Source: an uncultured virus (IMG/VR IMGVR_UViG_3300046007_006189) (Duplodnaviria > Heunggongvirae > Uroviricota > Caudoviricetes). From it: a stretch of 64,000 nucleotides of DNA. Below are positions 1 through 64,000 of the stretch, in pieces. The translations under genes and the position numbers were made by a program. Each line of letters opens with the position of its first letter. Position 1 is the stretch's first letter. A model generated the notes under the pieces. The model made no database searches and had not been told where the DNA came from. It saw only the letters and a list, made by a program, of their open reading frames with translations. Where the stretch lies: the IMG/VR virus record IMGVR_UViG_3300046007_006189; one strand, 5' to 3'.

Positions 1-2536
1 TTACTCCAACAAATACTGCGCTTTCGTCTGTTGCTGCATCAAAGTCAAGCACCATTATGGAATTGCGTGTGTCAATTGTTGCGTAGTTTGCTGCTGGTGG
101 TTGATTGTCTAATGGAGTATATACTGCATATGTCTTGGATCCACCGCCACCACCTGTAGTAGAAAGAGTTATGGTTCCTGCTGAAGCAGTAAAGGTAATA
201 CCTGTACTCGCGGCAAAAGTAATGCCTCCAGTAAATCCGTTTACGCGGCTTACACCTGTGACTGCGCCAGTCTGATTGTTGAATGATGTAACGACACCAG
301 TAATATTTGTTCCAGATCCAGAGAAACCAACAGTAGAGGATACAAGTCCTGTGAAGTTTGCAGTTGTTCCTTGCAAGGTTCCTGAAAGAGTAACACCACC
401 AGAAGCACTTATGCCATTGGTAGTGCTGATATATCCTACAAATAGATTAGAAAATCCATCAAGACTGCTGTTATTCCCATATAAAGCAGCATCACCAGCC
501 ACATAACTAATTGTATTTCCGGTATCAATTGCATTTGGATCACCTATTGTGATATCTCCAAACGGACTTGATAACTGCAAAACTCCGAGAGCATCTCTTA
601 AAAATATATAAGTACTTTGGTTACTGCCATCGTAGTCTCCGATAGCAACTCTAGCAGATCCCCTGTTGTCAATATCTAACTGAGACTTTCCCCCCGCAGT
701 ATTTGTTATGGTTGCAACAGTCAGAGTATTGGCACTGTTTATATCTACATCCGAATTAAATGTTATACCACCAGAAGCACTAATCCCCGCAGTGAATCTT
801 GTAAGTGCGCTGAAAGTTCCTCCTGCTGAACTAATACCATTTGTAAAACTTTGAAGAGGACCAAATGTATTTGCCGTTCCTGTGGTCACCCCTGTAACAG
901 CTCCCGTCAGACCATTAAAACTCAACACCCCAGTATTTGAAACTGTCAGAGTGTTTCCCGAGACAGATAGATCGATTCCAGAACCATTAGTTAAACCTAC
1001 TGGTCCAGTAAGACCTCTCACGGAACTTACAACATTTTTAGTAAGTGCTAATGTGCCGGTATCTGTCGGAAATGTTATTGTAGTATTAGATCCACCAGCA
1101 AGACCCGCAGTCCATCGCTGACTTCCAACATCTATGCCAGTATCAAAATTAAATGTTACTCCGCTTCCACCATATTCAGTCAAGTAACTACTGCCAAGTG
1201 ATCCAGAACCTTCTATTGATTGGGTTTGATTGAAAGTGTTTGCTGCATTTGTTTTCGCAACATTTGTAATAGCCCCAGTACCACCATCAATACTCAATAC
1301 TCCAGTATTACTGAAGGTCATAGTCTGACCAGACACACTAATACCAATTCCGTTGCCGTTGGTCAAACCAATAGCACCAGTTAATCCACGCAAAGATTCA
1401 ACATATGCAGTAGCAATTGGAGATGAAAATACAATAAACAAAACTTGATGGTTGTTTGAAAATCCTGATGTCCCGGTTCCAGCAGAAGTAATTCCAGTTA
1501 CTGGAATACTCGTATAATCATTTAAAATTACTGTTGGAGCGGAATTAATTCTCCAAGTTTGGTAATTATTTGAATCACTGGCATCTTGAATTATTAAATT
1601 ATCATTTTGCTTGAGCAATGAAAGAAATATGTCAATGTCATCCCCATTGTTATCTAAATGGTCAAGATATAGTATTGTTGAACTAGTTTGGGTGGCATTA
1701 TTATATCTTATTTCACCATTTCCAGTAGGTGGAGTCTGGGTTGTCGTATGAACTTTATAACTGTAATAATTTGAAGATTGTCCTGGTTCACCTTGTGCAC
1801 CAGTAGCACCAGTGTTTCCCTGAATACCTTGAGAACCAGTAGCACCAGTAGCACCTGTAGATCCAGTAGCACCTGTTACACCTTGAGAACCAGTAGCACC
1901 AGTAGCACCAGTGTTTCCCTGAATACCTTGAGAACCAGTAGCACCAGTAGCACCAGTGTTTCCCTGAATACCTTGAGAACCAGTAGCACCAGTAGCACCT
2001 GTAGATCCAGTAGCACCTGTTACACCTTGAGAACCAGTAGCACCAGTAGCACCAGTGTTTCCCTGAATACCTTGAGAACCAGTAGCACCAGTAGCACCAG
2101 TAGCACCAGTGTTTCCCTGAATACCTTGAGAACCAGTAGCACCAGTAGCACCTGTAGATCCAGTAGCACCTGTTACACCTTGAGAACCAGTAGCACCAGT
2201 AGCACCTGTAGATCCAGTAGCACCTGTTACACCTTGAGAACCAGTAGCACCAGTGACACCATTGATTCCATTGTTACCAGTAGCACCAGTAGCACCAGTT
2301 GCTCCGGTTGTTCCACTCAGCACTGCCGCAGAAATTGTTAGTGTATTTCCTGATGCAGAAATTGTTATATTAGAACCAGCCGATATACCAACAGGACCAG
2401 TAACTCCGTTTAACGATTGAACATAATTACTACTAATATCTTTTGCTTTCCAACCATAACCATCATATATCCATTCGTTTGTGGATATGGAATGTGTTGT
2501 ACCTATAGATGGATTTATTGGAAAATCAACAGGCAT
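1..2536 (-). CDS. Collagen-like tail fibre/virion fibre protein, partial (runs off the left edge)
   Basis: Absent from the ORF track because it has no stop in the window. ATG at 2536 gives [29 protein letters not shown]. It contains a long Gly-X-Y tract ([12 protein letters not shown]...) and VxSxNGLTGAV fibre repeats, and the same frame reads ...[36 protein letters not shown] at the left edge. Confidence 0.85.
1029..1309. repeat. ~280-bp dispersed repeat shared with 7094-7374 (fibre module duplication)
   Basis: Aligns by eye without gaps, e.g. acaacatttttagtaagtgcta..gtgccggtatctgtcggaaatgttattgtagtattagatccacca and ttgattgggtttgattgaaagtgtttgctgcatttgtt occur in both copies. Confidence 0.9.
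1785..2320 (-). repeat. Collagen-like Gly-X-Y tandem repeat ([18 protein letters not shown] triplets)
   Basis: Tandem 9-nt units (ccagtagca, ccttgagaa, ccctgaata) arranged in higher-order blocks. Confidence 0.95.
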
Positions 2537-2543
2537 TTTAATT

Positions 2544-5438
2544 TCACCAGAACTTCAAAGTTCTCCACATTTCCTGACCAGTATGACGCATGACGTACAA
2601 ATATGTCAAGCCATCAACAGTTTTTACAAGTTCAAATTTATTGCTGAGGGTTGCGGTGCTATGAGCATATGGAATAGATGCTGCTGTTTCTACTTGGAAT
2701 GTAGAAAGGTCTAGTTCATAAATACGGTTTGTAGCATCTTTGGTGAAGTAATACGAATCAACTCCGTCATAGACATACATAGAACCCGTAGTCAAAGTAG
2801 CTGTAATTGGTGTAATGAATGGCGTGAGTTCCCAAGTTGATGTTGGGATGTCAAATATATCAAAGATATTTGATGCACCGCCACGGGGAGAAATCAACCA
2901 TCTTCCCCTTTTATCTACATCGGAAAGACCAAACAGCCATTTTATATCAATACCTGTGCTTCTTGCTGGAATTTCATAAATTGCATAGAATGTATCTGTG
3001 GCGTTGGAAGTTAATGTAGGTACAGTAATTACTGTTGCAGTATTTGATGTTACTGAAACTTCTACTGTTGCTGTACCAGCAGAAGAAGAAGCGGTTCCAG
3101 CAATATAACGAATTCTTTTTCCTGCCAGATAGTTTGTTGGGAAATTTTTATTTGCATCAGTAACAGTTGTTGTTCCTCCACCAGTAGTTACTATTCCATA
3201 CGAGTCCATAATCTCATACTTTGAAGTTGCATCTGGTGTTGCGACGTTCCAAGAAGCCACGGTTAGAGTAGTTGCAGTATTAGAAGTAATTACAACATCA
3301 TTTCCTTCTCCCGTTCCTGAAACAACTCTAACACGGCAGTTTTGATATTGATTATTTCTCCAATTTTTGGTTGTGTCAACCAAAGTTGTCGATGATCCTG
3401 AAGTCGCCCAACCCAACGGAGCTCTTTCTGCTACTTTATCAATGCACATTGCACCGAATGGTCGTGCTTCTTGAATCACATAACGAGATGTTCCGTTTGC
3501 CATCACTGAAATTACAGACGACAAAGTTAATGTTGTTGCAGTGTTTGCGGTGATACGTCTAGCACCCGCGTTAGTTGGTGACGTTCCCGCTGTTTGCACG
3601 AATACCACTCTACCAACATGCTCGTTTGTATTCCAGTTTTGAGTAGCATCCACAATCAAAGATGTGGTGAGTGAGCTGGCCGCAGTTGGGCTTTGGGTTG
3701 CGGCAGAATTTGCAGCAATGCTAAATGCGGTTTGAGAATTAGTTCCTATTACTGCAAATGTATCATTGAAAGTTGTTTCTGTGGCACAACCAGCAATAAT
3801 AACAGATTCACCATGCCTGAAATCGTGATTTACTGCTGAAACTACGTTTCCTACTTTTCCAACAGTAAGAGTTATTGTAAGACCAGAACCAGAACCACCT
3901 GTGGTGTTCGATGAACCGTTTGAATAACCGCTTCCTGATGCAGCAAGTTGCAAAGATGTTACTGCACCACCAGCAGTAACTCCGGTAACATATACCTGAC
4001 CGTTTGTTCCTGTGGTGGAACATGTAACTAAATCTCCAGCAACATAGTTTGTTCCTGCTGCATTTACTGCAACGCTCAAAATACCGCTTGCGCTGTATGT
4101 TATGCTAGTTATTCCATATCCTTCATGTGGTGGACCGTAAGATAATGTGATACCAGAAGCAGGGGTTGCAGAAATTTGTCTAGCAACACCAGTATCTACT
4201 ATTGGCGCACTTGCCCACAAGTCGTGTTCAACCGAATATTGATACATTGCTGAGGAAGCGTTTCCAGCAAGCCACATTTTGTCGGTATCTCCGTATATTG
4301 CATAACCCGATGTGTTATCTGGAGTAATATCCCATTTCTTTTCAACATAAAAAGTATCTGCTGAGTTTGCAGTAATTCTTCTTCGTTGTCCAATTCCTTT
4401 ACCAGAAACAATTCTCAACTGATAATTTGTATAACGGTCGTATGCATAAGTTGCTCCGCTTTGAACCAATGTTTTTGCAGCAGCAGAAGAAGCAGTCACA
4501 CCGCTAATAAATACTCCACCAGCCTCACCTGTTCTGTCAATTGCAAAATCCGTACCTAAGGCAGCAGCATGATGCATTGGACCGGAAGGAGTTTTTGTGA
4601 ACCAAGAGTCCAAAAGAATATCATAATATTGAAACGCAGCAAATGGTGTGGATGCTGCGGCTGTCATCAGCCAAATTCCACCCGTCATTATTTGGTATAT
4701 TGAACTTGCATCAGGAGTAACTGTCCAAGCCGAATCTACAGTTAATTCACTGGATTCAATTACAAAGTTAGTTTGCGAACCCGCAGTTGTTACTGGTACT
4801 GCAAAGGGGGTTACGGCAGAAAAACCAGTATTGTTAAAAGAATCTACTGCTTGATGGTTGGTATCAGAGAATGTCAGAGTGGTTGTATCATTGTAAAGAA
4901 TTTTTCTTACTTGAGACTGACCAGTGCTGAATATCAAACGACAGTTGTAGCCGTCCCATTGATTAACTCTCCATTTTTTGGTAGAGTCACCGATTTGAGT
5001 TGCGCTAGCAGTTGTTGCCAAACCATTGTCGTGAATCACTCCATCCGAGCAAGCAGTAATTGTTCTTTCTTGTCCTGCACCAGTACCATAAAGAATTCTA
5101 ATTTTACTTCCTACACAAACATTTCCCAGTCTACCAAGTCCACCAATTGTTATCGTGGTGGAAGTTGCACTGATTGTATGTCCTCTGCTTCCAGAGAATG
5201 CAGCATATTTTCCGGTAACGGCAGTGGCAGGAGCAATATTTGGTGCAGCACATTCTTGCCATGAATCACTATAGGTATCATATCGCCACATTGCCTGACC
5301 GACAATGTAGTACATATATCGCGCACTGGCATCAGAGGACAACAAAGTAGCGGTGCTGCTTGTTGTTGTAGGAGCAAAACGCATCCATTCGAATACTGGT
5401 TGATCAACTTGTGGTTTTAAAAGATTTGTAACTGGCAT
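2544..5438 (-). CDS. Large Ser/Thr-rich virion/tail-associated protein with internal repeats and Kelch-like blades
   Basis: 964-aa ORF with about six repeats like R-I-x-x-G-x-G-x-G-Q-x-R-x-I-T-x-N-T-A-T-T-L-T and blade-like motifs ([35 protein letters not shown]); lies among fibre genes. Confidence 0.6.
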
Positions 5439-5450
5439 AATATTTTCCTA

Positions 5451-6077
5451 TTAAGTGAATGATAATTTAGAACGAATTGCTTGAGCATAACAAGCTTGAG
5501 CATCATTGGCTACACGCCATAATTGATGAAGTGGACCTTCTGAAACCAATCCTACTGCCTGTGATGTCGATAGAGTATATGGATTTACTGCTGAGTTGTT
5601 GAATGTTGTAGCGGTTACAGCATTGTTCACATTGGCTGTGGCTGTAACTGTTCCCGAAACAGGAATAGAGGCGTTAACTTCGGTTGGTGTTGCCAAGTTG
5701 GTTCCGATTGCTTCTATTACGACCTTTTGACGTAGACGGGAATCGACAACAGCATTGCTTTCCAAAAGTTTGTTCATGCGGCGAAGAAGTGTTGCTAGGC
5801 TTTCTTCATAACTCTCAACATCAATGTAAATTTGCAGAACATCTGTAGCACTCATGGATGTGGTGTCGTAATCAAGAGTCAGCACATTGTTGACGAAACT
5901 TACGGCGCCGGTGGTTGAACTTGCAAAATTGTAAATAATGGTGTTAGCGGTTACATTGGTAATCAAAAGAATATTAGCCAATGTAACTTGCTGAGACAGT
6001 CCTGAAAAGGTTACTGTCTTTGCAGTTGGGTCAAAAGTGTAAGTTCCCGATGTATCTTGTCCTAATAATTTCTTCAT
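5451..6077 (-). CDS. Putative virion structural protein (YTFDxxAKT...ILLITNVTxNxIIYNFA domain)
   Basis: 208-aa ORF with AGGGGA RBS, preceded by a TATAAATA late promoter; the N-terminal domain resembles ones common in aquatic phage tail/baseplate proteins. Confidence 0.55.
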   Translation of the reverse strand: MKKLLGQDTSGTYTFDPTAKTVTFSGLSQQVTLANILLITNVTANTIIYNFASSTTGAVSFVNNVLTLDYDTTSMSATDVLQIYIDVESYEESLATLLRRMNKLLESNAVVDSRLRQKVVIEAIGTNLATPTEVNASIPVSGTVTATANVNNAVTATTFNNSAVNPYTLSTSQAVGLVSEGPLHQLWRVANDAQACYAQAIRSKLSFT

Positions 6078-6090
6078 TTAATATCCCCTA

Positions 6091-6098
6091 TATTTATA
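6091..6098 (-). promoter_or_regulatory. T4-type late promoter TATAAATA
   Basis: Exact gp55 consensus on the minus strand, overlapping the upstream stop codon, just 5' of an RBS. Confidence 0.7.
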
Positions 6099-8664
6099 GT
6101 ACGGTTGCCATAGCGATTACGAATGCTTCGTTTACTCCTCCACCACCAGAAGAGTCAATTGTAATTGTATTACCGGATGGAACTAGTGTAATATTTGTAC
6201 CGGCTGCTAGGGTTACACCACCTGAAAGACCATTTATAGTTTTAACAATATTGGTAAGATTGGTTCCTGATCCAGAGAACCCAACAGTAGAGGATACAAG
6301 ACCTGTGAAGTTTGCAGTTGTTCCCTGTAATGTTCCTGCAAGAGTCACACCACCCGAAGCTGAAATACCAGCACTAAAGGTTTGCAATGCAATAAAGTTA
6401 TTTGCAGTTCCCGTGGTTACTCCAGTTACAGGACTCCATTCTAGAATAGAATTATTACCATCATGTGACTTTACTCTAAGAACATCTCCTGTTACGCCAC
6501 TAGATTGAGGAAACACAAAGTTTCCATCCACATAAACTACTGGATCTCCTTCTGGATTATCAGTTCTTGTCCATCCAAACTCTATTTTACCTGTATCATT
6601 ATCACCCGCCGTATCCTCAGTAACACTAATATAAGTATTACGATCAGTGACACCACCACTTCCAATTTTAATCTGTTTTCCGGTTGCGTGAGATATGCGT
6701 AGACCCGCTGATCCACTTGCGGTAACAACTTGAGTTGAACCTCCATGACCAGTCCACTTCATGTCAATGTTATTATTAAATTCTACTTTGTTTGAGAATG
6801 TTGCTCCGCCACCAACAAACAAATTTGCGTTTTCTATTTGTACTATATTTGCACTATCATCAATAGTAAGTTTAGAACCGTTGCCCTCAAGATTAATATC
6901 GCCAAATGTAATAAGTGCAGAATCTGCCTTGAATTCAACTCCTTGAGTAAATCCCGAAATAGTTACATTACCTGTGAATGTTACACCACCAGATGCAGAA
7001 ATTCCTGTTGTGAAAGATTGAAGGGCAACAAAGGTATTTGCGGTTCCTGTTGTTACACCGCTAACTGCTCCAGTAAGTCCGTTAAAAGATGATACAACAT
7101 TTTTAGTAAGTGCTACTGTGCCGGTATCTGTCGGAAATGTTATTGTAGTATTAGATCCACCATCAAGACCAGCAGACCATCGCTGACTTGCAACATCTAT
7201 GCCAGTATCAAAATTAATTGTTATTCCACTTCCACCATATTCAGCCAAGTAACTACTGCTAAATGGTCCAGAACCTTGTATTGATTGGGTTTGATTGAAA
7301 GTGTTTGCTGCATTTGTTCTTGCAACATTTGTAATAGCTCCAGTGCTACCGTCAATACTCAGTACCCCAGTATTCGAAACAGTCAGAGTGTTTCCAGAAA
7401 CTGATAGACCGATTCCAGAACCGTTGGTTATGCCGACAGCACCAGTAAGACCATTTATTCTGCTGACTCCAACAATTGCTCCAGTAGAACCATTAAAACT
7501 TTGAACACCAGTATTAGTAATAGTGACAGAACCAGTAGCACCCGACACAGATATGCCTGTTCCGCCCACAGCAGCCGACACGCCTTGAATTGCGCCTGTG
7601 CGTCCATTGATAGAAGTTACTGCACCACTTAAAATTTCACTAATTGCAAGATCGGAATCAATTTGCAAATTACTATCAAGTATCAGTTTTTTACCAATTA
7701 TGGAACTCGTATCAGTATATTCAATTTCGGGTATTTGTACATTCGATGTGATAACATCATTTACCGTAGCAGTATACATGGTTGCGGTTGAACCAAAAGT
7801 TTGCAACAGTAATATATCACTCGGAGCAACTGTAGCAATAGAGGGGAAAGTTAGTCCACCCCTTCTGAAATTTACAGAAAAGGAAATTCCATTGCTACTC
7901 ACCGAGTGTGTAATTCCTCTGCCACCTATGAATGTAACCGCACCCGTCAACCCGTTAGCCGAAGACACACCCTGTACTGCACCTGTAAGTTCGTTGAATG
8001 AATAAACACCAGTATTTGAAACAGTCAGAGTCTTTCCAGAAACAGACACACCAATTCCAGAGTCGTTGATAATGTCAACAGCACCAGTAAGACCACGAAT
8101 TGAAATTACATAATCACCTACTGGACCAGTTGCTCCAGTATTACCAGTATTACCAGTATTACCCTGAATTCCCTGAATACCTTGAATACCTTGAATACCT
8201 TGGATTCCTTGAGGACCGGTTTCTCCAGTATTACCAGTATTACCTTGAATACCTTGAATACCTTGGATTCCTTGAGGACCGGTTTCTCCAGTATTACCAG
8301 TATTACCTGTATTACCTTGAATACCTTGGATTCCTTGAGGACCAGTTTCTCCAGTATTACCAGTATTACCTTGAATACCTTGGATTCCCTGAATACCTTG
8401 AATACCTTGGATACCTTGAGAACCAGTTTCTCCAGTATTACCCTGAATACCCTGAATACCTTGGATTCCTTGAGGACCAGTTTCTCCAGTAGCACCAGTT
8501 GTACCTTTTGGTCCCGGAACAGATGGTCCTAATGGGGTGGTAGCAAGAACTGTCGTTTTTTCCGTTGTTGCAATTAAATTAGTTGGATTTGCATACGAAG
8601 TTACAGTTATATCAGCAGACTGAACTGAATTTACTATAATATTATTGACAGTTGGGTCTGACAT
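6094..8664 (-). CDS. Collagen-like tail fibre protein
   Basis: 856 aa with a Gly-X-Y tract (GETGPQGIQGNT) followed by repeated VxSxNGxTGAV and TNTGV fibre motifs. Confidence 0.8.
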   Translation of the reverse strand: MSDPTVNNIIVNSVQSADITVTSYANPTNLIATTEKTTVLATTPLGPSVPGPKGTTGATGETGPQGIQGIQGIQGNTGETGSQGIQGIQGIQGIQGIQGNTGNTGETGPQGIQGIQGNTGNTGNTGETGPQGIQGIQGIQGNTGNTGETGPQGIQGIQGIQGIQGIQGNTGNTGNTGATGPVGDYVISIRGLTGAVDIINDSGIGVSVSGKTLTVSNTGVYSFNELTGAVQGVSSANGLTGAVTFIGGRGITHSVSSNGISFSVNFRRGGLTFPSIATVAPSDILLLQTFGSTATMYTATVNDVITSNVQIPEIEYTDTSSIIGKKLILDSNLQIDSDLAISEILSGAVTSINGRTGAIQGVSAAVGGTGISVSGATGSVTITNTGVQSFNGSTGAIVGVSRINGLTGAVGITNGSGIGLSVSGNTLTVSNTGVLSIDGSTGAITNVARTNAANTFNQTQSIQGSGPFSSSYLAEYGGSGITINFDTGIDVASQRWSAGLDGGSNTTITFPTDTGTVALTKNVVSSFNGLTGAVSGVTTGTANTFVALQSFTTGISASGGVTFTGNVTISGFTQGVEFKADSALITFGDINLEGNGSKLTIDDSANIVQIENANLFVGGGATFSNKVEFNNNIDMKWTGHGGSTQVVTASGSAGLRISHATGKQIKIGSGGVTDRNTYISVTEDTAGDNDTGKIEFGWTRTDNPEGDPVVYVDGNFVFPQSSGVTGDVLRVKSHDGNNSILEWSPVTGVTTGTANNFIALQTFSAGISASGGVTLAGTLQGTTANFTGLVSSTVGFSGSGTNLTNIVKTINGLSGGVTLAAGTNITLVPSGNTITIDSSGGGGVNEAFVIAMATVL
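8125..8510 (-). repeat. Collagen-like Gly-X-Y tandem repeat (GIQ/GNT/GET/GPQ)
   Basis: Tandem 9-nt units (ccttgaata, ccagtatta). Confidence 0.95.
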
Positions 8665-8667
8665 TTG

Positions 8668-9099
8668 TTATCTTGTAATTTCTCTAGATACCTCAAATGT
8701 CCCTTCCACTAATCTATATGTTTCACCTACACTATTTGTGATTTCAAAATCATAAAAGTGTTTTCCTGCTGGAACATTTTTCATGGTAGTTCTATCTATT
8801 TTAAATAATATACCACCAGTATACCCAGAAGATCCAGAAGTTGATGTGTTAAAACTAATACCACCAATTCCTGCAACTCCATCAATACCTACAGTAAATT
8901 CGCCAGTTGTTCCACCACCAGTGACCCCAACATCTGTTAAAAACAAAACAACTTTAGGATCTTTTTCGGATCTTCTTGCTTGAAGAGCTCCAGTAAAGTT
9001 TGATAAATTTATACCAGTACCACCCTTGTACTTATAATCTAAATGCAATTTAAAGGTAGAACCCTGTTCTGCGTATATGTCGTATCTGGATGCTGGCAT
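8668..9099 (-). CDS. Small beta-sandwich tail/fibre-associated protein (YDIxxEQGSTF ... YDFEI ... RLVEG family)
   Basis: 143 aa with a motif pattern typical of phage fibre-attachment/adaptor beta-sandwich proteins; late promoter upstream. Confidence 0.6.
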   Translation of the reverse strand: MPASRYDIYAEQGSTFKLHLDYKYKGGTGINLSNFTGALQARRSEKDPKVVLFLTDVGVTGGGTTGEFTVGIDGVAGIGGISFNTSTSGSSGYTGGILFKIDRTTMKNVPAGKHFYDFEITNSVGETYRLVEGTFEVSREITR

Positions 9100-9111
9100 T
9101 TATATCTTCCT

Positions 9112-10323
9112 TTATGTATATTTATATTTCTTTTTCTTCTTGAATGTTTTCTTCTTTGACACAGGAGATGGGGTTGGTTCTTCTTTAGGCAATTTTACCA
9201 ATCCCTGTTCTACTAATCTATCCAATGCTTTTTGATATTCTTCCATGTTCTTTTGAACACGGGGAAGTTCGTCTGGTGGGACATTTCCTTCCTTTAGCAT
9301 TTTTTCTGTTGCTAAATACCCAATTGTTGGGTGTCCTGCATAGAAAGCAGTAGATGAAACCTCATCCAAAATACCAAACTTATAAACAATATCTGCAACG
9401 AATAGAATATCATTCTTCGGGAAAGGAATATCCATTGCTGCTTTAGCATACAGGTATGCCAAAACCGGCATATTAAACTTTTGACGGTATATTTGAGCAA
9501 TATGGAATAGTGGTTCTGCTCTTGTTGGACGGAAATTATATGCGTCCAAGAAGGTCTGTTGAACCTCAGGCCATGGTTTATTCTGAAGAGCCTTTGCGAT
9601 TGCTACTCTATAGATTGAATAGTAAACCTCTTCTGGCCACCCACCCATTTCTGCTCTTTTGATATAAGCAACTTCTGCTTTATCATATTGCTGTGAATCA
9701 AAATAACTTTGTGCCAGATAGAATTGATATCTTGCATTATCTGGTTCATCGATAAGTGCTTTTTCTAAAACCTCGGCATCTCTGCTGTATTTTTCAATTG
9801 GAGTAATATCTTGATTTCTTGCACCCATTGTTCTAGCAACTACTCTATAGTTACCTTCTAATTTAGATATTACTGGATTTTGTTTCTCACATGCGGCATA
9901 TTCATGCAACACACCAACATATCTCCACTTTGCATCAAGACGGAATATCTGATTTCTCCACCAAGAGAATTCAGGACGACCCATTCTTACAGCATAAGAA
10001 TCAGCATCCATGACATCAGGAATTGGTAATGTTCCTTCTAAGTAATCATCAGCATCTATAACAAATGCATAGTCTGCTTTACCTTCGCATAGTTGGAATG
10101 CCTCAGTTCTATTATGACCGAATCCCTTCCATTCGCGTTCATGAAGTTCTCCGGGTATTCCCTTTTCTTGAAAGAACTTCTTGATTATATCTTGGGTTCC
10201 GTCAGTAGAACCAGTATCGCATATTACCCAATAATCAAGAATATTGTAAATGGAATTTAAACATTCCAAAATAATATGTGACTCATTCTTAACGATCATG
10301 CATAGTGTAAGTTTTGGTTTCAT
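9112..10323 (-). CDS. Glycosyltransferase family 2 with C-terminal TPR repeats
   Basis: LTLCMIVKNE...DTGSTDGT...F.HNR...DADD (DxD motif)...YVGVLHE; TPR-like RYQFYLAQSY and RPTRAEPL. Confidence 0.9.
   Translation of the reverse strand: MKPKLTLCMIVKNESHIILECLNSIYNILDYWVICDTGSTDGTQDIIKKFFQEKGIPGELHEREWKGFGHNRTEAFQLCEGKADYAFVIDADDYLEGTLPIPDVMDADSYAVRMGRPEFSWWRNQIFRLDAKWRYVGVLHEYAACEKQNPVISKLEGNYRVVARTMGARNQDITPIEKYSRDAEVLEKALIDEPDNARYQFYLAQSYFDSQQYDKAEVAYIKRAEMGGWPEEVYYSIYRVAIAKALQNKPWPEVQQTFLDAYNFRPTRAEPLFHIAQIYRQKFNMPVLAYLYAKAAMDIPFPKNDILFVADIVYKFGILDEVSSTAFYAGHPTIGYLATEKMLKEGNVPPDELPRVQKNMEEYQKALDRLVEQGLVKLPKEEPTPSPVSKKKTFKKKKKYKYT
9113..9126 (-). promoter_or_regulatory. Tandem late-promoter motifs TATAAATA (9119-9126) and TATACATA (9113-9120)
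   Basis: Sequence match upstream of the AAGGAAG RBS of the 8668-9099 gene. Confidence 0.65.
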
Positions 10324-11327
10324 AAATTTCTATCTCTCATATCCAAATCGGCAGTGCTCATTGCATATTGTGAATCGACCTGAGACTTTATCCAAGAATA
10401 AGTCTTGATTATTCCCTCTCGTAACGATTGAGTGGGTTCCCAACCAACATTTTCACGATATAGTTTATTATCGGAATTTCTACCACGAACTCCTACGGGT
10501 CCTGGTATGTTATTTATACTGAGATTCTTACCGGAAATATCGATGACCATTTGTGCCAAATCGTTAATTTTAATCATCTCCTCAGAACCAATATTCACAG
10601 GACCAATGAAATCAGATTGCATCAAACGACAAGTTGCTTCAACACACTCATCGATGTATAGGAAAGAACGGGTTTGTTGACCATCTCCCCATACATCAAT
10701 ATGAGTATTGTTTGATGCTTCTGCTACCTTTCTGCATAGAGCAGCAGGTGCTTTTTCCTTACCATTACACCATGTTCCCTCTGGTCCAAAAATATTGTGA
10801 TAACGAGCAACACGAACATTTAGTCCATGATTTCTTGCAAATGCAAGGAACAAACGCTCGCTGAACAGTTTTTCCCAACCATATTCGCTATCAGGTGCGG
10901 CAGGATACGCTGAATCTTCCGAGCATTTCGGATTGTCCGGGTCTTCTTGATTGTATGCAGGATACATACATGCCGAAGAGGAATAAAACACCTTACCGAC
11001 CTTAGTAGTCAGACAACGCTCAACCACATTTAAATTAATTAGTGCGGAATTATGCATGATGTTCGCATCATTCTCACCTGTAAAAATATATCCCGCGCCG
11101 CCCATATCAGCAGCAAGTTGATATACTTCATCAAATTTAGTATTAAATGCGTTATCACATACTAATTGATTACGCAAGTCGCCAACAATAAAATCGTCAG
11201 CAGGAGATGGAGCAAATTCAGGTCGCTTCAAATCGACAACACGAACCCAATGTCCTTCTTTTTTAAATTTCTTTACAAGATGTGAACCGATAAAACCACC
11301 GCCGCCAAGTACTAGTATTTTTTTCAT
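10320..11327 (-). CDS. GDP-mannose 3,5-epimerase-like extended SDR
   Basis: GGGGFIG, QLAADMGGAGYIF, SSACMYP, YGWEK and KEKAPAALCRK, which are the signature motifs of the GME family. Confidence 0.85.
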   Translation of the reverse strand: MKKILVLGGGGFIGSHLVKKFKKEGHWVRVVDLKRPEFAPSPADDFIVGDLRNQLVCDNAFNTKFDEVYQLAADMGGAGYIFTGENDANIMHNSALINLNVVERCLTTKVGKVFYSSSACMYPAYNQEDPDNPKCSEDSAYPAAPDSEYGWEKLFSERLFLAFARNHGLNVRVARYHNIFGPEGTWCNGKEKAPAALCRKVAEASNNTHIDVWGDGQQTRSFLYIDECVEATCRLMQSDFIGPVNIGSEEMIKINDLAQMVIDISGKNLSINNIPGPVGVRGRNSDNKLYRENVGWEPTQSLREGIIKTYSWIKSQVDSQYAMSTADLDMRDRNL

Positions 11328-11330
11328 AAT

Positions 11331-11690
11331 TTAATCACCTTTTATTAATCTATAACTATCGCTATCAAAATGCTCAGTAGAAAATTCAAACAATTCCGTA
11401 TTCTCAAGTGCAATCATTCTATGTCTCAATCCACGATATATGTGAAAACTGTCTCCTTTATTTAGTATAATTTCAGAAGCAGTTTCCAAGTCATCATTGT
11501 CCGAATATTTTAAAATTATACTTCCACTTTGCACATAAAAAGTTTCATCTTTCAGAATATGATAATGCCAAGACACTTTTTTGTCTTTTTCGATATATAG
11601 AAGTTTTCCGCAATATTCGGATTTATTTACAATCCACTTTTCATATCCCCATCCTTTGGGGTGTATTTCATTTAAAGAAGTCATTTGCAT
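11331..11690 (-). CDS. Cupin-fold sugar isomerase-like protein (M6P isomerase/lyxose isomerase-like)
   Basis: KGWGYEKWI, SWHYHxxKDETFY, HRM, EFST cupin metal-binding pattern. Confidence 0.75.
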   Translation of the reverse strand: MQMTSLNEIHPKGWGYEKWIVNKSEYCGKLLYIEKDKKVSWHYHILKDETFYVQSGSIILKYSDNDDLETASEIILNKGDSFHIYRGLRHRMIALENTELFEFSTEHFDSDSYRLIKGD

Positions 11691-11985
11691 TCATTCCTTT
11701 GTCGTCAATATAAAAATCACCAGAGGGTTTACCTAAAATTAATTGGTGATATTTTACACCCCATTTATTAATTTGGTCAAGTGTAAAATTATAAAATTGT
11801 TCATATGCTTTTGTACGATCTCCCTCGTTCCTATTCATACCTCTAGCAGTGAATAAAACTATAATATGACCCGCATCATATAATTCATTTATTTTTTGAA
11901 TCCTATCCATATAGGGTGTTGCAAAATGGTAATTACCATTTTCTATAGTACAAATAGTTCCGTCAATATCAATCACATACTTCAA
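11668..11985 (-). CDS. HAD-family capsule-biosynthesis phosphatase (BcbF/EcbF-like)
   Basis: DIDGT, FTARG, GKP and YIDDK motifs. Confidence 0.85.
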   Translation of the reverse strand: MKYVIDIDGTICTIENGNYHFATPYMDRIQKINELYDAGHIIVLFTARGMNRNEGDRTKAYEQFYNFTLDQINKWGVKYHQLILGKPSGDFYIDDKGMNANDFFK

Positions 11986-12787
11986 GGATGTCTCCCTTTG
12001 TTAATGTGTATATACCAAGATGTTCGGTTGATCTTGAAGCTAAAATTACTGACTTTCTAATAGATTCTTCCATATTATTTGTCATATAATAAAGAACAGA
12101 AAGCGCAGAAAGAAAAACATCACCAGCACCAGTAACATCAAACATTTCAACACTTGGGGCAGGAAAATTTTTACTATTCCATGTTGCACCATTTTTACCT
12201 TTGGTGACAATTAAATTGATATTTTTAGGAACTTCTTTTAGTAAAGAAAATTCATTATCATTGCATTTTAATATGCAATTTTTGAAATTAGAAAAACAAT
12301 TTATTGATGTCTTTTTTGTGTCAACAAAGACAGGACATGTTATTTGCTTTGATATCTTTTTAATGAATTTATCTGTTAATAGTCCCCGATTATAATCAGA
12401 TATTACAACAAAATCATAATTATCATTTACCAGAGAGATCAAAGGATCGATGGTATTTGTTATGTCTTCACGAAGCAGTTGTTGCTTTGATTTAAGATCT
12501 ACAAATCTTCGCTTGATCAGTAAAGCAGAAACATTAGTTAAAAATTCAACTTTACAACCGAAAGATTCTAAATTATTTTTTACATTATTAGCCATTCCAA
12601 ATTTAGTTTCACAAGACTGTAAATCAAAAACTGGAACAGGTGCTTCTGGACTTATTCGGTTGACATGTCCAAAGTGATATTCATCTCTACACGTTTCCCC
12701 CAATAACAATACTTTCAATGGTTTTTGAAGTAGAGTATTCAGGGATTCTTTCGAAAAATTTGACTTCTTTTGCATGTTCACTACCAA
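11969..12787 (-). CDS. RfaE domain I / HldA-like heptose-7-phosphate kinase (PfkB family); true start may be TTG at 12718
   Basis: RISPEAPVPV, A.NV..NL, ISDYNRG, DVTGAGDVF. Confidence 0.85.
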   Translation of the reverse strand: MVVNMQKKSNFSKESLNTLLQKPLKVLLLGETCRDEYHFGHVNRISPEAPVPVFDLQSCETKFGMANNVKNNLESFGCKVEFLTNVSALLIKRRFVDLKSKQQLLREDITNTIDPLISLVNDNYDFVVISDYNRGLLTDKFIKKISKQITCPVFVDTKKTSINCFSNFKNCILKCNDNEFSLLKEVPKNINLIVTKGKNGATWNSKNFPAPSVEMFDVTGAGDVFLSALSVLYYMTNNMEESIRKSVILASRSTEHLGIYTLTKGDILEVCD

Positions 12788-13094
12788 TCACGGGTTTCCC
12801 TATCCAATCTGAACCGACAATCATTATATCTGGTTCAAATTTTTTTACAAGGGATTTTAATTGATTATCATTCTCAAAAACATAAACTGCATCAACATAA
12901 CGAAGTGCAAGTAACATTTCCTTACGAACTTCACTAGTATTTATGGGTCGCAAATCACCTTTTTTCTCTTTGACTCGTTCGTCTGAATCAATACCAACAA
13001 CTACTTTGTCACCCAGTGATTTTGCATATTTCAACATTTCTATATGACCGGGATGTAATATATCAAAACAACCATTAGTAAATACTATTTTCAT
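12687..13094 (-). CDS. RfaE domain II / HldC-like nucleotidyltransferase
   Basis: FTNGCFDILHPGH, DSD..V..KG..RP, GSDW, YSTS. Confidence 0.9.
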   Translation of the reverse strand: MKIVFTNGCFDILHPGHIEMLKYAKSLGDKVVVGIDSDERVKEKKGDLRPINTSEVRKEMLLALRYVDAVYVFENDNQLKSLVKKFEPDIMIVGSDWIGKPVIGSEHAKEVKFFERIPEYSTSKTIESIVIGGNV

Positions 13095-13714
13095 ATATTT
13101 TGAGTTCTATCTTTTGGTATTACAATAACATAACCTTCATGATTATATAATTTAGTAATATTATGTGTATCGGAAAAAGCATCATGAATAAATTGAATAC
13201 CATTGCCTCCATAATGAACTCTATCTCTCCAGTTGCCTCCTTCAAAATTTCCATCTTCATATATTCGCAAATCATCTATTATAAAATAGTCTTTGCAATT
13301 TTTTCTATTTTCTTTTATTATTTTTATTTCCTCTTCCAATGGTATTCTTATATTTTTGTCTTTAGTAAAAGTATAAGATGCATTATTATGATCGGCATCA
13401 GGAAAATGTGCATCTAACCAGAAAAAGATATTTTTATTTTTTGGAATATTTGTTAGAATTTGTTTAAGGCCATCGGGCGAATTGGAATTTATTAATTTTA
13501 TATTATGATTTTTATAATTTTCTTTAATTGATAAACACTGTTCATACAAAACCGTAGAAATCTCTATAGAAAAATATTCATCAAACTTATTTTCATTTGT
13601 TTTTTCTAAAACAAATTTTAACGAATTACCAACACCCGTTCCTGTTTCCACAAAATAACTTAAATTAAAATTTGTTTTAATAGAATTAATATCAAAAATA
13701 TTCATAGAACCCAT
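13091..13714 (-). CDS. Putative class I SAM-dependent methyltransferase
   Basis: FVETGTGxG, SIE, FWLDAH, IIDD motifs. Confidence 0.6.
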   Translation of the reverse strand: MGSMNIFDINSIKTNFNLSYFVETGTGVGNSLKFVLEKTNENKFDEYFSIEISTVLYEQCLSIKENYKNHNIKLINSNSPDGLKQILTNIPKNKNIFFWLDAHFPDADHNNASYTFTKDKNIRIPLEEEIKIIKENRKNCKDYFIIDDLRIYEDGNFEGGNWRDRVHYGGNGIQFIHDAFSDTHNITKLYNHEGYVIVIPKDRTQNI

Positions 13715-13729
13715 ATTATTTTCCTTGTT

Positions 13730-14722
13730 TTATTTCCAAAAACTATAAATTCCTTTGTCCAATTCATAAGAAGGCCATTCGTACCTATTTCTTTTTGGTT
13801 GATTTTTTGCCCAATTCCACATTTCGGTCAAACCGTGTTTCAAATCAGTCTTATATTCATACTCTAAAATATTAATTGATTTTTCCCATGTTGGTACTGC
13901 GTGTTTAACTTCATGTCTAGCTTCTTTATATATTTTATTACCAGATCCAATAACTTCAATTAAAGTATCACATGCTTTGTTTATTGAAATTTCTTCTATA
14001 CCGCCTATGTTTATAATTTCTTTAGATGCTTCTTTCTTTATCGCTGCATTCCAAAATGGGCTTAAACAATCATCAATATAACTGAATGCTCTGGTTTGAT
14101 TACCATCGCCATATATTGTCATTGGTTGATTATTTAAATGTTGATACATCCAAATTCCTAAAACATTTCTATATTTGTCCCATATATTTTGTTTCATTCC
14201 ATAAACATTATGCGGCCGCAATATGCACCAATCCAACTCATGTTGTTCGCTGCCAATTTGAATGTCCATTTCACAAGCATATTTTGCTACACCATAGGGA
14301 TCAATTGGTTTGGGTATTTGTTGTTCGTCAAATAAACCACCAAAACCATGACCATATACTGCCATGGTGGAAGTAAACACTAATCGTTTTACATTATATT
14401 TAATACAATTTGTAACAATATTAGTAGTTGCTATTAAATTATTTTCATAATTATATGATCGTATAAATGGTGACAATCCTTCGGCAGCATATGCTGCAAA
14501 ATGATAAACATAATCGGGATTGTGTTCCCTAAAGAGCTTATTCAACGCATTTTGATTTGTCAAATTAATTTCTACAAATTCAACATCAGGATGAACATTT
14601 TCTCTATATCCACCACTCAGATCATCTAAACCAATTATTTTACAATCTTGTACATTTTGTATTAACCAATCTGCAAGTCGTGATCCTAATAATCCAGCTA
14701 CTCCTGTTATCAAAATTTTCAT
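13730..14722 (-). CDS. NAD-dependent NDP-sugar epimerase/dehydratase
   Basis: TGVAGLLG, HFAAYAAEGLS, YGVAK (YxxxK), RPHNVYG, GDGNQTRAF. Confidence 0.9.
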   Translation of the reverse strand: MKILITGVAGLLGSRLADWLIQNVQDCKIIGLDDLSGGYRENVHPDVEFVEINLTNQNALNKLFREHNPDYVYHFAAYAAEGLSPFIRSYNYENNLIATTNIVTNCIKYNVKRLVFTSTMAVYGHGFGGLFDEQQIPKPIDPYGVAKYACEMDIQIGSEQHELDWCILRPHNVYGMKQNIWDKYRNVLGIWMYQHLNNQPMTIYGDGNQTRAFSYIDDCLSPFWNAAIKKEASKEIINIGGIEEISINKACDTLIEVIGSGNKIYKEARHEVKHAVPTWEKSINILEYEYKTDLKHGLTEMWNWAKNQPKRNRYEWPSYELDKGIYSFWK

Positions 14723-14724
14723 AT

Positions 14725-15951
14725 TCAGTCCTCTATATTTAAATTAGGAAAATATCTAACAAATAAATCATTACTATTGTTTCTTTTTTTCTTTATTTTT
14801 TCTTTAATTTCTGTATAAAAATTCCATGCTAATGGAACAAATGCTATCTTATCATCTGTTCCAAATTTAATCAATGAATCAGATGAAAATATTGGAATAT
14901 TCATACCGGGGGTAAACAAATTTTGTTTCAATGGATTGTCGTCTATGATAAAATCCAATTTTATCTTTCCAAAATTAAGGAGAGTATTGCCCTTAGCCGC
15001 TGCACCATAACCAATGACAGAATAACCAGACTTACGCAACTCTTCTACTTTATTTTTTAATCCAATAGTCGAAGCATAACATTTTACTGCATATGATGGA
15101 TATGTTAATATGTCATACAATCCAATTAATTTCTCTTTTTCAATCATATTTTCTACTGCATTTAGTCCCAACCCATTTTTAGTAATGACAAATACATAAC
15201 TTGTTCCATGTATATCTGTTTTAAATACATCACTAAGAACCAATCCACATCGTTCAACTACACGCTTCATAGAATTGGTATTGAAAAATGACAAATGCTC
15301 GTGGTAAATTGTATCAAATTCATTATTTTCGACCATGTTTGCTTGTGATGTCTGTATAAACAAAACAGAGGTATCACTCATCAGTTGTTTACATGATTGG
15401 AGAAAATCAACAGTATATTCTGTATGAGCAAATACGTTTTGGGCAGTTATTATATCAAATGTTCTTCCTTTAAAACAAGAAACAGTACTTGTATTGAAAT
15501 AATCACATACTATTGTATGTCCTTTTGAAACAGCAGTTTCATAAAGATTCTTTGCAGGATCTATTCCATAGGTTTCTAATCCAAGTTTTTTATAAAAATC
15601 TAATTGCGTTCCGTCATTACATGCAATGTCCAATATAGATTTTGCAGTATTATTGTATTCTAATGTTTTATGAGCAAAAAATTCAAAATAATTTTTTAGT
15701 GTCTGTGAAGTACCACTAACATAGAGATAATTCCTGAACATTAGATCGGGATTTACAATATGACTTAATTGGAGATGATAACAAGATGTACATAGATTAA
15801 GTTTTAGCGGAAACTCTTCTTGTTCTATATTTGCATGATAATTATTAGCTAGTGGTTGATTCCCAAGATCTAATATCGTTCTTAGATCTCTACTCTCGCA
15901 TGCCAAACAGCATTTATTTTCTTTAGATAAAATATCTAATATATCAGTCAT
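14725..15951 (-). CDS. NDP-hexose C-methyltransferase (Zn-binding N-terminus plus C-methyltransferase C-terminus)
   Basis: CxxC...LGxQPLAN...CxxC, DIACNDG, NVFAH, FDTIYHEH, GYGAAAKGNT, PLAWNF. Confidence 0.9.
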   Translation of the reverse strand: MTDILDILSKENKCCLACESRDLRTILDLGNQPLANNYHANIEQEEFPLKLNLCTSCYHLQLSHIVNPDLMFRNYLYVSGTSQTLKNYFEFFAHKTLEYNNTAKSILDIACNDGTQLDFYKKLGLETYGIDPAKNLYETAVSKGHTIVCDYFNTSTVSCFKGRTFDIITAQNVFAHTEYTVDFLQSCKQLMSDTSVLFIQTSQANMVENNEFDTIYHEHLSFFNTNSMKRVVERCGLVLSDVFKTDIHGTSYVFVITKNGLGLNAVENMIEKEKLIGLYDILTYPSYAVKCYASTIGLKNKVEELRKSGYSVIGYGAAAKGNTLLNFGKIKLDFIIDDNPLKQNLFTPGMNIPIFSSDSLIKFGTDDKIAFVPLAWNFYTEIKEKIKKKRNNSNDLFVRYFPNLNIED

Positions 15952-16906
15952 TTATTGATCTTTTAAAAGTTTCTATATTGTAATATGCAGTATCATTAAA
16001 ATTATAATTATTAATATTGATATTATTTAATATATCGTCTATTGACTCTTCGATACCATATATTGATTTATATTTTAAATCTTTTTCTATTTTATTTGTT
16101 GATGCTTTATAATTTCTAACATCTTGAATATTATTAATTATTAATTCTATATTCATTCCCAAACCAATTAAATGATTGTAAATTTTATTTGCTAAATCAC
16201 CAATAGTCAAATTAATACCAGATAAATTGTATATACCTGATACATTTAATTCTGCAAATATTGCTTTTTCGTATCCCTGAATTACATCTCGAATGTCAAT
16301 AAGAGGCCTCCATAAATTTGGATTATTTACCACTATTTTTTTATGAAGAATTGCATCTTTTAACATAGTATTAACAACTAAATCATATCTCATTTTAGGT
16401 GACCATCCACACACAGTGCCTTTTCTGAAAATTATTGGTCGAAACATATCATCTTGTAGAGTCATTATTCCACATTCTGATTGTAATTTTGATATACCAT
16501 ATGGATAGTTTGGTTTTATTGCGCTGTTTTCATTTAATATTTTATTTTTAGTATAACCATAAACACTACAAGAACTTGCATAAATAAATCTTCTGATACC
16601 TGCCATTTTTGTTATATAGGCTATATAAGCAGGCGCAGCTGCATTTTCAATAAAATTTAAATCCGGCCGAAACATTGCCATTGGATCATTTGCCAATCCC
16701 GCAAGAAAGATAACGGAATCAAATCCAATTAAATCCTTAGACGTTAATTTCCATAAATCTTGTTTTTGTTTTGAAATTTCAGGTAAAAGAAAATCTCCAA
16801 ACCAAAATTTATCAATTACCGATACATCATGTCCACTCGTATGTAATTGATTGGACATACGAGTACCAATATATCCAGCACCACCTATTATTAATATTTT
16901 GCTCAT
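15944..16906 (-). CDS. NAD-dependent NDP-sugar epimerase/reductase (SDR)
   Basis: GGAGYIG, LAGLANDP, ASSCSVYG, YGISK, RYDLVVN. Confidence 0.88.
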   Translation of the reverse strand: MSKILIIGGAGYIGTRMSNQLHTSGHDVSVIDKFWFGDFLLPEISKQKQDLWKLTSKDLIGFDSVIFLAGLANDPMAMFRPDLNFIENAAAPAYIAYITKMAGIRRFIYASSCSVYGYTKNKILNENSAIKPNYPYGISKLQSECGIMTLQDDMFRPIIFRKGTVCGWSPKMRYDLVVNTMLKDAILHKKIVVNNPNLWRPLIDIRDVIQGYEKAIFAELNVSGIYNLSGINLTIGDLANKIYNHLIGLGMNIELIINNIQDVRNYKASTNKIEKDLKYKSIYGIEESIDDILNNININNYNFNDTAYYNIETFKRSIND

Positions 16907-17700
16907 AATGTATAAATTAATTTTTTAAATTTTTCAATATTTTTTTGAACATATATTGGTAGATGATCTAATGTTTCTATTGAATGTAATTTTTGTTCAT
17001 CAGTTCTGCCAAAAGGATCTTCTAATTTTTCTATTCTTTCTTTAAAAAACTCTTCTGTTAAATGATTACATGTATCATGACCAAAATTAATAGTTTTTAA
17101 TTTTTGATTTTTTTCATCACCTAATGAACTATAATGCCATCCACCATAACTATGATTTTGACAATTTATTCTTGACCACAATCCATCCCCTATACAACTA
17201 TAATATATATTATTTTTCCCAAGAGATTCAAAAGTTGTAATATATGTTCCATGCCATTCAGTTTTATTAAAATCATGAAGAAAACGAGTATTCATATAAT
17301 AATAATATAAATTCATTGTTACACAAATTGGAAATTTATGATCAATTTTTATATTATTTATAATTTCACTTTTAGGAATTTCGTCTAATGCACCAATCAT
17401 GATTATGTCGTTATTCTTTGCTGCAATTAAGCCAGTTATAATATAATTCCAACAATTTATTTCATTTTGTCTAGTATTCTCGTTAAATAAATTTTCTGGT
17501 ACTTCTAATCTAATAATTTTATGATTGAATTTTTCAAATCTATCCTTATTATTAAGATAATGACATTCTTTTGGTTTATTCTGAAATGATCTTTTAGATT
17601 CGACTAAAACAAAATAATCAACTACATCATTTAATTCATTTAATCGTATTTCTAATAAATCTAATTCATTAAAAAAAGTAAAACAATCATAAACTTTCAT
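16903..17700 (-). CDS. Glycosyltransferase family 17-like (GnT-III-like)
   Basis: YDCFTFFNELDLLEIRL..L..VVDYFVLVES, LDEIP, GGWHYS. Start moved to MKVYDCF (17700), which follows an AAGGA RBS. Confidence 0.8.
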   Translation of the reverse strand: MKVYDCFTFFNELDLLEIRLNELNDVVDYFVLVESKRSFQNKPKECHYLNNKDRFEKFNHKIIRLEVPENLFNENTRQNEINCWNYIITGLIAAKNNDIIMIGALDEIPKSEIINNIKIDHKFPICVTMNLYYYYMNTRFLHDFNKTEWHGTYITTFESLGKNNIYYSCIGDGLWSRINCQNHSYGGWHYSSLGDEKNQKLKTINFGHDTCNHLTEEFFKERIEKLEDPFGRTDEQKLHSIETLDHLPIYVQKNIEKFKKLIYTL

Positions 17701-18308
17701 CAGATATTCCTTTTCAATACAGTAAGACCATTGCAATTTACAAATATTTCATGAATTTTCCAATTACTATTTGATTCTAAAAATTCTTCCAAAGCAGGCA
17801 ATAATCCAATCTTATCTTTGCTATTAGTTCCGATCCTCCCTGAATCTTCGTCGGTATATTTGTAAGATTCTGTGTCATGTAGTATTATGTATTTTTTAAC
17901 TTTATGCGAGTGTAGAGACAATTCAGTCTTAAGTTGAGTATATGAATGTAAGGTATCTATGAAAAGTAAATCAGTTTCTTCTATTTCTATATTTGTAGTG
18001 TCTCCTAAAATAAATTGATAATATACATTATTTAAACGACAATAATTTATTACGCTATTCATTCTATCACCACATTGATGGTCATTCCAATGTAATGTTC
18101 CCGAAATAAGGTTTTGCGGATCAACTATATCAATTGATATGAATTTCTTTGGTTTAGCAACAGCAAATGCAAAAGTTGATACTACCCATCGAACTCCCAT
18201 TTCTGTTATGTGGTTACATTCACTAGCATACCGTTTTAGTGTTGGCAGATGCTCATTTATATCTGATGATAAGTTACATAATTTATTGTAATATTGTTCA
18301 GTATCCAT
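17700..18308 (-). CDS. SAM-dependent methyltransferase (Methyltransf_24-like)
   Basis: SDINEHLPTL, EMGVR, DLLFIDTLH, ILHDT, NGLTVL. Confidence 0.75.
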   Translation of the reverse strand: MDTEQYYNKLCNLSSDINEHLPTLKRYASECNHITEMGVRWVVSTFAFAVAKPKKFISIDIVDPQNLISGTLHWNDHQCGDRMNSVINYCRLNNVYYQFILGDTTNIEIEETDLLFIDTLHSYTQLKTELSLHSHKVKKYIILHDTESYKYTDEDSGRIGTNSKDKIGLLPALEEFLESNSNWKIHEIFVNCNGLTVLKRNI

Positions 18309-18309
18309 A

Positions 18310-18984
18310 TTAAATTTCCTTTATTTGTTGTAACACATCTTTATTTCCATGAAATCCAAATGTATCATTTTTATAATCACTATAATCCTTTGAAAATTTA
18401 TCTGCTACTTCAACTGGTGCAAATTTCACACCATTTGAAATAAAATAATCATAGTTATCATTGCATATAAACGCATCTTCTGGTTTTTGACATTTTGGTA
18501 ATATACTTTGGGATAATTGTAATAATTTTTTAGATCTCATACTAAATCCACCATTACCAACTCTATTTAGTCCATCAAGGCCTTTTTTATTAACAATCTC
18601 TGGTAATACTCCTTTGATTTGACATGGGTATCTTCTAAAATCCCAAGTATGTCCAATATAATCGTATTTTAAAAAATCATCCAACCATAAATGAGGATTT
18701 AATATAAAACCATCCGATTGAACTATTATACAATAATCTGTATTAATATAATTATTCAATTCATGAACTATAAATTCATTATATCCTATCCACGACAATG
18801 GGGATATTGTATGATGTTTAATTTTAAAATTTTCATTATAATTTTTGGGTGAAATTAAAACACATTCTGCAAAATTGATATTTTTAGAACTTATACGCAA
18901 TGCATCATATGCATTTTTTATATTTTCTTCTTTTGTTGTTCCTTCAACACACACTAATGTTACATTTGATAATTTTAAAATCAT
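18310..18984 (-). CDS. DUF5672-like putative glycosyltransferase
   Basis: QSDGFI..W...FL.YDYIG, VGNGGFSMRSKKL, EDxFIC, FGFHG. Confidence 0.8.
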   Translation of the reverse strand: MILKLSNVTLVCVEGTTKEENIKNAYDALRISSKNINFAECVLISPKNYNENFKIKHHTISPLSWIGYNEFIVHELNNYINTDYCIIVQSDGFILNPHLWLDDFLKYDYIGHTWDFRRYPCQIKGVLPEIVNKKGLDGLNRVGNGGFSMRSKKLLQLSQSILPKCQKPEDAFICNDNYDYFISNGVKFAPVEVADKFSKDYSDYKNDTFGFHGNKDVLQQIKEI

Positions 18985-18995
18985 AAATAGTTTCT

Positions 18996-19703
18996 TTATG
19001 TCTGGTTATTTGATGTTAACGTATTTATACTTTTCCAATCAATACCAAATGATATAACGGGTTCGTGTACCGTGGTAGCAATACTCGGAATTGGAGAATA
19101 TAATCTTATATTGTTCTGATAAAGATGTCTAAAAAACAATCTATCCTCTAATCCAAATCTTTTTGCAATTGGAATTATATGAGAAATTAAATTTCTTGAT
19201 ACTGCCCAAGAACAAGTTGTACTTTCGCAGGTTCTCCAATGTTTTCCTTCATAAAAGTAAATAGATTCGTTACCTAGACAGATATCGTCATTACTAGTAT
19301 ATCGATCTGGATGATCATATCCGGTGATTAAACCAAATCTTTCAACTCCCGTATAAATGTGGTCTAAAGCATCTAGTGTATAGAGGTAATCATCTTCTGC
19401 AAAATAGATATTTCCTTCTGATATTTTTTCAGAATAATCAAGTTGAAATTGAAGAGAATTATAATTAGATCTAACTTTGTTATAAATTATGGTATAATTC
19501 AATTTTTCCATTTCATCAGAAAGTATTGATTTATCTCCATCCATTAGTATTATAATTTTTATTTGATCCTTATATTTACAATTTAAATAAGAATTATGTA
19601 AAGATTTAAAACAATTAACTTTAGAAAACCAAGAAGGTCTTCCTACTCTAGTCGGGATATTTTCCAATTCTTTATCACATGCTCGGTACAATATAGTCAA
19701 CAT
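18996..19703 (-). CDS. Putative GT-A fold glycosyltransferase
   Basis: IYFAEDDYL (DxD-like), YDHPDRY, HWRTxxSTT; lies inside the glycan island. Confidence 0.6.
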   Translation of the reverse strand: MLTILYRACDKELENIPTRVGRPSWFSKVNCFKSLHNSYLNCKYKDQIKIIILMDGDKSILSDEMEKLNYTIIYNKVRSNYNSLQFQLDYSEKISEGNIYFAEDDYLYTLDALDHIYTGVERFGLITGYDHPDRYTSNDDICLGNESIYFYEGKHWRTCESTTCSWAVSRNLISHIIPIAKRFGLEDRLFFRHLYQNNIRLYSPIPSIATTVHEPVISFGIDWKSINTLTSNNQT

Positions 19704-19706
19704 AAA

Positions 19707-20201
19707 TTAATTTTTTTCTCCCATTATCATAAATGCATTATTCAAATCGATACCGGATTTAAATACGTTTATATATCCACGATTTAACATATAGTCTTCT
19801 AATATTGATGGAGTGAATATATTGACATGCTTTCGATTGTTCCAAGGACGCCAATATTCTTGACTATAATCTGGAAGATACAAAAACAATACTCCACCTA
19901 TTTTTAATTTTGAATACCAATAATCCATCGCATCTACCCATCGATCAACGTGCTCTAGACAATGTGATGAGAAAATATAATCCAAATCAGTATATGGAAA
20001 ATTTAAAGCATGATAATTTCCTTCCAATACAGGATCAACTAATTTGGCGCCTGGAAAGGCCCACTCTTCTTTCATGCATCCTATATCAACGCCATGTCCA
20101 CTACATACATGTTTAGCAAAAGGTATAGCAAATTGCGAAGCATTTCCTTTACTTTGAAATTTTGGGTATTTTTTATTATTAAATGTTATTGTTTCAAGCA
20201 T
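19707..20201 (-). CDS. SAM-dependent methyltransferase (Methyltransf_11-like)
   Basis: GVDIGC, DYIFSSHCLEH, LKxGGVLFLYLP. Confidence 0.8.
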   Translation of the reverse strand: MLETITFNNKKYPKFQSKGNASQFAIPFAKHVCSGHGVDIGCMKEEWAFPGAKLVDPVLEGNYHALNFPYTDLDYIFSSHCLEHVDRWVDAMDYWYSKLKIGGVLFLYLPDYSQEYWRPWNNRKHVNIFTPSILEDYMLNRGYINVFKSGIDLNNAFMIMGEKN

Positions 20202-20955
20202 GAATATATTTCCACGGAATGCTGAAAAGTTCTTTAATATCTTCTTCTGTATGTGGACTTCTAGTTATACATAGAAAATTTGTTTTATTTTTGAGATTTA
20301 ATTTTTCTAAAATATACATCAATGAAGTATCTACAGTTATTATACTTTTCATATTTTCAAATACTTTACACCAATCAAACAAACTAAATCCGTCGTATAT
20401 TTTCATATGAATAAATTTAGTGTCATTAAAAGTAGAGTAAAACCTAGATAAATTTTTTCTATGAATATCTGGAGGAGTAACATATTGTTCGTTAACAAGA
20501 CAATACTCCTCGCCATCTTTTAATCCCAAAACATCATAAAATAATTCATTTTCTTTTTCGCTATTTCTATTAAAATTAAATGAATGTTTCCAAGCAAGAT
20601 AATTTAATGAACATATTTTATATTTTGCTTGCATAACTTGACGAGTAAATGGTTCAATCATATGAGAAGAATACCCCAAAGGCAAAAATAATACGGTTTC
20701 TTCATCTTTTTTAACTACTGTAATTTGTTTTCTTTCATAAAGCAATTTAAATATATCTTTATGCTCAAAATCTTCATCTGTGCATACAAAAGTAACATTA
20801 GGACCTGTTTTTAAATATTTTGTCAATTCTAGTATTGATCGTGCTACAGGCCAAATTATCTGATAACCATTGTTTTCAAATTGTTTACATATTCCTTGAC
20901 AAAAAAATATATCACCAATTCCTGCTTCTTGTTGTATTAAACATGTTTTTTTCAT
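20194..20955 (-). CDS. Putative GT-B fold glycosyltransferase
   Basis: N-terminal GIGDI motif and C-terminal FDW...I.TVDTS, reminiscent of GT9-like enzymes; island context. Confidence 0.5.
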   Translation of the reverse strand: MKKTCLIQQEAGIGDIFFCQGICKQFENNGYQIIWPVARSILELTKYLKTGPNVTFVCTDEDFEHKDIFKLLYERKQITVVKKDEETVLFLPLGYSSHMIEPFTRQVMQAKYKICSLNYLAWKHSFNFNRNSEKENELFYDVLGLKDGEEYCLVNEQYVTPPDIHRKNLSRFYSTFNDTKFIHMKIYDGFSLFDWCKVFENMKSIITVDTSLMYILEKLNLKNKTNFLCITRSPHTEEDIKELFSIPWKYIHA

Positions 20956-20956
20956 T

Positions 20957-22522
20957 TTAAACCTGTTGAGTTAATGTTTCCTTTTGTGACCAGAGATAAT
21001 GATACATAATCTCTTCAAAATTATATTCACTTCTAATCAATCCAGATGCTAATAATTTATCGCAATAGTCAGAATCCTCACCAAAGTTCTTTTCTGGATA
21101 ACCAATTTGTTTTGCAATATGCGTTTTAACCGGATTTAAATGATTAAGTGGTCTATATTGTCTGCCATTATTTTTAAAATGACCATTATTTTTATTTGCA
21201 TGATTAAACAACATTGCTGCATTATTATCAACATAATACATTCCCCAGAATCCAATACCATCATACATTCCACTATTTAATTTTCTTACTATTTTTGGAA
21301 TATAAGTTAAAGACACTACATCATCGTCATCAATAAAAGAAACATATTCACCTTTTGCTTTATTTAAACATTCGTTTCTTTTTTGACCTACTGTTTTTGT
21401 TCTATTGTCTTTATTTACTATTATTTCTATTCTATGCTTATAACTGACAGGAATAGTTGAATTTAGAATTTCTATAAGACGATTCAATTTATCTTCTCTT
21501 CCATCTACAGTTAATATGCAAATAGACCAAAGAATGTCTTCCTTTTCCATGTGGAATTTGTGTTCCGTCTTTACGATATTTTCTATTCTACTAAAGAATG
21601 ATTTTCCAAACTCTTGAGCTAATTTATAATTCTTTTCAATGTATGGTTTCATTGATTCATAAGTAGTTTCATCAATTTTATTGATTTTTTCTATAAAATC
21701 ATCAAAATTTTCAACAACAATCATTCCACGAATATCAAAAAACTCATCGATATCGGGGGCGCCCCAATAGATAGGAACAGTTTTTGTTAATAAGCAATCA
21801 ATTATTTTTTCTGTAAAATAAGAAGTTTCTTTTGTATTTTCTACTGCGATAGAAAATTGATGATCAAAAAGGTATAATTTATCATCGTCCTTTATGTGTC
21901 CATCATGTAGTGTTGGTGGATCGGAAAACGGGATAAGTTCCTGTGTGTGTGGATCCAAAAATTTCCATGTAGTTGGATGTCTATTGCTGGAATAAAATTT
22001 ATTTGGAATTTTTACTTTGTCTTTATTATTCCAAATTTTTTTCCGTAATTCGTATCCTACTTTTTGTTGTAAGCATGTTGTCAAAAAAGTTACACCAAAT
22101 TTTTTTTCTTTGATTTTATCCAAAATAGATGCATCAAAAGAACCCAAAGAATCTAAATGTGAATTTGATTTTTTATTTAACCATGTTCCTCCATATGGAA
22201 AAAATATAGCATTATCTACATTTTCTATAATATCAGGATGTGATGCTAAAATTAAATCATATTGATGAGCATTATCAATAATAACATCATTTAATTCTCT
22301 GGATTTAGAAGATGCAGGTTCATTGGAACAAATAAAAACTTTATATGCGTCTTTATTTTGAAAATCAATTGTATCTTGTCGTTTATCTTCTTTTCTTTCT
22401 CGAATACGTGGCGGAGTTCCGGACACATGCGTTAGGCCAAATCGAGTAATATGAATCTCACAAGGAAAATCTAAATTAATTTCGTCACAAAAATAATCAC
22501 CATTTTGTACAATTGCTTTCAT
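20957..22522 (-). CDS. Bifunctional glycosyltransferase: GT10-like domain fused to a GT2 domain
   Basis: FSIAVEN...YFTEKIIDC...VPIYWGAP (GT10), then GQKRN...GEYVSFIDDDD...GED (GT2). Confidence 0.85.
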   Translation of the reverse strand: MKAIVQNGDYFCDEINLDFPCEIHITRFGLTHVSGTPPRIRERKEDKRQDTIDFQNKDAYKVFICSNEPASSKSRELNDVIIDNAHQYDLILASHPDIIENVDNAIFFPYGGTWLNKKSNSHLDSLGSFDASILDKIKEKKFGVTFLTTCLQQKVGYELRKKIWNNKDKVKIPNKFYSSNRHPTTWKFLDPHTQELIPFSDPPTLHDGHIKDDDKLYLFDHQFSIAVENTKETSYFTEKIIDCLLTKTVPIYWGAPDIDEFFDIRGMIVVENFDDFIEKINKIDETTYESMKPYIEKNYKLAQEFGKSFFSRIENIVKTEHKFHMEKEDILWSICILTVDGREDKLNRLIEILNSTIPVSYKHRIEIIVNKDNRTKTVGQKRNECLNKAKGEYVSFIDDDDVVSLTYIPKIVRKLNSGMYDGIGFWGMYYVDNNAAMLFNHANKNNGHFKNNGRQYRPLNHLNPVKTHIAKQIGYPEKNFGEDSDYCDKLLASGLIRSEYNFEEIMYHYLWSQKETLTQQV

Positions 22523-22525
22523 AAT

Positions 22526-23194
22526 TTATATCCTATTTAAATTTAATTTAATTTCGCTCTCACTCATACCAACATTAGCAAATTCTTTAAGATTTTCTTC
22601 TTTAGACTTATGATCTGCTATACCCATAGTTATGTATGGTTCCATTCCCTCTGGACATTTACCAGGCCAAACACAATAATTCATCGGTAAACAACCAATC
22701 TTCAATTGATTTGCAACAAACGGTAAGACCTTAAATAATAATATCTCATGATCAAAAAGTTTTTGATTACTGACAACTGCTTCTTGACATTTGTTAATCC
22801 ATAATTTCAAAAAATCAATTACCTTTTGATTATAATTGCAGAATATGGGAGATGCTTTTGGTTGTAAAACATTTATTTGCGAAGGATCGGTCACAAAATA
22901 AGCAAAACCTAAATCTGCTTCATGTTCTAATATACGGTCAAAACCAGTAAGATCTCTATGAATTTGACTATCGATATCAATCCAGACTATTGGTTTTTTC
23001 TTTTCTTCCAACATACTTAGAATGTATTTGGGTTTACGAAGACAATTTAATCTATAATCATTTTCGGTTCTTACTTTTCTAAAATCATGTGGAAGATTTA
23101 ATCTAAAGCATTCTTCTTTTATTCTAAATGCGTGATCGCTGTAGTATGTGTAATCGCCAACATCACAATAAAAGGAAATTAATTCTGTTTTCAT
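22526..23194 (-). CDS. Putative nucleotide-diphospho-sugar transferase (GT-A)
   Basis: NCLRKP..I..ML, VWIDID (DxD), DHE, LPxxYC. Confidence 0.65.
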   Translation of the reverse strand: MKTELISFYCDVGDYTYYSDHAFRIKEECFRLNLPHDFRKVRTENDYRLNCLRKPKYILSMLEEKKKPIVWIDIDSQIHRDLTGFDRILEHEADLGFAYFVTDPSQINVLQPKASPIFCNYNQKVIDFLKLWINKCQEAVVSNQKLFDHEILLFKVLPFVANQLKIGCLPMNYCVWPGKCPEGMEPYITMGIADHKSKEENLKEFANVGMSESEIKLNLNRI

Positions 23195-24018
23195 ATTAGT
23201 TTAAAAAGAATATCATCGGCCAATTCCATATTCTTTACCCTTTCTAGATTATCAATTATTGCCGGAAGTTTACTCTTATAGAGTTCAGATGTCAAGGAAG
23301 AAAAATCAAAATCTTTAGTAAGTTCAATTATTCCTTCCTTATTGAAATAATTACCAATATCAGGAGCACCCCAATAAATAGGAATAGTTCCTGTAGCAAA
23401 ACAATCCGTTATTTTTTCAGTAAAATATGTTTCATAACTATCATTTTCTATAGTCACCGAAAACATATAATCATTCATTGCTTCAGATTTATCAGGCCAA
23501 ACGCCCGCACCGAACCGCTTGGAACCATTTGCACCGCCGTAGACATCAATTGTGTCTGAATGCTTCGATGCAATGGCATGTCTAAGTTTATGTCCAAATG
23601 TTATTATCTTAGGAGAAGCAATCATAGATGTCATTTTGCTCTTTGCGTGAATTTTATGTTCCTTTACCCAAGGAGCATTACTTCCTGCAAATGCAAATTT
23701 TATGTTTGGTGAATACTTGCACCATCTACGGTCTGATACAAAAATTGTATCATATGAGTTTATTAACCTCTCAATATTCTTCTCCCAGATATCTTCGGGA
23801 AACATCCATGCATGAAAAATAGCACGGGATTCGCATACCCATGCTATCTTCTTCTCATTTGGTTTTTTATTATAGGCAACTCCAGACGCAATTGCTTTGT
23901 CTATGAAGACTTTAATATCACAATCGTCTGTAGTCCATTCAAATGTTTTTGGTTTTAGATTTGAACAGGAAGAATATTCAATCGGAAACGGAGCACCAAT
24001 AGCTTGTATTTTTTTCAT
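23191..24018 (-). CDS. Glycosyltransferase family 10-like (alpha-1,3-fucosyltransferase fold)
   Basis: YMFSVTIEN...YFTEKITDCFATGTIPIYWGAP. Confidence 0.85.
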   Translation of the reverse strand: MKKIQAIGAPFPIEYSSCSNLKPKTFEWTTDDCDIKVFIDKAIASGVAYNKKPNEKKIAWVCESRAIFHAWMFPEDIWEKNIERLINSYDTIFVSDRRWCKYSPNIKFAFAGSNAPWVKEHKIHAKSKMTSMIASPKIITFGHKLRHAIASKHSDTIDVYGGANGSKRFGAGVWPDKSEAMNDYMFSVTIENDSYETYFTEKITDCFATGTIPIYWGAPDIGNYFNKEGIIELTKDFDFSSLTSELYKSKLPAIIDNLERVKNMELADDILFKLI

Positions 24019-24037
24019 AATATAAAAATCCTTAAAT

Positions 24038-24433
24038 TCACTTTCCTATATGGTATTTAGGTACGAGTTCCCAGTCGTTTTTGTCTTTAAATGCTAAAAT
24101 TTTAATTCTGGCTAAACTTAATTTGTCCTTATACTTTTCGGGATCGATTGGTTGTATCAATCCCCAATCAGTTAACAATTGAACTATAGTGTTTCTTCTT
24201 TGTATGTCTTCAAGAGTTATATCGCTCTCAAGACCATCCATAATAAACATTTCTTTAAAATGCATTATGGCATATCTACCTCGTTTATGTAAAATATGAC
24301 AAGATTGGTATAGTTTCTTTTCCTTTTTGGAAGAAACTCCCAATCTTGTTAATGTCTCTTTAACTTTTAAAAAGTCTTCTTTATTTTTTAAATTGATTTC
24401 TACGCCCAAACTCGAAAAAATATCATCAGTCAT
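24038..24433 (-). CDS. regA: Translational repressor RegA
   Basis: DFLKVKETLTRLGV, LYQSCHILHKRGRYAIMHFKE, RRNTI..LL.DWGL, W.LVPKY.IG. Confidence 0.97.
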   Translation of the reverse strand: MTDDIFSSLGVEINLKNKEDFLKVKETLTRLGVSSKKEKKLYQSCHILHKRGRYAIMHFKEMFIMDGLESDITLEDIQRRNTIVQLLTDWGLIQPIDPEKYKDKLSLARIKILAFKDKNDWELVPKYHIGK

Positions 24434-24460
24434 AATTATTACCCCATTGTGTGATAATAT

Positions 24461-24850
24461 TTATGATTTTCCCTTTTTTGCGCCGCCTTTATTCAGGGAT
24501 TGTTTAATATGATCGATTTGTTCGGGCGGTAGCAATCTAAGAACATCTTTAGCCTTTTGAGTAGAATAACCATAATACTCTTTGATGCAATCTATGGTAT
24601 TATCTTCTTCGGGTTTATGCCACTTACTAAAACGGTTCTTTTTTGCAACTTTGATACGCAAATAATCGTACTGCAATCTCTTGTCCAAATAAGGCATTTG
24701 ATTCATTTGATTTACATAAAAAATAGTATCAATGAAATAAGATAGGCATCTATTGGTAATATACGGGAGATATTCCTTTTCGCATTGAATATCCTCCATA
24801 AGATTTTTCTTATTTTGGTTGATAGAATTTAGAAAATCTTTTAGTTCCAT
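24461..24850 (-). CDS. g62: Clamp loader small subunit gp62
   Basis: Y.PYI.NR.LS...D...N.MN, RFSKW, IKEYYGYS..KA; located between g44 and regA. Confidence 0.93.
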   Translation of the reverse strand: MELKDFLNSINQNKKNLMEDIQCEKEYLPYITNRCLSYFIDTIFYVNQMNQMPYLDKRLQYDYLRIKVAKKNRFSKWHKPEEDNTIDCIKEYYGYSTQKAKDVLRLLPPEQIDHIKQSLNKGGAKKGKS

Positions 24851-25797
24851 TATTTAAACTCACAACGCATCATCAATTCGACCAAACACGCTACAGTATT
24901 GATCTCTTGATCTGCAACGAACCCAGACTTGTATTGGTACTCTGCAAGCACTAGAACCGCTTCAGGAACGCTAGAAGGAACTAGAGTGTCGTATAGACAA
25001 TCGTAGATCTTCCTGAACAGTTCTGTCTGTGAATTGTCCAAGTTGTTAACTACCCACTTTCGAACACCTGAGAAGTCTTTAATCTTCATTGAAGATACAA
25101 GGGTCTTTATTTCTATGTCTTTGAGGTTTGCTAGAATTCCGGCATCAATAATACCTGATGCCGAATATCTCTGCAATTCATTAATAATACGCCTAAAGTC
25201 AGGAAAATGCTTGATGATTAATTGAGATAATGCCTTTTTGTCATATTTGACCTTCTCATTATCTAAAATATATTCACAACGACCAAGCAGTTGCTTTGCA
25301 ATCTCCGGTTTGTCTGTTGAGCTAATTGCAAAGTCAATACAAGTACATCTGGAATGAATTGGTTGGATAATTCGATTCTTATAATTACAGGTAATAATGA
25401 AACGACAATTGTTGGAAAACTCTTCAATTGCTCCGCGTAGTGCGGGTTGAATGCTTTGAGCATTACTATAATCAAACTCGTCTAGAATTACCGTCTTTTT
25501 GGATTCAGAAAGAGATACCGTGCTTGCAAACTGTCGAATATCGGTTCTCAATGTATCAATATTACCATTCTCGGAGCAGTTAATAATGATATGATCTACA
25601 CCAATATCATTACATAATGCCCTTGCTACGGTCGTCTTTCCTGTACCTGCCGAACCTGCTAAAAGAAGATTTTGTGGTTCTCCTTTAGCAACCATGTCCT
25701 CGAAAGATTTCTTCAAGGACACGGGCAAAATACAATCTTGTATTGTCTGTGGGCGGTATTTCTCCACCCACAGAAATTCATTTTGCTTATGTTGCAT
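24850..25797 (-). CDS. g44: Clamp loader large subunit gp44 (AAA+)
   Basis: LWVEKYRP, GSAGTGKTT, ILDEFD, SRC, FPDFRR; start moved to MQHKQ (25797). Confidence 0.97.
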   Translation of the reverse strand: MQHKQNEFLWVEKYRPQTIQDCILPVSLKKSFEDMVAKGEPQNLLLAGSAGTGKTTVARALCNDIGVDHIIINCSENGNIDTLRTDIRQFASTVSLSESKKTVILDEFDYSNAQSIQPALRGAIEEFSNNCRFIITCNYKNRIIQPIHSRCTCIDFAISSTDKPEIAKQLLGRCEYILDNEKVKYDKKALSQLIIKHFPDFRRIINELQRYSASGIIDAGILANLKDIEIKTLVSSMKIKDFSGVRKWVVNNLDNSQTELFRKIYDCLYDTLVPSSVPEAVLVLAEYQYKSGFVADQEINTVACLVELMMRCEFK

Positions 25798-25798
25798 A

Positions 25799-26491
25799 TT
25801 AATTGAACTTAGAATTAGTCTCCATCGCAAACCAATACTTGAGATCTAGTGTCTCATTTGTAAACTGACCAACAACATTCTTAGAAAATTCAATAGTGTA
25901 ATCACCGGGAAGAATCTTAATGTTTTCCATCTTGAAATTCAAACTGAATTCAGAATTGGATTTATTTGCACCAACATCAACCTTATAGTTGTTGGTGGTC
26001 GGATCTTGCAAATCTGATACTACTGCCATGATTCGATCATTTTCGTTAACAAATGACAAATCAGGCAATTGAAGAACAGAAGATGCTTTCTGTAATTCTG
26101 CAAAGATCTTTTCGGTAATATCAACCGAAAGAGAAACACTTGGCATATTTACATTCTTGGTTGGCGTTGTCAGCAGTCTTGGTTCTGAGTAAAAATAAGT
26201 AACACGAGAACCATTACCGCCATGTATAACAACCGACTTTTCTCCAAACTCAAACTTTGGCGTCGAAAAAAGACTGACAACGCCAAGAAACTTACTAAGA
26301 TCCCAAATACCAAATTCAACATCAAATGTCTCCTCTACAGTTGCTTCCGCCATACCATTTTTGGAAGGCGTAATAGTTCGAAGAACATTACCGGGTTTTA
26401 CCAATATGTTAGAATTGAGCGTAGAAAAATTCTTTAAAACAGATAGCGTAGTCTTGCTTAGCGTGATTTCGTTTTTTGTCATAGTAGTCAT
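25799..26491 (-). CDS. g45: Sliding clamp gp45
   Basis: LS..TL..LKNFS..N, FGIWDL..FL, FK.EN.KI.PGDY; start moved to MTTMTK (26491), which follows GGAG. Confidence 0.95.
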   Translation of the reverse strand: MTTMTKNEITLSKTTLSVLKNFSTLNSNILVKPGNVLRTITPSKNGMAEATVEETFDVEFGIWDLSKFLGVVSLFSTPKFEFGEKSVVIHGGNGSRVTYFYSEPRLLTTPTKNVNMPSVSLSVDITEKIFAELQKASSVLQLPDLSFVNENDRIMAVVSDLQDPTTNNYKVDVGANKSNSEFSLNFKMENIKILPGDYTIEFSKNVVGQFTNETLDLKYWFAMETNSKFN

Positions 26492-26492
26492 A

Positions 26493-26681
26493 TTATTCAC
26501 TCCATTGATCTTCATCATCAATATCCAAGTCATTATAGTTGTTCGTGTTGAGATTGTCAACTATATTTCTCAAATCATTTTTCATTTGATTCTTTTTTGA
26601 CTTCTTTTGTCTTTCAACAAATCCGCGATCCCGCCTGGGATTGCTATCTCTGTTGTCTTTTTCATGAAAATCTCGTTTCAC
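26493..26681 (-). CDS. Small hypothetical protein (basic N-terminus, acidic C-terminus)
   Basis: 62-aa ORF that exactly fills the rnh-g45 gap. Confidence 0.55.
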   Translation of the reverse strand: MKRDFHEKDNRDSNPRRDRGFVERQKKSKKNQMKNDLRNIVDNLNTNNYNDLDIDDEDQWSE

Positions 26682-26682
26682 A

Positions 26683-27528
26683 TCAAAATTCCTCTATAAT
26701 TTCTATTAAGTTCTTTAATCTATTAGTAATCATATAGGGAAGAACCTTTGACCTATCTGTTACTGACGAATTTTTATTAAATTCACTAATAATATTAGTC
26801 TCTAATTGCTCAGGAATCATATCAAAATCAATAAGAGTTTTGTTTCTATCCCAGTTTCTATAATGAGGAGAATTAGAAATAGTATTGATATTTTCCTTGA
26901 TTTCGGTAATAACTTTTTGCGTCAATCTGTTTTGTCGCTTATCATCAACAACAAACACATCATCGTCGGATAGAATATTCGGCACACCATCCCCGGAATC
27001 GCCGCGCAAAATATGCTCCATCAGAAAGTCGTAAGGATTATCACAAACCAAAAGTTGTTTCTTAAATGTGCTATATTGAAAAACATTAGGATATCTCTGC
27101 AATTGCTGAAAATCCTTATCGTTTGAGATAATCAAAATCTTTTCTTGGTCGTGGTATTTTCTTGCAAGAACGGCAATAATATCATCTGCTTCGGCAGAAT
27201 CTATCTTTACATTCTTGTATGGAAAAACATCACGAATTTCATCGCGGATTTTATTTAAGATCTGATAAATTTGATCCCAATCAAATTCAGACTTTTGGTG
27301 AGCCTTTGCTCTATTTGCCTTGTAATTTGGAAAATATTGCTTTCTCCAAGAATTAGAAGAATCATGGCAAATCACCAATTCGCCATATTGGTCTTTGAAA
27401 TGCTTTCTGAGAAGGCGATACGAATTCAAAACCATGTGCCGAAGCAAATCTTCGCTTATGGTTGAATTGTCTTTTACGCTATGAAAAAGATTCGCTAAAA
27501 TTATTTGGTTGTTATCTAAAAGAATCAT
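26683..27528 (-). CDS. rnh: T4-type RNase H (5'-3' exonuclease)
   Basis: LRHMVLNS, WRK..FP.YKA.R, EADDIIA, SNDKDFQQL, GDSGDGVPN. Confidence 0.95.
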   Translation of the reverse strand: MILLDNNQIILANLFHSVKDNSTISEDLLRHMVLNSYRLLRKHFKDQYGELVICHDSSNSWRKQYFPNYKANRAKAHQKSEFDWDQIYQILNKIRDEIRDVFPYKNVKIDSAEADDIIAVLARKYHDQEKILIISNDKDFQQLQRYPNVFQYSTFKKQLLVCDNPYDFLMEHILRGDSGDGVPNILSDDDVFVVDDKRQNRLTQKVITEIKENINTISNSPHYRNWDRNKTLIDFDMIPEQLETNIISEFNKNSSVTDRSKVLPYMITNRLKNLIEIIEEF

Positions 27529-27534
27529 ACACCA

Positions 27535-27562
27535 AGTATACCAATGTAAAAAGTAAAGTCAA
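27535..27562 (-). promoter_or_regulatory. Sigma70-like promoter (TTGACT-16-TATACT, extended -10), predicted leaderless for rnh
   Basis: Minus strand reads TTGACT ttactttttacattgg TATACT tggtgt ATG. Confidence 0.7.
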
Positions 27563-27883
27563 TTATAATTCTACCCAATGTAGACCATTTGTATCCCGGA
27601 TTAATGTATAAGTTATGCCTGTGTCGGGATTATACCATCGATCTCCGATAGTTTCAGTAATAGGTTCATCAGTTTGATTAAAAAATCTATTAGGATTAAT
27701 ATCACCTATTCGTTCCCATCCGCTATCTTTTGATAGCGGATTTAATCCTATAATAGTCTTTGTTGCAGCATAATAAGTGCCATCAAAATCGACAGTATCA
27801 CCAATAGTATACTTGATGATTTTGCCATTAGGATCGTATTTTTTATAAACTCCTAAGAATTTTAAATTATCTGTTTTGTTCAT
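27563..27883 (-). CDS. Small protein with a CBM5/12-like motif and a fibre-type GDRW motif
   Basis: YTIGDTVDFDGTYY...P....GW, then P.....GDRWYN..TG..Y....D....HWVE. Confidence 0.55.
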   Translation of the reverse strand: MNKTDNLKFLGVYKKYDPNGKIIKYTIGDTVDFDGTYYAATKTIIGLNPLSKDSGWERIGDINPNRFFNQTDEPITETIGDRWYNPDTGITYTLIRDTNGLHWVEL

Positions 27884-28995
27884 TTTAGCGTTCTGAGCAA
27901 AAGAGTATGTGTATTAATTCTACCAGTAGGACTAGAATCTTTGGTCTTCTGTGTCTTCCAGTAATTATTTATACTACGAATTCCCTCAGTTTTTGCCTTA
28001 GTCATAAATTCAATTGGTTTTTTCATCTTCTTCTCGACAGATTCAGAAGAAAATCCAATAAGAGTTGACCCCTTGACACTAATTCCCGGCCCAGTTTCAT
28101 CCGACTTAAAAATGCAAGCCTTGCCGGTTTTTACATTGAAAGTAATAAGAGTAGAACAACCAACAATAGATTCAGGCAATATAGATTCAATTCCACTTGA
28201 AGTATCTTTGGTTAGATACTTAAGTTTCTTGATTACCTGTTCAGGCTTCTTCTTTCTCTTCTTTCTTGGTTTTCTATTGCTCTTTGCTATTGTGATTCTG
28301 ACTGTCAAATGATCACATATTGACTTATAGAAATCATGCATCTTTTGTACTTGCTTCTTGCTAAGAAAGGAATATGCTTCTTTCAATTGAGCGTCTTTGC
28401 CTTCTACAACCAAGGCAAATTCACTCAACCCCCGCTTAAAGCATTCAAGTAAGAATTCGCAATGCATTGCACTTGGTGCGATTTCTGTCAACCACGATTC
28501 AATATCAAATGTCTTATAATTTGGCATTTTGCCGCGAATATAAGATTCGTATTCATCGATCTTTTGCTCTAAATATGCACCAAGTTCATATGATTGTTGC
28601 CGTACTCGTTCCCGAACAGGCACTACTGGTACATTTGTATCCTGAATGCTTTTGCCATTTTTAATAAGAGTAGCAATTCCTTGATCAATATTTGTCTGTA
28701 CTTTTACAGGCAAAATACAATGAGATAAGGCAGTTTCGCATCTACCACCAATGCCTCTAAAAGTAAAATCATCGGTTGGAACTTTCGAAACATATTCCAA
28801 TCCTTCGATTTTAAATTTCTTCATGTATTCTATTACACTATTTTTATAATCTCTATCGGTAAACTTGGTATTGTACCAATTTAATGCCAAAGCAATAGAC
28901 CAATATACACGATCTTCGTCTTTAAAATCTTCAGGTTTCCAATGCTTCCAGTTTGGTTGCTTACCGTAAAAGATTTCTTCTGTTTGCGATTTCAT
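27880..28995 (-). CDS. Conserved T4-like hypothetical protein
   Basis: 371 aa; D.QL.EAY, R..K.K, IVG...L..FN.K, ..VKGST..GF, GRIN...LL pattern as recalled from T4-like phage hypotheticals; ATGA-coupled to its neighbours. Confidence 0.6.
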   Translation of the reverse strand: MKSQTEEIFYGKQPNWKHWKPEDFKDEDRVYWSIALALNWYNTKFTDRDYKNSVIEYMKKFKIEGLEYVSKVPTDDFTFRGIGGRCETALSHCILPVKVQTNIDQGIATLIKNGKSIQDTNVPVVPVRERVRQQSYELGAYLEQKIDEYESYIRGKMPNYKTFDIESWLTEIAPSAMHCEFLLECFKRGLSEFALVVEGKDAQLKEAYSFLSKKQVQKMHDFYKSICDHLTVRITIAKSNRKPRKKRKKKPEQVIKKLKYLTKDTSSGIESILPESIVGCSTLITFNVKTGKACIFKSDETGPGISVKGSTLIGFSSESVEKKMKKPIEFMTKAKTEGIRSINNYWKTQKTKDSSPTGRINTHTLLLRTLK

Positions 28996-30569
28996 GGCTT
29001 ATAGTATACAAAAACTGGTTCGTATTTCAAATAATTTCCATTCACTTTACAAAAGTTCTTACATTTTGGTTTGCCATCTTCGTCTAACCGATTCTGCCCA
29101 GGCATACCTTCCATTGCCATTTTTAATGTTTGAACATATTTCATTCCAAGACTTTCTAATATGTCTCTTGAATCTTTTTCTAATGTTAGATATTTGCCAG
29201 AAATTTGAATATCGGCAATATTCCATAAAAGGTATCTATTATTTCTCAAATACTCAACACAGGTTTCTAGTGTTGGTCGAAGGAATCCATCTCTCCAAGA
29301 ATCATAACTGGAAAATTTCTTATAAGATTGATTTTCGTTTTCCGAATATGCTTCTCTATTGAAATACGGAGGAGAGGTAAAGATCAAATCAACCGATCCC
29401 TTATACTTCTGAAATTCAACATCATCCTTTATTGTTTCCGAACCATGTTTAAAAATTTCGTAAGTATTGGTGGTTGAGAAGAACGAGTTTCCTCTATAAG
29501 TTCTAGTATTATAGAAATTAGCAAGATCAGCGTACATGCCGCCATTCCCAACATGAGAAGGGAAATTATCCAAGTTAGGATCAGTCCCGACATAGTGAAT
29601 ATTTCTATTGTCATTGACAGACATTGCACCAAGAATGCGGCCGCCCCAGCCAGAAGAAGGGTCATAAACCACAATTTGGTTTTGTGTGTAAAAAGATTCC
29701 GTAAATTTTTCATAAAGATACCTTGCCGTTAAAGGAGGAAAATTAACTGCGGGTTGAATATAACCTATTCTGAAACTAGGAAAACATTTGGGAAATACTT
29801 TGTATCCCTTTTCATATACTCTAATTCTAAAAATCTTGTCATCGGGAATATTCTCTGTATCAAATGTTGAATAGTGCCGATACGATAATTTGGGTTTCCA
29901 ATTCAAAAATTGCTGTTTAGTTAGTGAAAGTATTTTTGATTGTTCTATTTGATAATAACCCGTATTCATACCATCTTCATCGTCATGTTGATCTAAAATA
30001 AAATCATGATCTTTGAAAATGGAGGGATTGTTGAAATATGCCTCCATCCACTCTTCTCCACTACCAACAGAAACAATAGCGTATTTGCTATCGTTTTTTA
30101 TGGCAGAACAAGCAAAAGTATAAAGAGAGTCACGGCGAATATGCCGTCGAGCACCCTTTATCATTTTTGTTAAATACTTGTCATTTGCAAATAAATCGTA
30201 AATAGAATAACCAGTATCGTTTTCGCTGTAGTTTATTCTAGTTTTGTACATATTAGAAAACCATTGATCTGCTTCCGCACCTAAACGAGATTTATTGATA
30301 ATTACATCTTTCTCGCCAGTCAATTCATCTACAAATTCAAAAGTATGTACAGGATATCCGGTGAGTTTATTAAACTCTTCGATAATATCATCTTCATTTT
30401 TACCAGTTCTAGGAGGACAATTAGTTGCATCCCATGCCTCAAGAACAACTTTACGCATATCCTTTACCCACTCTTCGAATTCAGAGTCATTCATAGAAAC
30501 AATGTCTTCAAAGAAAACATTAATTTTATGATTTAAAAGATAATCGTTTCTTTCGTAAAAATGTTTCAT
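28992..30569 (-). CDS. DNA amino-methyltransferase-like protein (N6-A/N4-C)
   Basis: SAM-binding VYDPSSGWGGR precedes catalytic FTSPPYF. Start moved to MKHFYE (30569), giving an ATGA overlap with the upstream stop. Confidence 0.85.
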   Translation of the reverse strand: MKHFYERNDYLLNHKINVFFEDIVSMNDSEFEEWVKDMRKVVLEAWDATNCPPRTGKNEDDIIEEFNKLTGYPVHTFEFVDELTGEKDVIINKSRLGAEADQWFSNMYKTRINYSENDTGYSIYDLFANDKYLTKMIKGARRHIRRDSLYTFACSAIKNDSKYAIVSVGSGEEWMEAYFNNPSIFKDHDFILDQHDDEDGMNTGYYQIEQSKILSLTKQQFLNWKPKLSYRHYSTFDTENIPDDKIFRIRVYEKGYKVFPKCFPSFRIGYIQPAVNFPPLTARYLYEKFTESFYTQNQIVVYDPSSGWGGRILGAMSVNDNRNIHYVGTDPNLDNFPSHVGNGGMYADLANFYNTRTYRGNSFFSTTNTYEIFKHGSETIKDDVEFQKYKGSVDLIFTSPPYFNREAYSENENQSYKKFSSYDSWRDGFLRPTLETCVEYLRNNRYLLWNIADIQISGKYLTLEKDSRDILESLGMKYVQTLKMAMEGMPGQNRLDEDGKPKCKNFCKVNGNYLKYEPVFVYYKP

Positions 30570-31297
30570 GCACCAACATTCCAAAATAAAGCATCAGGGG
30601 ATGCGTGTTCTTTTATGAACTTCCATGCTTTTGCGTCATAAGTGGGAACAGAGGGAAAGGGAGGAGCATCAGCAGGATCGACTGCATCGAAGAAAGGAAT
30701 GTCACACTTGTACATTTTTGCTCTACCCAGTTCCCTCTGTCCCATTTTATGACCAACAGAAACACAATTAAATTCTGCTTCGGGCCATGCTAACTGCAAC
30801 CCTCTAGTAAGAGTTCCACTAGATCCAACAGTCCATACTTCTTTTGGTTGAATCGGTAGAGTCTTTGCCAATTCGCAAATTTCAGATATTACTTCAGGAC
30901 AATCAAATCCAATAGGAAATAGTTTTCTATTGTCGGTGTCTGAAGCAACATAATCTCTTGCTCTCTTTTGTGTTACACTAAGCATACCGTTGTCTACTCC
31001 GTGTATTGTAGCACCATAATTCATTGCTTTCAACTGGTAAGGATGAAGATTCTCCGGTTTTCTTCTTGCCATGAAAAGAATACATTTCTTATTCAAATGC
31101 TGACATACTCTTGCCAATGCAATTTGAGCATATCCTGTTGCTGGCGATGATCCATATACCATCTCAGATTGGGGCGAATTTTTAATTAGATTCTGAACAA
31201 ATCTAGTTTTAGAACCGCCTTCAATCAAATCATCACGAACAACATAAAACTGATCGTGCTTTTCTATAACGGGTTTTGGATTTATCTCGTCGCTCAT
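30566..31297 (-). CDS. PLP-dependent enzyme, fold type II (TrpB/cysteine synthase/ACC deaminase-like)
   Basis: VVRDD...GGSKxR (Schiff-base Lys), GYAQIALA, VGSSGTLTRGL phosphate loop, YDAKAW, LFWNVG. Confidence 0.8.
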   Translation of the reverse strand: MSDEINPKPVIEKHDQFYVVRDDLIEGGSKTRFVQNLIKNSPQSEMVYGSSPATGYAQIALARVCQHLNKKCILFMARRKPENLHPYQLKAMNYGATIHGVDNGMLSVTQKRARDYVASDTDNRKLFPIGFDCPEVISEICELAKTLPIQPKEVWTVGSSGTLTRGLQLAWPEAEFNCVSVGHKMGQRELGRAKMYKCDIPFFDAVDPADAPPFPSVPTYDAKAWKFIKEHASPDALFWNVGA

Positions 31298-33009
31298 GTG
31301 AGTTTGCTGAAATTATTTTTCTTTTCAAAACCAATAACATGTTGAAACTTATCAACTAATTGATCTGATTTATGACTAATAACAAAAATATTAGATTTAT
31401 CACTTACTGCATTCAATAACTTCATTAGTTCATCCATACCCAAGGCATCAAGAGAAGAATCAAAAACTTCATCAAGAATCAAAATATTACAATTTACGCT
31501 ATTCTTGGTTCTGGCAATTTCTCTCCATGCCAACAATAGTGCCAGATCAATTCTCATCTTTTCACCTTCGCTGAAATTCATATAACTGAACTCATCTCTA
31601 TGCCTACTTTTAATCTTTTCATTAAAATCTTCATCAAGGGTAAACTGTGCAAAAAAGTCCATAGATGACAAAAATTTATTAATGTACTTATTCATAAATG
31701 GCAAATAGTACTTAATAATTTTTGCTTTAACCCCTGAATCTTTTAATAGCACATGTGCATGTTCGTGATATAAAAGTTCATCTTTATTCTCTTCCTTTTC
31801 CTTTTCAAAAACAGACAAAGAAGATTGATACTGATTTAACTTTTGTTTCTGTGAATCAAGATGACTCGTAGAAGTCGTCATATCTGACAACTCCTTATTG
31901 AGTGTCGAAAGATACTTTTCAGCGTTCTTAATAGATGTCTTTTTCTGTACAATTTCCAAATTTCTATCTTGTATTTCTTTAGTTATTTTAGAAATTTCAG
32001 ATAATCTATTAGATACATTATTGATATTACCATCCAAACTAACTATTGCTTTTTCGTATTCAGTTTTCTTTTCATTTCTTTTAGATACTTCTGTTTTCTT
32101 GGTTTCTGAATCTATAGTCTGATTGCACGAAGGACAAGAAACATTTTCTTCAAAGAATGAAATATCTTTTTCTATATTCTTAAGATTTATATGAATTTTT
32201 GTTTTTAGTTTTTCAAGTTCATTTAATGATTTATTAGATGATGTCTGATCTGCAATTTGCTTGACTAGTTCAGTAACTCCGCTCTCTAAATCGACAACTT
32301 CACCTCGTAGTGTCTGTATGTCATTTGAAATATCGTTTACTTTGTCTTGCACAAGTTTAATATCTTCATTACTTTTCGCTTCCATACTAGTAATGTGTTG
32401 TTGTTGCAGAACAATTTTTTGTTTTTCCAAATCTATCTTTGTTGATATATCTCGAAGTGTTTCTTTTATCTGTAGAATCTTACCCTTAAGTAAAATATTC
32501 ATTGTACTAAAAACATTAATATCAAGAATATTTTCAATTACAGCACGACGATCCGATGCGGACAATTGCATAAAAGGAACAAAGGATGAACTACCCAATA
32601 TCACAACTTGAGTAAAGGTCTTATAATTCATCTTTATAATTTGATCTTCAAGAACTTCTTGATAATCAAGACTTTTTGCATCCTGATTAACTAGAACACC
32701 ATTCTTATGAATTTCAAATAACTTAGGATTCAACCCACGACGAACTAAGTATTCATCAGAACCTTTAGTAAATTCAATTTCAACTAAACAATTCTTATCG
32801 TTTACAGAATTTACTAATTGAGGAATATTGATCTTTCTGAAAGGTTTTCCAAATAGAGCAAATGTAATGGAATCCAGAAAAGCAAATGATTTTCCGCTAC
32901 CATTATTACCACAAATAAGAGTGGTTGGATTTTTGTCAAGAATCAGTTCGGTAAAATTATTACCAAACGATCCGAAATTTTTAAACCGTACCTTCTTGAA
33001 CTTTATCAT
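31294..33009 (-). CDS. g46: Recombination endonuclease subunit gp46 (Rad50/SbcC-like)
   Basis: GNNGSGKS, coiled coil with CPSC zinc hook, FSEGEKMRIDLA, LDEVFD, ISH. Confidence 0.97.
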   Translation of the reverse strand: MIKFKKVRFKNFGSFGNNFTELILDKNPTTLICGNNGSGKSFAFLDSITFALFGKPFRKINIPQLVNSVNDKNCLVEIEFTKGSDEYLVRRGLNPKLFEIHKNGVLVNQDAKSLDYQEVLEDQIIKMNYKTFTQVVILGSSSFVPFMQLSASDRRAVIENILDINVFSTMNILLKGKILQIKETLRDISTKIDLEKQKIVLQQQHITSMEAKSNEDIKLVQDKVNDISNDIQTLRGEVVDLESGVTELVKQIADQTSSNKSLNELEKLKTKIHINLKNIEKDISFFEENVSCPSCNQTIDSETKKTEVSKRNEKKTEYEKAIVSLDGNINNVSNRLSEISKITKEIQDRNLEIVQKKTSIKNAEKYLSTLNKELSDMTTSTSHLDSQKQKLNQYQSSLSVFEKEKEENKDELLYHEHAHVLLKDSGVKAKIIKYYLPFMNKYINKFLSSMDFFAQFTLDEDFNEKIKSRHRDEFSYMNFSEGEKMRIDLALLLAWREIARTKNSVNCNILILDEVFDSSLDALGMDELMKLLNAVSDKSNIFVISHKSDQLVDKFQHVIGFEKKNNFSKLT

Positions 33010-33796
33010 TTAGAATTTTCTCCGGCACTACCATAGAACGGAAAAGCAAATCTTCAGCAGTTTTTTCTTCAGTTGGTTTGGATTCCGGTAAATCTTCCTT
33101 TACCAATTCTATTGGTTCATTCTTCTTTCCACACGAAGAACAACCACCACTAACCGAATCTCTTAAATTCTTACCACTTGGTGGCCACCCTTCAGGAGTG
33201 CCACGTTCAAATGTCATCTTAGATTCCATTTTAAGGCGCATAGAATATCCTGCACCATAATACCATGTAATTTCTTCACCTTGTTTGATATCAGTCAATG
33301 CATGAAGTGTATAATATTTCAATGCCGTATCTTGTGTCCAGTATCCATTTGGTTGTTCAGAATGATTATATACCATTCCATTTCCAAGAACTAATGCCAT
33401 AGTATTGCCATACTTTTCGCATATAGAACAACCACACCCCCAAGCAAAAGCATATCGATTCAATACCCAATCCTTGTTTCCTTTGAACGTACTGTCCAAC
33501 AAAACAACCGGACATTCCTCAATAATGTCCCCGGATTTGATGTCCTCGGATGCAAAAACACCTAATCCACTAATTTTTGATTTTCCTACATAAACTTTTG
33601 GTTGGATGAACTTAGTTTTTATTGCAAATTTATTTTCTTTTGCAATATATGCGGAAACATAGTAACTATGCGATTTTCTTGCCGGAAATCCATATTCATC
33701 GTACTCAGGAACCATATCATCGTTTCCTGGCAAATAAATGGACGGATCAAAAACTTTTGGTCTATCTTCGTTTGATTGCATTTCATTTGTGTTCAT
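32981..33796 (-). CDS. SET-domain protein (putative protein-lysine methyltransferase)
   Basis: SKISGLGVFA..DI..G.IIE, YNHS..PN and A..DI..GEEIT..YG, the canonical SET motifs; extra CxCxxC and CxxC. Confidence 0.88.
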   Translation of the reverse strand: MNTNEMQSNEDRPKVFDPSIYLPGNDDMVPEYDEYGFPARKSHSYYVSAYIAKENKFAIKTKFIQPKVYVGKSKISGLGVFASEDIKSGDIIEECPVVLLDSTFKGNKDWVLNRYAFAWGCGCSICEKYGNTMALVLGNGMVYNHSEQPNGYWTQDTALKYYTLHALTDIKQGEEITWYYGAGYSMRLKMESKMTFERGTPEGWPPSGKNLRDSVSGGCSSCGKKNEPIELVKEDLPESKPTEEKTAEDLLFRSMVVPEKILNDKVQEGTV

Positions 33797-34845
33797 AAGG
33801 TTAAACTCTCCATGTATAGGTCTTTTAGTAGAACTTTCAATTTACTTTTATTTTCAATACCCTCAAGTAAATCTATTTCTTTGTTAATTATGCTCAATGT
33901 ATCTTGTGCAACATCAATATCACTCTCAATGAGTTTTTCTTGATAATCTTCTATTATTGATATTTCTTGTGCAGGAACAGCATACAGAGAATCAATAAAT
34001 TTGTCAAATACAAAAGGTTTTGTTTTATTGGATACTATTATCTTTATAAAACAATTTTTAAATATAGAAGGATCTTCTGACAATATTCGTTGGGTTTCTT
34101 GCGTGGTGTCATCATACTTTATCGTATGAAAAATCTTGTTTGGATTTTCAATAAATGTCAATTCTCTTGTATCTGTATCCAAAACATGAAATCCCTTGAC
34201 GCAATTTACATCGCCAAAATTCAATTGATACTGAGTACCAAGATAATGAATATTTCTACCTTCTTGCTTCATATGAAAATGACCAGATAAAACCATTTCA
34301 AATCTATTGAATTCTTTTTCTGTTATTCCATGTGGATGCACAACGCCATTTATAACTTGAAATCCTTTTATCTCAAAATGTCCGACTACAATCGGACAAC
34401 TACAGGATTTTATAAAATTCAAACATTCGGTTTCATTATCTTTGGCAATCCAAGGAACCATGCCAATGCAAAGACCATCGAAGTTTAATTCTTCGGGTCT
34501 TTCAATAATACGAATTACATTACTCTCATTATAAAACAACTCACGCAATGAGTTCAATGAATTTGTGTTTTTATAATAAGTGTCATGATTGCCTACTGTT
34601 ATGTAAGTATTGATTTTATTCTCAACCAATGGAGCAAAAAATCTATTTCTTACTTGAGAGAGTGTATTAAAGTTAATAAACTTTCTTCTGTCTAATAGAT
34701 CACCAAGGTGGAGAACATTATGAATTTTGTTCTCTTTCAAATATGGAAAAAATATTTGTTCAAAGAATTCTAAAGAATGTTCTAGAAAAAATGGTGAATC
34801 GTTTCTCGCCCCAAAATGGGTATCATTAATAATTGCAATTTTCAT
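33793..34845 (-). CDS. g47: Recombination endonuclease subunit gp47 (Mre11/SbcD-like)
   Basis: DTHFG, GDLLDRRK, GNHD, GHFE, SGHFH. Confidence 0.97.
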   Translation of the reverse strand: MKIAIINDTHFGARNDSPFFLEHSLEFFEQIFFPYLKENKIHNVLHLGDLLDRRKFINFNTLSQVRNRFFAPLVENKINTYITVGNHDTYYKNTNSLNSLRELFYNESNVIRIIERPEELNFDGLCIGMVPWIAKDNETECLNFIKSCSCPIVVGHFEIKGFQVINGVVHPHGITEKEFNRFEMVLSGHFHMKQEGRNIHYLGTQYQLNFGDVNCVKGFHVLDTDTRELTFIENPNKIFHTIKYDDTTQETQRILSEDPSIFKNCFIKIIVSNKTKPFVFDKFIDSLYAVPAQEISIIEDYQEKLIESDIDVAQDTLSIINKEIDLLEGIENKSKLKVLLKDLYMESLTL

Positions 34846-34851
34846 TGTATT

Positions 34852-35457
34852 TTAATCGAAAAAATTATCTGTCTTTTTCTTTTTACGCTTCTTCTTTCTT
34901 GTTTTTTCTTTCGGTTCCATCTTATCAATGTCTTGTTCCGACAGAAAAAATGTCTTTTGCATAAATTCACTATAAGTACAGGATCCTTGGTTTTCTCTCA
35001 ACCAATCAGTAAATTTACCATCCATATCATTCATTTGCAATGCTTTATATTTTACAAATGCTTGTTTCTTTTCTTTTTCTATTCTACGCAAAAAGGCATA
35101 ATAAATGATTTGGGTGAAATAAGAAAAGGGATTATTTGATTTTTTAGGATCAAAGTTATGCGCGTATAATAGGCAATTTTCTATACCATCCCCAACCATA
35201 TCCTCTCGGAACGGATAATTGATAAAATTGGGTCGGTAAGACAAATGTTCAGCAATTTTGACGAAACATTCAGCAATATAATCGCTTACAGGGGGTCTAG
35301 GATCGTCGCAGGCCTCGGCGGCGCGCACAAGTTGCTTCCAGTCGGTCATTGCTTCACAAAACTTAACATTATCTATGTAATGTTTTAAATTTGTTATTAC
35401 TTTTTCCGGGATAGCTTCTTCTACTATTGGATTTTGTTTTTTCTTCTTTTTCTTCAT
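34852..35457 (-). CDS. g55: Late-transcription sigma factor gp55
   Basis: HYIDN..F, YIAECF.KIA.HLS.RPNF.NY..REDM..DGIENC, NPFSYFTQI.YYAFLRRI.KEKKQ. Confidence 0.97.
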   Translation of the reverse strand: MKKKKKKQNPIVEEAIPEKVITNLKHYIDNVKFCEAMTDWKQLVRAAEACDDPRPPVSDYIAECFVKIAEHLSYRPNFINYPFREDMVGDGIENCLLYAHNFDPKKSNNPFSYFTQIIYYAFLRRIEKEKKQAFVKYKALQMNDMDGKFTDWLRENQGSCTYSEFMQKTFFLSEQDIDKMEPKEKTRKKKRKKKKTDNFFD

Positions 35458-35474
35458 AATTTACCCATGCACGA

Positions 35475-35502
35475 ATTATAACAAGTCACCAGAAGAAATC
35501 AA
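35475..35502 (-). promoter_or_regulatory. Sigma70-like promoter for the g55 operon (TTGATT-16-TATAAT, extended -10)
   Basis: Minus strand reads TTGATT tcttctggtgacttgt TATAAT. Confidence 0.7.
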
Positions 35503-35522
35503 GAAATTTGTCAGAATTTCTC

Positions 35523-35551
35523 TTGACACCGCTGACTACTATCATTACAAT
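35523..35551 (+). promoter_or_regulatory. Near-consensus sigma70 promoter on the antisense strand (TTGACA-17-TACAAT)
   Basis: Plus strand reads TTGACA ccgctgactactatcat TACAAT, back-to-back with the g55 promoter. Confidence 0.65.
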
Positions 35552-35599
35552 TCCTGTGTCTGGTATCAAGAAGAACTATAGTTAGACTTTAAAGAAGCT

Positions 35600-36346
35600 T
35601 TAAGAGCTCTTGGGTGGATCGGTATAATCATTCGAATTAGGGTCGGGACTCCAATCAGTCCAACGATTACCGTAATTTGGGTGATTTTTTTCGTCCCCCG
35701 TAAATTTATTATCTTTTTTGACCTTTTTCGCTATTTTGGATAATTGTTTCGGATCCAATATACCGGCGTTCATTAAATTCATTAATGCTTCCGGGGGGAG
35801 CATCATTGAAATATAAATCATTGGTCTTTTTATAAAATCTATCTCTTCTTCGTCTTCAGGAAATGGCATATGTGGATCCATTGGTTCTTCAATGCTTTGT
35901 AATTTATTATACGCATCAGAACCCATCTCTTCCATTTCATGAAACAAATCACCAAATATTTGATTTAATATCTCTTCATCAGTAATTGGTTTTTTGTTTT
36001 TGTTTAATTTCTTAAGCAAGCCATTTGCTTCTTCTTCTGTTATTTGTTTTCTGTCTTCTGAGAGAACATCTAATCTTTTCATTTCCATATCATATAATCT
36101 AAAAGTGTCATCTGTTGGATCTAACATAGAAGCAATATGCGTTTTAGGAATTTCTATTTGCTGAGAGGTTGTGTGTATTAACCAATCTTTCAACAAAGTC
36201 ATATCATAAGGTCTTCCTACGTTATCCATTAATGTGGTTGTACGAAATACCATAGGTCTGGTGAGAACCATAGTTCTTTTATTTTTCTCGGTAACATGAG
36301 AAATCAATTCTTCGCCACTTTTTAATTTCAGAATTTTGTAACTCAT
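35600..36346 (-). CDS. Conserved T4-like hypothetical protein (Sm-like N-terminus) between uvsW and g55
   Basis: YKILKLKSGEELI N-terminus; this position between uvsW and g55 is typical of cyanophage-like T4 relatives. Confidence 0.6.
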   Translation of the reverse strand: MSYKILKLKSGEELISHVTEKNKRTMVLTRPMVFRTTTLMDNVGRPYDMTLLKDWLIHTTSQQIEIPKTHIASMLDPTDDTFRLYDMEMKRLDVLSEDRKQITEEEANGLLKKLNKNKKPITDEEILNQIFGDLFHEMEEMGSDAYNKLQSIEEPMDPHMPFPEDEEEIDFIKRPMIYISMMLPPEALMNLMNAGILDPKQLSKIAKKVKKDNKFTGDEKNHPNYGNRWTDWSPDPNSNDYTDPPKSS

Positions 36347-37824
36347 TTTAATTCCTCCAGGCGTATCTTTGTAAGATTATATAAGAACTTCTCATTAGTA
36401 TATATGTCTATGCGTTCATCCATGTGACGGAGCGCATGGTTTCTGTATTTTTTATATCGGAGATCATCACCAATATCGTATATTGTCACTTTATCTTTGG
36501 TGTCGCTTTTTCTTAATCCTCTTCCGATAGATTGTAACACTCTTACTACTGATTTAGATGGCGAAACAAATACAATGTTGTGTATGTTCTTAATATTTAT
36601 ACCCGTAGAACATGTTCCGTATGAAGCAACCAAGATGCTATCGGTTTGATTATTTACTATTTGTCTTATATCTTCTCGTTCAGATGCTTCTGTACCACCA
36701 TATATGAAGAAACACGACTTGTTGCAATTCTTTTTAATTTCTTCGTATAACGGTTTTCCGTGCTTATCAACATAATTAAATAGTACTAAAGTATTTCCTT
36801 TAAGATGGCAGCATAAGTTTACTATAAATTTATTTCTACTTTCATTTGCAACCAACCATTGAATCTCATCAATGTATTTTGCTTTTTTAATTTCATCTAT
36901 TTCTTCTTTTGTGTATTCAAGCAATAAACATTTGATCTTTAGATTAGAAAGAAGATTTTTGTCTATAAGAGATTTGGTTGAAGTGACATTATAGACTGGC
37001 CCAAATAAACCTTCTACAACTAATTTATGAACATGAGTTCCGTCTAATGTACCTGTTGTTCCAATTCTATATGGACAGTCTTTCATCTTAGACATGAGCG
37101 TGGTCAATGATTTTGCTTTAAATAAATGACACTCATCACCAAACACACAATATATGTTCTTAAAAAAGTCTTCTTTCATTTTGTAAATACTTTGCCATGT
37201 TGAAATGATTACTTTTTTATTTGTTTGTTTGTCTTGTCCAGAATATACCACATGACATTTTTTGATAAATCCGTCTTTGTTGGAATAATCTTTAAAGTCG
37301 TTGAACATCTGGGCAACAAGACCAGTAGTTGGAACTACTACTAGTATTTGTTTATTCTCTGGTATTATTTTTTCTAAACATCTAATTAGCATGTAGATAA
37401 TCAAAGACTTACCACTACCAGTTGGCGATATCAGAAGAGTTCTTTGTTTATTCAGTGCATGTTTTACTGCTTCTATTTGGTGTTCATGTGGAGTAATGAC
37501 ACTTCCGCCTGAATAACATGTTGTTGTTTTTATAAAAGAATCTATATCTTCTTGTTTTATTATTTGTTTTGGTTTTGGATTAAATTCTACTTTGTAATTT
37601 CGTTCTTCTGCAAATTTAAAAATATAATCTAATAGTCCTGCATATATGGTGTGTGTTAAACTATTAAATAATCTAATTTTTCCGTCCCATACTTTATTTC
37701 TATATGCAGGAGTAAATTTAAAATTAGGAACAGTAAAAGTAAAAAACGAACTTAATTCTTTTGCAACCGAACGGTCGCAATCAATTTTAACATTGACAGA
37801 ATCTAGTTCGTTAATTGTAATCAT
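36343..37824 (-). CDS. uvsW: UvsW helicase
   Basis: WDGKIRLF, SPTGSGKS, DECH, GTTGTL, QSIGRGLR. Confidence 0.96.
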   Translation of the reverse strand: MITINELDSVNVKIDCDRSVAKELSSFFTFTVPNFKFTPAYRNKVWDGKIRLFNSLTHTIYAGLLDYIFKFAEERNYKVEFNPKPKQIIKQEDIDSFIKTTTCYSGGSVITPHEHQIEAVKHALNKQRTLLISPTGSGKSLIIYMLIRCLEKIIPENKQILVVVPTTGLVAQMFNDFKDYSNKDGFIKKCHVVYSGQDKQTNKKVIISTWQSIYKMKEDFFKNIYCVFGDECHLFKAKSLTTLMSKMKDCPYRIGTTGTLDGTHVHKLVVEGLFGPVYNVTSTKSLIDKNLLSNLKIKCLLLEYTKEEIDEIKKAKYIDEIQWLVANESRNKFIVNLCCHLKGNTLVLFNYVDKHGKPLYEEIKKNCNKSCFFIYGGTEASEREDIRQIVNNQTDSILVASYGTCSTGINIKNIHNIVFVSPSKSVVRVLQSIGRGLRKSDTKDKVTIYDIGDDLRYKKYRNHALRHMDERIDIYTNEKFLYNLTKIRLEELK

Positions 37825-38261
37825 TGTCCCTGCGTGAACTTAACCCAATCTATGGCAGCACGAATATTCCATATACGATTGCTTATGGATTTTACTGTAC
37901 TTTCTAGATAATTTATTTTTTCTTTTTGTAGATCGACTTTATTGCATAGAGGAATAACATCAGAATCACTCTCGATGAATTTGTCTAGATCTACTCGAAG
38001 TATTGAAAGATCAAACGCTTCCCATCCCAATTTAGTTAATTGCTCTTCTGACATTTTACCAGAATAGTATAACCATTTGTTTTTCTTAAGAACTGCAAGA
38101 TCTGATTCAAACTTTTTTAATATCAGTTTTTCGTCCATCAATATACACAAGTATTTGTTGTGTAGTTGAGGTACATTCAAACTTTCTCTATCAAGAGAAG
38201 TTGAATCGATCTTCATATCCTGTTCAATCATTATTTTAATATCGCTAAGTTTTATGCTCAT
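37821..38261 (-). CDS. uvsY: Recombination mediator UvsY
   Basis: D.KID...LD.ESL..PQLH.KY, YYSGK, I.NR...I..AIDW.KF..G. Confidence 0.92.
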   Translation of the reverse strand: MSIKLSDIKIMIEQDMKIDSTSLDRESLNVPQLHNKYLCILMDEKLILKKFESDLAVLKKNKWLYYSGKMSEEQLTKLGWEAFDLSILRVDLDKFIESDSDVIPLCNKVDLQKEKINYLESTVKSISNRIWNIRAAIDWVKFTQGQ

Positions 38262-38267
38262 ACTTTA

Positions 38268-38296
38268 ATTATACCACAAATATCAATATAAGTCTT
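38268..38296 (-). promoter_or_regulatory. Extended -10 promoter (TGgTATAAT), predicted leaderless for uvsY
   Basis: Minus strand reads aagact-17-TATAAT taaagt ATG. Confidence 0.6.
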
Positions 38297-38858
38297 CTTT
38301 TACTACTTCATAATATGTGTATGAAAATGTAGCAGTAGACATTAGATTATCTACATCTTGAATAGAAACATCAAAATCCAAACCAGATAGACTAACTGGA
38401 TAGACATCATAAAATTTAAAAGTCATTATTGGTTTATATGCACTATTTAAAACATATAAACCTGCCATTGATGTTTTTTGTTTTTCTATTAATCGGTCAG
38501 ACATACCATCATATGTGCCTAGATTAATTAACCAATTGTGTATTTCTTTCCAATTTGTCATTTCCTCATCAACAGAAAATCCAATCTGTAGATCTTCGTA
38601 TACTAATTGAGTTCCAGGCCTGTTAATATTAATTGATGTTGGATTTGATTGTACTGATTGACCAAAACCAATTGACGGTATGTTTGCTCTTTGACAAAAG
38701 AACGTCATAGAAGGCAATCGATTCATAACAAATATAAACTTATTCCCTGTGAGAAAGTTTCTATTTGTTGGCTGAAACTCATTTTCTATGAGTAGATCGC
38801 CTGGAAGTTTTTCACGAAAGGAGGCAGGTAATTGATTTAAGTAGTCTACGAATCCCAT
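38283..38858 (-). CDS. g3: Tail completion/tube terminator gp3-like
   Basis: NFL....F.F...R.P...FFCQ.ANIP, YEDL...F.VDE...NW.EI..W, F.D..PVSLSGL.FD; lies immediately after g23. Confidence 0.85.
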   Translation of the reverse strand: MGFVDYLNQLPASFREKLPGDLLIENEFQPTNRNFLTGNKFIFVMNRLPSMTFFCQRANIPSIGFGQSVQSNPTSININRPGTQLVYEDLQIGFSVDEEMTNWKEIHNWLINLGTYDGMSDRLIEKQKTSMAGLYVLNSAYKPIMTFKFYDVYPVSLSGLDFDVSIQDVDNLMSTATFSYTYYEVVKEDLY

Positions 38859-38863
38859 ACAAG

Positions 38864-38871
38864 TATTTATA
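38864..38871 (-). promoter_or_regulatory. T4-type late promoter TATAAATA for g3
   Basis: Exact consensus 5 nt upstream of the g3 ATG. Confidence 0.75.
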
Positions 38872-38902
38872 AAAGAAAACCGGGAGCATTTCTGCTCCCG
38901 GT
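38871..38902 (-). terminator. Rho-independent terminator after g23
   Basis: 10-bp perfect stem accgggagca/tgctcccggt with a 4-nt loop, followed by TTTCTTTT on the minus strand. Confidence 0.9.
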
Positions 38903-38929
38903 CTTCGTGAACTCAGTTGTTCAGATCAA

Positions 38930-40360
38930 TCAGGGATTACCACCGAAGTAACCACCAGTTTGACCGTGCAGGTTCTTGACGCTAAACAGTCTGTAGTAGA
39001 CGTTCGAGGAAGCATCTAGACCATCATTGTTACCAGTGATTTGGGTTCTGCCCTTAGCGAATGGATTTGCAACCATTCCGTAACGGGTCTTGAAACCAAT
39101 CTTTGGTTGGAATGTATCTTGCGATACTGCACGAACCATTTGGAGCGGAACATATGGGCAGTAGAACATACCGGCGTCATATGGGGAAACTCCCTTATAA
39201 CCAACGAGGCAGAAGTCAACACCTTCGGCAACGAATGGGTCAATGTAAACCTTGAACTTACCATTCAATACACCGGCGAAGACGTTTCCTGTATCGTCAA
39301 CATTCAAATTGGTGTTGAGAGCAGGAGAGAGGTTCAAGAATCCACCCATTGCGAGAGCAGATGCGACATCGGCGCTGCAAAGGATGAAGTTACCCTTTCC
39401 TCTACGAGTTTGCTTGGCGATCAAGTTTGCTTCGCGTTCGATTTGGAACATCAAACCACGGTAGCGTTCTGCACTCCAACGACCATCGGAGTCGTTGAGA
39501 ATGTCGTATACACCGTTTCCACCACCAGAGAGGTCGGCGTTTGATGCACCCTTCTTCGCAATGAAGTAAACTGCGCGGATGATTTCGCGGTTGATTTCAT
39601 TGAGAATTTCTGTGCTGAGGATGTTTGCCAACTCAGATTCAGCATCAAGTCCGTGAACGGCCTTGAGGTCTTGTGCCAATTCTGTGGTGTATTCTGCCTT
39701 GAGGGCGCGTGTTCTTGCTTCAACAGCGACGCGCTCAATGCTGAATGCCATTTCACGGAATTGGTAGGTATCGTTAGATCCACCAAGATTTTCTGCTTGA
39801 CTGGTGAGTATTCCACGGAACTTTGTCCAATCTGAAATTTGTGTTCCAGAAGAATTGATTGGGGTGACGCCGAAGGTATGACCACCTGCGACATTGCTAC
39901 CCAACATGTTGGCGGCGCTGTAGGGGCCTGACGCGCCGGATGCACCAGAGAACTGGGCCCATGGCTCATCAAACATTGCTTCATCGCCTGTTTGTGACTG
40001 ATATCTTGATCTCATTGCGAAGATCAAACCTGTTGGTGCAGTCATTGGTTGAACGCCAGCGATGTCGTAAGCAACGACGTTTGGCATGGCGCGACGAACC
40101 AACGAAATGAGGATTGGGTCGTAACCGGCGAGATTACCAGCAGAAGAGGTAGCAGCAGAAACGCTGAATCCACCACCCATATTATTGGCGGGTGTTTCTG
40201 TGAGCATTTGCTCTTGGAGAGCCTTCTTTTGGTTCTCTAAGAGAACTGCGGTTACTCTACGCTTGTGTACATCTCCGATATTTGGAAGATCCGAATGATT
40301 TATAATTGGATCCCATTTTTCTACTAATGTGTCATACGGTGTTGTTGAATTAAAGTCCAT
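38930..40360 (-). CDS. g23: Major capsid protein gp23
   Basis: DPILISLVRRAMP, GVQPMTAPTGLIFAMRSRY, RALKAEYTTELAQDLKAVHGLDAE, FQPKIGFKTRYG. Confidence 0.99.
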   Translation of the reverse strand: MDFNSTTPYDTLVEKWDPIINHSDLPNIGDVHKRRVTAVLLENQKKALQEQMLTETPANNMGGGFSVSAATSSAGNLAGYDPILISLVRRAMPNVVAYDIAGVQPMTAPTGLIFAMRSRYQSQTGDEAMFDEPWAQFSGASGASGPYSAANMLGSNVAGGHTFGVTPINSSGTQISDWTKFRGILTSQAENLGGSNDTYQFREMAFSIERVAVEARTRALKAEYTTELAQDLKAVHGLDAESELANILSTEILNEINREIIRAVYFIAKKGASNADLSGGGNGVYDILNDSDGRWSAERYRGLMFQIEREANLIAKQTRRGKGNFILCSADVASALAMGGFLNLSPALNTNLNVDDTGNVFAGVLNGKFKVYIDPFVAEGVDFCLVGYKGVSPYDAGMFYCPYVPLQMVRAVSQDTFQPKIGFKTRYGMVANPFAKGRTQITGNNDGLDASSNVYYRLFSVKNLHGQTGGYFGGNP

Positions 40361-40378
40361 CTTTTTCTCCTTGTATAC

Positions 40379-40386
40379 TATGTATT
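40379..40386 (-). promoter_or_regulatory. Variant late promoter AATACATA upstream of g23
   Basis: Lies just 5' of the AAGGAG RBS; the same octamer occurs upstream of g18. Confidence 0.5.
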
Positions 40387-40404
40387 AATTTGTATTTTTC
40401 TAAA

Positions 40405-41400
40405 TTACTTTTTAGAATTTGTTAATTTTAACTGATTGCTAAGTGTTCTTGCATACGCTTCCATAATTGGATCAGAACCTGTTGGTTTTGTATTTGGTGT
40501 GGTTGTTTCCTCCGTAATAGAACCATAATTTGGTGCTAATGTGTTGTTGACACGATTATTCTTGCCAAAATAAGATTCTTTCAGAATTTTTACCTTGTCT
40601 GCATACTGTTCGACACTGTTAAATTCTAAATTTTCTGAAAGTTTTGCAAGTTTTTCTACTTCTGTGTCGGCCAAACCATTGCTGATTTCAATGAATGATT
40701 CAGCACACAGATGTGCGAGTAGTTGATTCTTGAGTTCCATGTTTTCTGCCAATGCTGAATTTGCGGCATTCTCCAATTCAGCATTTGCGGCAAACAGATC
40801 GTCTAATACATCATACTTCTCTTGGGGAACATCAATGAAACTGTTCTCAAACAATTCCTTTAATCCCAGAATGAAGTTTTCAGCGATCTCTGTGCGGAAA
40901 CCGTTTTCAATGGCCAACTTGTTTTCATTTGACCATTCTTCTACAACATAGGTCAGATATTGATCAACATGTTCAACTATAGAAGAAATGTTATTTTGTA
41001 ACTTCTCTTCGATAATTTCTTTTGTTGCTTCCAACATCGATTGCTCAATAATTGAAACTTTCTCGTTGAGTGCAGCAGTAAAGATTGTTTTAATCTTTTG
41101 TACAAACTCAGGAGAAGCATTTGCGCCCTCAAAGATTGCATTGAGTGCATCATTGATGTCTACTTCTAATTGTTCGTTCTGAGTCATTGCTTCCTCATCA
41201 TCTACTTCACCTACTTGTGAATTTCCTTGCATTTGAGCTGCTGCAGCTGCAACACTACCATTTGGTCTGAGTGTTGCCTTGTTTGCTTCTGCGTTATTAT
41301 TTGCTTGCAGTGTACCGAGTACTGCGCCTCTTCCGTTTGCATCGCTGTATAAACCCGGCGATGAGTAACCCATATCTGTTTGTTGTTTGTTATCTTGCAC
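40405..41400 (-). CDS. g22: Prohead scaffold protein gp22
   Basis: EF..K..TIF.AA, VD.YL.YVVEEW..EN.LAIE.G.RTEIAE.F..GLK.LF, K...LKESYF; GTG start after GGAGG. Confidence 0.93.
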   Translation of the reverse strand: MQDNKQQTDMGYSSPGLYSDANGRGAVLGTLQANNNAEANKATLRPNGSVAAAAAQMQGNSQVGEVDDEEAMTQNEQLEVDINDALNAIFEGANASPEFVQKIKTIFTAALNEKVSIIEQSMLEATKEIIEEKLQNNISSIVEHVDQYLTYVVEEWSNENKLAIENGFRTEIAENFILGLKELFENSFIDVPQEKYDVLDDLFAANAELENAANSALAENMELKNQLLAHLCAESFIEISNGLADTEVEKLAKLSENLEFNSVEQYADKVKILKESYFGKNNRVNNTLAPNYGSITEETTTPNTKPTGSDPIMEAYARTLSNQLKLTNSKK

Positions 41401-41469
41401 GATATATTTCCTCCACTTTTTGGCAATTATATTTAGTATAAACTAAATTTTCACAATACGATTGTGTAC

Positions 41470-42123
41470 TTATTTTGTTAATCTTTTTAAAATATGTGAA
41501 CCGAGCGGTGCATTTAAATTATGTTTTCTGTTATCAGCAGTAGTTTTACCGGGATCATAGGTATGAATTGTACTTACCATTTTATCCACAACTCCATTTG
41601 CAATGGCACTTGTTACTTTTCCTAACATACTCTTTTGACTAGAATCTTTAGGAAACAGAGTAGTTCCGGTGGGTGGAGTCGAAAGGTTTGCATTCATCAT
41701 CTTAACTCCGCGCACCCCTGCTCTTATTGCATTTTGTGCTCCCCTCAACGCTCCTATTGCAGATGATTTTATTGCCGCATTTCCGGCTGCCCCTGTATTT
41801 CTTACTCTCTGACCTTCCATTGATGAATAATCTTTATCACTAATAAATTTTCCCCCTACTCTGGGTCGAGGAGAGGTTCTATTTAAAACATTAGTGACAT
41901 TTTGATTTGCATCTGCCGCTACTTGTGCTGTTTTGCCTATGGTATTTACTGCTGCACGACCTGCACCCAGAGCACCACCTAAAAGTCTTGCGCCTGCTCT
42001 GCCAATTGCAGCTGCGGCAAACCCAGGCCGTGAAGCACGAAAGATTATTTCATTAAGTTCATGGTGTCTCTTCCATTCGTTGAACTTTTTGATTTCTAAT
42101 AAGTTTTCTTTACTGGTATTCAT
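41470..42123 (-). CDS. Hypothetical basic Ala/Gly-rich protein, possible internal head protein
   Basis: 217-aa ORF between g21 and g22; N-terminal L-x-E motifs (LLE, LNE). Confidence 0.5.
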   Translation of the reverse strand: MNTSKENLLEIKKFNEWKRHHELNEIIFRASRPGFAAAAIGRAGARLLGGALGAGRAAVNTIGKTAQVAADANQNVTNVLNRTSPRPRVGGKFISDKDYSSMEGQRVRNTGAAGNAAIKSSAIGALRGAQNAIRAGVRGVKMMNANLSTPPTGTTLFPKDSSQKSMLGKVTSAIANGVVDKMVSTIHTYDPGKTTADNRKHNLNAPLGSHILKRLTK

Positions 42124-42770
42124 TAAAGTCTTCTTAAGAAATCTTCAAATAATGAAATTGCTTTCTTTTCTAAATTTCTTTTAGATGTTTTGGTTAATTC
42201 TTTATGATATCCGTCAATTATTTTCTCTTTGAGAAGACCATTATCCCAGACCCATTCTCTTCCTTCCATTATACCATTTACAAACGCATTTGGCGCAGAT
42301 GGGTCTGCAACGATATCAATAGCAGAAAGAGAGAAATCGGGTTGAACTTCGTTTACTTCATTGACTTTCTTAAGAGAACCCATGCCTCTTGAAGAAACTC
42401 CCAACAAAGCACCTTCGTCAATTAGATTCTTTACAATGTTTCCCATCGGAGTTTCTGTAAGAATCTTTGCACGACCAACGAAATCATTTCCATTTTTGCT
42501 TAAATTGGTGATCATGTGAGAAACACGATCAAGATTTACTGTTGGGCCTTGTGGATGGTTTAGTTCACCAAGTGCTCTCTTCTTTACTATAAAGTTTTGA
42601 TGATATCTACCTATTTCGTTTTCTAAAATAGGCAGTGGATATTTTCTTCCATTACGATTTACGGTTTCTGCCTGAAGCATAACACCTTCGAGGAAGTAAT
42701 TTTTCTTTCCATCCTCACGAGACTCAACTATTGGTTTTACTGTTTCTATTGTCTCAGTTATTAGCTTCAT
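42123..42770 (-). CDS. g21: Prohead protease gp21
   Basis: MKLITE, NRNGR.YP, ALGELNHP, GVSSRGMGSL, DIVADPSAPNAFV.GIME. Confidence 0.98.
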   Translation of the reverse strand: MKLITETIETVKPIVESREDGKKNYFLEGVMLQAETVNRNGRKYPLPILENEIGRYHQNFIVKKRALGELNHPQGPTVNLDRVSHMITNLSKNGNDFVGRAKILTETPMGNIVKNLIDEGALLGVSSRGMGSLKKVNEVNEVQPDFSLSAIDIVADPSAPNAFVNGIMEGREWVWDNGLLKEKIIDGYHKELTKTSKRNLEKKAISLFEDFLRRL

Positions 42771-42779
42771 TTGTTTACC

Positions 42780-43295
42780 TTAAATGTTTTGGTTCATAAA
42801 ACTTTCAACTACTTGTTGAATTTCTTCTTGTGTTAATTCATAACCAGATTCTTTTTCAATTTGTTCGATGATTTGGTTGAGGGTTTCTTGAAGTTCTTCT
42901 TCGGTCAAGGACTCATAGACTTTTTTCTTTCCGTCTTCCTCGTCTTCTTCCTCTTCGTCCTCATCTTCTTCCTCTTCTTCCTCTTCTTCCTCTTCCTCGT
43001 CTTTGTCTTCTTCCTCTTCGTCCTCGTCCTTTTCTTCCTTCATGTTTCCAGAAATCTTTTCTCTACGATTCTTTAAATACTCGTCGGATTCATCAGAATC
43101 GCCGTCGTTGTCTACGTCTTCGTCCTCGTCGCCAACTGGATCCATTTTTTCATTGAACACAGACGGAGCAAATTCAACTAATTGTTGCTCTAAGAGCTTT
43201 CCCATCTTTTCGTAAAGACTAGATTGAATGAGTTTTTTGCCCTCTATTAAATTGTTATTTAAAATGCTGTTTACTGCTTTTTGTATATTTGACAT
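42780..43295 (-). CDS. Highly acidic prohead core protein (gp67/gp68-position analogue)
   Basis: Between g20 and g21; DVDNDGDSDESD motif and a long poly-E/D run. Confidence 0.7.
   Translation of the reverse strand: MSNIQKAVNSILNNNLIEGKKLIQSSLYEKMGKLLEQQLVEFAPSVFNEKMDPVGDEDEDVDNDGDSDESDEYLKNRREKISGNMKEEKDEDEEEEDKDEEEEEEEEEEEDEDEEEEDEEDGKKKVYESLTEEELQETLNQIIEQIEKESGYELTQEEIQQVVESFMNQNI
42930..43040. repeat. Low-complexity (TCT/TCC/TCG)n tract encoding poly-Glu/Asp
   Basis: tcttcctcttcttcctcttcttcc... Confidence 0.9.
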
Positions 43296-43318
43296 GGTTT
43301 TCTCCTATTTCTATATAT

Positions 43319-43326
43319 TATTTATA
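43319..43326 (-). promoter_or_regulatory. Late promoter TATAAATA
   Basis: Exact consensus at the g20 stop, upstream of an AGGAG RBS. Confidence 0.7.
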
Positions 43327-44908
43327 TTTGCTCAGATTGATTTTCGCCTTCAGGATTCATCTGCTGTTGCAACATTTGTTGCTGCATAATTTTTGCCTGT
43401 TCTTCTTCAATTTCCTGATTCATTTCGTTGATTTCCTCGTCGGTTTGTTTCAGGATATGTTTACGAACCCATTTTGCAGAGAAGAATTGATTTGTGTAAT
43501 TTGCCATTACATTTAACATATCAACCTTTTCTCTCATTATTTCATTTTCCTTCAGTTCGTTGAAGTGTGAATCTTTATTCCAATCAAACCGAATGTCTTG
43601 TGCCAAATTATTCCAGTCATTTTCGGTCAATATACCCTTTAATAGACATTGTTTTTTCAAAAGATCTAGGAATAAGAATGAGAATCTTTTTCTGAGTTTT
43701 TCTATAAACTTAAAGAACTGGACTTCATCTCTGGTAATTTCACCTTGTCTTCCCATATTAAACCCGGTAGAGGTTTCAAGTCTGCTTATAGGAACATTCA
43801 ATGCTCTATAAACTTTCTTGAGAAGATAATCAACATCGTCCATTTGACCCAGATTTTGTCCACCATCTAGTAATGATATCTCGGTTCCACGATTTCCATC
43901 TCTTCGGGGAATCCAGAAGTCCTCAAGCATGGACATATGATTTCTTTCATCTTTAATCTCTCCTGATTTTGAATCATATGTTATTTTATTTCTATACTTG
44001 TTCATCAAACTAGAAATGTATTGCTCTGCTTTTTGTTTAGGCAGATTACCAACATCGACATAAAATACTCTACGCTCTGGTGCTCTTGAAATTCTGTAAA
44101 TAACAACGGCATCTTCTATTTGCCGTAACATATTTACTGGTCTTACTGCTTTTTGCAGATATCCAATTACTCTTTTACTTCCGCTATCAACTACGCCCGA
44201 GTGGACATAGCAGATAGAATCTACTGATATTTTAATACCAGCAGTTGTTGTTGGTGTTAGCGAGTCTTTATCCAGATCAGTATAAACATAAAATTCTTCA
44301 ATGTTTTTAACCAATGCTAAATTAACATGGTTTACATTTTTAACTTCTTTTTCAACTTTTCTGACCTTTTGAATCTTTGTAGGATCTATGGATCTGAGTT
44401 GTTGTATGCCCTTTTCTGGATTTTTTGTGTCAATGATAATATGATAAAATACTTTAGAATCGATATACCATCGTCTAAAAATATCATCTGCTTTATTGCT
44501 AAAATCTAAAAGTCTTTGGACATTTTTAAATTCTTGATGTATTTTTGTTTTGATATTATCGGATATATTGTCAATATTATCCAAATCCAATTTTACACAA
44601 TCATATTTGTCATCGAATACGATTGAGTCATTTACTATATCTTGAATTGCTCTATCAACTTCTGGATATAAAGCCAATGATCGATATTGCTGTATTTGGG
44701 TGTTCTCTTGTATGAGAGCACCACCAAAGTCAAAATACTGACTGAAAAAACCACCACCCTCTACGACATAGGTTCCATCGTAGTCTTCGGGTGCAACAAA
44801 GGAGGGCTGGGACTTAGGTGGTTCCAGCCCTCCAAATTCGTTGTCTTTCTGTTGAGATTCTTGCTTATCTTTTTTAAATGAAAAGCCAAATATATCTTTG
44901 AAAGCCAT
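43322..44908 (-). CDS. g20: Portal vertex protein gp20
   Basis: FRRWYID, IEDAVVIYRISRAPERRVFYVDVGNLPK.KAEQY, MLEDFW.PRR.G.RGTEI..L.GGQNLG. Confidence 0.99.
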   Translation of the reverse strand: MAFKDIFGFSFKKDKQESQQKDNEFGGLEPPKSQPSFVAPEDYDGTYVVEGGGFFSQYFDFGGALIQENTQIQQYRSLALYPEVDRAIQDIVNDSIVFDDKYDCVKLDLDNIDNISDNIKTKIHQEFKNVQRLLDFSNKADDIFRRWYIDSKVFYHIIIDTKNPEKGIQQLRSIDPTKIQKVRKVEKEVKNVNHVNLALVKNIEEFYVYTDLDKDSLTPTTTAGIKISVDSICYVHSGVVDSGSKRVIGYLQKAVRPVNMLRQIEDAVVIYRISRAPERRVFYVDVGNLPKQKAEQYISSLMNKYRNKITYDSKSGEIKDERNHMSMLEDFWIPRRDGNRGTEISLLDGGQNLGQMDDVDYLLKKVYRALNVPISRLETSTGFNMGRQGEITRDEVQFFKFIEKLRKRFSFLFLDLLKKQCLLKGILTENDWNNLAQDIRFDWNKDSHFNELKENEIMREKVDMLNVMANYTNQFFSAKWVRKHILKQTDEEINEMNQEIEEEQAKIMQQQMLQQQMNPEGENQSEQI

Positions 44909-44939
44909 AATATAAAATTCTCCTTGTAAGTTACTCTAG

Positions 44940-44947
44940 TATTTATT
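44940..44947 (-). promoter_or_regulatory. Late promoter-like AATAAATA upstream of g20
   Basis: Match at the g19 stop, upstream of an AAGGAG RBS. Confidence 0.6.
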
Positions 44948-45530
44948 GTCCGGTTGGGTTCCCAACTCCATCGCCTGGTTCCCAGAAATCATATGCCATC
45001 GTCACTGTAAACTCAGCAAAGGTGTCCGTCATGTCATATGACATATCAATTGGCGAAATATCTATTGGAAAACAGTGTCTAAGTACATGAGATTGTGTGT
45101 GTCCGCTATCGGAATCATTTGATACGGAATTTACCACATCTCCATGATAAACTATCCAATCTGATGTTAAACTATAATCTAATATATGCGATTCACGATG
45201 ATTCATCAAATTTATCCACGTTTCAAATGTTTGTTTTAACACCTGACCGGGGGTGGATGAATCATATATTTGAATCGACCAATCCGCATATGTTCTTTCA
45301 CCAGAAAATTTAACAATTCTGCCCTGCCAAGCGACGGGTATTACACCTATGCTAGATCCGGGTAATGATGTCGCTTTGCAATAAACATCAAATCTTGAAG
45401 TAATATCTGATGCTGGTTGATTGCTTACATTTTGTGTAGTCACTGCTGCCGGAAAAGAACCAGAAATTTTAAATCTATTTGGTCTTGTTCCGAAAAAATT
45501 GTGTCTAAAGTCTCTTATTCCTGTTGCCAT
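44943..45530 (-). CDS. g19: Tail tube protein gp19
   Basis: RPNRF, CKA.SLPGS.IG.I.V...GR....G.RTY.DW, FP..IS.ID.SYD, EFTVT..YD.W. Confidence 0.92.
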   Translation of the reverse strand: MATGIRDFRHNFFGTRPNRFKISGSFPAAVTTQNVSNQPASDITSRFDVYCKATSLPGSSIGVIPVAWQGRIVKFSGERTYADWSIQIYDSSTPGQVLKQTFETWINLMNHRESHILDYSLTSDWIVYHGDVVNSVSNDSDSGHTQSHVLRHCFPIDISPIDMSYDMTDTFAEFTVTMAYDFWEPGDGVGNPTGQ

Positions 45531-45571
45531 TTTTGTTCTCCCTTATGTTTGTGCTAAATCTTTATAATCAA

Positions 45572-46792
45572 TCATAGTGGACTTGACAAATTCTTGTTTG
45601 TGAATGTCAGTCTTACATAATTGATTGCGGTTACTGGTTTGACCAAGATATCAGCAACGAATATTCTTTGTTGAATCAAATCGGGGGTGTTATTCGAAGA
45701 ATCACAAATGATCTTATAATCACTTACTCCTCTTTGGCCTTTGATTTGGTTCAATGCACTATCCGCAGCAAGACGGAATCTTGCTCTGGTGTTTTCATCA
45801 TTTTGCTCAAAGAGTATTGCTCTTGCGACAGGAGACAATAGTTTTCTGAGGAAGATGAATAGTCTAGAAACATTGATTCTAGAAAGAGTAGATGTGTCTG
45901 AAGCTCCGGTCTTGTCACCAAACAATATGGTTCCTTCGCCTGGGAATGTAACTACTGGATTAATTCCGGCATCAAACGCTGTATCTTGTGCTGCATCTGT
46001 TAGATTTTGTTCTATACGAACAACATTTAGAATTCTACCGCGGATTCTGCCGGCAGGGGAGAACCAAGGATAGAAGTCTCTGTCGGTTCTAGCAATGCAT
46101 CCTGCAACATCGGCAGATACGTTTGTTCTGATCAAATTTCCGGCGGTATCAAAATGTAACTTATGACCCCATGTGTGGACATATTTGTCTGTTCTATAGT
46201 TTGCGTTTGCTCCACCAATTGCGGTGGGAACTGCATCACCTGTTCCACATAGAACACCAATTGCAGAGAAATCTGTGCTAGACTTTGCATCAATAACAGT
46301 TCCGACATCAATAATGTGGTTATCTGAGGTGCCACCGTGGAACATAACATCAAAATCTATTTCATTTGGTTGTAAAGATGTATAAACATTTACTGTATTT
46401 GCAGATGCTCCAGTACCACCAACATAGCAAGAAGCGCCATATTGCAAGAAATTATGAACCGCCCACCATTCTTGTTGCCATGAACCAGCAGTAGCATTTG
46501 CTGCGGAAATAAATGCAGCTGCAGATGGGCCGATAGAAGCAGTCAATGTTGCTCCTGTCATGCTAACTGGGGCCGCGGCATTTGTATTATAAGTATAATT
46601 TCTTAACCGGGTAAACCAGTCATTTATATCGTTTGTAAATAAATAACCTTGTTGTCTTTCTGTAGTTACGCCCATTCGGGTCAAAAGACCGTTGCGAGAA
46701 ACTAATGCTCCTACTGCTGGTCCTAAAACCTCTCCAAATGGAGGTGAAAGTGATTCGTCTACTATTCTTACTGTAACATTTGGTCTTGCCAT
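45572..46792 (-). CDS. g18: Tail sheath protein gp18 (short form)
   Basis: PWFSPAG..RG.I, INPVVTFPGEG.ILFGDKT, RINV.RLF, LFEQND..TR, CD.SNNTP..I. Confidence 0.93.
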   Translation of the reverse strand: MARPNVTVRIVDESLSPPFGEVLGPAVGALVSRNGLLTRMGVTTERQQGYLFTNDINDWFTRLRNYTYNTNAAAPVSMTGATLTASIGPSAAAFISAANATAGSWQQEWWAVHNFLQYGASCYVGGTGASANTVNVYTSLQPNEIDFDVMFHGGTSDNHIIDVGTVIDAKSSTDFSAIGVLCGTGDAVPTAIGGANANYRTDKYVHTWGHKLHFDTAGNLIRTNVSADVAGCIARTDRDFYPWFSPAGRIRGRILNVVRIEQNLTDAAQDTAFDAGINPVVTFPGEGTILFGDKTGASDTSTLSRINVSRLFIFLRKLLSPVARAILFEQNDENTRARFRLAADSALNQIKGQRGVSDYKIICDSSNNTPDLIQQRIFVADILVKPVTAINYVRLTFTNKNLSSPL

Positions 46793-46829
46793 TTTATCTT
46801 CTCCTTGATAAAGTAATATATGTCAGTGA

Positions 46830-46837
46830 TATGTATT
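46830..46837 (-). promoter_or_regulatory. Variant late promoter AATACATA upstream of g18
   Basis: Same octamer as upstream of g23; intergenic and 5' of an AAGGAG RBS. Confidence 0.5.
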
Positions 46838-46850
46838 GTTTTTTATATTT

Positions 46851-48587
46851 TCATGTAAACCAGTGTTTCATATCTATAGGTGCGTCGAATTCCACTTTTT
46901 TCAGTGGTTTATCGCTTAAGATCCAATAATCTTCGCCTATTTTTTCTGCTTTTTCTGGATCTTGTCCGCCATCATCAAAAAATCCAAAAGGCATAATTTC
47001 TGATTCTATTTTTTCTATTTCGTGTTTATACATGTCCAAACGAATATCCAGATCTGTCAAATTTTTGAAAAAATCTTGTCTGGTTGCCCATGCAAAGAAA
47101 ACAAGGCACATTACTAAATCGTCATTATGTCCGTCGTCTGCTTCGAAACTTGTTCGTTTGGCAATAAAGGTTGTGAGCTCGTCTATTATATCTATATCTT
47201 CAATTATTAATTTATCTTGCTCAATCAGATTCTTTAAAACCGAGCATCCTAGTTTTTTAACAAGAGTAGTGGTTCGAACGCCCATTTGTTGGTTTCGGTT
47301 TCCATACTCAGTAATAATTTGACCTTTTCTGCCTAAAACATTAACTTTGATTAAATTTTCATATTCGAGATCAGTATGTAAAATATCTGCGACTTGACCA
47401 CCTATATCATTAACCTCGACTAAGCAATAGGCATCATTATACTTTTTACCAATTGATCGGACTATAGATGGTAACACCAAGGGGGATGTTATATTATTTC
47501 GATACTTAGCGACAATTTTATATGGAGTTTGAGTAACATCCAATACTACCACTGCACTATAATCCTTTCCCTGTCCCCGTGATGTATCCACGGTCATGAA
47601 ATAGACATGATCTTTTTTAACATCCTCTTCGTCGTTTTCTTTTCTTACGGGTTCTTCGTAAATCCAGAAACCGTCTTTATTTCTCACGAGTGGTTGTTTC
47701 CAATACATGGAATTCAATTTAGCTGAAGATATCAGCGTATTGCTTGAACCAATAAAATCACATTCGAACTCCTGCTGGAACTGTCTATCCGATGTGTTTT
47801 GAATTGTTTTTTGTTTCCATGCTTCATTTCTCAGAGGACCACCCGGATATTCTGGAACCTGGCTCCAATGTACATCTATTGCTTTGTATTCGTTTTTATT
47901 ATTAATAGCACCCTTCCAGAATTGATAAAACATATTCAATCCGTTTGGTGTTGAAATAATAATAACCTGAGTTGTTTGACCAGAGGTTACTGTTGGATAT
48001 ACGGAACTAAAGAATTCTTCGGATACATTTGTAGGAACGTGAGCAAACTCGTCCAGTAGAATAATGTTATAAGAACCACCACGCACCGCACTTGAACTTG
48101 TTGCGGCGGCGATTATTCTTGATCCGTTCTCTAATTGAATAGAATGTTTATTCCATTCTACTATTCCCTGCTGTAACCATAATGGCAAATATTCATATGC
48201 CATTTTAATTCTTGCTAAAACTTCTCTTGCAGCAGATTGCTTGTTTGCAAGAATTGCGATATTCATATTTTGATTGAATAATGCTTTTTGTAGCAAGTAT
48301 CCAGGACCTACAGTTGTGGTCTTTCCTGACTGTCTTGGTAATTTACAAATAACATGTCTATTATTCCAAAGAGTATTAATTATTGTTTCTTGATAATCAT
48401 ACAAATTAAATGGAACGATACCGGAGTCTAGTGACACTACTTTGATATAAGTTTTAGCAAAATGTATAGGATCGTTGGCGCATTTTAAATATTCCTCTAC
48501 CTGTTCTTTGGTAAAGTCTATTTTAACACCAACTGGTTTTAAATTGCTGTTTCCTAAGTAACCTTTTCTGTTATATTTAACCGGCAT
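46851..48587 (-). CDS. g17: Terminase large subunit gp17
   Basis: YLGN.NLK, PRQSGKTT, LDEFAHV, STPNG.N.FY, F.QEFEC.F.GS, DTSRG.G.DYS, HNDDLVM; likely start MPVKY (48587). Confidence 0.98.
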   Translation of the reverse strand: MPVKYNRKGYLGNSNLKPVGVKIDFTKEQVEEYLKCANDPIHFAKTYIKVVSLDSGIVPFNLYDYQETIINTLWNNRHVICKLPRQSGKTTTVGPGYLLQKALFNQNMNIAILANKQSAAREVLARIKMAYEYLPLWLQQGIVEWNKHSIQLENGSRIIAAATSSSAVRGGSYNIILLDEFAHVPTNVSEEFFSSVYPTVTSGQTTQVIIISTPNGLNMFYQFWKGAINNKNEYKAIDVHWSQVPEYPGGPLRNEAWKQKTIQNTSDRQFQQEFECDFIGSSNTLISSAKLNSMYWKQPLVRNKDGFWIYEEPVRKENDEEDVKKDHVYFMTVDTSRGQGKDYSAVVVLDVTQTPYKIVAKYRNNITSPLVLPSIVRSIGKKYNDAYCLVEVNDIGGQVADILHTDLEYENLIKVNVLGRKGQIITEYGNRNQQMGVRTTTLVKKLGCSVLKNLIEQDKLIIEDIDIIDELTTFIAKRTSFEADDGHNDDLVMCLVFFAWATRQDFFKNLTDLDIRLDMYKHEIEKIESEIMPFGFFDDGGQDPEKAEKIGEDYWILSDKPLKKVEFDAPIDMKHWFT

Positions 48588-49050
48588 CGTCTTCGCTTTC
48601 TGCATCAATTAAATTTTCACCTGATTTAAATTGACTTCTTGATTTATTTAACAAATTCTGTAGGTCGGTAGTAGAACCGACATATATTGAATTGTTTGTT
48701 GTATTTTTAATAGAAACTTTATCTTTATCTGCCTCATTTGCTTTTGTGTGCAGATCTAGAAGATCCTTGTTCATCTCACTGAGTGTTTTTAGAAGGGTCG
48801 CAGCGACCTCATACGCTCTTGGAGAGTCACCTGCGGTCGCAACCCGCATAATTCCATCTACCGCGTCCATACCCGTTCCTATCAATTCCTTGATACCATC
48901 TCGGGCAGAATCAAAATCTGTATTAAGTAATTGCTCTCTTCTTTCGCGTTTTAATTGCGACAATTGTTTTTTATCAACTATGGCTTCTTTTGGAGAATCC
49001 GTAGGTTCATATTTTATTTCAAGTGCTTTTGATATTTTTTCTTCAGACAT
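48577..49050 (-). CDS. g16: Terminase small subunit gp16
   Basis: DF..AR, PRAYEVAA.L.K, NNSIYVGST.DLQ.LL. Confidence 0.93.
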   Translation of the reverse strand: MSEEKISKALEIKYEPTDSPKEAIVDKKQLSQLKRERREQLLNTDFDSARDGIKELIGTGMDAVDGIMRVATAGDSPRAYEVAATLLKTLSEMNKDLLDLHTKANEADKDKVSIKNTTNNSIYVGSTTDLQNLLNKSRSQFKSGENLIDAESEDDAG

Positions 49051-49060
49051 AATTTAAACC

Positions 49061-49822
49061 TCATATTACAGAAGACCCATCTGTCATTGTGACGCTTCCA
49101 GTTGCGGCATTTCCTGTCCAACCAAAGTCCGTAATAAAATTGGATGGAGAGGCAGTAGAACCCAAGAAAGAATCGAAGAAATTGACTTCGGATGTTTCGA
49201 TAGAAACTGGCGTTCTTTGTTTGATTTGTCCATACACATATGTTTTTGCTGTAAAATCAAATACAGATGTTATCAATCTTCTTGTAGAAAAATCGCCTTC
49301 AAAATCTTCATTTGTTGCGACAGAGTTCAAAACAAAAGGAACATCAACTTTACTGGACAAAGGATTCATATTTAAACTTACCGTAAAATCTGGAGCAAAG
49401 TTTGGCAATATTTGCTCTACTATTTGTAAGGTGTCTGTTACATTTCTTGTGAACAGATATAAGTTAAAATTGATGTTGTAGGGAACTTCAGACCACATGG
49501 AATACTCTGTTCCATTAATTTGTTTTGCAATGTTTTTTAGTTTATTTACTTTTCTTGTTGGGTCATACAGATATGTTGTTATATCAAATCCCAATCTAGG
49601 AAGAGTTATCTGCACATGCTGATTGTCTGTTATTGTGTTATCTTCTCTTAGTTTTCGTAAAAACTTTTCCTTGGGTCCGTAAGTTATTGGAACTCTTACC
49701 TTTTCTGTAACATTATTAGATTCATCGAATTTGGAAAGATATATTTCGTTAAATAGCGATCCAAACGCTAAAACTAATTTTCTTACACTTTCGTTATAAT
49801 AACTTGAGTCAATTCCAAACAT
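49061..49822 (-). CDS. g15: Tail sheath stabiliser/terminator gp15
   Basis: RK.V.AFG.LFN, VPI.YGPKEKFL, LPR..F, VPYN, LQI.EQILP.F.P. Confidence 0.95.
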   Translation of the reverse strand: MFGIDSSYYNESVRKLVLAFGSLFNEIYLSKFDESNNVTEKVRVPITYGPKEKFLRKLREDNTITDNQHVQITLPRLGFDITTYLYDPTRKVNKLKNIAKQINGTEYSMWSEVPYNINFNLYLFTRNVTDTLQIVEQILPNFAPDFTVSLNMNPLSSKVDVPFVLNSVATNEDFEGDFSTRRLITSVFDFTAKTYVYGQIKQRTPVSIETSEVNFFDSFLGSTASPSNFITDFGWTGNAATGSVTMTDGSSVI

Positions 49823-50760
49823 TAGTATTTACCTTCCGAGAATGGATCTTTATCTGTAAAGTCGAATAGCGATCCACTTGTATTTTTATACTGAATCACA
49901 TCATTATCTAGATTTGGTGATATTGTATTTTGTGGATCTTTCTGTACTATAATATTTGTTGCAGTAACACCAATTACAGAGAACTCTGCGTTTGAATATG
50001 CACCCTTTATAGATTGATCTCCGGTGAGGAATGTACCAGAAACATTTCCAAGATAAAGTATGTCATAAGTGACACCATCTTGTTGTTCTATAAGAGTTGC
50101 AGTTGCAGTTGCATCTGCAAGCGTCGATCCTGCACCACATATACCAGCGACTTGATATAATATTTCGCCTGCTGTATAGTATCCAACAACCGGATCATTT
50201 GCAGTAACACCAATGAACATCTTAAGGGCGTACTCTTTCTTATCGCTTTCAATTGTATCGATGTCTGTAATTCCTGTACTGATTTCTTCGTTGCTATAAG
50301 TAAACAGTTCACATTCAAGAGTATATGTCGTGAGTGCTCCAAATTGATAAAACGGATCTCTTTTGTTTACATGGTTAATTTCAAATAAAGAACCGCTAAG
50401 TGAAAAATAAACTAAATCACCTACTCTTGGATAAACAATGTCGGAATCCTTTGTTGTTACTTCTTGTTCGAATCTAGTCCGTGATAATATAAGAGTAACG
50501 CGATCTGTAATGTTTATTCCAAATTTACTAATTACATCTGCCTGTCCATCAAACTGCATAACATTCTTTATGTACATCTCAATTGTATATGCATCCGTGA
50601 ATTTATTTTGTATATCTTCGCCAAATAATTCATCAATGTTTACATAGTTTCTTGGTATGTAAATCATGTCTCTGCCCATAGAACGAATAGTTTCGATGGT
50701 TAAATCGTTTACTAATCGCTGCTCGGCAGTACTATCACGGAAAAAAGGATTTGTTGCCAT
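49822..50760 (-). CDS. g14: Neck protein gp14
   Basis: NPFF, EQ.LV..L..E.I...G.D..YIPR, SKFG, P..GDL.Y, PFYQ.G, CELF.YS.E, DF...DPF.E. Confidence 0.93.
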   Translation of the reverse strand: MATNPFFRDSTAEQRLVNDLTIETIRSMGRDMIYIPRNYVNIDELFGEDIQNKFTDAYTIEMYIKNVMQFDGQADVISKFGINITDRVTLILSRTRFEQEVTTKDSDIVYPRVGDLVYFSLSGSLFEINHVNKRDPFYQFGALTTYTLECELFTYSNEEISTGITDIDTIESDKKEYALKMFIGVTANDPVVGYYTAGEILYQVAGICGAGSTLADATATATLIEQQDGVTYDILYLGNVSGTFLTGDQSIKGAYSNAEFSVIGVTATNIIVQKDPQNTISPNLDNDVIQYKNTSGSLFDFTDKDPFSEGKY

Positions 50761-50764
50761 TTAA

Positions 50765-51565
50765 TTATCCTACCATAAAATCTATAGGCAATTCATATGC
50801 TGTTAGCATTTCTAACTCTATTGCTTGGAGTTCTGCCTGTGCTTCTTGGTATATTGCTGCTCCCTTTAGGGTTATACCGCCAGGGAGCTGTACGCCGTCA
50901 TACTTAGCCATGTTTGCTCCCCATTGTCTTTTGATGAGGGCTGTTAGGTACTTTTTGAGTAGACGGTCGTTATAAATTTCTGTATATTTTTCTGGATCTA
51001 GAAGAACAAACGCTTCCAAAACAATATATTGTCCGACAACCATATCTGCTTTTCTTCCGGTAATATGTACTCTATTAGTAACTTTGCTAAATGTTATTGA
51101 TTTTTCAGGTTGGAAGAAATCCTGAATCAATTTAATATATCTTTTAGCAGAATCATAGGATGCAAGACCCATAGATGGACTTCCACCCAATCCACGATTG
51201 ATACCAAAGTAATCAGTCAGTGCTAATTGATAACGAATGTCAAACATATCAACGGTGGTTAACATACCAAATTGGAAGATTTTAACAATGCTCAATATAT
51301 CATTACCAGTGGGGCCATCGCCACCGGGGCCATTTGTAGGACCTAGAGTGGATGTATCGACATAACCATTATCGATATCTGTCTGGGTTAATTGATATTT
51401 AAAATATGCTCTTTCGACACCATCAAAGTGTCTTTCCGCAAAATATTGAAGAGCTTCTTCCAAACGATCTTCGCATTGCTGATAATCAACATTGATTTGT
51501 ATGACAGGATGACCCAGATTCCTGAGTGAATAGTCAATTATTGATTCCTTAGAATTTATTGCCAT
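50765..51565 (-). CDS. g13: Neck protein gp13
   Basis: LR.LG.PVI.INV...Q.EDR..EALQYF.E.HFDG, LK.Y.TALIKRQWG.N..K..GVQLPGG.TL. Confidence 0.95.
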   Translation of the reverse strand: MAINSKESIIDYSLRNLGHPVIQINVDYQQCEDRLEEALQYFAERHFDGVERAYFKYQLTQTDIDNGYVDTSTLGPTNGPGGDGPTGNDILSIVKIFQFGMLTTVDMFDIRYQLALTDYFGINRGLGGSPSMGLASYDSAKRYIKLIQDFFQPEKSITFSKVTNRVHITGRKADMVVGQYIVLEAFVLLDPEKYTEIYNDRLLKKYLTALIKRQWGANMAKYDGVQLPGGITLKGAAIYQEAQAELQAIELEMLTAYELPIDFMVG

Positions 51566-51568
51566 TTA

Positions 51569-51600
51569 AAAATCTCCTTACTTATTTATAAGGAGATTTT
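51569..51600 (-). promoter_or_regulatory. 12-bp hairpin sequestering the g13 SD, with late promoter TATAAATA (51583-51590) in its loop
   Basis: Minus strand reads AAAATCTCCTTA-taaataag-TAAGGAGATTTT-taa-ATG. Confidence 0.8.
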
Positions 51601-51606
51601 ATTATA

Positions 51607-52143
51607 TTATTCTGGTTTTGCCTGTTCTTCTGGTTTATTCGGAGGTTCGTGAGTCGAAACCTTTATTTTTTCCAGTTCTTTATATGATATGTTTTCAATA
51701 TAATATCTTCTGGTTATAGGTGAAACTGCTTCCTCTGGACTTGATGGTTTGTAATTAGTAAACCCTGGCATTTGCAATGGGCAATTTAATTTTGGATAGT
51801 CCAATTTGCTATATTCATTGCCTTCGGCATTTAACCAAGTTCCCTTCTTATCGCCGCATCCACATCCACCGCAGAAAAATCTACCATCGGTGGTGCTTTG
51901 CTTTAAATATTCACAGGGAGGTAATTGACCATCTTGGTCTTTATTACCAAAACAACTCAATACTCTGAGTTGCTTTATTGGTTTGTTTACTCTTTCGTTC
52001 TTCAATCCACGAGAAGTCAAAGCAGTAGCAAAACTCTGCACCATGCTTATTTTTTTACTTAAACTATTGGTTTCTTTTATTTCGTCTTTACGAAACTCAG
52101 GTTCATCATTATTCATATTATTTTTCCTACAATTGCACCCCAT
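51607..52143 (-). CDS. Cys-rich hypothetical protein
   Basis: MGCNCRK, SCFG, PPCEYL, FCGGCGCG, LNCPL; GGAG RBS; CATAAATA at 52160-52167. Confidence 0.7.
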   Translation of the reverse strand: MGCNCRKNNMNNDEPEFRKDEIKETNSLSKKISMVQSFATALTSRGLKNERVNKPIKQLRVLSCFGNKDQDGQLPPCEYLKQSTTDGRFFCGGCGCGDKKGTWLNAEGNEYSKLDYPKLNCPLQMPGFTNYKPSSPEEAVSPITRRYYIENISYKELEKIKVSTHEPPNKPEEQAKPE

Positions 52144-52162
52144 AATATAACTCCATTTCTAT

Positions 52163-53665
52163 TTATGTCAACAAAATTCTTCTAAAAAACAACATAGACA
52201 CTCTGGTATTTACAGAAGACAATATCATTCTTCCATAATTGCTACTATCTGCAATTGACATATATTGACAATATATCAATTTATCAGTTTTCATTGTTGA
52301 TGTCATAAATGCACCAATCGGAGCAATATGTTCTTCGAACGCTCCCGTATATTTTTTATATTGATACGCAAAGAATTGCAATTCTTTGATTGATGGTAGA
52401 TAAAAATCAACAAATCCTTTTCTGTTTTTGCCCGCAATAGTATTTGTCAATTTTGTTTTTATACCATTAAATTGTTTATTGTCTCCATAAAAATTATAGA
52501 AACCATCGTAATTTGACAAATTGGTATAATTTGTTTGGAATCTTTCATCTGTATCCAAAAATCTTGTAATATAAGTCGCAGGTTCAACTACCAATGCCCA
52601 TTTATTGTTTGATTTATTTCCAGGCCCTATTGCTTCTGAAAAATAGTTTTTAGCAAAAGAAACTTGTGAAGACCCATATATCGAAGAACCTCTTGGTGTT
52701 ATTGGTGAACCGGGTTCAAATTTTCCGATATAAAATCCACCTTTATACAATTCTCCAATAGGAAGGTCTAATGAATCAAATTCGGTTTCGGACATAGTTT
52801 CTGGTTCTATTAACCTACTTCCTATTTTTGTCGGAGTTTGTGGTGAATATATGTGATCACAAACTTTCATATCCGTTCTCATAGGAACCCAATATTCAGA
52901 ACAATCTGATTCTATTGAAAAATTACAATTATATGAATATGTGCTATTTGTTTTGTTCAGAGAATAACAACTTCCATGCTCAAATCCTTCAAATAGTGTT
53001 GATTTTGTGGTCATCAGACTAGCGAAATTAGAAGAACCGCAGTTTGCAACACCATTTCCTAACATACTGCCTTCGCATAATTTGTTTTTTGAATATATTG
53101 CTGGTTCGTTTGAGAGTGTATATCCAAGACAATCTGAACTTTTACATACGTTTTTGCATACAATTCCTGTTGGAACATTTGCTTCATTTCTTTCCATGTA
53201 GCAGCAGGATCTTGGAATTCGGGCATCAAGAGTATCGCAAGACCCGTTTAATTCATTTTGTGGATATGTTTTAATACAAAATCGTCTTGCTACATTGATA
53301 TCTTGCATGCTGGTATCAGTAGGACATGGTGAATTTGTCCACTTACCACCCAATCGATCACATTCACATTGAGTTGTTGGTGTAAGTCCTGTTGTGCTAT
53401 AAGTTATTGGATTTCCGCAACTAACAGTAGATCCCTCTACATCTAAAAATGAAGAATTACAAGAACAACAACACCCTATTTCACCGCGTTGCGGACAAGT
53501 AATTGTTTCAATATCTCCATATTGGAAGTTTCCGCCAGATTGAAAACATTCAACTAATGTTTTTTGGGTTTTATTTCCCAGAAAATCACAACATACTCCA
53601 GTAGATTTTAAATCCCCAGAATAGTCTATTGTGCTTTTTGTTCTTGTTCTAAATTGTATTGCCAT
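52163..53665 (-). CDS. Cys-rich protein with a C-terminal DUF1566/Lcl-like (C-type-lectin-like) domain
   Basis: GVCC, GCCC and RSCC repeats; C-terminal IG..YKGG.YIG ... G..DFYLPS..EL.F. Confidence 0.6.
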   Translation of the reverse strand: MAIQFRTRTKSTIDYSGDLKSTGVCCDFLGNKTQKTLVECFQSGGNFQYGDIETITCPQRGEIGCCCSCNSSFLDVEGSTVSCGNPITYSTTGLTPTTQCECDRLGGKWTNSPCPTDTSMQDINVARRFCIKTYPQNELNGSCDTLDARIPRSCCYMERNEANVPTGIVCKNVCKSSDCLGYTLSNEPAIYSKNKLCEGSMLGNGVANCGSSNFASLMTTKSTLFEGFEHGSCYSLNKTNSTYSYNCNFSIESDCSEYWVPMRTDMKVCDHIYSPQTPTKIGSRLIEPETMSETEFDSLDLPIGELYKGGFYIGKFEPGSPITPRGSSIYGSSQVSFAKNYFSEAIGPGNKSNNKWALVVEPATYITRFLDTDERFQTNYTNLSNYDGFYNFYGDNKQFNGIKTKLTNTIAGKNRKGFVDFYLPSIKELQFFAYQYKKYTGAFEEHIAPIGAFMTSTMKTDKLIYCQYMSIADSSNYGRMILSSVNTRVSMLFFRRILLT

Positions 53666-53666
53666 A

Positions 53667-56600
53667 TTAACTCTCGCAAAGTTCGTATTGTTTTATTAAA
53701 TCTGGATCATAAAGAACAGGAACACATTCGTATTGTGTAGGATCCTCTGTATTATATATTTTAATATAAACTAGATTATCGTTTCCAGAGGAATTTATAA
53801 CAGGTGGTACGCCTTCTGGTACAAAATTGAGTGGAGGGGGAGCACAAAGCCCTGTCATTGTTGATATACAAACTCCACCATTTTGATAACTTGAATTTTC
53901 ACAATCAGCAACACATATAAATTCCGGTGGTTGCCATGCAGTATTTGCTACTAATCCTAATTTAGTAGTTTCGTTTCTATTAGCCCAAGTTCTTTCTTTC
54001 ATCTTTCCTGTCAATACTCCGGGGTTGACTGTGCAGGTATTGCATGTTTCTGGTACATTTGTTATTCTATCGTAACTGATGTCGCTATTAAATAAAGGTT
54101 GATAATTTACTGTAGGACCGCTTGGAACAGGTCTGTATCTATTTGCGGCCCCTTCGCATGTTCCGGGAACTGAATCATTGCTCTCACAATTTGTTGTTGT
54201 AAGTTCGCCACTTAAATCATTTTTTAAATTTGCAGGAAAATTGAGTTCATATTTCATCAATCGATATCTACCAATACCCAATTTGCAAGTGTCGGTGGTG
54301 CCAACTCTAGAGACATCGTTGTCAATTGAAACATAATATGCAGTTATATCTGTTGTTATTACTGCTGCACCCGTAGTATCGATACTATGACAATTTGTGC
54401 TGTTAATTATATTAGCACCGACTGTATTATTAGTAACCGCGCCACTTAATGGTGTTGGTTGTCTATATCGAACTACAATTAATGATCTAGGTTGTCGTGT
54501 ACTTCCTGCGGGACATGCTAAATTAAACCCTTGAGTGCCTGTTTGGTTTACATAGTCATACCACTTTGTATAGACCAATTTATCGGTGGCATCCCAACAT
54601 GAACATTTAAATATAAAAGGAATTCCTAATGCCAAATCTAAAGTAAAATCTCCTCCTGCATTGAAACCATAATCATCTGACATGAATTGTATAAATCTAT
54701 TAGAATATAACTCTCGATTTGTAAAGTTTGGAAAATAGAAAGTACTCGATACATCAGCAAAAGTCAAATCAAATGGTCTGGCTACTTTGTTTGCGTTGCT
54801 ACGGAATAATGTGTGATAATCCGAACTATCCCATCCACCTACAGACTCTACTATAATATCAACATTTTGAGTAGCAAAATTTCCTCTTCTTAATACAAAA
54901 TTAGAATAAGGCCATTTTGTTCCTGTATCGTCGTTTCCTGTAGGTTGTACTGGATTAATTTTCCATGATATTGCACTTGTTTTTGTACCTAAATAATCGT
55001 AATCATCTGTACCACCACTACTAAATTTGGTAAATAAAGCACTACTACTCGAACAAGATGTAGTAGAAGTTTTTGATGATCCAGCAATTTTATCATTGGG
55101 AATTATTAAATTATACGCTTGCGAGTTTGCTCCTGATCTTGCATAGTTTTTAAGAGCACATACATCTACGGCGGTTGATATTGTTGTAGTAAAATTACCA
55201 CTAGTAGATGTACCACCATCATTGTCAGTAGCAGTATACTTAATAGTGTAAAGACCGTCTGCATTGAATGTTATGCCAACCGTAGGTGTATTATTTGGCG
55301 ATATAGTACTAGTTGACGGAGTTGTTGACCAAAGATAGTTTGTTATTGATCCGTCTGAATCAGTTGCAGAACCGCCAGTAATTGTATAGGTTAATTTGGT
55401 TCCAGAAGAACCAGTTGTTGAACCAGAGATTGCTGGTGTACTTGGTAATGCATTTCTTCTTAAAGTAGGATTTGGTGATGTTGATGCGGTTGCCGAAGTT
55501 GACGGATTTGTTGCAGTTGCGGATATCGTATAGGTTATTCCGGGTGTTAAATTTGATATTATACCAGTAGAATAATTTAAAGCATTATTTGTAATATTTG
55601 AATATGTTGTATTTGCTATTGTTGGACCAGGAGGAGAAATACTAAATGTCAAATTACAAGGGCCGGCAGTTGAAGCATTTGATATTCTAACACTAAATCC
55701 ACTATAACTCGTTGTTTCATTTGCAACAACAACCGCAGCGGTTGACGTAAAAGCAACAGTTGGAGTTATTGCCGCATTTAAAGTAACAGTTATATTTTGT
55801 TCTGTATATGTTCCTTCATTGTCTGTTACTCTCAATCTAAATGTATATGTTCCTGCTACACTAAATCCGGTAACAGTTGTATTTAAACTAGTCGATGAAT
55901 TTATTGTTGGTGTAGATCCAGCACCACTAACATAACTCCATTCTGTTGTTACTGATCCTCCATCTGGATCAGCAACACTTGCACCACTTCCAATTGTTAT
56001 AGATTGTGATGATCCTCTATAAGTATCAGTAACATTATTAAGACTATTAATCGTGGGGGATGAACTATTTACTACAACATTTGTTGTTTGTGATGTTGTA
56101 TTTGTGCCATCAGAAACATCTACTTTAAACGTATATGTTCTACTTGATGGTGTGGTGGAGGAAGAAAAAGGCACAGTCATTCCAGAAACTGTTGCTGTGT
56201 TTGCACTAGTACCAGAACCGGGTACTATTGTTGCTAATGGCGTGGCCGGAGAAGTTTGACTAAAACTATAAGTTAATGGTTGAGAATTAGGATCGGTTGC
56301 ACTTACAGTTAATGATGTACCAGCAGAACCGTCTGATATAGTTACTGATGTTGGGGTTGCAGTAAAACTATTAATACTTGGTGCGGGATTTGCGTTTACT
56401 GTTATTTGTCTTGTAACAGCAGTAGATTGTCTTCCATTATTGTCGGTTACTATTAGTTGTACTGTATAACTTCCTGCTAAATCTACAGTTAATGTTGGAT
56501 TAGAAACACTAGTACTATTCAATGATGCATTACTTCCGTTTGGTTTTGCTGTTATTGACCAAGCGTATGTAGAGATAAATCCATCGGAATCGGATGCAGA

Positions 56601-59600
56601 AGAAGCCAATGAAACTGTGTTTACGGGTAAAGTTATAGAAGTTCCGTTAATTACAGGTGAAGTAATTGTTGCGGTTGGTGCTGCATTTCTTTTTATGGTA
56701 TAAGATCTTGAGGCTCCAGTTGAATTTGGATCCCTTACTACTAAAGTAAATCCATATGTTCCACCTATTTGCGGATCTGTAAAAAATATATTAGTTTTTC
56801 CATCACTTGATGATGGAGTTATTATGTTTGGAGTTCCTGCCCCTGCGGGTCTTATTGCAGTACTTGCAATCCAACTAAAGGTGAAAGGCCCTGCGGGGTC
56901 GTTTACATCGTTTGCTGTTATATTAAATAAACTTGTATTAAATGATGTCGAAACTCCATCAAAATTTTGAACTAATGTTCTAGTCGTTTCTGTTATAGAT
57001 GGAGAAGAATTTGCAAATGCTAAGTTTTTTCCTGAAGATATTACAGTCTGACCTTCATCATCTGTTATTCTAAAAGAAAAAGTATATCCGCTAGCTGTTC
57101 CACTAGGAATTAATCTTGGTCCTAAAGTACAAGTTGAACTATATGTTGTTCCTGCGCCGCTTGTAGATGATATGGTTGGATTTGTAAATGATATATTTCC
57201 AGTATAAGTAGAAGGGAATGCATCACATGTAAATGTAGGTGAAGTTAATGAACCTCCATCTGGATCATTTGCAAAACCAGTAATACCAAAACTATAAGGA
57301 TTATTAAAATTTACATTATTAATTAGAATTGAAGGTAAAAATACTTGCGCCGTTGGGGCTTGATTATTTACTACAACATTTACTGAATTGGAAGTTACAG
57401 TTTGATAGTCATCAGATGCCTTTGCAACAAAAGAATATGTTCTTGGAGTCCCATTTGTATTTGGTATTAATCCAGATATTATTCTTGTCCATGTTGTTGG
57501 ACCATTTAAAACTGGTGTTACTGTATATTCACTATAACCATTGGTTTCCTCAATATTCAAAGAAGTAACATCGGAAGATGTTGTTGCAGTTAATGTAACA
57601 CTATTACTGGGTAGAGTTATATCGCTTGTAGAAGTAATAAGATTTACTGTCGGCGGAGCATCAGATATTAATTGAATTTGAACTGTGTCTTCCGAAGAAG
57701 TATTTCCATTATTATCAGTTATTGTTAAACCAAATACATACACTCCAAAAGTAGAAATATTGACTACTGTATTTTGAGAAATTGGAGGAACTAAAGATGC
57801 AGCATTTCCGGGATTTGTAATTATTCTCCAAGAATATGCAGAAATAGAACCACCAGATTGATCTGTTCCTGAACCAGTTAAATTAAATTGTTTTGGCCAA
57901 GAAGTATTTGCTGCATATGTGTATGATTGATCGTTTCCTGCATTTGCAATTGGATTTGGATCAGTCACATTTAATGTTAATGTACTGGTTGATGTTGAAC
58001 CAGAGGCATCTGTTACTGAAACGGTAGCAACATGTGTTCCGCCTTTGTTCAATCCAGAAAGAATAGTTGTTCCGCTTGTAGAATTGTTTGGTGTAAATGT
58101 ATATGTTGTACTCGGCCCGCTCAAACTCCAATTATATGTAAATGTGGATTGATCTGGATCAGTCGCAACTGCTGTTATTGATTGTGATGTTATTGGTAAT
58201 GTTAATGATGTTGGATTAGCCGGGGATGTTATTTGAACTGTTGGACCAGTATTGACAACAAAAAATGTATATGTGCTGTCAGTGAATGCAGTACAAGTAT
58301 CAGTTGCTCTGACTTTAAAAGAAAATCCATTTGTTACACTTACAAAGTCAGCAGCAGTTTTAGTTGGATCTTTATTTAAGAAAATACTAAAAGTATTATT
58401 TGCTGAATTGAAAGAATTAACACCACGGGTAAAATATCCCGTTGGTTGTAAAGACCCAAGAACAAATGCAATATTTGATATGCCATTAGAATCTGCTGCA
58501 CTGAAATCAAATGGTCCTATAGTCGCAGGAAGTGGATTTGAAAAATTTATAGAAGTCGGATTTGTTATTACTGGTGGATTATTAATTTCTTGTGTTACAC
58601 TAATGAAAACATCTTTTGTTACACTTTGAGAAATAGTAGAATCTGAAGTGTTTGCAAAACCCTGTTCAGTCACTGATACTTTAAATACATAAGTACCAGC
58701 ACCAGTAATGTTAAAAATTGAAGTTATTGTATTATTTTGTGTACTAGTAGAGACAAATTGAGCATTTATTCCTGCTGTTGATTGGATAGCATCAAATTGT
58801 ATTTGTGTGATTAATTGATTTACTGGCGTTAAATCGTCAGTTACATTTGCTACAATTGCAATATTTTTTCCAGTAATTAGTTCAGAACAACTAGCAGATA
58901 TGGAAGTTTGTGTCTGGGTAGTGTCAATTACTGGTAATTCATTTCTAACAATTTGAAAAGTTTTAGTTAAAACTGTACTTTGTTGTCCTTCGTTGTCTAT
59001 TGAATAATGGGAAAGATTAAATGTTCCTGTTCTTGCAAATGTCAAAGTAGGAGTAGAAGAATTAGCATTTGTAATAACAACACCACCAGCAGGAGAACAT
59101 GTTGTATTATACGAAACAATAGACCCGCCATCTGGGTCTGTTGCGTTTAAATTACAATTTAGTATAAAATTAGATCTTAAATTTGTTGTTAGAGTACCAT
59201 CAGAAAGGACTTCAGTAAATCGATATATTGGTGCGTCAATTGTAGGAGAATAGGTTGCAGATATTGTTGGTATTTGTGATACAACAGTTATTTTTGTACT
59301 CTTTGTTGTTTCGTTACCAAGAGAATCTTTGACATATAATGTTGCATAGTATATTTTATCTGTCAATCCACCCGGTCTACCACCCGCCACGTTATATGAT
59401 GAAGTAGATGACAATAATGAAGCATATGGAATCTCTGTGTCTATAATACCATCTACTGTGTCTTTAGTGAGAACCCATTTAAATTCAAGTGCATCGTTTT
59501 CTGGATCCGATATTCCACTTGCAAAAACTGTAAAACTTGTATCTGGATTTACATTAAAATCCGAACTTATTGTTGTGATTATTGGCGCACCACTACGATT

Positions 59601-62387
59601 TATTATAATCGAAATGGTTGCCTGCGCTGTTGCTCCAGATGGATCCGTGACCGTGCATCTAAATTGATATGTACCTGTATTTCTCAGATTTACTGTTATA
59701 GATGAAGTAGTTGGATCGGTTATTGAGTTTACTGTACCCGAAATAACAGCCCAATTATATGTTAAAGTTTCATCATCGATTGCGGTTATACTAAGAGTTC
59801 TTGTAATATTTACTGCTTCTGTTGCATTTACAGTAATTGTTTCATCTGGTGTTTGTGATGTAATTACTGGATTATTATTTGTTACTATGAATGATACTTC
59901 TTTTGTAACTGTATTGAATGCATCAAAAGGATCTTGTTGTAAAGTAAATCTTGCTTTATAAGTACCAACCATAGTAGATGGTATTATTTTTTGAATATTT
60001 GCAACACCAGATAGTGGTGGAAGATTTTCATATTCCGTAGAGGTTATAGAAGAATCAGGATAAATCGTATCCCACTTATATTTTAAATTTCCTTGATTTG
60101 CATCTATTTGTGCCTTTGCTGTAAATGAAGTTCCAACATTTCCAGATGCGGGTGTTACTGTTAATGTGAATGTTGGTAATAAATCTCTTGTAAAGGCCAG
60201 AACAGTATTTCTTGTTGAAGTCTGACCTTCATCATCAGTTACTGTGCATTTTACTGTAATAAAGAAAGAATTTACTTCATCCGAGGGAGCATCTACAGAA
60301 AGTTTAACAGAAGATTCTGTAATTGGTGTTATGGTTGTTTGAGAGTTTCCTGTATTTGTTAATACTTCAAATTGATATGTTACATCTCCACCATCTGGAT
60401 CATATGCTTGGGCAGCAATTGTTCTTTCAATTGTGGTTGGTAGAGATTGTAGCGTTATTACATCTGGAAATTCTGTTAAGGATTCAATAACCGGATTTTG
60501 TGTTTGTATGTTCAAAGATACTGATTTTGTTGTTACATTATTTCCAGTATCTTTGAGTGACACTATTATTTCATAACTTGTAGTTTCTGTACCAAATTGT
60601 TGCAATGCTTGTGTTGTATATGATGTAAGTTGTAAATTTGGTAAAGAAACAAATTCAGTTCTATAAACTTCTGTAGTAGATGGTTGTAATCTATTTACTA
60701 TGACTCTATATGTAAGTGCATTATTTTCTGGATCAGATGCATTTAGAATATTAATCGTTGCAGTTTCATTCGGCAACACAGTTGGTGTCGTTAATACTAA
60801 ATCAAAAACCGGAGGATTGTTTACTGGGGGTGTGTCTGTGCCACCAACACATCTGCAATTTACATTCTCGCATCGCTCTTCTTCACCCATAAAAATGCCA
60901 TCATATTCGGCACTTTTGCATTCTGCTGGAGTCAAATCATCAAAGCAAAGAAGATCTTTAGCAGCACATGCACAGCAAGCACCTCTTCCTATATTCTTCT
61001 CGCAGCAATTTGTAGTAGAACAATCTCCGCCTGTAAATGATCTACCGCCCAAAATCAACTCACATTGTATTCTGGAAAGTTGATCACCTATACAGTTTCC
61101 ATCTTTACAGCATGACAATTTTTCAGTTTCACATGGGTCAAAGCACAAACGACCTTCTGTTATAACGCTTTCATAATTTTTTCCACTAGAATTGTTTGGA
61201 TAGGTTCCACAAGCAATGCCAGAATAGAAATTTCCACCAAAGAAAGAACATTCTTCTACACTTACATTTTCTATGCATTGTCCGTTTGAACAACAAAGAC
61301 CCAATTCAGTACCACATGATTCTACACAAGAAACAAGAGGAGAGAATCTACCACCCAATAAATCACATTGATCTTTTGTAGAATAATCTAAACAATTTAA
61401 TGTATTTTCTGGATATTTGGTATAGCAGCAAGAACCAGTTGAAAGTGCAGGAACGCAAGATTCTATATTGGCAAAGGTATCCCTATTTGTATAGGTTAAA
61501 TCTATTCCTCTTTGAGAAACTACTGCATACCAGTTGTTTCCTGCGTCAAAAGAAAATAGATTGACTATGCTTTTACCACAAGTAAAGTAGTTTTCATTCT
61601 CTTCAAAATAAACATTTTCTGGGAACTTCCAGATATCATCAGAAGTAAATAGAACGGTTGCAGTTATAATTTCATTTTGTTTAAATGAACCAGTAAATCC
61701 TGCAATGCCAATTGGTGTTTGTAGAACGTAAAAACCACCATTCTCTAGATCAATATAAATTCCACCAGTTGTTCCTATGGTAAAATTTTCTAGTTCTCCA
61801 TTGACACCAACATATTGATTTTTCTTAACCGGCCCTACTCTTTTTGTATAAGCAGAATCGTTCAAAAAGAATTGGTTCTGGAAGTTCATATTTCCAGTAC
61901 CGTCTAGTTTGACCCGCGTACTTGATGCCAGATTAGATCCCTTTAGATACATTAAAGTATCTGCGGACAATCCGAGCGAGTACAAATTTCCCACCGTAGA
62001 TGTGTAAGTCGTATCAATTAATAAATTGTTATTCGTTGTAGTGACAACAAGAGAACCAACACCACTGATACCTTTGATATTTAATTGACCTTCAGAAGAA
62101 GATCCGACTATAGAAATACCCTCACCTACAGATTCTGGTATTTCAGTATTACCATATCCGGTCGTTCCGCGAAATGTTCCTTTTATTTCAGAAGTCACTC
62201 CGTCAGAAAATGTTAATACTACTCCGGTGGTTATTCCTTGAATAGAAATTACATATTTACCATATGTACCTGTTGCTCCAGTAGCACCTGTTGTGCCAGT
62301 AGCACCAGTAGCACCAGTTCGTCCTATAGGACCAGTGGGGCCATCCGGGCCTAGCATTTTGATTGATGAAATTGAGCTACTATACAT
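53667..62387 (-). CDS. Giant (2906 aa) putative virion fibre/adhesin with a short collagen segment, GxCC Cys-rich repeats and ~18 PKD/Ig-like domains
   Basis: N-terminal [28 protein letters not shown] and GACC repeats; tandem N.PP...DPDG..L.Y.W...G.Y.F...VTD units. Confidence 0.8.
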   Translation of the reverse strand: MYSSSISSIKMLGPDGPTGPIGRTGATGATGTTGATGATGTYGKYVISIQGITTGVVLTFSDGVTSEIKGTFRGTTGYGNTEIPESVGEGISIVGSSSEGQLNIKGISGVGSLVVTTTNNNLLIDTTYTSTVGNLYSLGLSADTLMYLKGSNLASSTRVKLDGTGNMNFQNQFFLNDSAYTKRVGPVKKNQYVGVNGELENFTIGTTGGIYIDLENGGFYVLQTPIGIAGFTGSFKQNEIITATVLFTSDDIWKFPENVYFEENENYFTCGKSIVNLFSFDAGNNWYAVVSQRGIDLTYTNRDTFANIESCVPALSTGSCCYTKYPENTLNCLDYSTKDQCDLLGGRFSPLVSCVESCGTELGLCCSNGQCIENVSVEECSFFGGNFYSGIACGTYPNNSSGKNYESVITEGRLCFDPCETEKLSCCKDGNCIGDQLSRIQCELILGGRSFTGGDCSTTNCCEKNIGRGACCACAAKDLLCFDDLTPAECKSAEYDGIFMGEEERCENVNCRCVGGTDTPPVNNPPVFDLVLTTPTVLPNETATINILNASDPENNALTYRVIVNRLQPSTTEVYRTEFVSLPNLQLTSYTTQALQQFGTETTSYEIIVSLKDTGNNVTTKSVSLNIQTQNPVIESLTEFPDVITLQSLPTTIERTIAAQAYDPDGGDVTYQFEVLTNTGNSQTTITPITESSVKLSVDAPSDEVNSFFITVKCTVTDDEGQTSTRNTVLAFTRDLLPTFTLTVTPASGNVGTSFTAKAQIDANQGNLKYKWDTIYPDSSITSTEYENLPPLSGVANIQKIIPSTMVGTYKARFTLQQDPFDAFNTVTKEVSFIVTNNNPVITSQTPDETITVNATEAVNITRTLSITAIDDETLTYNWAVISGTVNSITDPTTSSITVNLRNTGTYQFRCTVTDPSGATAQATISIIINRSGAPIITTISSDFNVNPDTSFTVFASGISDPENDALEFKWVLTKDTVDGIIDTEIPYASLLSSTSSYNVAGGRPGGLTDKIYYATLYVKDSLGNETTKSTKITVVSQIPTISATYSPTIDAPIYRFTEVLSDGTLTTNLRSNFILNCNLNATDPDGGSIVSYNTTCSPAGGVVITNANSSTPTLTFARTGTFNLSHYSIDNEGQQSTVLTKTFQIVRNELPVIDTTQTQTSISASCSELITGKNIAIVANVTDDLTPVNQLITQIQFDAIQSTAGINAQFVSTSTQNNTITSIFNITGAGTYVFKVSVTEQGFANTSDSTISQSVTKDVFISVTQEINNPPVITNPTSINFSNPLPATIGPFDFSAADSNGISNIAFVLGSLQPTGYFTRGVNSFNSANNTFSIFLNKDPTKTAADFVSVTNGFSFKVRATDTCTAFTDSTYTFFVVNTGPTVQITSPANPTSLTLPITSQSITAVATDPDQSTFTYNWSLSGPSTTYTFTPNNSTSGTTILSGLNKGGTHVATVSVTDASGSTSTSTLTLNVTDPNPIANAGNDQSYTYAANTSWPKQFNLTGSGTDQSGGSISAYSWRIITNPGNAASLVPPISQNTVVNISTFGVYVFGLTITDNNGNTSSEDTVQIQLISDAPPTVNLITSTSDITLPSNSVTLTATTSSDVTSLNIEETNGYSEYTVTPVLNGPTTWTRIISGLIPNTNGTPRTYSFVAKASDDYQTVTSNSVNVVVNNQAPTAQVFLPSILINNVNFNNPYSFGITGFANDPDGGSLTSPTFTCDAFPSTYTGNISFTNPTISSTSGAGTTYSSTCTLGPRLIPSGTASGYTFSFRITDDEGQTVISSGKNLAFANSSPSITETTRTLVQNFDGVSTSFNTSLFNITANDVNDPAGPFTFSWIASTAIRPAGAGTPNIITPSSSDGKTNIFFTDPQIGGTYGFTLVVRDPNSTGASRSYTIKRNAAPTATITSPVINGTSITLPVNTVSLASSASDSDGFISTYAWSITAKPNGSNASLNSTSVSNPTLTVDLAGSYTVQLIVTDNNGRQSTAVTRQITVNANPAPSINSFTATPTSVTISDGSAGTSLTVSATDPNSQPLTYSFSQTSPATPLATIVPGSGTSANTATVSGMTVPFSSSTTPSSRTYTFKVDVSDGTNTTSQTTNVVVNSSSPTINSLNNVTDTYRGSSQSITIGSGASVADPDGGSVTTEWSYVSGAGSTPTINSSTSLNTTVTGFSVAGTYTFRLRVTDNEGTYTEQNITVTLNAAITPTVAFTSTAAVVVANETTSYSGFSVRISNASTAGPCNLTFSISPPGPTIANTTYSNITNNALNYSTGIISNLTPGITYTISATATNPSTSATASTSPNPTLRRNALPSTPAISGSTTGSSGTKLTYTITGGSATDSDGSITNYLWSTTPSTSTISPNNTPTVGITFNADGLYTIKYTATDNDGGTSTSGNFTTTISTAVDVCALKNYARSGANSQAYNLIIPNDKIAGSSKTSTTSCSSSSALFTKFSSGGTDDYDYLGTKTSAISWKINPVQPTGNDDTGTKWPYSNFVLRRGNFATQNVDIIVESVGGWDSSDYHTLFRSNANKVARPFDLTFADVSSTFYFPNFTNRELYSNRFIQFMSDDYGFNAGGDFTLDLALGIPFIFKCSCWDATDKLVYTKWYDYVNQTGTQGFNLACPAGSTRQPRSLIVVRYRQPTPLSGAVTNNTVGANIINSTNCHSIDTTGAAVITTDITAYYVSIDNDVSRVGTTDTCKLGIGRYRLMKYELNFPANLKNDLSGELTTTNCESNDSVPGTCEGAANRYRPVPSGPTVNYQPLFNSDISYDRITNVPETCNTCTVNPGVLTGKMKERTWANRNETTKLGLVANTAWQPPEFICVADCENSSYQNGGVCISTMTGLCAPPPLNFVPEGVPPVINSSGNDNLVYIKIYNTEDPTQYECVPVLYDPDLIKQYELCES

Positions 62388-62396
62388 GGTATAAAG

Positions 62397-62404
62397 TATC
62401 TATA
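62397..62404 (-). promoter_or_regulatory. Variant late promoter TATAGATA
   Basis: Immediately after the upstream stop and 9 nt before the ATG of the giant gene. Confidence 0.4.
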
Positions 62405-64000
62405 TCAGCAAAGTTCATATGATGACATATCTGTTTCTGTAACTATAGGAACACAATCATAAGTTTCATCGATATTATATATTTTTACAAATGTTATTGG
62501 TGTATTAATTGTAGTAAATGGTGAAGATGTTGTTGGTGGTACTGGGGAACCAAAGTCTCCATTGCAAGATATTGTCATTCTTCCGGGCATTTTAATCGTA
62601 GGAACACCTTTGCCTGGAGAATTTGGATTATAAGGGCCACTTCCTGATGTGCCTGGGAACCAATCAGGATAAGTTGCTTCCTTTGTCCAACCGCCTGGCG
62701 CACATTTTGGGCATCCAGTTACATGCCATACTGGCGGTGATTCTTGTGGACTATCTGAAGTACCCGGATTTGGAAATGTTTTCGGTGTTTGAATTTCATC
62801 GTCATTGCCTCCGGGTACAGTTTTATCCCAATCTTTTATATACTGATTATAACATGGATCTTTCATAAACATACAAACAGTATCGCCCTGACAGAACATT
62901 CCACAAATACCATTTGCAAGACAATATCCTGTATTGTTTTCTTGTGCGGGTTTATCATCGGCGTTTATGACTCCACCATTATCTGGATTACCACAGCATT
63001 TACCATAATCAATATTTCCATTGCCACTTCCTTGGCCCTTTCCGCCACCTTCTCCGTTTTTATTTCCACCCTTACATCGGGGTTGTCCATTTGGGGCCAC
63101 TTCCCAGTCTGTACCATCCCCTCCTCCACCTGGTCCTTTATCTCCAGATGGTCCAAGATTTTTTTGTGATGGATCATTTAAACCTTTGCATGGGGGGTCT
63201 TTATATAGCGCACACGGAAAAGGAGTACAGTTAGCTCCAACCTTTTTTGGGCAATAGCATTCAAATTTTACATTACTATTTTTGCCTTTAAATATATCAA
63301 CAAAACTATCTGGTAGGTTTTCTGCATATTTGCACGGATCGGAACCAAAATTAAATGGACAGCTTAAATTAGTATTAGCATTATTCAATATCTGTGAACA
63401 ATCTTCACCAGGCACGGCACCGCTAAATGGACAACCTCCGTGGCCAGGACATAATGCGTCTTTTTCTTCATTCGTTCCAGATGTCATTGTTTTCTTAGCT
63501 TTACAGCAAACAAAGAATTTCATCATCTCTTCGTAGCAATCCATGCGACAAAGAACCTTACTGAAATCTGGACAGCCAGCATCAACTCCACAATTTGGCA
63601 TTATAGCAAACTGTGCGCCTTCCTCTTCACCTGCTGGAGTACCAGATGATGGTCCTCCAGCCGGTGGAGCTTGTTTTTTCCAGAAAGGAATATGTGAATC
63701 GTCCCCATTTTTACATGGTGAAACATATTTACCGTCTTTGAAGTGGTACGGATTCTTATGGCGATAGCAGCATCTGTTTGTGTAATTATCTGGATTTCCA
63801 AGATCGCCAGCTGGATTGGGCGAGCCGTCTGGATTTTTTAAAGGTCCAGTAGCACCACCATCTAATGGTTCATCTTTAATAATTTCTTTGCCCCAACCAG
63901 TATAGTTGCAACTTGGACATATATTTTTGGGTGGTCCCGTTTCGCCCGGGCCTGCACCTCCGCCTGATCCTGTACCCTGCCCACCACCTGTCTGTGTGCC
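62405..64000 (-). CDS. Cys/Gly/Pro-rich protein, partial (start lies beyond the right edge)
   Basis: The frame of the 62405-63601 ORF stays open to 64000 (GTQTGGGQGTGSGGG...NRCCYRH...AIMPNCG), so the track's start is internal. Confidence 0.8.
   Translation of the reverse strand, partial: GTQTGGGQGTGSGGGAGPGETGPPKNICPSCNYTGWGKEIIKDEPLDGGATGPLKNPDGSPNPAGDLGNPDNYTNRCCYRHKNPYHFKDGKYVSPCKNGDDSHIPFWKKQAPPAGGPSSGTPAGEEEGAQFAIMPNCGVDAGCPDFSKVLCRMDCYEEMMKFFVCCKAKKTMTSGTNEEKDALCPGHGGCPFSGAVPGEDCSQILNNANTNLSCPFNFGSDPCKYAENLPDSFVDIFKGKNSNVKFECYCPKKVGANCTPFPCALYKDPPCKGLNDPSQKNLGPSGDKGPGGGGDGTDWEVAPNGQPRCKGGNKNGEGGGKGQGSGNGNIDYGKCCGNPDNGGVINADDKPAQENNTGYCLANGICGMFCQGDTVCMFMKDPCYNQYIKDWDKTVPGGNDDEIQTPKTFPNPGTSDSPQESPPVWHVTGCPKCAPGGWTKEATYPDWFPGTSGSGPYNPNSPGKGVPTIKMPGRMTISCNGDFGSPVPPTTSSPFTTINTPITFVKIYNIDETYDCVPIVTETDMSSYELC

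Follow-up and report, generated by a model that had tools for sequence, protein, structure and literature searches.

The question raised by this locus is where a phage directs the products of its own large set of sugar enzymes: onto its own collagen-like fibres, or onto the surface of its host. The window, 64,000 nucleotides in length, comes from an uncultured T4-like aquatic myovirus, and every gene between positions 1 and 33000 lies on the minus strand. Downstream of regA, 19 co-oriented ORFs, tightly packed or overlapping, fill the interval 9112–24018. This confirms the compact, co-oriented sugar island that a sequence-only reading had described here, minus strand throughout, albeit with 19 ORFs rather than the 16 genes counted at that time. 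The island core has a G+C content of 26–30% vs 34–42% in the flanks. In related viral loci, too, regA precedes the island or the gene for GT2-TPR, the last enzyme of the island. The island is a block exchanged between near-identical phages, so its glycan would be strain-specific. Its genes, with regA, are as follows (profile matches and E-values in brackets).

24038..24433, minus strand: regA translational repressor, marking the conserved upstream limit of the island (PF01818, 4.3e-43)
23191..24018, minus strand: GT10-like glycosyltransferase (GT), 275 aa (PF00852, 3.1e-8)
22526..23194, minus strand: GT-A fold glycosyltransferase by predicted fold, 222 aa, without a family match
20957..22522, minus strand: two-domain GT, 521 aa, N-terminal GT10-like and C-terminal GT2 (PF00852, 4.6e-7; PF00535, 1.5e-10; phrog_14775, 2.5e-36)
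20194..20955, minus strand: 253-aa protein, GT9 (heptosyltransferase) as a lead only, from the nearest named Atlas cluster
19707..20201, minus strand: SAM methyltransferase, 164 aa (PF13489, 2.5e-10)
18996..19703, minus strand: 235-aa protein without a family match
18310..18984, minus strand: DUF5672 protein, 224 aa (PF18922, 2.9e-16)
17700..18308, minus strand: 202-aa protein, possible methyltransferase, weak (PF13578, E 0.011, under cut-off)
16903..17736, minus strand: GT17-like glycosyltransferase, 277 aa (PF04724, 1.7e-23)
15944..16906, minus strand: SDR epimerase/reductase, 320 aa (PF01370, 6.7e-24)
14725..15951, minus strand: nucleotide-sugar C-methyltransferase, 408 aa (PF08421, 2.4e-16; PF13489, 7.5e-15; PF08484, 8.9e-28)
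13730..14722, minus strand: SDR, 4,6-dehydratase/epimerase-like, 330 aa (PF01370, 8.5e-48)
13091..13714, minus strand: probable methyltransferase, 207 aa, weak (PF02390, 1.2e-4, 22 bits vs a cut-off of 24)
12687..13094, minus strand: HldE-domain-II-like heptose-1-phosphate nucleotidyltransferase, 135 aa (TIGR02199, 2.3e-36, under cut-off; phrog_7878, 4.4e-49)
11969..12787, minus strand: HldE-domain-I-like heptose-7-phosphate kinase, with translation probably starting around residue 24 of the ORF as listed (TIGR02198, 1.5e-34, under cut-off; PfkB, 1.7e-9)
11668..11985, minus strand: HAD-IIIA phosphatase, GmhB-like, 105 aa (TIGR01689, 4.8e-13; phrog_1238, 1.6e-30)
11331..11690, minus strand: cupin, 119 aa (PF07883, 1.7e-8; WbuC cupin, E 4.5e-4)
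10320..11327, minus strand: SDR, GDP-fucose-synthase/heptose-epimerase-like, 335 aa (PF01370, 4.3e-43; NF047922, 1.1e-31, under cut-off)
9112..10323, minus strand: GT2-TPR, 403 aa, last island gene, candidate fibre O-glycosyltransferase (PF00535, 4.9e-14)

Family or fold matches back five GT genes with six domains (the 275-, 521-, 277- and 222-aa proteins and GT2-TPR), and counting the DUF5672 protein and the 253-aa protein would raise the number of genes to seven; the earlier estimate of about eight genes and nine domains was near, but its full number was not reached. The GT9 lead for the 253-aa protein (Atlas score 0.93, 166 shared features) was accompanied by no match in Pfam, and nothing in Pfam, NCBIfam, PHROGs or PDB matched the 235-aa protein. 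An AF2 model of the 222-aa protein (pLDDT 83.5) found its best Foldseek match in the capsid-glycosylating GT of PBCV-1, 2p6w (E 6.8e-9, TM 0.61/0.65); W71, D73 and D75 are invariant. Among the four methyltransferases proposed earlier, those of 164 and 408 aa are firm, while those of 207 and 202 aa stay under the Pfam cut-offs. The proposed sugar-nucleotide enzymes were recovered as three SDRs, a cupin, the HldE-like kinase and nucleotidyltransferase, and the HAD phosphatase. For the 330-aa SDR, the GalE and dTDP-glucose-dehydratase models score under their cut-offs, and the cupin is a candidate sugar epimerase or isomerase.

Pfam and NCBIfam profiles of flippase, polymerase and initiating-transferase families matched nothing in the island. 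The prediction of membrane segments that had been suggested as a check was run as a crude Kyte–Doolittle scan: no 19-residue window reached 1.6 in 24 proteins of the island and fibre module, leaving all 19 island proteins without a hydrophobic segment, and five replication proteins scored alongside likewise lacked such a window. The absence of these three functions, adduced earlier in favour of protein glycosylation over host conversion, is upheld as an observation; as an argument it does not separate the two readings, since all three can come from the host.

The model of GT2-TPR (pLDDT 90.1) comprises a GT-A domain (residues ~1–165), a helical TPR-like domain (175–372) and a disordered poly-Lys tail (380–403). 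Among PDB sequences, GmaR, a flagellin O-GlcNAc transferase (1.4e-9), and SunS (1.5e-7, residues 3–223) match best. By Foldseek, the model matched SunS (1.8e-17) and ThuS (4e-15); only with these glycocin S-glycosyltransferases did the alignment extend over ~390 columns, whereas teichoic-acid GTs aligned with the GT-A half only. A DADD motif (D90, A91, D92, D93) is invariant across 40 sequences. Sequence and modelled fold thus support the assignment of GT2-TPR to the protein/peptide glycosyltransferases. The poly-Lys tail is conserved and may hint at a partner, either nucleic acid or membrane. The best match in a set of 50,697 phage records was 37.6% identical, and a cultured relative was not found.

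Beyond GT2-TPR follow a 143-aa gene, the 856-aa collagen protein, a 208-aa and a 964-aa protein and the second collagen protein, an ORF layout that bears out the proposed order of GT2-TPR last, then an adaptor gene, then collagen fibres.

8668..9099, minus strand: adaptor-like/fibre-attachment protein, 143 aa (phrog_1084, 2.9e-19; weakly phrog_3304, L-shaped tail fibre assembly, 7e-6)
6094..8664, minus strand: collagen-like fibre protein 1, 856 aa (PF01391, 7.3e-20; tail-fibre PHROGs to 8.6e-44)
5451..6077, minus strand: virion-structural-like protein, 208 aa (phrog_5838, 4.9e-10)
2544..5438, minus strand: Ser/Thr-rich structural protein of the fibre module, 964 aa (Ser+Thr 24%)
2..2536, minus strand: collagen-like fibre protein 2, 845 aa to the window end (PF01391, 7.1e-28)
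9119..9126, minus strand: T4-type late-promoter motif TATAAATA, 27 nt upstream of the adaptor start codon (ATG), within the 3' end of the GT2-TPR gene
6091..6098, minus strand: second copy of this motif (TATAAATA), 21 nt upstream of the start codon (ATG) of the 208-aa gene

The collagen domain of fibre 1 (residues 51–185, window 8110–8514) holds 45 triplets with Gln in 23 and Thr in 19 of the Y positions (Thr/Gln 42/45), and that of fibre 2 (residues 75–254, window 1775–2314) holds 60, with Thr in 41 and Gln in 15 (56/60). This count confirms the triplets GAT, GNT, GET, GST, GVT, GIQ and GSQ, ending mostly in Thr or Gln. Fibre 2 is cut by the window end; it measures 928 aa in a 99%-identical record (G001) and is full-length in L003. 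For the 143-aa protein, whose gene follows GT2-TPR in most class A viral loci, the nearest named Atlas clusters are LtfC-like and BppU_N (leads only). The 964-aa protein found no match in Pfam and PHROG searches; copies 60–81% identical occur in three viral loci (L012, L016 and L063), in synteny with the 208-aa gene. Exact matches to TATAAATA number 10 in the window, all on the coding strand. The unit of adaptor and fibres has such a motif of its own in front, and none lies directly before GT2-TPR in the window (the nearest is 188 nt upstream, within the SDR gene), so co-expression does not follow. In 11 of 59 relatives, the motif precedes the GT2-TPR start by 23–30 nt.

A lack of linkage between GT2-TPR and collagen genes in relatives had been named as an outcome that would speak against fibre glycosylation. 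The viral set comprised 60 IMG/VR loci with a GT2-TPR homologue 50–100% identical, three of which have no DNA downstream of it. A same-strand collagen gene follows GT2-TPR in 37 of the 60 and precedes it in none, so the idea was not refuted. The collagen ORF starts within 1.5 kb downstream in 31 loci and lies 2–10 kb downstream in six, which form one clade; over all loci, no collagen ORF occurred in 445 kb upstream, whereas 282 kb downstream yielded one in 37 loci. In locus L050, the end of the GT2-TPR ORF and the start of the collagen ORF coincide at position 6298. Of the 11 clusters formed at 70% identity, 9 show adjacency, and it is kept down to 50% identity. On a quick tree it is a paraphyletic state and therefore probably ancestral in the viral lineage; by the same tree, the viral linkage is largely inherited synteny with few independent events. 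The remaining 20 loci form a single clade (class B) without a downstream collagen ORF. They show the order regA, GT2-TPR, dUTPase, gp43 and no collagen within up to 10 kb; in the one class B record long enough, a collagen gene lies ~21 kb from GT2-TPR, beyond a separate glycan island. Adjacency is thus not obligatory, and the glycan island of class B is not tied to GT2-TPR. In distant viral clades, moreover, Thr makes up only 0–2% of position Y in the adjacent collagen, so that Gly-X-Thr is not what is conserved in phages.

The bacterial set consisted of the best 78 genome loci with full-length GT2-TPR homologues (33–48% identical). A collagen-like ORF lies within 6 kb of the homologue in 26 of these loci, from many phyla, and within 1 kb in 21 of the 26; collagen is farther away or absent in the other 52. 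All ten bacterial collagen ORFs tested passed PF01391, and their contexts are non-phage (MacB, CrtC, RmlA, RmlC). Such genomes carry roughly 2–8 collagen loci per 3.6–11 Mb, from which chance adjacency is estimated at ~1%. The bacterial association is evidence independent of the viral linkage. In 19 of the 26 linked loci, Thr accounts for 50% or more of the Y positions. The Gly-X-Thr argument of the sequence-only reading is not general, as the distant viral clades show. Giant-virus homologues (BFVD models from Indivirus ILV1, Pithovirus LCPAC302 and Harvfovirus), 35–41% identical to GT2-TPR, superimpose with TM 0.84–0.87 relative to the query and rmsd ~2 Å over ~370–390 columns, and are longer fusions of 625–1164 aa vs 403 aa in the phage. 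The family hence spans phages, bacteria and giant viruses.

As the island ends in an enzyme of collagen-glycosylating type directly before collagen fibres, the phage probably sugar-coats its fibres. We rate a phage-encoded protein O-glycosylation system acting on its own collagen-like tail fibres at slightly better than even. GT2-TPR likely glycosylates the fibres, and it is plausible that the whole island feeds GT2-TPR rather than remodelling host glycans. Of the earlier proposal of a glycan on the phage's own fibres or virion, the enzyme type and the collagen linkage are sustained; the role of the other 18 island genes is not. The low-G+C island, whose gene set is observed, would make activated sugars: nucleotide-heptose from the trio of HAD phosphatase, kinase and nucleotidyltransferase, and a C-methyl-branched 6-deoxy sugar from the dehydratase-like SDR, the C-methyltransferase and the reductase-like SDR, with the further SDR and the cupin as probable parts of the same set. 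Soluble GT2-TPR would recognise the fibre polypeptide in the cytoplasm through its helical TPR-like domain and place the first sugar on Ser/Thr, most plausibly on the Y-position Thr of Gly-X-Thr triplets, in the manner of SgtA with BclA3. The soluble GT10-like, GT2, GT17-like and A64R-like GT-A enzymes may then lengthen the glycan and the methyltransferases cap it. The adaptor, collagen fibres, 208-aa and 964-aa proteins would be transcribed from their own late promoter, and the fibre unit would join the virion with the glycan attached. If so, the glycan could stabilise a hydroxyproline-free triple helix, shield the fibre or have a part in adsorption.

The island might instead serve, during infection, to build or alter a glycan of the host envelope (LPS O-chain, capsule or S-layer glycan), borrowing the lipid carrier, flippase and ligase of the host; the effect would be a superinfection block, or that progeny do not adsorb to debris, and the fibre neighbourhood would only reflect one shared hyperplastic slot. 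Bacterial LPS is a known substrate of GT10-like and GT2 enzymes, which counts for host remodelling, as does the HldE-type heptose pathway, which classically serves the LPS core. Class B phages hold a comparable island apart from GT2-TPR, and most island genes, placed after early-to-middle replication genes, have no late-promoter motif. Host remodelling is also the published reading for GT and rfaE-type genes in hypervariable regions of pelagimyophages and cyanomyophages, in the available parts of PMC7029224 and PMC12801897. Still, we consider it unlikely here: the conserved last gene is of protein/peptide GT type, not LPS type, and linked to collagens in phages and bacteria alike, the best fold match of the 222-aa GT is a virion-protein GT, and neither the family searches nor the hydrophobicity scan turned up a membrane protein or an initiating transferase, flippase, polymerase or ligase in the island.

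Another reading accepts GT2-TPR as a protein GT and places its substrate outside the collagen domain (the 964-aa protein, non-collagen fibre parts, capsid, sheath or a host protein), with the phage collagen neighbourhood as inherited synteny. The bacterial association, across phyla and mostly below 1 kb, would be difficult to account for if the enzyme had no functional link to collagen-like proteins, and makes this improbable, as do the strictly downstream position of the viral collagen ORFs (none upstream vs 37 loci) and the collagen gene in the sole class B record long enough. In its favour, class B GT2-TPR sits among replication genes with no collagen nearby, the collagens of distant clades are Thr-poor, Ser+Thr content is 20–27% in all fibre-module proteins, and the viral linkage amounts to few events on the tree. 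T-even phages glycosylate modified DNA bases and so evade restriction, and the slot between regA and dUTPase/gp43, inside the replication block, the DNA methylase-like genes nearby and a poly-Lys tail with possible affinity for nucleic acid would suit such a use of the island and GT2-TPR. To our knowledge, there is no DNA precedent for a glycan with at least five GTs, C-/O-methylation and heptose. According to work cited in the accessible part of PMC12619734, phages can encode GTs that assemble glycans on DNA. We regard DNA hypermodification as very improbable indeed: the fold relatives of GT2-TPR act on peptides or proteins, its bacterial homologues adjoin collagen genes rather than DNA-modification genes, and neither the 64-kb window nor 10 kb beyond it, in an incomplete genome, contained a hydroxymethylase or other base-modification enzyme.

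Fibre glycosylation, as favoured here, can be set against several known systems. The 'LPS' or cell-wall glycan islands of cyanomyophages and pelagimyophages, read as host O-chain modification in the available portions of PMC7029224 and PMC12801897, have hypervariable soluble GTs, SDR epimerases and rfaE-type genes in common with the present island, and both occur in aquatic T4-like phages near collagen-repeat tail-fibre genes. The same portions place the host recognition cluster between VrlC and gp14, whereas here island and fibres occupy the interval from regA to dUTPase/gp43, and the VrlC-like giant gene is just three small genes away from the neck genes. Cultured cyanophages of the phage collection yielded no close GT2-TPR homologue. 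SunS and ThuS (PDB 7msn, 7msp, 7msk) and GmaR, the flagellin O-GlcNAc transferase of Listeria (PDB 22ao; PMC9638930), provide the best sequence and fold matches and share the build of GT-A plus helical TPR-like domain. Identity to GT2-TPR is only 13–19%, however, the SunS equivalog model gives 43 bits vs a cut-off of 350, the antirepressor domain of GmaR is missing, and no glycocin precursor or flagellin gene was found near the phage gene.

Virion glycosylation in mycobacteriophages has reportedly been described by Freeman et al. in 2023. In mycobacteriophages and chloroviruses (A64R, PDB 2p6w, the best fold match of the 222-aa GT), soluble GTs encoded by the virus act in the cytoplasm on structural proteins of that virus. 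Those systems modify capsid and tail-tube proteins instead of collagen-like fibres and employ other enzyme families, and their glycosylation is chemically demonstrated, whereas here it is predicted from genes. The C. difficile SgtA/BclA3 precedent cited by the earlier reading is borne out by the accessible part of PMC7157674: SgtA (358 aa, a GT-A domain plus four TPRs) is encoded immediately upstream of bclA3 and adds beta-O-GlcNAc to Thr in the GPT repeats of BclA3. SgtA/BclA3 belongs to a spore-former and not a phage, its triplets are GPT rather than GAT, GNT and GIQ, the phage has a 143-aa gene between enzyme and fibre, and the phage enzyme, with its activity predicted from genes, has an attached 18-gene sugar island. 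SgtA and GT2-TPR (358 vs 403 aa) are alike in being soluble, with the GT-A domain at the N-terminus and TPRs at the C-terminus, in the position of their genes upstream of a Gly-X-Thr-rich collagen-like gene, and, on the phage side presumably, in that other enzymes add further sugars.

By gene content, the window represents part of an uncultured T4-like myovirus. Besides gp23, gp20, gp18, terminase and neck genes it carries a set of replication and recombination genes (UvsY, UvsW, gp46/47-like, RNase H, gp45, gp44, gp62 and regA), and all genes named lie on the minus strand. The major capsid protein shares no more than 58.7% identity with its counterparts in cultured cyanomyoviruses. Near-identity DNA searches of 50,697 phage records returned no cultured phage with DNA-level similarity to the region; the sole match of the replication block was 99 nt of regA, in two records, and the island had no match. 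The features on which the following analysis rests are:

24038–24433 (−): regA, the upstream border of the island
24018 down to 9112 (−): 19 tightly packed ORFs, the sugar island
9112–10323 (−): GT2-TPR, 403 aa; GT2 domain, helical region and a disordered, conserved poly-Lys tail
49822–51565: neck genes
53667–62387: VrlC-like structural giant, 2906 aa, with at least six PKD-type domains plus Ig-like domains, directly upstream of the neck genes

In transcription order, the island is followed by a 143-aa gene, an 856-aa collagen-like protein (fibre 1), proteins of 208 and 964 aa, and a second collagen-like protein (fibre 2). The latter is 928 aa long in G001, a 41-kb viral fragment that is 99% identical over window positions 1–20000 and adds 10 kb past position 1. 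Beyond fibre 2 come a ConA-like lectin-fold protein, a 155-aa protein, dUTPase, a DNA methylase-like gene, a two-piece gp43 and UvsX. The T4 gene order is 45-44-62-regA-43; here, sugar and fibre genes spanning about 30 kb break that order between regA and gene 43. The gp43 DNA polymerase of G001 is split into ORFs of 504 and 371 aa with a gap of about 2.7 kb (L003 6599–8113 and 10855–11970), and there is a SpoU-type methylase, a metallophosphatase and six tRNA genes (Leu-CAA, Gln, Leu-TAA, Gly, Asn, Pro) between the pieces. Elsewhere, between the genes for the gp46-like and gp47-like recombination nucleases, window 32981–33796 encodes a 271-aa protein with a SET domain (PF00856, 4.5e-14), the fold of protein lysine methyltransferases. 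PMC7029224 describes, for pelagimyophages and cyanomyophages, a hypervariable block of fibre and glycosyltransferase genes between VrlC and the neck gene gp14, whereas the present phage has both its fibres and its island between regA and dUTPase/gp43, and only three small ORFs, no fibre cluster, separate the VrlC-like gene from the neck genes. Membership in the published VrlC–gp14 host recognition cluster is thus ruled out by gene order.

The GT2-TPR protein has an N-terminal GT-A (GT2) domain, seen both in the family match (PF00535, 4.9e-14) and in the fold of the structure model (pLDDT 90.1, pTM 0.83). Residues D90, A91, D92 and D93, the DxD metal/nucleotide-sugar site, are invariant in 40 sequences. 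Ten helices over residues 175–372 of the model form a helical TPR-like domain, to which TPR_16, TPR_19 and TPR_17 match below their cut-offs. The closest solved proteins by sequence are GmaR (1.4e-9), the Listeria flagellin O-GlcNAc transferase, and SunS (1.5e-7, residues 3–223). Only the glycocin S-glycosyltransferases SunS (7msn, E 1.8e-17) and ThuS (7msk, 4e-15) align over the whole length of the fold (about 390 columns, TM about 0.6); wall-teichoic-acid enzymes align with the GT-A half alone (Foldseek). Orthology to SunS was rejected, as TIGR04195 scored 43.4 bits over residues 3–95 only, against a 350-bit cut-off, and no gene for a small Cys-rich peptide, such as a glycocin precursor, was noted beside GT2-TPR. 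The enzyme is therefore related to the SunS/ThuS/GmaR type by architecture and is not a SunS orthologue.

Homologues are abundant in metagenomes, where 7,355 of 8,000 scored candidates matched at E 1e-5 or better, many of them 60–98% identical. Members occur in many bacterial phyla, in T4-like phages of aquatic habitats and in giant viruses (Indivirus, Pithovirus and Harvfovirus in BFVD; 35–41% identical, fused to further domains and 625–1164 aa long). A fused form of 612 aa with a second GT2 domain lies beside two collagen genes in Flagellimonas (L132 5998–7833). The poly-Lys tail (window 9112–9183) has 10 Lys in its last 25 residues, and all 40 viral sequences share a K-rich consensus there; alignments with bacterial matches reach only to about query residues 361–394 and do not include it. 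A membrane, nucleic acid or an acidic part of the fibre could be its partner, and the tail counts among the points against the proposed action on fibres.

Both fibres pass PF01391 and match tail-fibre PHROGs. Fibre 1 contains 45 uninterrupted triplets, with Gln at 23 and Thr at 19 of the Y positions, and fibre 2 contains 60 (window 1775–2314), with Thr at 41 and Gln at 15, in agreement with the sequence-only reading that the triplets mostly end in Thr or Gln. In G001 the fibre 2 repeat comprises 50 triplets (L005 17770–20571) vs. 60 in the window, although the two records are otherwise 99% identical; repeat number is thus polymorphic between near-identical phages. The fibre 1 gene starts 448 nt past the GT2-TPR stop, and the product of the intervening 143-aa gene weakly resembles small fibre-attachment proteins. 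Directly after fibre 2 is the lectin-fold protein (215 aa; PF13385, 1.6e-12; L003 3369–4016), a candidate tip for binding a receptor or a sugar.

The late-promoter word of T4, TATAAATA, has ten exact matches in the window, all on the coding strand, and lies 21–31 nt ahead of the 143-aa and 208-aa ORFs and of several virion genes. It is absent directly before GT2-TPR in the window by the same exact-motif scan. As the late motif that opens the fibre unit lies within the extreme 3' end of the GT2-TPR gene, GT2-TPR is the last gene of the upstream unit, which counts against the proposed role in fibre glycosylation. Among relatives, the motif is found 23–30 nt before the start of GT2-TPR itself in 11 of 59, and in none of 20 from the clade termed class B (see below); such exact-motif scans are strict and miss variants, and they provide hints of timing, not proof.

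Linkage in viruses was assessed by scanning 60 loci with 50–100% identical GT2-TPR homologues for collagen ORFs. In 31 of these, a co-oriented collagen ORF starts no more than 1.5 kb downstream, mostly with a homologue of the 143-aa gene in between, and in six more, all of one clade, it lies 2–10 kb downstream. Twenty loci, again of a single clade (class B), show the order regA, GT2-TPR, dUTPase, gp43 and UvsX, and no collagen ORF appears over distances of up to 10 kb; the remaining three have no downstream DNA. The association is directional, with no collagen ORF in 445 kb upstream of GT2-TPR vs. 37 loci in 282 kb downstream. Adjacency is kept in nine of 11 clusters at 70% identity and persists down to 50% identity, as in locus L050, where the GT2-TPR ORF ends and the collagen ORF starts at position 6298. 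A quick tree, supported by SH-aLRT only, resolves each of the two exceptional arrangements as a monophyletic group and leaves the adjacent arrangement as the paraphyletic rest; adjacency therefore looks ancestral. A link between GT2-TPR and collagen genes in related genomes, which the sequence-only reading had made a test of its proposal, is thus found downstream at 37 of 60 loci and leaves the idea unrefuted. The Gly-X-Thr part held up less well: in distant viral clades, the adjoining collagen is charged and Pro-rich, with 0–2% Thr at Y, so that Gly-X-Thr is not a conserved target in phages.

Class B phages uncouple enzyme, island and collagen, which counts against an action on fibres. In the one class B record that is long enough, a 735-aa collagen gene follows about 21 kb further on, past a separate sugar island, gp41, gp61 and thyX. 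This second type of island lies between UvsX and gp41 (class B record G003; L069 436–11108) and encodes an RmlA-like nucleotidyltransferase, GT7-like and GT10-like enzymes, a 369-aa ORF without family, an SDR and methyltransferases. The hyperplastic slot for sugar genes thus differs between clades. In all, the viral linkage is real but represents few independent events.

Independent linkage was found in bacteria. The sample comprised the 78 best loci with full-length homologues (33–48% identical), drawn from the top 80 of 538 confirmed matches and hence not random; sources include Mycobacterium, Streptomyces, Chlamydiae, Polyangiaceae, Comamonadaceae, Verrucomicrobia and Flagellimonas. A collagen-like ORF lies within 6 kb in 26 of these 78 best loci, and within 1 kb in 21 of the 26. 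The nearest collagen ORF has Thr at half or more of its Y positions in 19 of the 26, and PF01391 confirmed all ten of the bacterial collagen ORFs that were checked against it. Around them lie genes of the normal chromosomal kind, among them RmlA and RmlC in a Streptomyces. In five such genomes, collagen loci number roughly 2–8 over 3.6–11 Mb, from which we estimate a chance adjacency within 6 kb of about 1%, vs. 33% observed. Conversely, two thirds of the 78 best loci have no collagen nearby, which counts against the proposed role. Five loci with Gly-rich repeats carrying Gly at the third position were left out of the collagen count (31 to 26). In these (L071, L072, L075, L078 and L087; mycobacteria and one other), the homologue lies beside long PGRS-like Gly-rich ORFs, not true collagen.

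Family searches of the island identified two GT10-like domains, one of them fused to a GT2 domain, a GT17-like protein, a DUF5672 protein, a cupin, a 164-aa methyltransferase, a 408-aa nucleotide-sugar C-methyltransferase and three SDR epimerase/dehydratase/reductase proteins. A trio matching both HldE halves and a GmhB-like HAD phosphatase points to a nucleotide-heptose route. Four proteins (222, 253, 235 and 202 aa) had no family, and one of them, of 222 aa, was resolved by folding: it is a GT-A enzyme (pLDDT 83.5) with an invariant W-x-D-x-D, and among solved structures it matches best the chlorovirus A64R domain (Foldseek, E 6.8e-9, TM 0.61/0.65), which glycosylates the capsid protein of that virus. 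For the proteins without family (three or four), neither Pfam (E up to 5) nor sequence searches of the PDB produced a match. The assignment of the 253-aa protein to GT9 (heptosyltransferase), with an Atlas score under the level that the tool itself treats as comfortable, is a lead only, and two further methyltransferase assignments are weak. The earlier count of 16 genes, about eight glycosyltransferases and four methyltransferases is accordingly near, not exact: we find 19 ORFs, five supported glycosyltransferase genes (six domains) plus two leads, and two firm plus two weak methyltransferases. The G+C content of the island core is 26–30% vs. 34–42% around it. Island content differs between the window and locus L006 although their GT2-TPRs are 95% identical, which marks the island as a swappable cassette.

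The sugar islands of marine and freshwater T4-like phages have for twenty years been read as tools that alter the host surface. In PMC7029224 and PMC12801897, such islands are likewise interpreted as host O-chain modification, which speaks against glycosylation of the phage's own fibres. Family searches of the 19 island proteins returned no initiating phosphoglycosyl transferase, Wzx/Wzy, ABC transporter, GtrA/GtrB-type pair or ligase, and none of the 19 has a hydrophobic segment (no 19-mer reaching 1.6). The lack of flippase, polymerase and initiating transferase reported from sequence inspection was thus reproduced, but not its power to discriminate in favour of protein glycosylation: host enzymes could replace the membrane-associated steps, so their absence lowers membership in O-antigen/LPS-conversion systems and does not exclude that function. 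Glycosylation of DNA by the island or GT2-TPR, as in T-even phages, has a low probability. GT2-TPR is the wrong enzyme type, its bacterial homologues neighbour collagens, and neither a base hydroxymethylase nor a thymidylate-synthase-like gene turned up in the window and the 10 kb beyond it, a span that covers only part of the genome.

On these genomic grounds, GT2-TPR probably acts on the collagen-like fibres. Whether the rest of the island extends a fibre glycan or remodels host glycans is, judged from genes, an even balance. Taking the two parts together, we lean slightly towards the whole system, i.e. putative fibre glycosylation by GT2-TPR with an island-extended glycan. More tentatively, and with the odds somewhat against it, one abundant GT2-TPR family might be a general microbial "collagen glycosyltransferase" that in these phages primes the tail fibres for a glycan which is encoded by the cassette, differs between strains and contains heptose, a C-methyl-branched deoxy sugar and O-methyl groups. 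If so, the hypervariable "LPS islands" of aquatic myoviruses would be virion-glycan islands, and the arms race with hosts, grazers and defences would diversify the fibre glycans as well as the protein tips of the fibres. Islands that (also) decorate the phage's own fibres would add a glycan layer, currently missed by genome annotation, to the determinants of host range, virion stability and phage recognition by hosts and grazers. The cross-kingdom pairing of GT2-TPR and collagen provides a concrete candidate enzyme for collagen glycosylation in bacteria, phages and possibly giant viruses.

No description of a phage-encoded collagen-fibre glycosyltransferase was found in open-access papers and preprints. 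The kinds of process are known, namely bacterial collagen O-glycosylation and virion glycosylation in mycobacteriophages and chloroviruses. The SgtA/BclA3 precedent invoked from the sequence, the one characterised case, is borne out by PMC7157674, in which C. difficile SgtA has a GT-A domain and four TPRs, its gene lies immediately upstream of bclA3, and the enzyme attaches beta-O-GlcNAc to GPT repeats, at Thr and also at Ser. GT2-TPR is likened to SgtA by this described architecture, not by sequence. As with sgtA and bclA3, the GT2-TPR gene lies near a collagen-like gene in the window and in part of the viral and bacterial loci, and by this analogy the GT2-TPR system would work like SgtA–BclA3.

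What the first reader, a model, noticed from the sequence alone, without database searches (positions are those of the whole stretch)
28992..31297. PLP enzyme translationally coupled to a large DNA amino-methyltransferase: possible new DNA hypermodification pathway
Seen in the sequence: g46, a fold-type-II PLP enzyme and an SPPY-type MTase (~525 aa, with a long N-terminal region) are linked by ATGA overlaps. Established: phage PLP enzymes such as ViI gp226 and M6 gp52 decarboxylate amino-acid adducts on DNA during thymidine hypermodification. Their usual partners (5-hmU DNA kinase, amino-acid:DNA transferase) are not in this window; the neighbour here is an MTase-fold protein. Inference: the MTase-fold enzyme may install a SAM-derived group larger than methyl (e.g. 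3-amino-3-carboxypropyl) on an exocyclic amine, which the PLP enzyme then decarboxylates. Alternatively both serve a pathway encoded elsewhere in the genome.
Basis: partly seen in the sequence, partly recalled or inferred. Interest (0 to 1): 0.75.

Follow-up and report, generated by a model that had tools for sequence, protein, structure and literature searches.

The report
Phage PLP enzyme–methyltransferase DNA-modification pair
An uncultured marine T4-like phage carries a vitamin-B6 enzyme, related to one proven to trim amino acids hanging on phage DNA, locked to a methyltransferase-type enzyme instead of the usual partner enzymes, which points to a widespread DNA decoration whose chemistry nobody has yet determined.

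Summary
Genes gp46, a 243-aa PLP enzyme, a 525-aa SPPY methyltransferase-fold protein (MT) and two further genes are joined by ATGA overlaps.

- **PLP enzyme:** it is a full-length homologue of Pseudomonas phage M6 gp52, a proven PLP decarboxylase of DNA-bound amino acids. It belongs to a separate clade.
- **Linkage:** 72 of 83 distinct viral PLP genes have the MT family in the same locus. The other 11 loci have 2.5 kb or less of downstream sequence. Of 45 longer proteins carrying the PLP domain, 38 also carry the methylase domain.
- **Canonical partners:** amino-acid:DNA transferase and 5-hmdU kinase are absent from the window and from two complete cultured phage genomes. M6 was the positive control.
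- **Reading:** an undescribed DNA-base hypermodification. My leading model, untested, is transfer of the amino-carboxypropyl group of SAM to an exocyclic amine, followed by decarboxylation.
- **Against it:** close PLP-less relatives of the MT share its motifs.
- **Prior record:** the scan noted this pair on other DNA at least ten times. Seven literature searches found no paper on it.

The parts
30566..31297 (-). PLP enzyme, 243 aa. Fold-type II, M6 gp52 family (phrog_7093), MT-linked clade.
31208..31210 (-). Codon of Lys30, the predicted Schiff-base lysine. It aligns with K36 of M6 gp52.
   Evidence: K36 is named in PMC8989533
30815..30823 (-). Ser159-Ser160-Gly161, the phosphate-binding loop of the PLP site. 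Invariant in 26 sequences.
28992..30569 (-). Methyltransferase-fold protein (MT), 525 aa.
29784..30569 (-). MT N-terminal region, residues 1-262. Acidic (pI 5.3), alpha+beta, no family match. Conserved in the T4-like lineages and in two Flavobacteriaceae MAG loci.
28992..29783 (-). MT catalytic domain, residues 263-525. Class I Rossmann fold with motif order I then IV.
29637..29672 (-). Motif I (SAM-binding), VVYDPSSGWGGR.
29343..29381 (-). Motif IV, FTSPPYFNREAYS (the SPPY catalytic motif).
31294..33009 (-). gp46-type recombination endonuclease subunit. It is the upstream neighbour, joined by an ATGA overlap, and is context rather than part of the module.
27880..28995 (-). p371 (phrog_11903), the downstream neighbour joined by an ATGA overlap. 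Relatives occur in phages that lack the pair, so it is probably not part of the module.

Best explanation
The PLP enzyme and the MT form the two-gene core of a post-replicative DNA-base hypermodification pathway that differs from the known thymidine pathways.

Proposed order:
1. Inferred: the MT flips out a base and uses SAM to alkylate an exocyclic amino group (N6 of A, N4 of C or N2 of G). The group transferred is not the methyl group but the 3-amino-3-carboxypropyl (acp) part of SAM, with methylthioadenosine released.
2. Inferred by homology to M6 gp52: the PLP enzyme forms a Schiff base with the free alpha-amine of the DNA-bound amino acid and removes CO2. This leaves a cationic 3-aminopropyl side chain.
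3. In other phages, extra genes in or beside the pair would tailor that side chain. Examples are an AspH-like oxygenase, glutamine-synthetase-like and carbamoyltransferase-like enzymes, and small methyltransferases.

Shown here: the homology, the intact catalytic motifs, the conserved linkage and fusions, and the absence of the canonical partner enzymes.

Not shown: the substrate, the group transferred, the reaction type and the target base.

The confidence given is for the specific acp-then-decarboxylation chemistry. I put the broader claim, that the pair is a functional nucleic-acid modification module independent of 5-hmdU chemistry, at about 0.8.
For: Homology of the PLP enzyme:
- BLASTP against M6 gp52 gives E=5e-15 and 28% identity over the full length, including the C-terminal PFP..YD.KAW...FWN.G signature, with Lys30 opposite gp52 K36.
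- hhalign probability is 98%. Both proteins fall in phrog_7093.
- gp52 and ViI gp226 were shown with pure enzymes to decarboxylate amino acids tethered to DNA, and they need a free primary amine (PMC8989533, passages).

Linkage:
- Among 83 distinct PLP genes in fetched viral loci, 72 have an MT-family ORF on the same strand. Of these, 55 lie within 150 nt and 17 lie 0.2-6.3 kb away.
- In the other 11 loci the downstream sequence is 2.5 kb or less.
- The linkage survives rearrangement. The MT lies 1.75 kb upstream in L027-L032 and 1.8 kb downstream in L034-L040.
- It also holds at 34-38% PLP identity in MAG loci.

Fusions:
- 38 of 45 longer proteins with this PLP domain also carry PF01555. Six carry an AspH-like oxygenase domain.
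- In R6L gp1 the PLP domain is nested between motif I and motif IV of a ParB-methylase.
- P0243 joins MT, oxygenase and PLP in one chain, and its MT has the same motifs as the window's.

Asymmetry: the MT family occurs without the PLP enzyme. No testable locus had the PLP enzyme without the MT. This fits the MT making the substrate of the PLP enzyme. A methylated amine is not an amino acid, and SAM is the only MT-fold ligand that carries one (inference).

Missing partners:
- No ADDT (PF18724), 5-hmdU kinase domains or thymidylate-synthase homologue in 55 window ORFs.
- PF18724 and PF18723 are absent from the R6L and Mae-JY30 complete genomes and from the large contigs, while M6 rings.

Inserts: genes found between PLP and MT elsewhere are amine- or side-chain-tailoring types, namely Gln-synthetase-like, OTCase-like and a class I methyltransferase.

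Precedent (recalled, not tested): MT-fold or SAM-binding enzymes transfer acp to RNA bases (Tyw2/Taw2, Tsr3, TapT).
Against: - No chemistry was tested.
- The MT catalytic domain is about 30% identical to stand-alone methylases of Staphylococcus, Mammaliicoccus, Vibrio and Bacteroides phages that have no PLP gene. Aligned examples from Staphylococcus phage Alsa_4 and a Vibrio phage share its GWG.R/GFGGR and TSPPYF..E.YS motifs (for the lack of PLP). The motifs are therefore not a signature of acp transfer.
- The nearest solved structures are ordinary methyltransferases: TrmN 3tma Z 15.1 and aTrm11 5e72 Z 14.9, tied within about 1-2 Z units with many class I enzymes. No acp transferase appears in the lists shown. 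This is inconclusive.
- The MT-linked PLP clade lies far from the characterised decarboxylases. The separating branch is 2.7 substitutions per site. The profile scores are 47 bits for gp52 against 218-434 bits for the MT-linked members scored. The reaction type may therefore differ.
- Most fold-type-II enzymes perform beta-replacement or elimination (recalled).
- The two proven substrates are beta-substituted alanines. An acp adduct is one carbon longer.
- One locus, L033, has 5.4 kb upstream and 2.5 kb downstream of the PLP gene without an MT.
- The T4-like virus records searched are only 24-84% complete by CheckV, and the window's own genome is not held. An unrecognised installing enzyme elsewhere cannot be excluded.
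- PF18748 was searched without M6 as a control.
Confidence: 0.38

Rival explanations
1. The MT is a plain DNA amino-methyltransferase making m6A, m4C or m2G. The PLP enzyme then works on an amino-acid adduct made in some other way. Either an unrecognised transferase installs it, or the PLP enzyme installs it itself by beta-replacement, as in TrpB/CysK chemistry with serine or O-acetylserine, on a base that the MT flips out and activates. The MT may also methylate the resulting amine.
For: - PLP-less relatives of the MT share all of its motifs.
- The structural neighbours are methyltransferases.
- The PLP fold is that of beta-replacement enzymes.
- The proven gp52/gp226 substrates are beta-substituted alanines, which is what a beta-replacement would produce.
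- The nested fusion in R6L gp1 places the PLP domain inside the MT fold.
Against: - No candidate installing enzyme is conserved beside the pair. The genes between PLP and MT vary from locus to locus.
- The characterised members of this PLP family are decarboxylases, not synthases.
- The SAM-binding motif is invariant, so SAM is still needed.
- The dependence of PLP on MT is unexplained if the MT only adds a methyl group.
Confidence: 0.27
2. The product is the same but the order is reversed. The PLP enzyme decarboxylates free SAM. The MT-fold protein then acts like a spermidine synthase and transfers the aminopropyl group of decarboxylated SAM to a DNA base.
For: - The nested PLP domain sits between motifs I and IV of the MT in R6L gp1; by my own reading of the alignment, not tested on a structure, this is the loop next to the SAM-binding strands.
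- SAM has the free alpha-amine that the PLP enzyme needs (inference).
- Aminopropyl transferases have the class I MT fold (recalled).
Against: - The characterised relatives act on DNA-bound substrates, not on free metabolites.
- Known SAM decarboxylases use a pyruvoyl group, not PLP (recalled).
- In most phages the two proteins are separate.
Confidence: 0.1
3. The pair modifies RNA (tRNA or mRNA ends) or a small molecule rather than DNA.
For: - The best structural matches of the MT are tRNA m2G methyltransferases: TrmN, Trm11 and Trm14.
This was not checked here.
- The N-terminal region of the MT is acidic and does not look like a DNA-binding domain.
Against: - The fusions found here are to ParB DNA-binding domains (PF02195, phrog_620/15396) and to DNA methylase families. 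No cap-enzyme domain appears among the 45 long proteins.
- The genes sit in the replication and recombination module between gp46 and RNase H/gp45.
- The proven relatives of the PLP enzyme act on DNA.
- The Z-scores of the tRNA enzymes are nearly tied with those of unrelated class I methyltransferases.
Confidence: 0.1
4. The two genes are unrelated neighbours packed together by ordinary phage operon compaction.
For: ATGA overlaps join five gene pairs in this array, including core genes with unrelated roles.
Against: - 72 of 83 loci keep the pair through rearrangements.
- 38 of 45 long forms are fusions with the methylase domain.
- The linkage persists at 34% identity in MAG loci.
Confidence: 0.02

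Closest known systems
Pseudomonas phage M6 gp52 and Salmonella phage ViI gp226: PLP-dependent decarboxylases of thymidine hypermodification (PMC8989533; phrog_7093 and phrog_3650)
   Same: - Short fold-type-II PLP enzyme with the Schiff-base lysine at the same position.
- Shared C-terminal signature.
- Same PHROG as gp52.
- The same structural template class (1j0a) that the paper used for gp226.
   Different: - Only 28% identical to gp52, and in a separate clade on a long branch.
- Never found here with the amino-acid:DNA transferase or the 5-hmdU kinase. It is found with an SPPY methyltransferase-fold protein instead.
- Substrate and reaction are untested.
Erythrobacter phage vB_EliS_R6L gp1 (and ZS04): ParB-methylase with a nested PLP domain. 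Microcystis phage Mae-JY30: a ParB / methylase / PLP gene trio.
   Same: - Same PLP clade (41% and 40% identity).
- MT with motif I before an S(C)PPY motif IV.
- No ADDT or HMUDK in these complete genomes.
   Different: - The window has two separate, translationally coupled genes.
- Its MT has an unrelated 262-aa N-terminal region in place of ParB.
- The MT profile built from the window's family does not reach R6L gp1 and reaches the Mae-JY30 MT only at E=2e-5.
Stand-alone phage DNA methylases of the same catalytic family: Staphylococcus phage Alsa_4 CDS0265, and Vibrio phage 2.058.O NVP2058O_092, annotated as an N-4 cytosine methylase
   Same: About 30% identity over residues 259-513, with shared GWG.R/GFGGR and TSPPYF..E.YS motifs.
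   Different: - They have no PLP partner and lack the window's N-terminal region.
- Their products are untested as far as I know (recalled).
(D/N)PPY exocyclic-amine RNA methyltransferases TrmN, Trm11 and Trm14 (PDB 3tma, 5e72, 3tlj)
   Same: Best structural matches of the MT model, Z 14.2-15.1 and Foldseek E=3e-7. Class I fold with the PPY motif.
   Different: 10-18% identity. The Z-scores are nearly tied with unrelated class I methyltransferases. Those enzymes act on tRNA, with THUMP domains.
SAM-dependent 3-amino-3-carboxypropyl transferases of RNA: Tyw2/Taw2, Tsr3, TapT (recalled from the literature)
   Same: This is a working analogy only: SAM used as donor of the acp group to a nucleobase. 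Tyw2 has a methyltransferase fold.
   Different: No sequence or structural match was seen here. No acp modification of DNA turned up in the literature searches.

Membership tests
M6 gp52 / ViI gp226 DNA-adduct PLP decarboxylases (phrog_7093) | Full-length sequence homology to gp52 | tested here: met
   BLASTP E=5e-15. hhalign probability 98%. phrog_7093 E=2.1e-43 for the window protein against 2.2e-159 for gp52.
M6 gp52 / ViI gp226 DNA-adduct PLP decarboxylases (phrog_7093) | Fold-type-II PLP fold with the Schiff-base lysine and the phosphate loop | tested here: met
   Model pLDDT 89.4. Foldseek hits are fold-type-II enzymes. K30 aligns with gp52 K36. K30 and S159-S160-G161 are invariant in 26 sequences.
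M6 gp52 / ViI gp226 DNA-adduct PLP decarboxylases (phrog_7093) | Genomic association with 5-hmdU DNA kinase, amino-acid:DNA transferase and dUMP hydroxymethylase | tested here: not met
   None found in 55 window ORFs. PF18724 and PF18723 are absent from the R6L and Mae-JY30 complete genomes; PF18724 is also absent above its cut-off from the other records, and PF18723 from G001 and G002, while M6 rings. Two sub-threshold PF18724 hits were seen: G008 at E=0.002, and G019 at E=3e-4 with six stops inside.
M6 gp52 / ViI gp226 DNA-adduct PLP decarboxylases (phrog_7093) | Decarboxylation of an amino acid tethered to a DNA base | not testable with these tools
   Needs an enzyme assay or nucleoside mass spectrometry.
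N6/N4 DNA amino-methyltransferases (PF01555; (D/N/S)PPY) | Catalytic motif IV (S/D/N)PP(Y/F) | tested here: met
   FTSPPYF at residues 397-403, invariant in 24 sequences.
N6/N4 DNA amino-methyltransferases (PF01555; (D/N/S)PPY) | SAM-binding motif I and the class I Rossmann fold | tested here: met
   D303, S305, G307, W308, G309 and D330 are invariant. Model pLDDT 85.8. Class I methyltransferase matches.
N6/N4 DNA amino-methyltransferases (PF01555; (D/N/S)PPY) | Pfam score above the gathering cut-off | tested here: met
   27.4 bits against 26.7, which is marginal and covers residues 398-499 only. All 24 of 24 family members match at E up to 1, the best at 4.9e-9.
N6/N4 DNA amino-methyltransferases (PF01555; (D/N/S)PPY) | Transfer of a methyl group to an exocyclic amine of DNA | not testable with these tools
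   Needs analysis of the by-product (SAH or MTA) and of the product.
ParB-methylase with nested PLP domain (R6L gp1 type, phrog_498) | N-terminal ParB domain, with the PLP domain inside the methylase chain | tested here: not met
   The window MT has no ParB match. PLP is a separate gene overlapping by ATGA. The PLP domains do belong to one clade.
SAM-dependent acp transferases (Tyw2/Taw2, Tsr3, TapT) | Sequence or structural kinship | tested here: inconclusive
   None appears in the rows shown by Foldseek or VIA-align. Families that are not listed are not thereby excluded.

The most novel reading that the evidence does not exclude
A methyltransferase-fold enzyme common in ocean phages transfers the amino-carboxypropyl part of SAM to an exocyclic amine of a DNA base, and not the methyl group. 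A gp52-like PLP enzyme then decarboxylates the adduct to an N-(3-aminopropyl) base. This would be the first SAM-derived non-methyl alkylation of DNA amines. It would also be a polyamine-like hypermodification made directly on ordinary A, C or G, with no 5-hmdU precursor. Optional hydroxylation, glutamylation, carbamoylation or glycosylation would follow in other phages.
Probability: 0.35. Interest if true: 0.9.

Novelty: new variant of a known kind. Interest (0 to 1): 0.7.

Why it matters
All DNA hypermodifications known to use a gp52-type PLP enzyme start from 5-hydroxymethyl-uracil made before replication. They also need a DNA kinase and an amino-acid:DNA transferase (PMC8989533, passages).

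Here the same PLP enzyme family is tied to a methyltransferase-fold protein, and the canonical enzymes are absent. The installing chemistry must therefore be different, and the target is probably a different base.

The pair is abundant:
- at least 1222 protein clusters for the PLP enzyme;
- at least 1853 clusters for the MT;
- at least 593 viral loci.

An unknown DNA mark may thus be common in marine phage DNA. That would bear on restriction evasion, on sequencing and nanopore base-calling of viromes, and on new SAM and PLP enzymology.

Three cultured phages carry the pair: R6L, ZS04 and Mae-JY30. The question can therefore be tested directly by nucleoside mass spectrometry.

Tried and rejected
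- **Whole genome:** not held for the window. I used related contigs and records through handles instead.
- **Complex prediction:** tried for the MT catalytic domain plus the PLP enzyme. No statement on binding rests on it.
- **PDB sequence search:** only weak TrpB matches for the PLP enzyme (E=0.003) and nothing for the MT.
- **NCBIfam:** nothing useful.
- **MT N-terminal region:** Pfam on all 24 family members at E up to 1 gave only scattered weak hits. ESM Atlas gave only viral hypothetical clusters at 0.80, within the range of chance. The structure searches were dominated by the C-terminal domain.
- **Isoelectric points:** PLP family median 7.35, M6 gp52 6.45, MT 5.6. These do not discriminate DNA-acting enzymes.
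- **p371 as a third component:** rejected. Relatives occur in Caulobacter phage Cr30, Stenotrophomonas phage DLP_6, the PA5oct group and others, none of which is among the three phage records that hold the PLP gene. p371 is also absent from the rearranged loci.
- **Tree building:** treekit finished the build, but the script stopped at the display step because ERS-1 (L125) had not passed the profile search. The tree reported is a FastTree run with a midpoint root and only two sequences of the canonical clade.
- **ERS-1:** it was left out of the tree for that reason.
- **Rhizobium phage RHph_I65:** I did not check whether it is linked to ADDT.
- **Literature:** seven searches found no paper on a PLP-methylase pair, on acp in DNA or on aminopropyl DNA bases. 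Subscription journals are not covered.
- **Acp transferases and spermidine synthases:** not among the listed structural matches. This is inconclusive.

Full report
**What is there**

The window is part of an uncultured T4-like myophage. It encodes gp23, gp20, a clamp loader, gp45, RNase H, UvsW, UvsY and the gp46/gp47 pair. DNA similarity is only to gp46 of cyanophages, pelagiphages and Methylophilales phages, at 65-68%.

On the minus strand a tight array reads gp47, SET-domain protein, gp46, PLP enzyme (30566..31297, 243 aa), MT (28992..30569, 525 aa), p371, p106, RNase H, gp45. ATGA overlaps stand at gp47/SET, gp46/PLP, PLP/MT, MT/p371 and p371/p106. G+C across the pair (0.345-0.348) equals that of its neighbours.

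**The PLP enzyme**

- Pfam PALP is sub-threshold (24.8 bits against 35). PHROGs place the protein in phrog_7093 (E=2.1e-43).
- An AlphaFold model built on 26 sequences has pLDDT 89.4. It matches fold-type-II PLP enzymes at about 14% identity: D-cysteine desulfhydrase, TrpB, CysK, serine and threonine dehydratases, and ACC-deaminase homologue 1j0a with TMq 0.77.
- Lys30 and Ser159-Ser160-Gly161 are invariant, so the protein looks like a working enzyme.

The passages I read of Lee et al., NAR 2021 (PMC8989533) say three things. M6 gp52 and ViI gp226 are PLP enzymes that were modelled on TrpB-like templates, 1j0a among them. K36 of gp52 is the predicted Schiff-base lysine. The pure enzymes decarboxylate C-alpha-glycinyl-thymidine and O-serinyl-thymidine in DNA, but only if a primary amine is free.

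I fetched M6 gp52 and compared it with the window protein:
- BLASTP gives E=5e-15 and 28% identity over the whole length, with Lys30 opposite K36 and a shared C-terminal signature.
- hhalign gives 98% probability.
- gp52 is the core of phrog_7093 (E=2.2e-159).

**The MT**

- PF01555 is just above its cut-off and covers residues 398-499 only.
- An alignment of 24 relatives shows an invariant motif I (D303, S305, G307, W308, G309, R311), an acidic D330, and an invariant motif IV, FTSPPYFN.E.YS.
- The order is motif I and then motif IV, about 95 residues later.
- The model (pLDDT 85.8) has a class I Rossmann fold. The best matches are the exocyclic-amine tRNA methyltransferases TrmN, Trm11 and Trm14 (Z 14.2-15.1). 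These are nearly tied with many unrelated class I enzymes at Z about 13.
- The target atom is probably an exocyclic amine. The base (A, C or G) is open.
- Residues 1-262 are conserved within the lineage but match nothing.

**Is the pairing meaningful?**

A first scan of viral contigs gave 41 loci. A second scan with the alignment gave at least 593, of which 80 were kept. I built local profiles of the MT from A2 and searched all ORFs of the loci. I collapsed the loci to 83 distinct PLP genes by the last 500 nt of the gene.

| Result | Count of 83 |
|---|---|
| MT-family ORF within 150 nt, same strand | 55 (54 downstream, 1 upstream) |
| MT-family ORF 208-6327 nt away | 17 |
| No MT-family ORF found | 11 |

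Of the 11 without an MT, seven have under 1 kb of downstream sequence, three have 1-2 kb, and one (L033) has 2.5 kb. L033 also has 5.4 kb upstream with no MT, and it is the only possible exception. These loci are the best-scoring relatives (54% identity or more, plus the 41-55% set). They are not a random sample of the family.

The linkage survives rearrangement:
- In L027-L032 the MT lies upstream, separated from the PLP gene by an AspH-like 2OG oxygenase gene and a YunG-like gene.
- In L034-L040 a shorter MT lies downstream, after genes for dUTPase and an S-adenosylmethionine-lyase-family protein.
- In the collection of cellular genomes only 7 loci appeared, all from MAGs. Five have an MT match in the locus, right after the PLP gene in L133 and L134 and about 0.7 kb downstream in L130 and L131; in L135 the match is a weak one on the upstream ORF. 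The other two contigs are about 2 kb long.

**Fusions**

Among 45 longer proteins that contain this PLP domain, 38 also carry PF01555 and six carry the AspH-like domain PF05118.

- P0243 (1081 aa) reads MT, an unassigned middle part, oxygenase and PLP. Its MT has the same motif spellings as the window's.
- In the phage database the PLP protein hits only three records. In Erythrobacter phages R6L and ZS04 the hit lies under a gene annotated as a DNA methylase. In Microcystis phage Mae-JY30 there are three adjacent genes, ParB, MT and PLP.
- In R6L, the one I translated and scanned, the PLP domain (residues about 405-622) is nested in a ParB-methylase between motif I and an SCPPY motif IV.
- These are three independent architectures joining the same two enzyme families.
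- The ParB fusions argue for DNA as the substrate.

**The canonical partners are missing**

Pfam names the M6 partners as ADDT (PF18724), HMUDK_HMUD1 (PF18748), HMUDK_hel (PF18723) and a thymidylate-synthase homologue. None of these appears in 55 scanned window ORFs. Five ORFs under 125 aa were not scanned.

With M6 as a ringing control, PF18724 and PF18723 are absent from the complete R6L and Mae-JY30 genomes and from a 156.7-kb relative of the window's phage. PF18724 is absent above its cut-off from 25 further records, all of them carriers fetched through the PLP scans. Two weak sub-threshold hits were seen (G008, G019). The T4-like records are 24-84% complete. PF18748 was searched only without the control.

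**Clade structure**

The profile built from A1 scores MT-linked proteins at 218-434 bits in the two runs where scores were read. It scores M6 gp52 at 47 bits and the Rhizobium phage RHph_I65 protein at 19. In a FastTree tree with a midpoint root, all MT-linked and fused forms fall on one side. M6 and RHph_I65 fall on the other, separated by a branch of 2.7 substitutions per site with support 1.0. Only two canonical sequences were included.

**Mechanism**

The PLP family needs an alpha-amino acid with a free amine tethered to a base. In this clade the only constant companion is a SAM-binding, base-amine-directed transferase. The dependence is also one-sided. The MT family exists without the PLP enzyme in Staphylococcus, Mammaliicoccus, Vibrio and Bacteroides phages. 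The PLP enzyme was not seen without the MT.

The simplest reading is that the MT makes the substrate of the PLP enzyme. A methyl group cannot serve as that substrate. The acp part of SAM can. Decarboxylation would then leave an aminopropyl chain.

The variable genes found in or beside the pair fit tailoring of such a chain: an AspH-like hydroxylase, Gln-synthetase-like and carbamoyltransferase-like enzymes, a small methyltransferase and a PAPS-reductase-like protein. Some of them may simply be metabolic passengers.

Several points count against the specific chemistry:
- The PLP-less relatives of the MT share its motifs.
- The structural neighbours are methyltransferases.
- The PLP clade is distant from the proven decarboxylases.
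- The proven substrates are beta-substituted alanines, whereas an acp adduct is one carbon longer.

I therefore hold the acp-then-decarboxylation model at 0.38. The broader claim of a 5-hmdU-independent nucleic-acid modification module I hold at about 0.8.

**Novelty**

Seven searches of the paper library found no description of the pair, of acp on DNA or of aminopropyl DNA bases.

Within this scan the pair has been noted on other DNA at least ten times, in phages and in giant viruses. I re-tested the central claims independently. I did not test that, and I keep RNA as a rival.

Noticed in passing
window 32981-33796 (-): A 271-aa SET-domain protein (PF00856, E=4.5e-14) sits between gp47 and gp46. 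It overlaps gp47 by ATGA and gp46 by 29 nt. It is conserved in most close relatives but missing in L010 and L011. A SAM-dependent lysine-methyltransferase fold inside the recombination module.
   Followed up: partly
window about 9100-24000 (-): A low-G+C island (0.26-0.32, against 0.34-0.42 elsewhere). It holds GT2, GT17 and GT10-like glycosyltransferases, three NAD epimerase/dehydratases, a sugar C-methyltransferase, a PfkB kinase, a cupin and DUF5672. It lies next to an 856-aa collagen-repeat protein (6094-8664).
   Followed up: no
window 53667-62387 (-): A 2906-aa protein with many PKD and Ig-like repeats, probably a fibre or decoration protein.
   Followed up: no
L036 6704-7901 (also L034-L040): In the 47%-identity lineage, a dUTPase gene and a gene of the S-adenosylmethionine lyase family (PF23780, E=1.2e-10) lie between the PLP gene and its MT, and a family B DNA polymerase follows.
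   Followed up: no
L073 8642-9775, L098 6762-7892, L075 8711-9694, L111 8666-9415, L117 8439-9011: Genes inserted directly after the PLP gene in other phages: glutamine-synthetase-like (two loci), aspartate/ornithine-carbamoyltransferase-like, PAPS-reductase-like, and a small class I methyltransferase.
   Followed up: partly
L115 8677-11888: Two tandem paralogues of the full-length MT follow one PLP gene.
   Followed up: no
P0250 (1129 aa): A ParB-methylase-PLP fusion interrupted by an intein-type LAGLIDADG element (PF14528) in the C-terminal part of the methylase, shortly before its end.
   Followed up: no
L134 6001-8267: The pair sits in a 443-kb contig of a Flavobacteriaceae MAG at 34% PLP identity. 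The MT there is split into two ORFs, either by a frameshift or as a decaying prophage copy.
   Followed up: no
window 27880-28995 (-): p371 (phrog_11903) has a lysine/arginine-rich linker in its middle. It has relatives in T4-like and jumbo phages of Caulobacter, Sinorhizobium, Stenotrophomonas and Pseudomonas. Its function is unknown.
   Followed up: partly
G008 contig 108756-108989: A sub-threshold ADDT-like match (E=0.002, 14 bits) inside a 584-aa ORF, about 9 kb upstream of the PLP gene of L108. It is probably noise.
   Followed up: no
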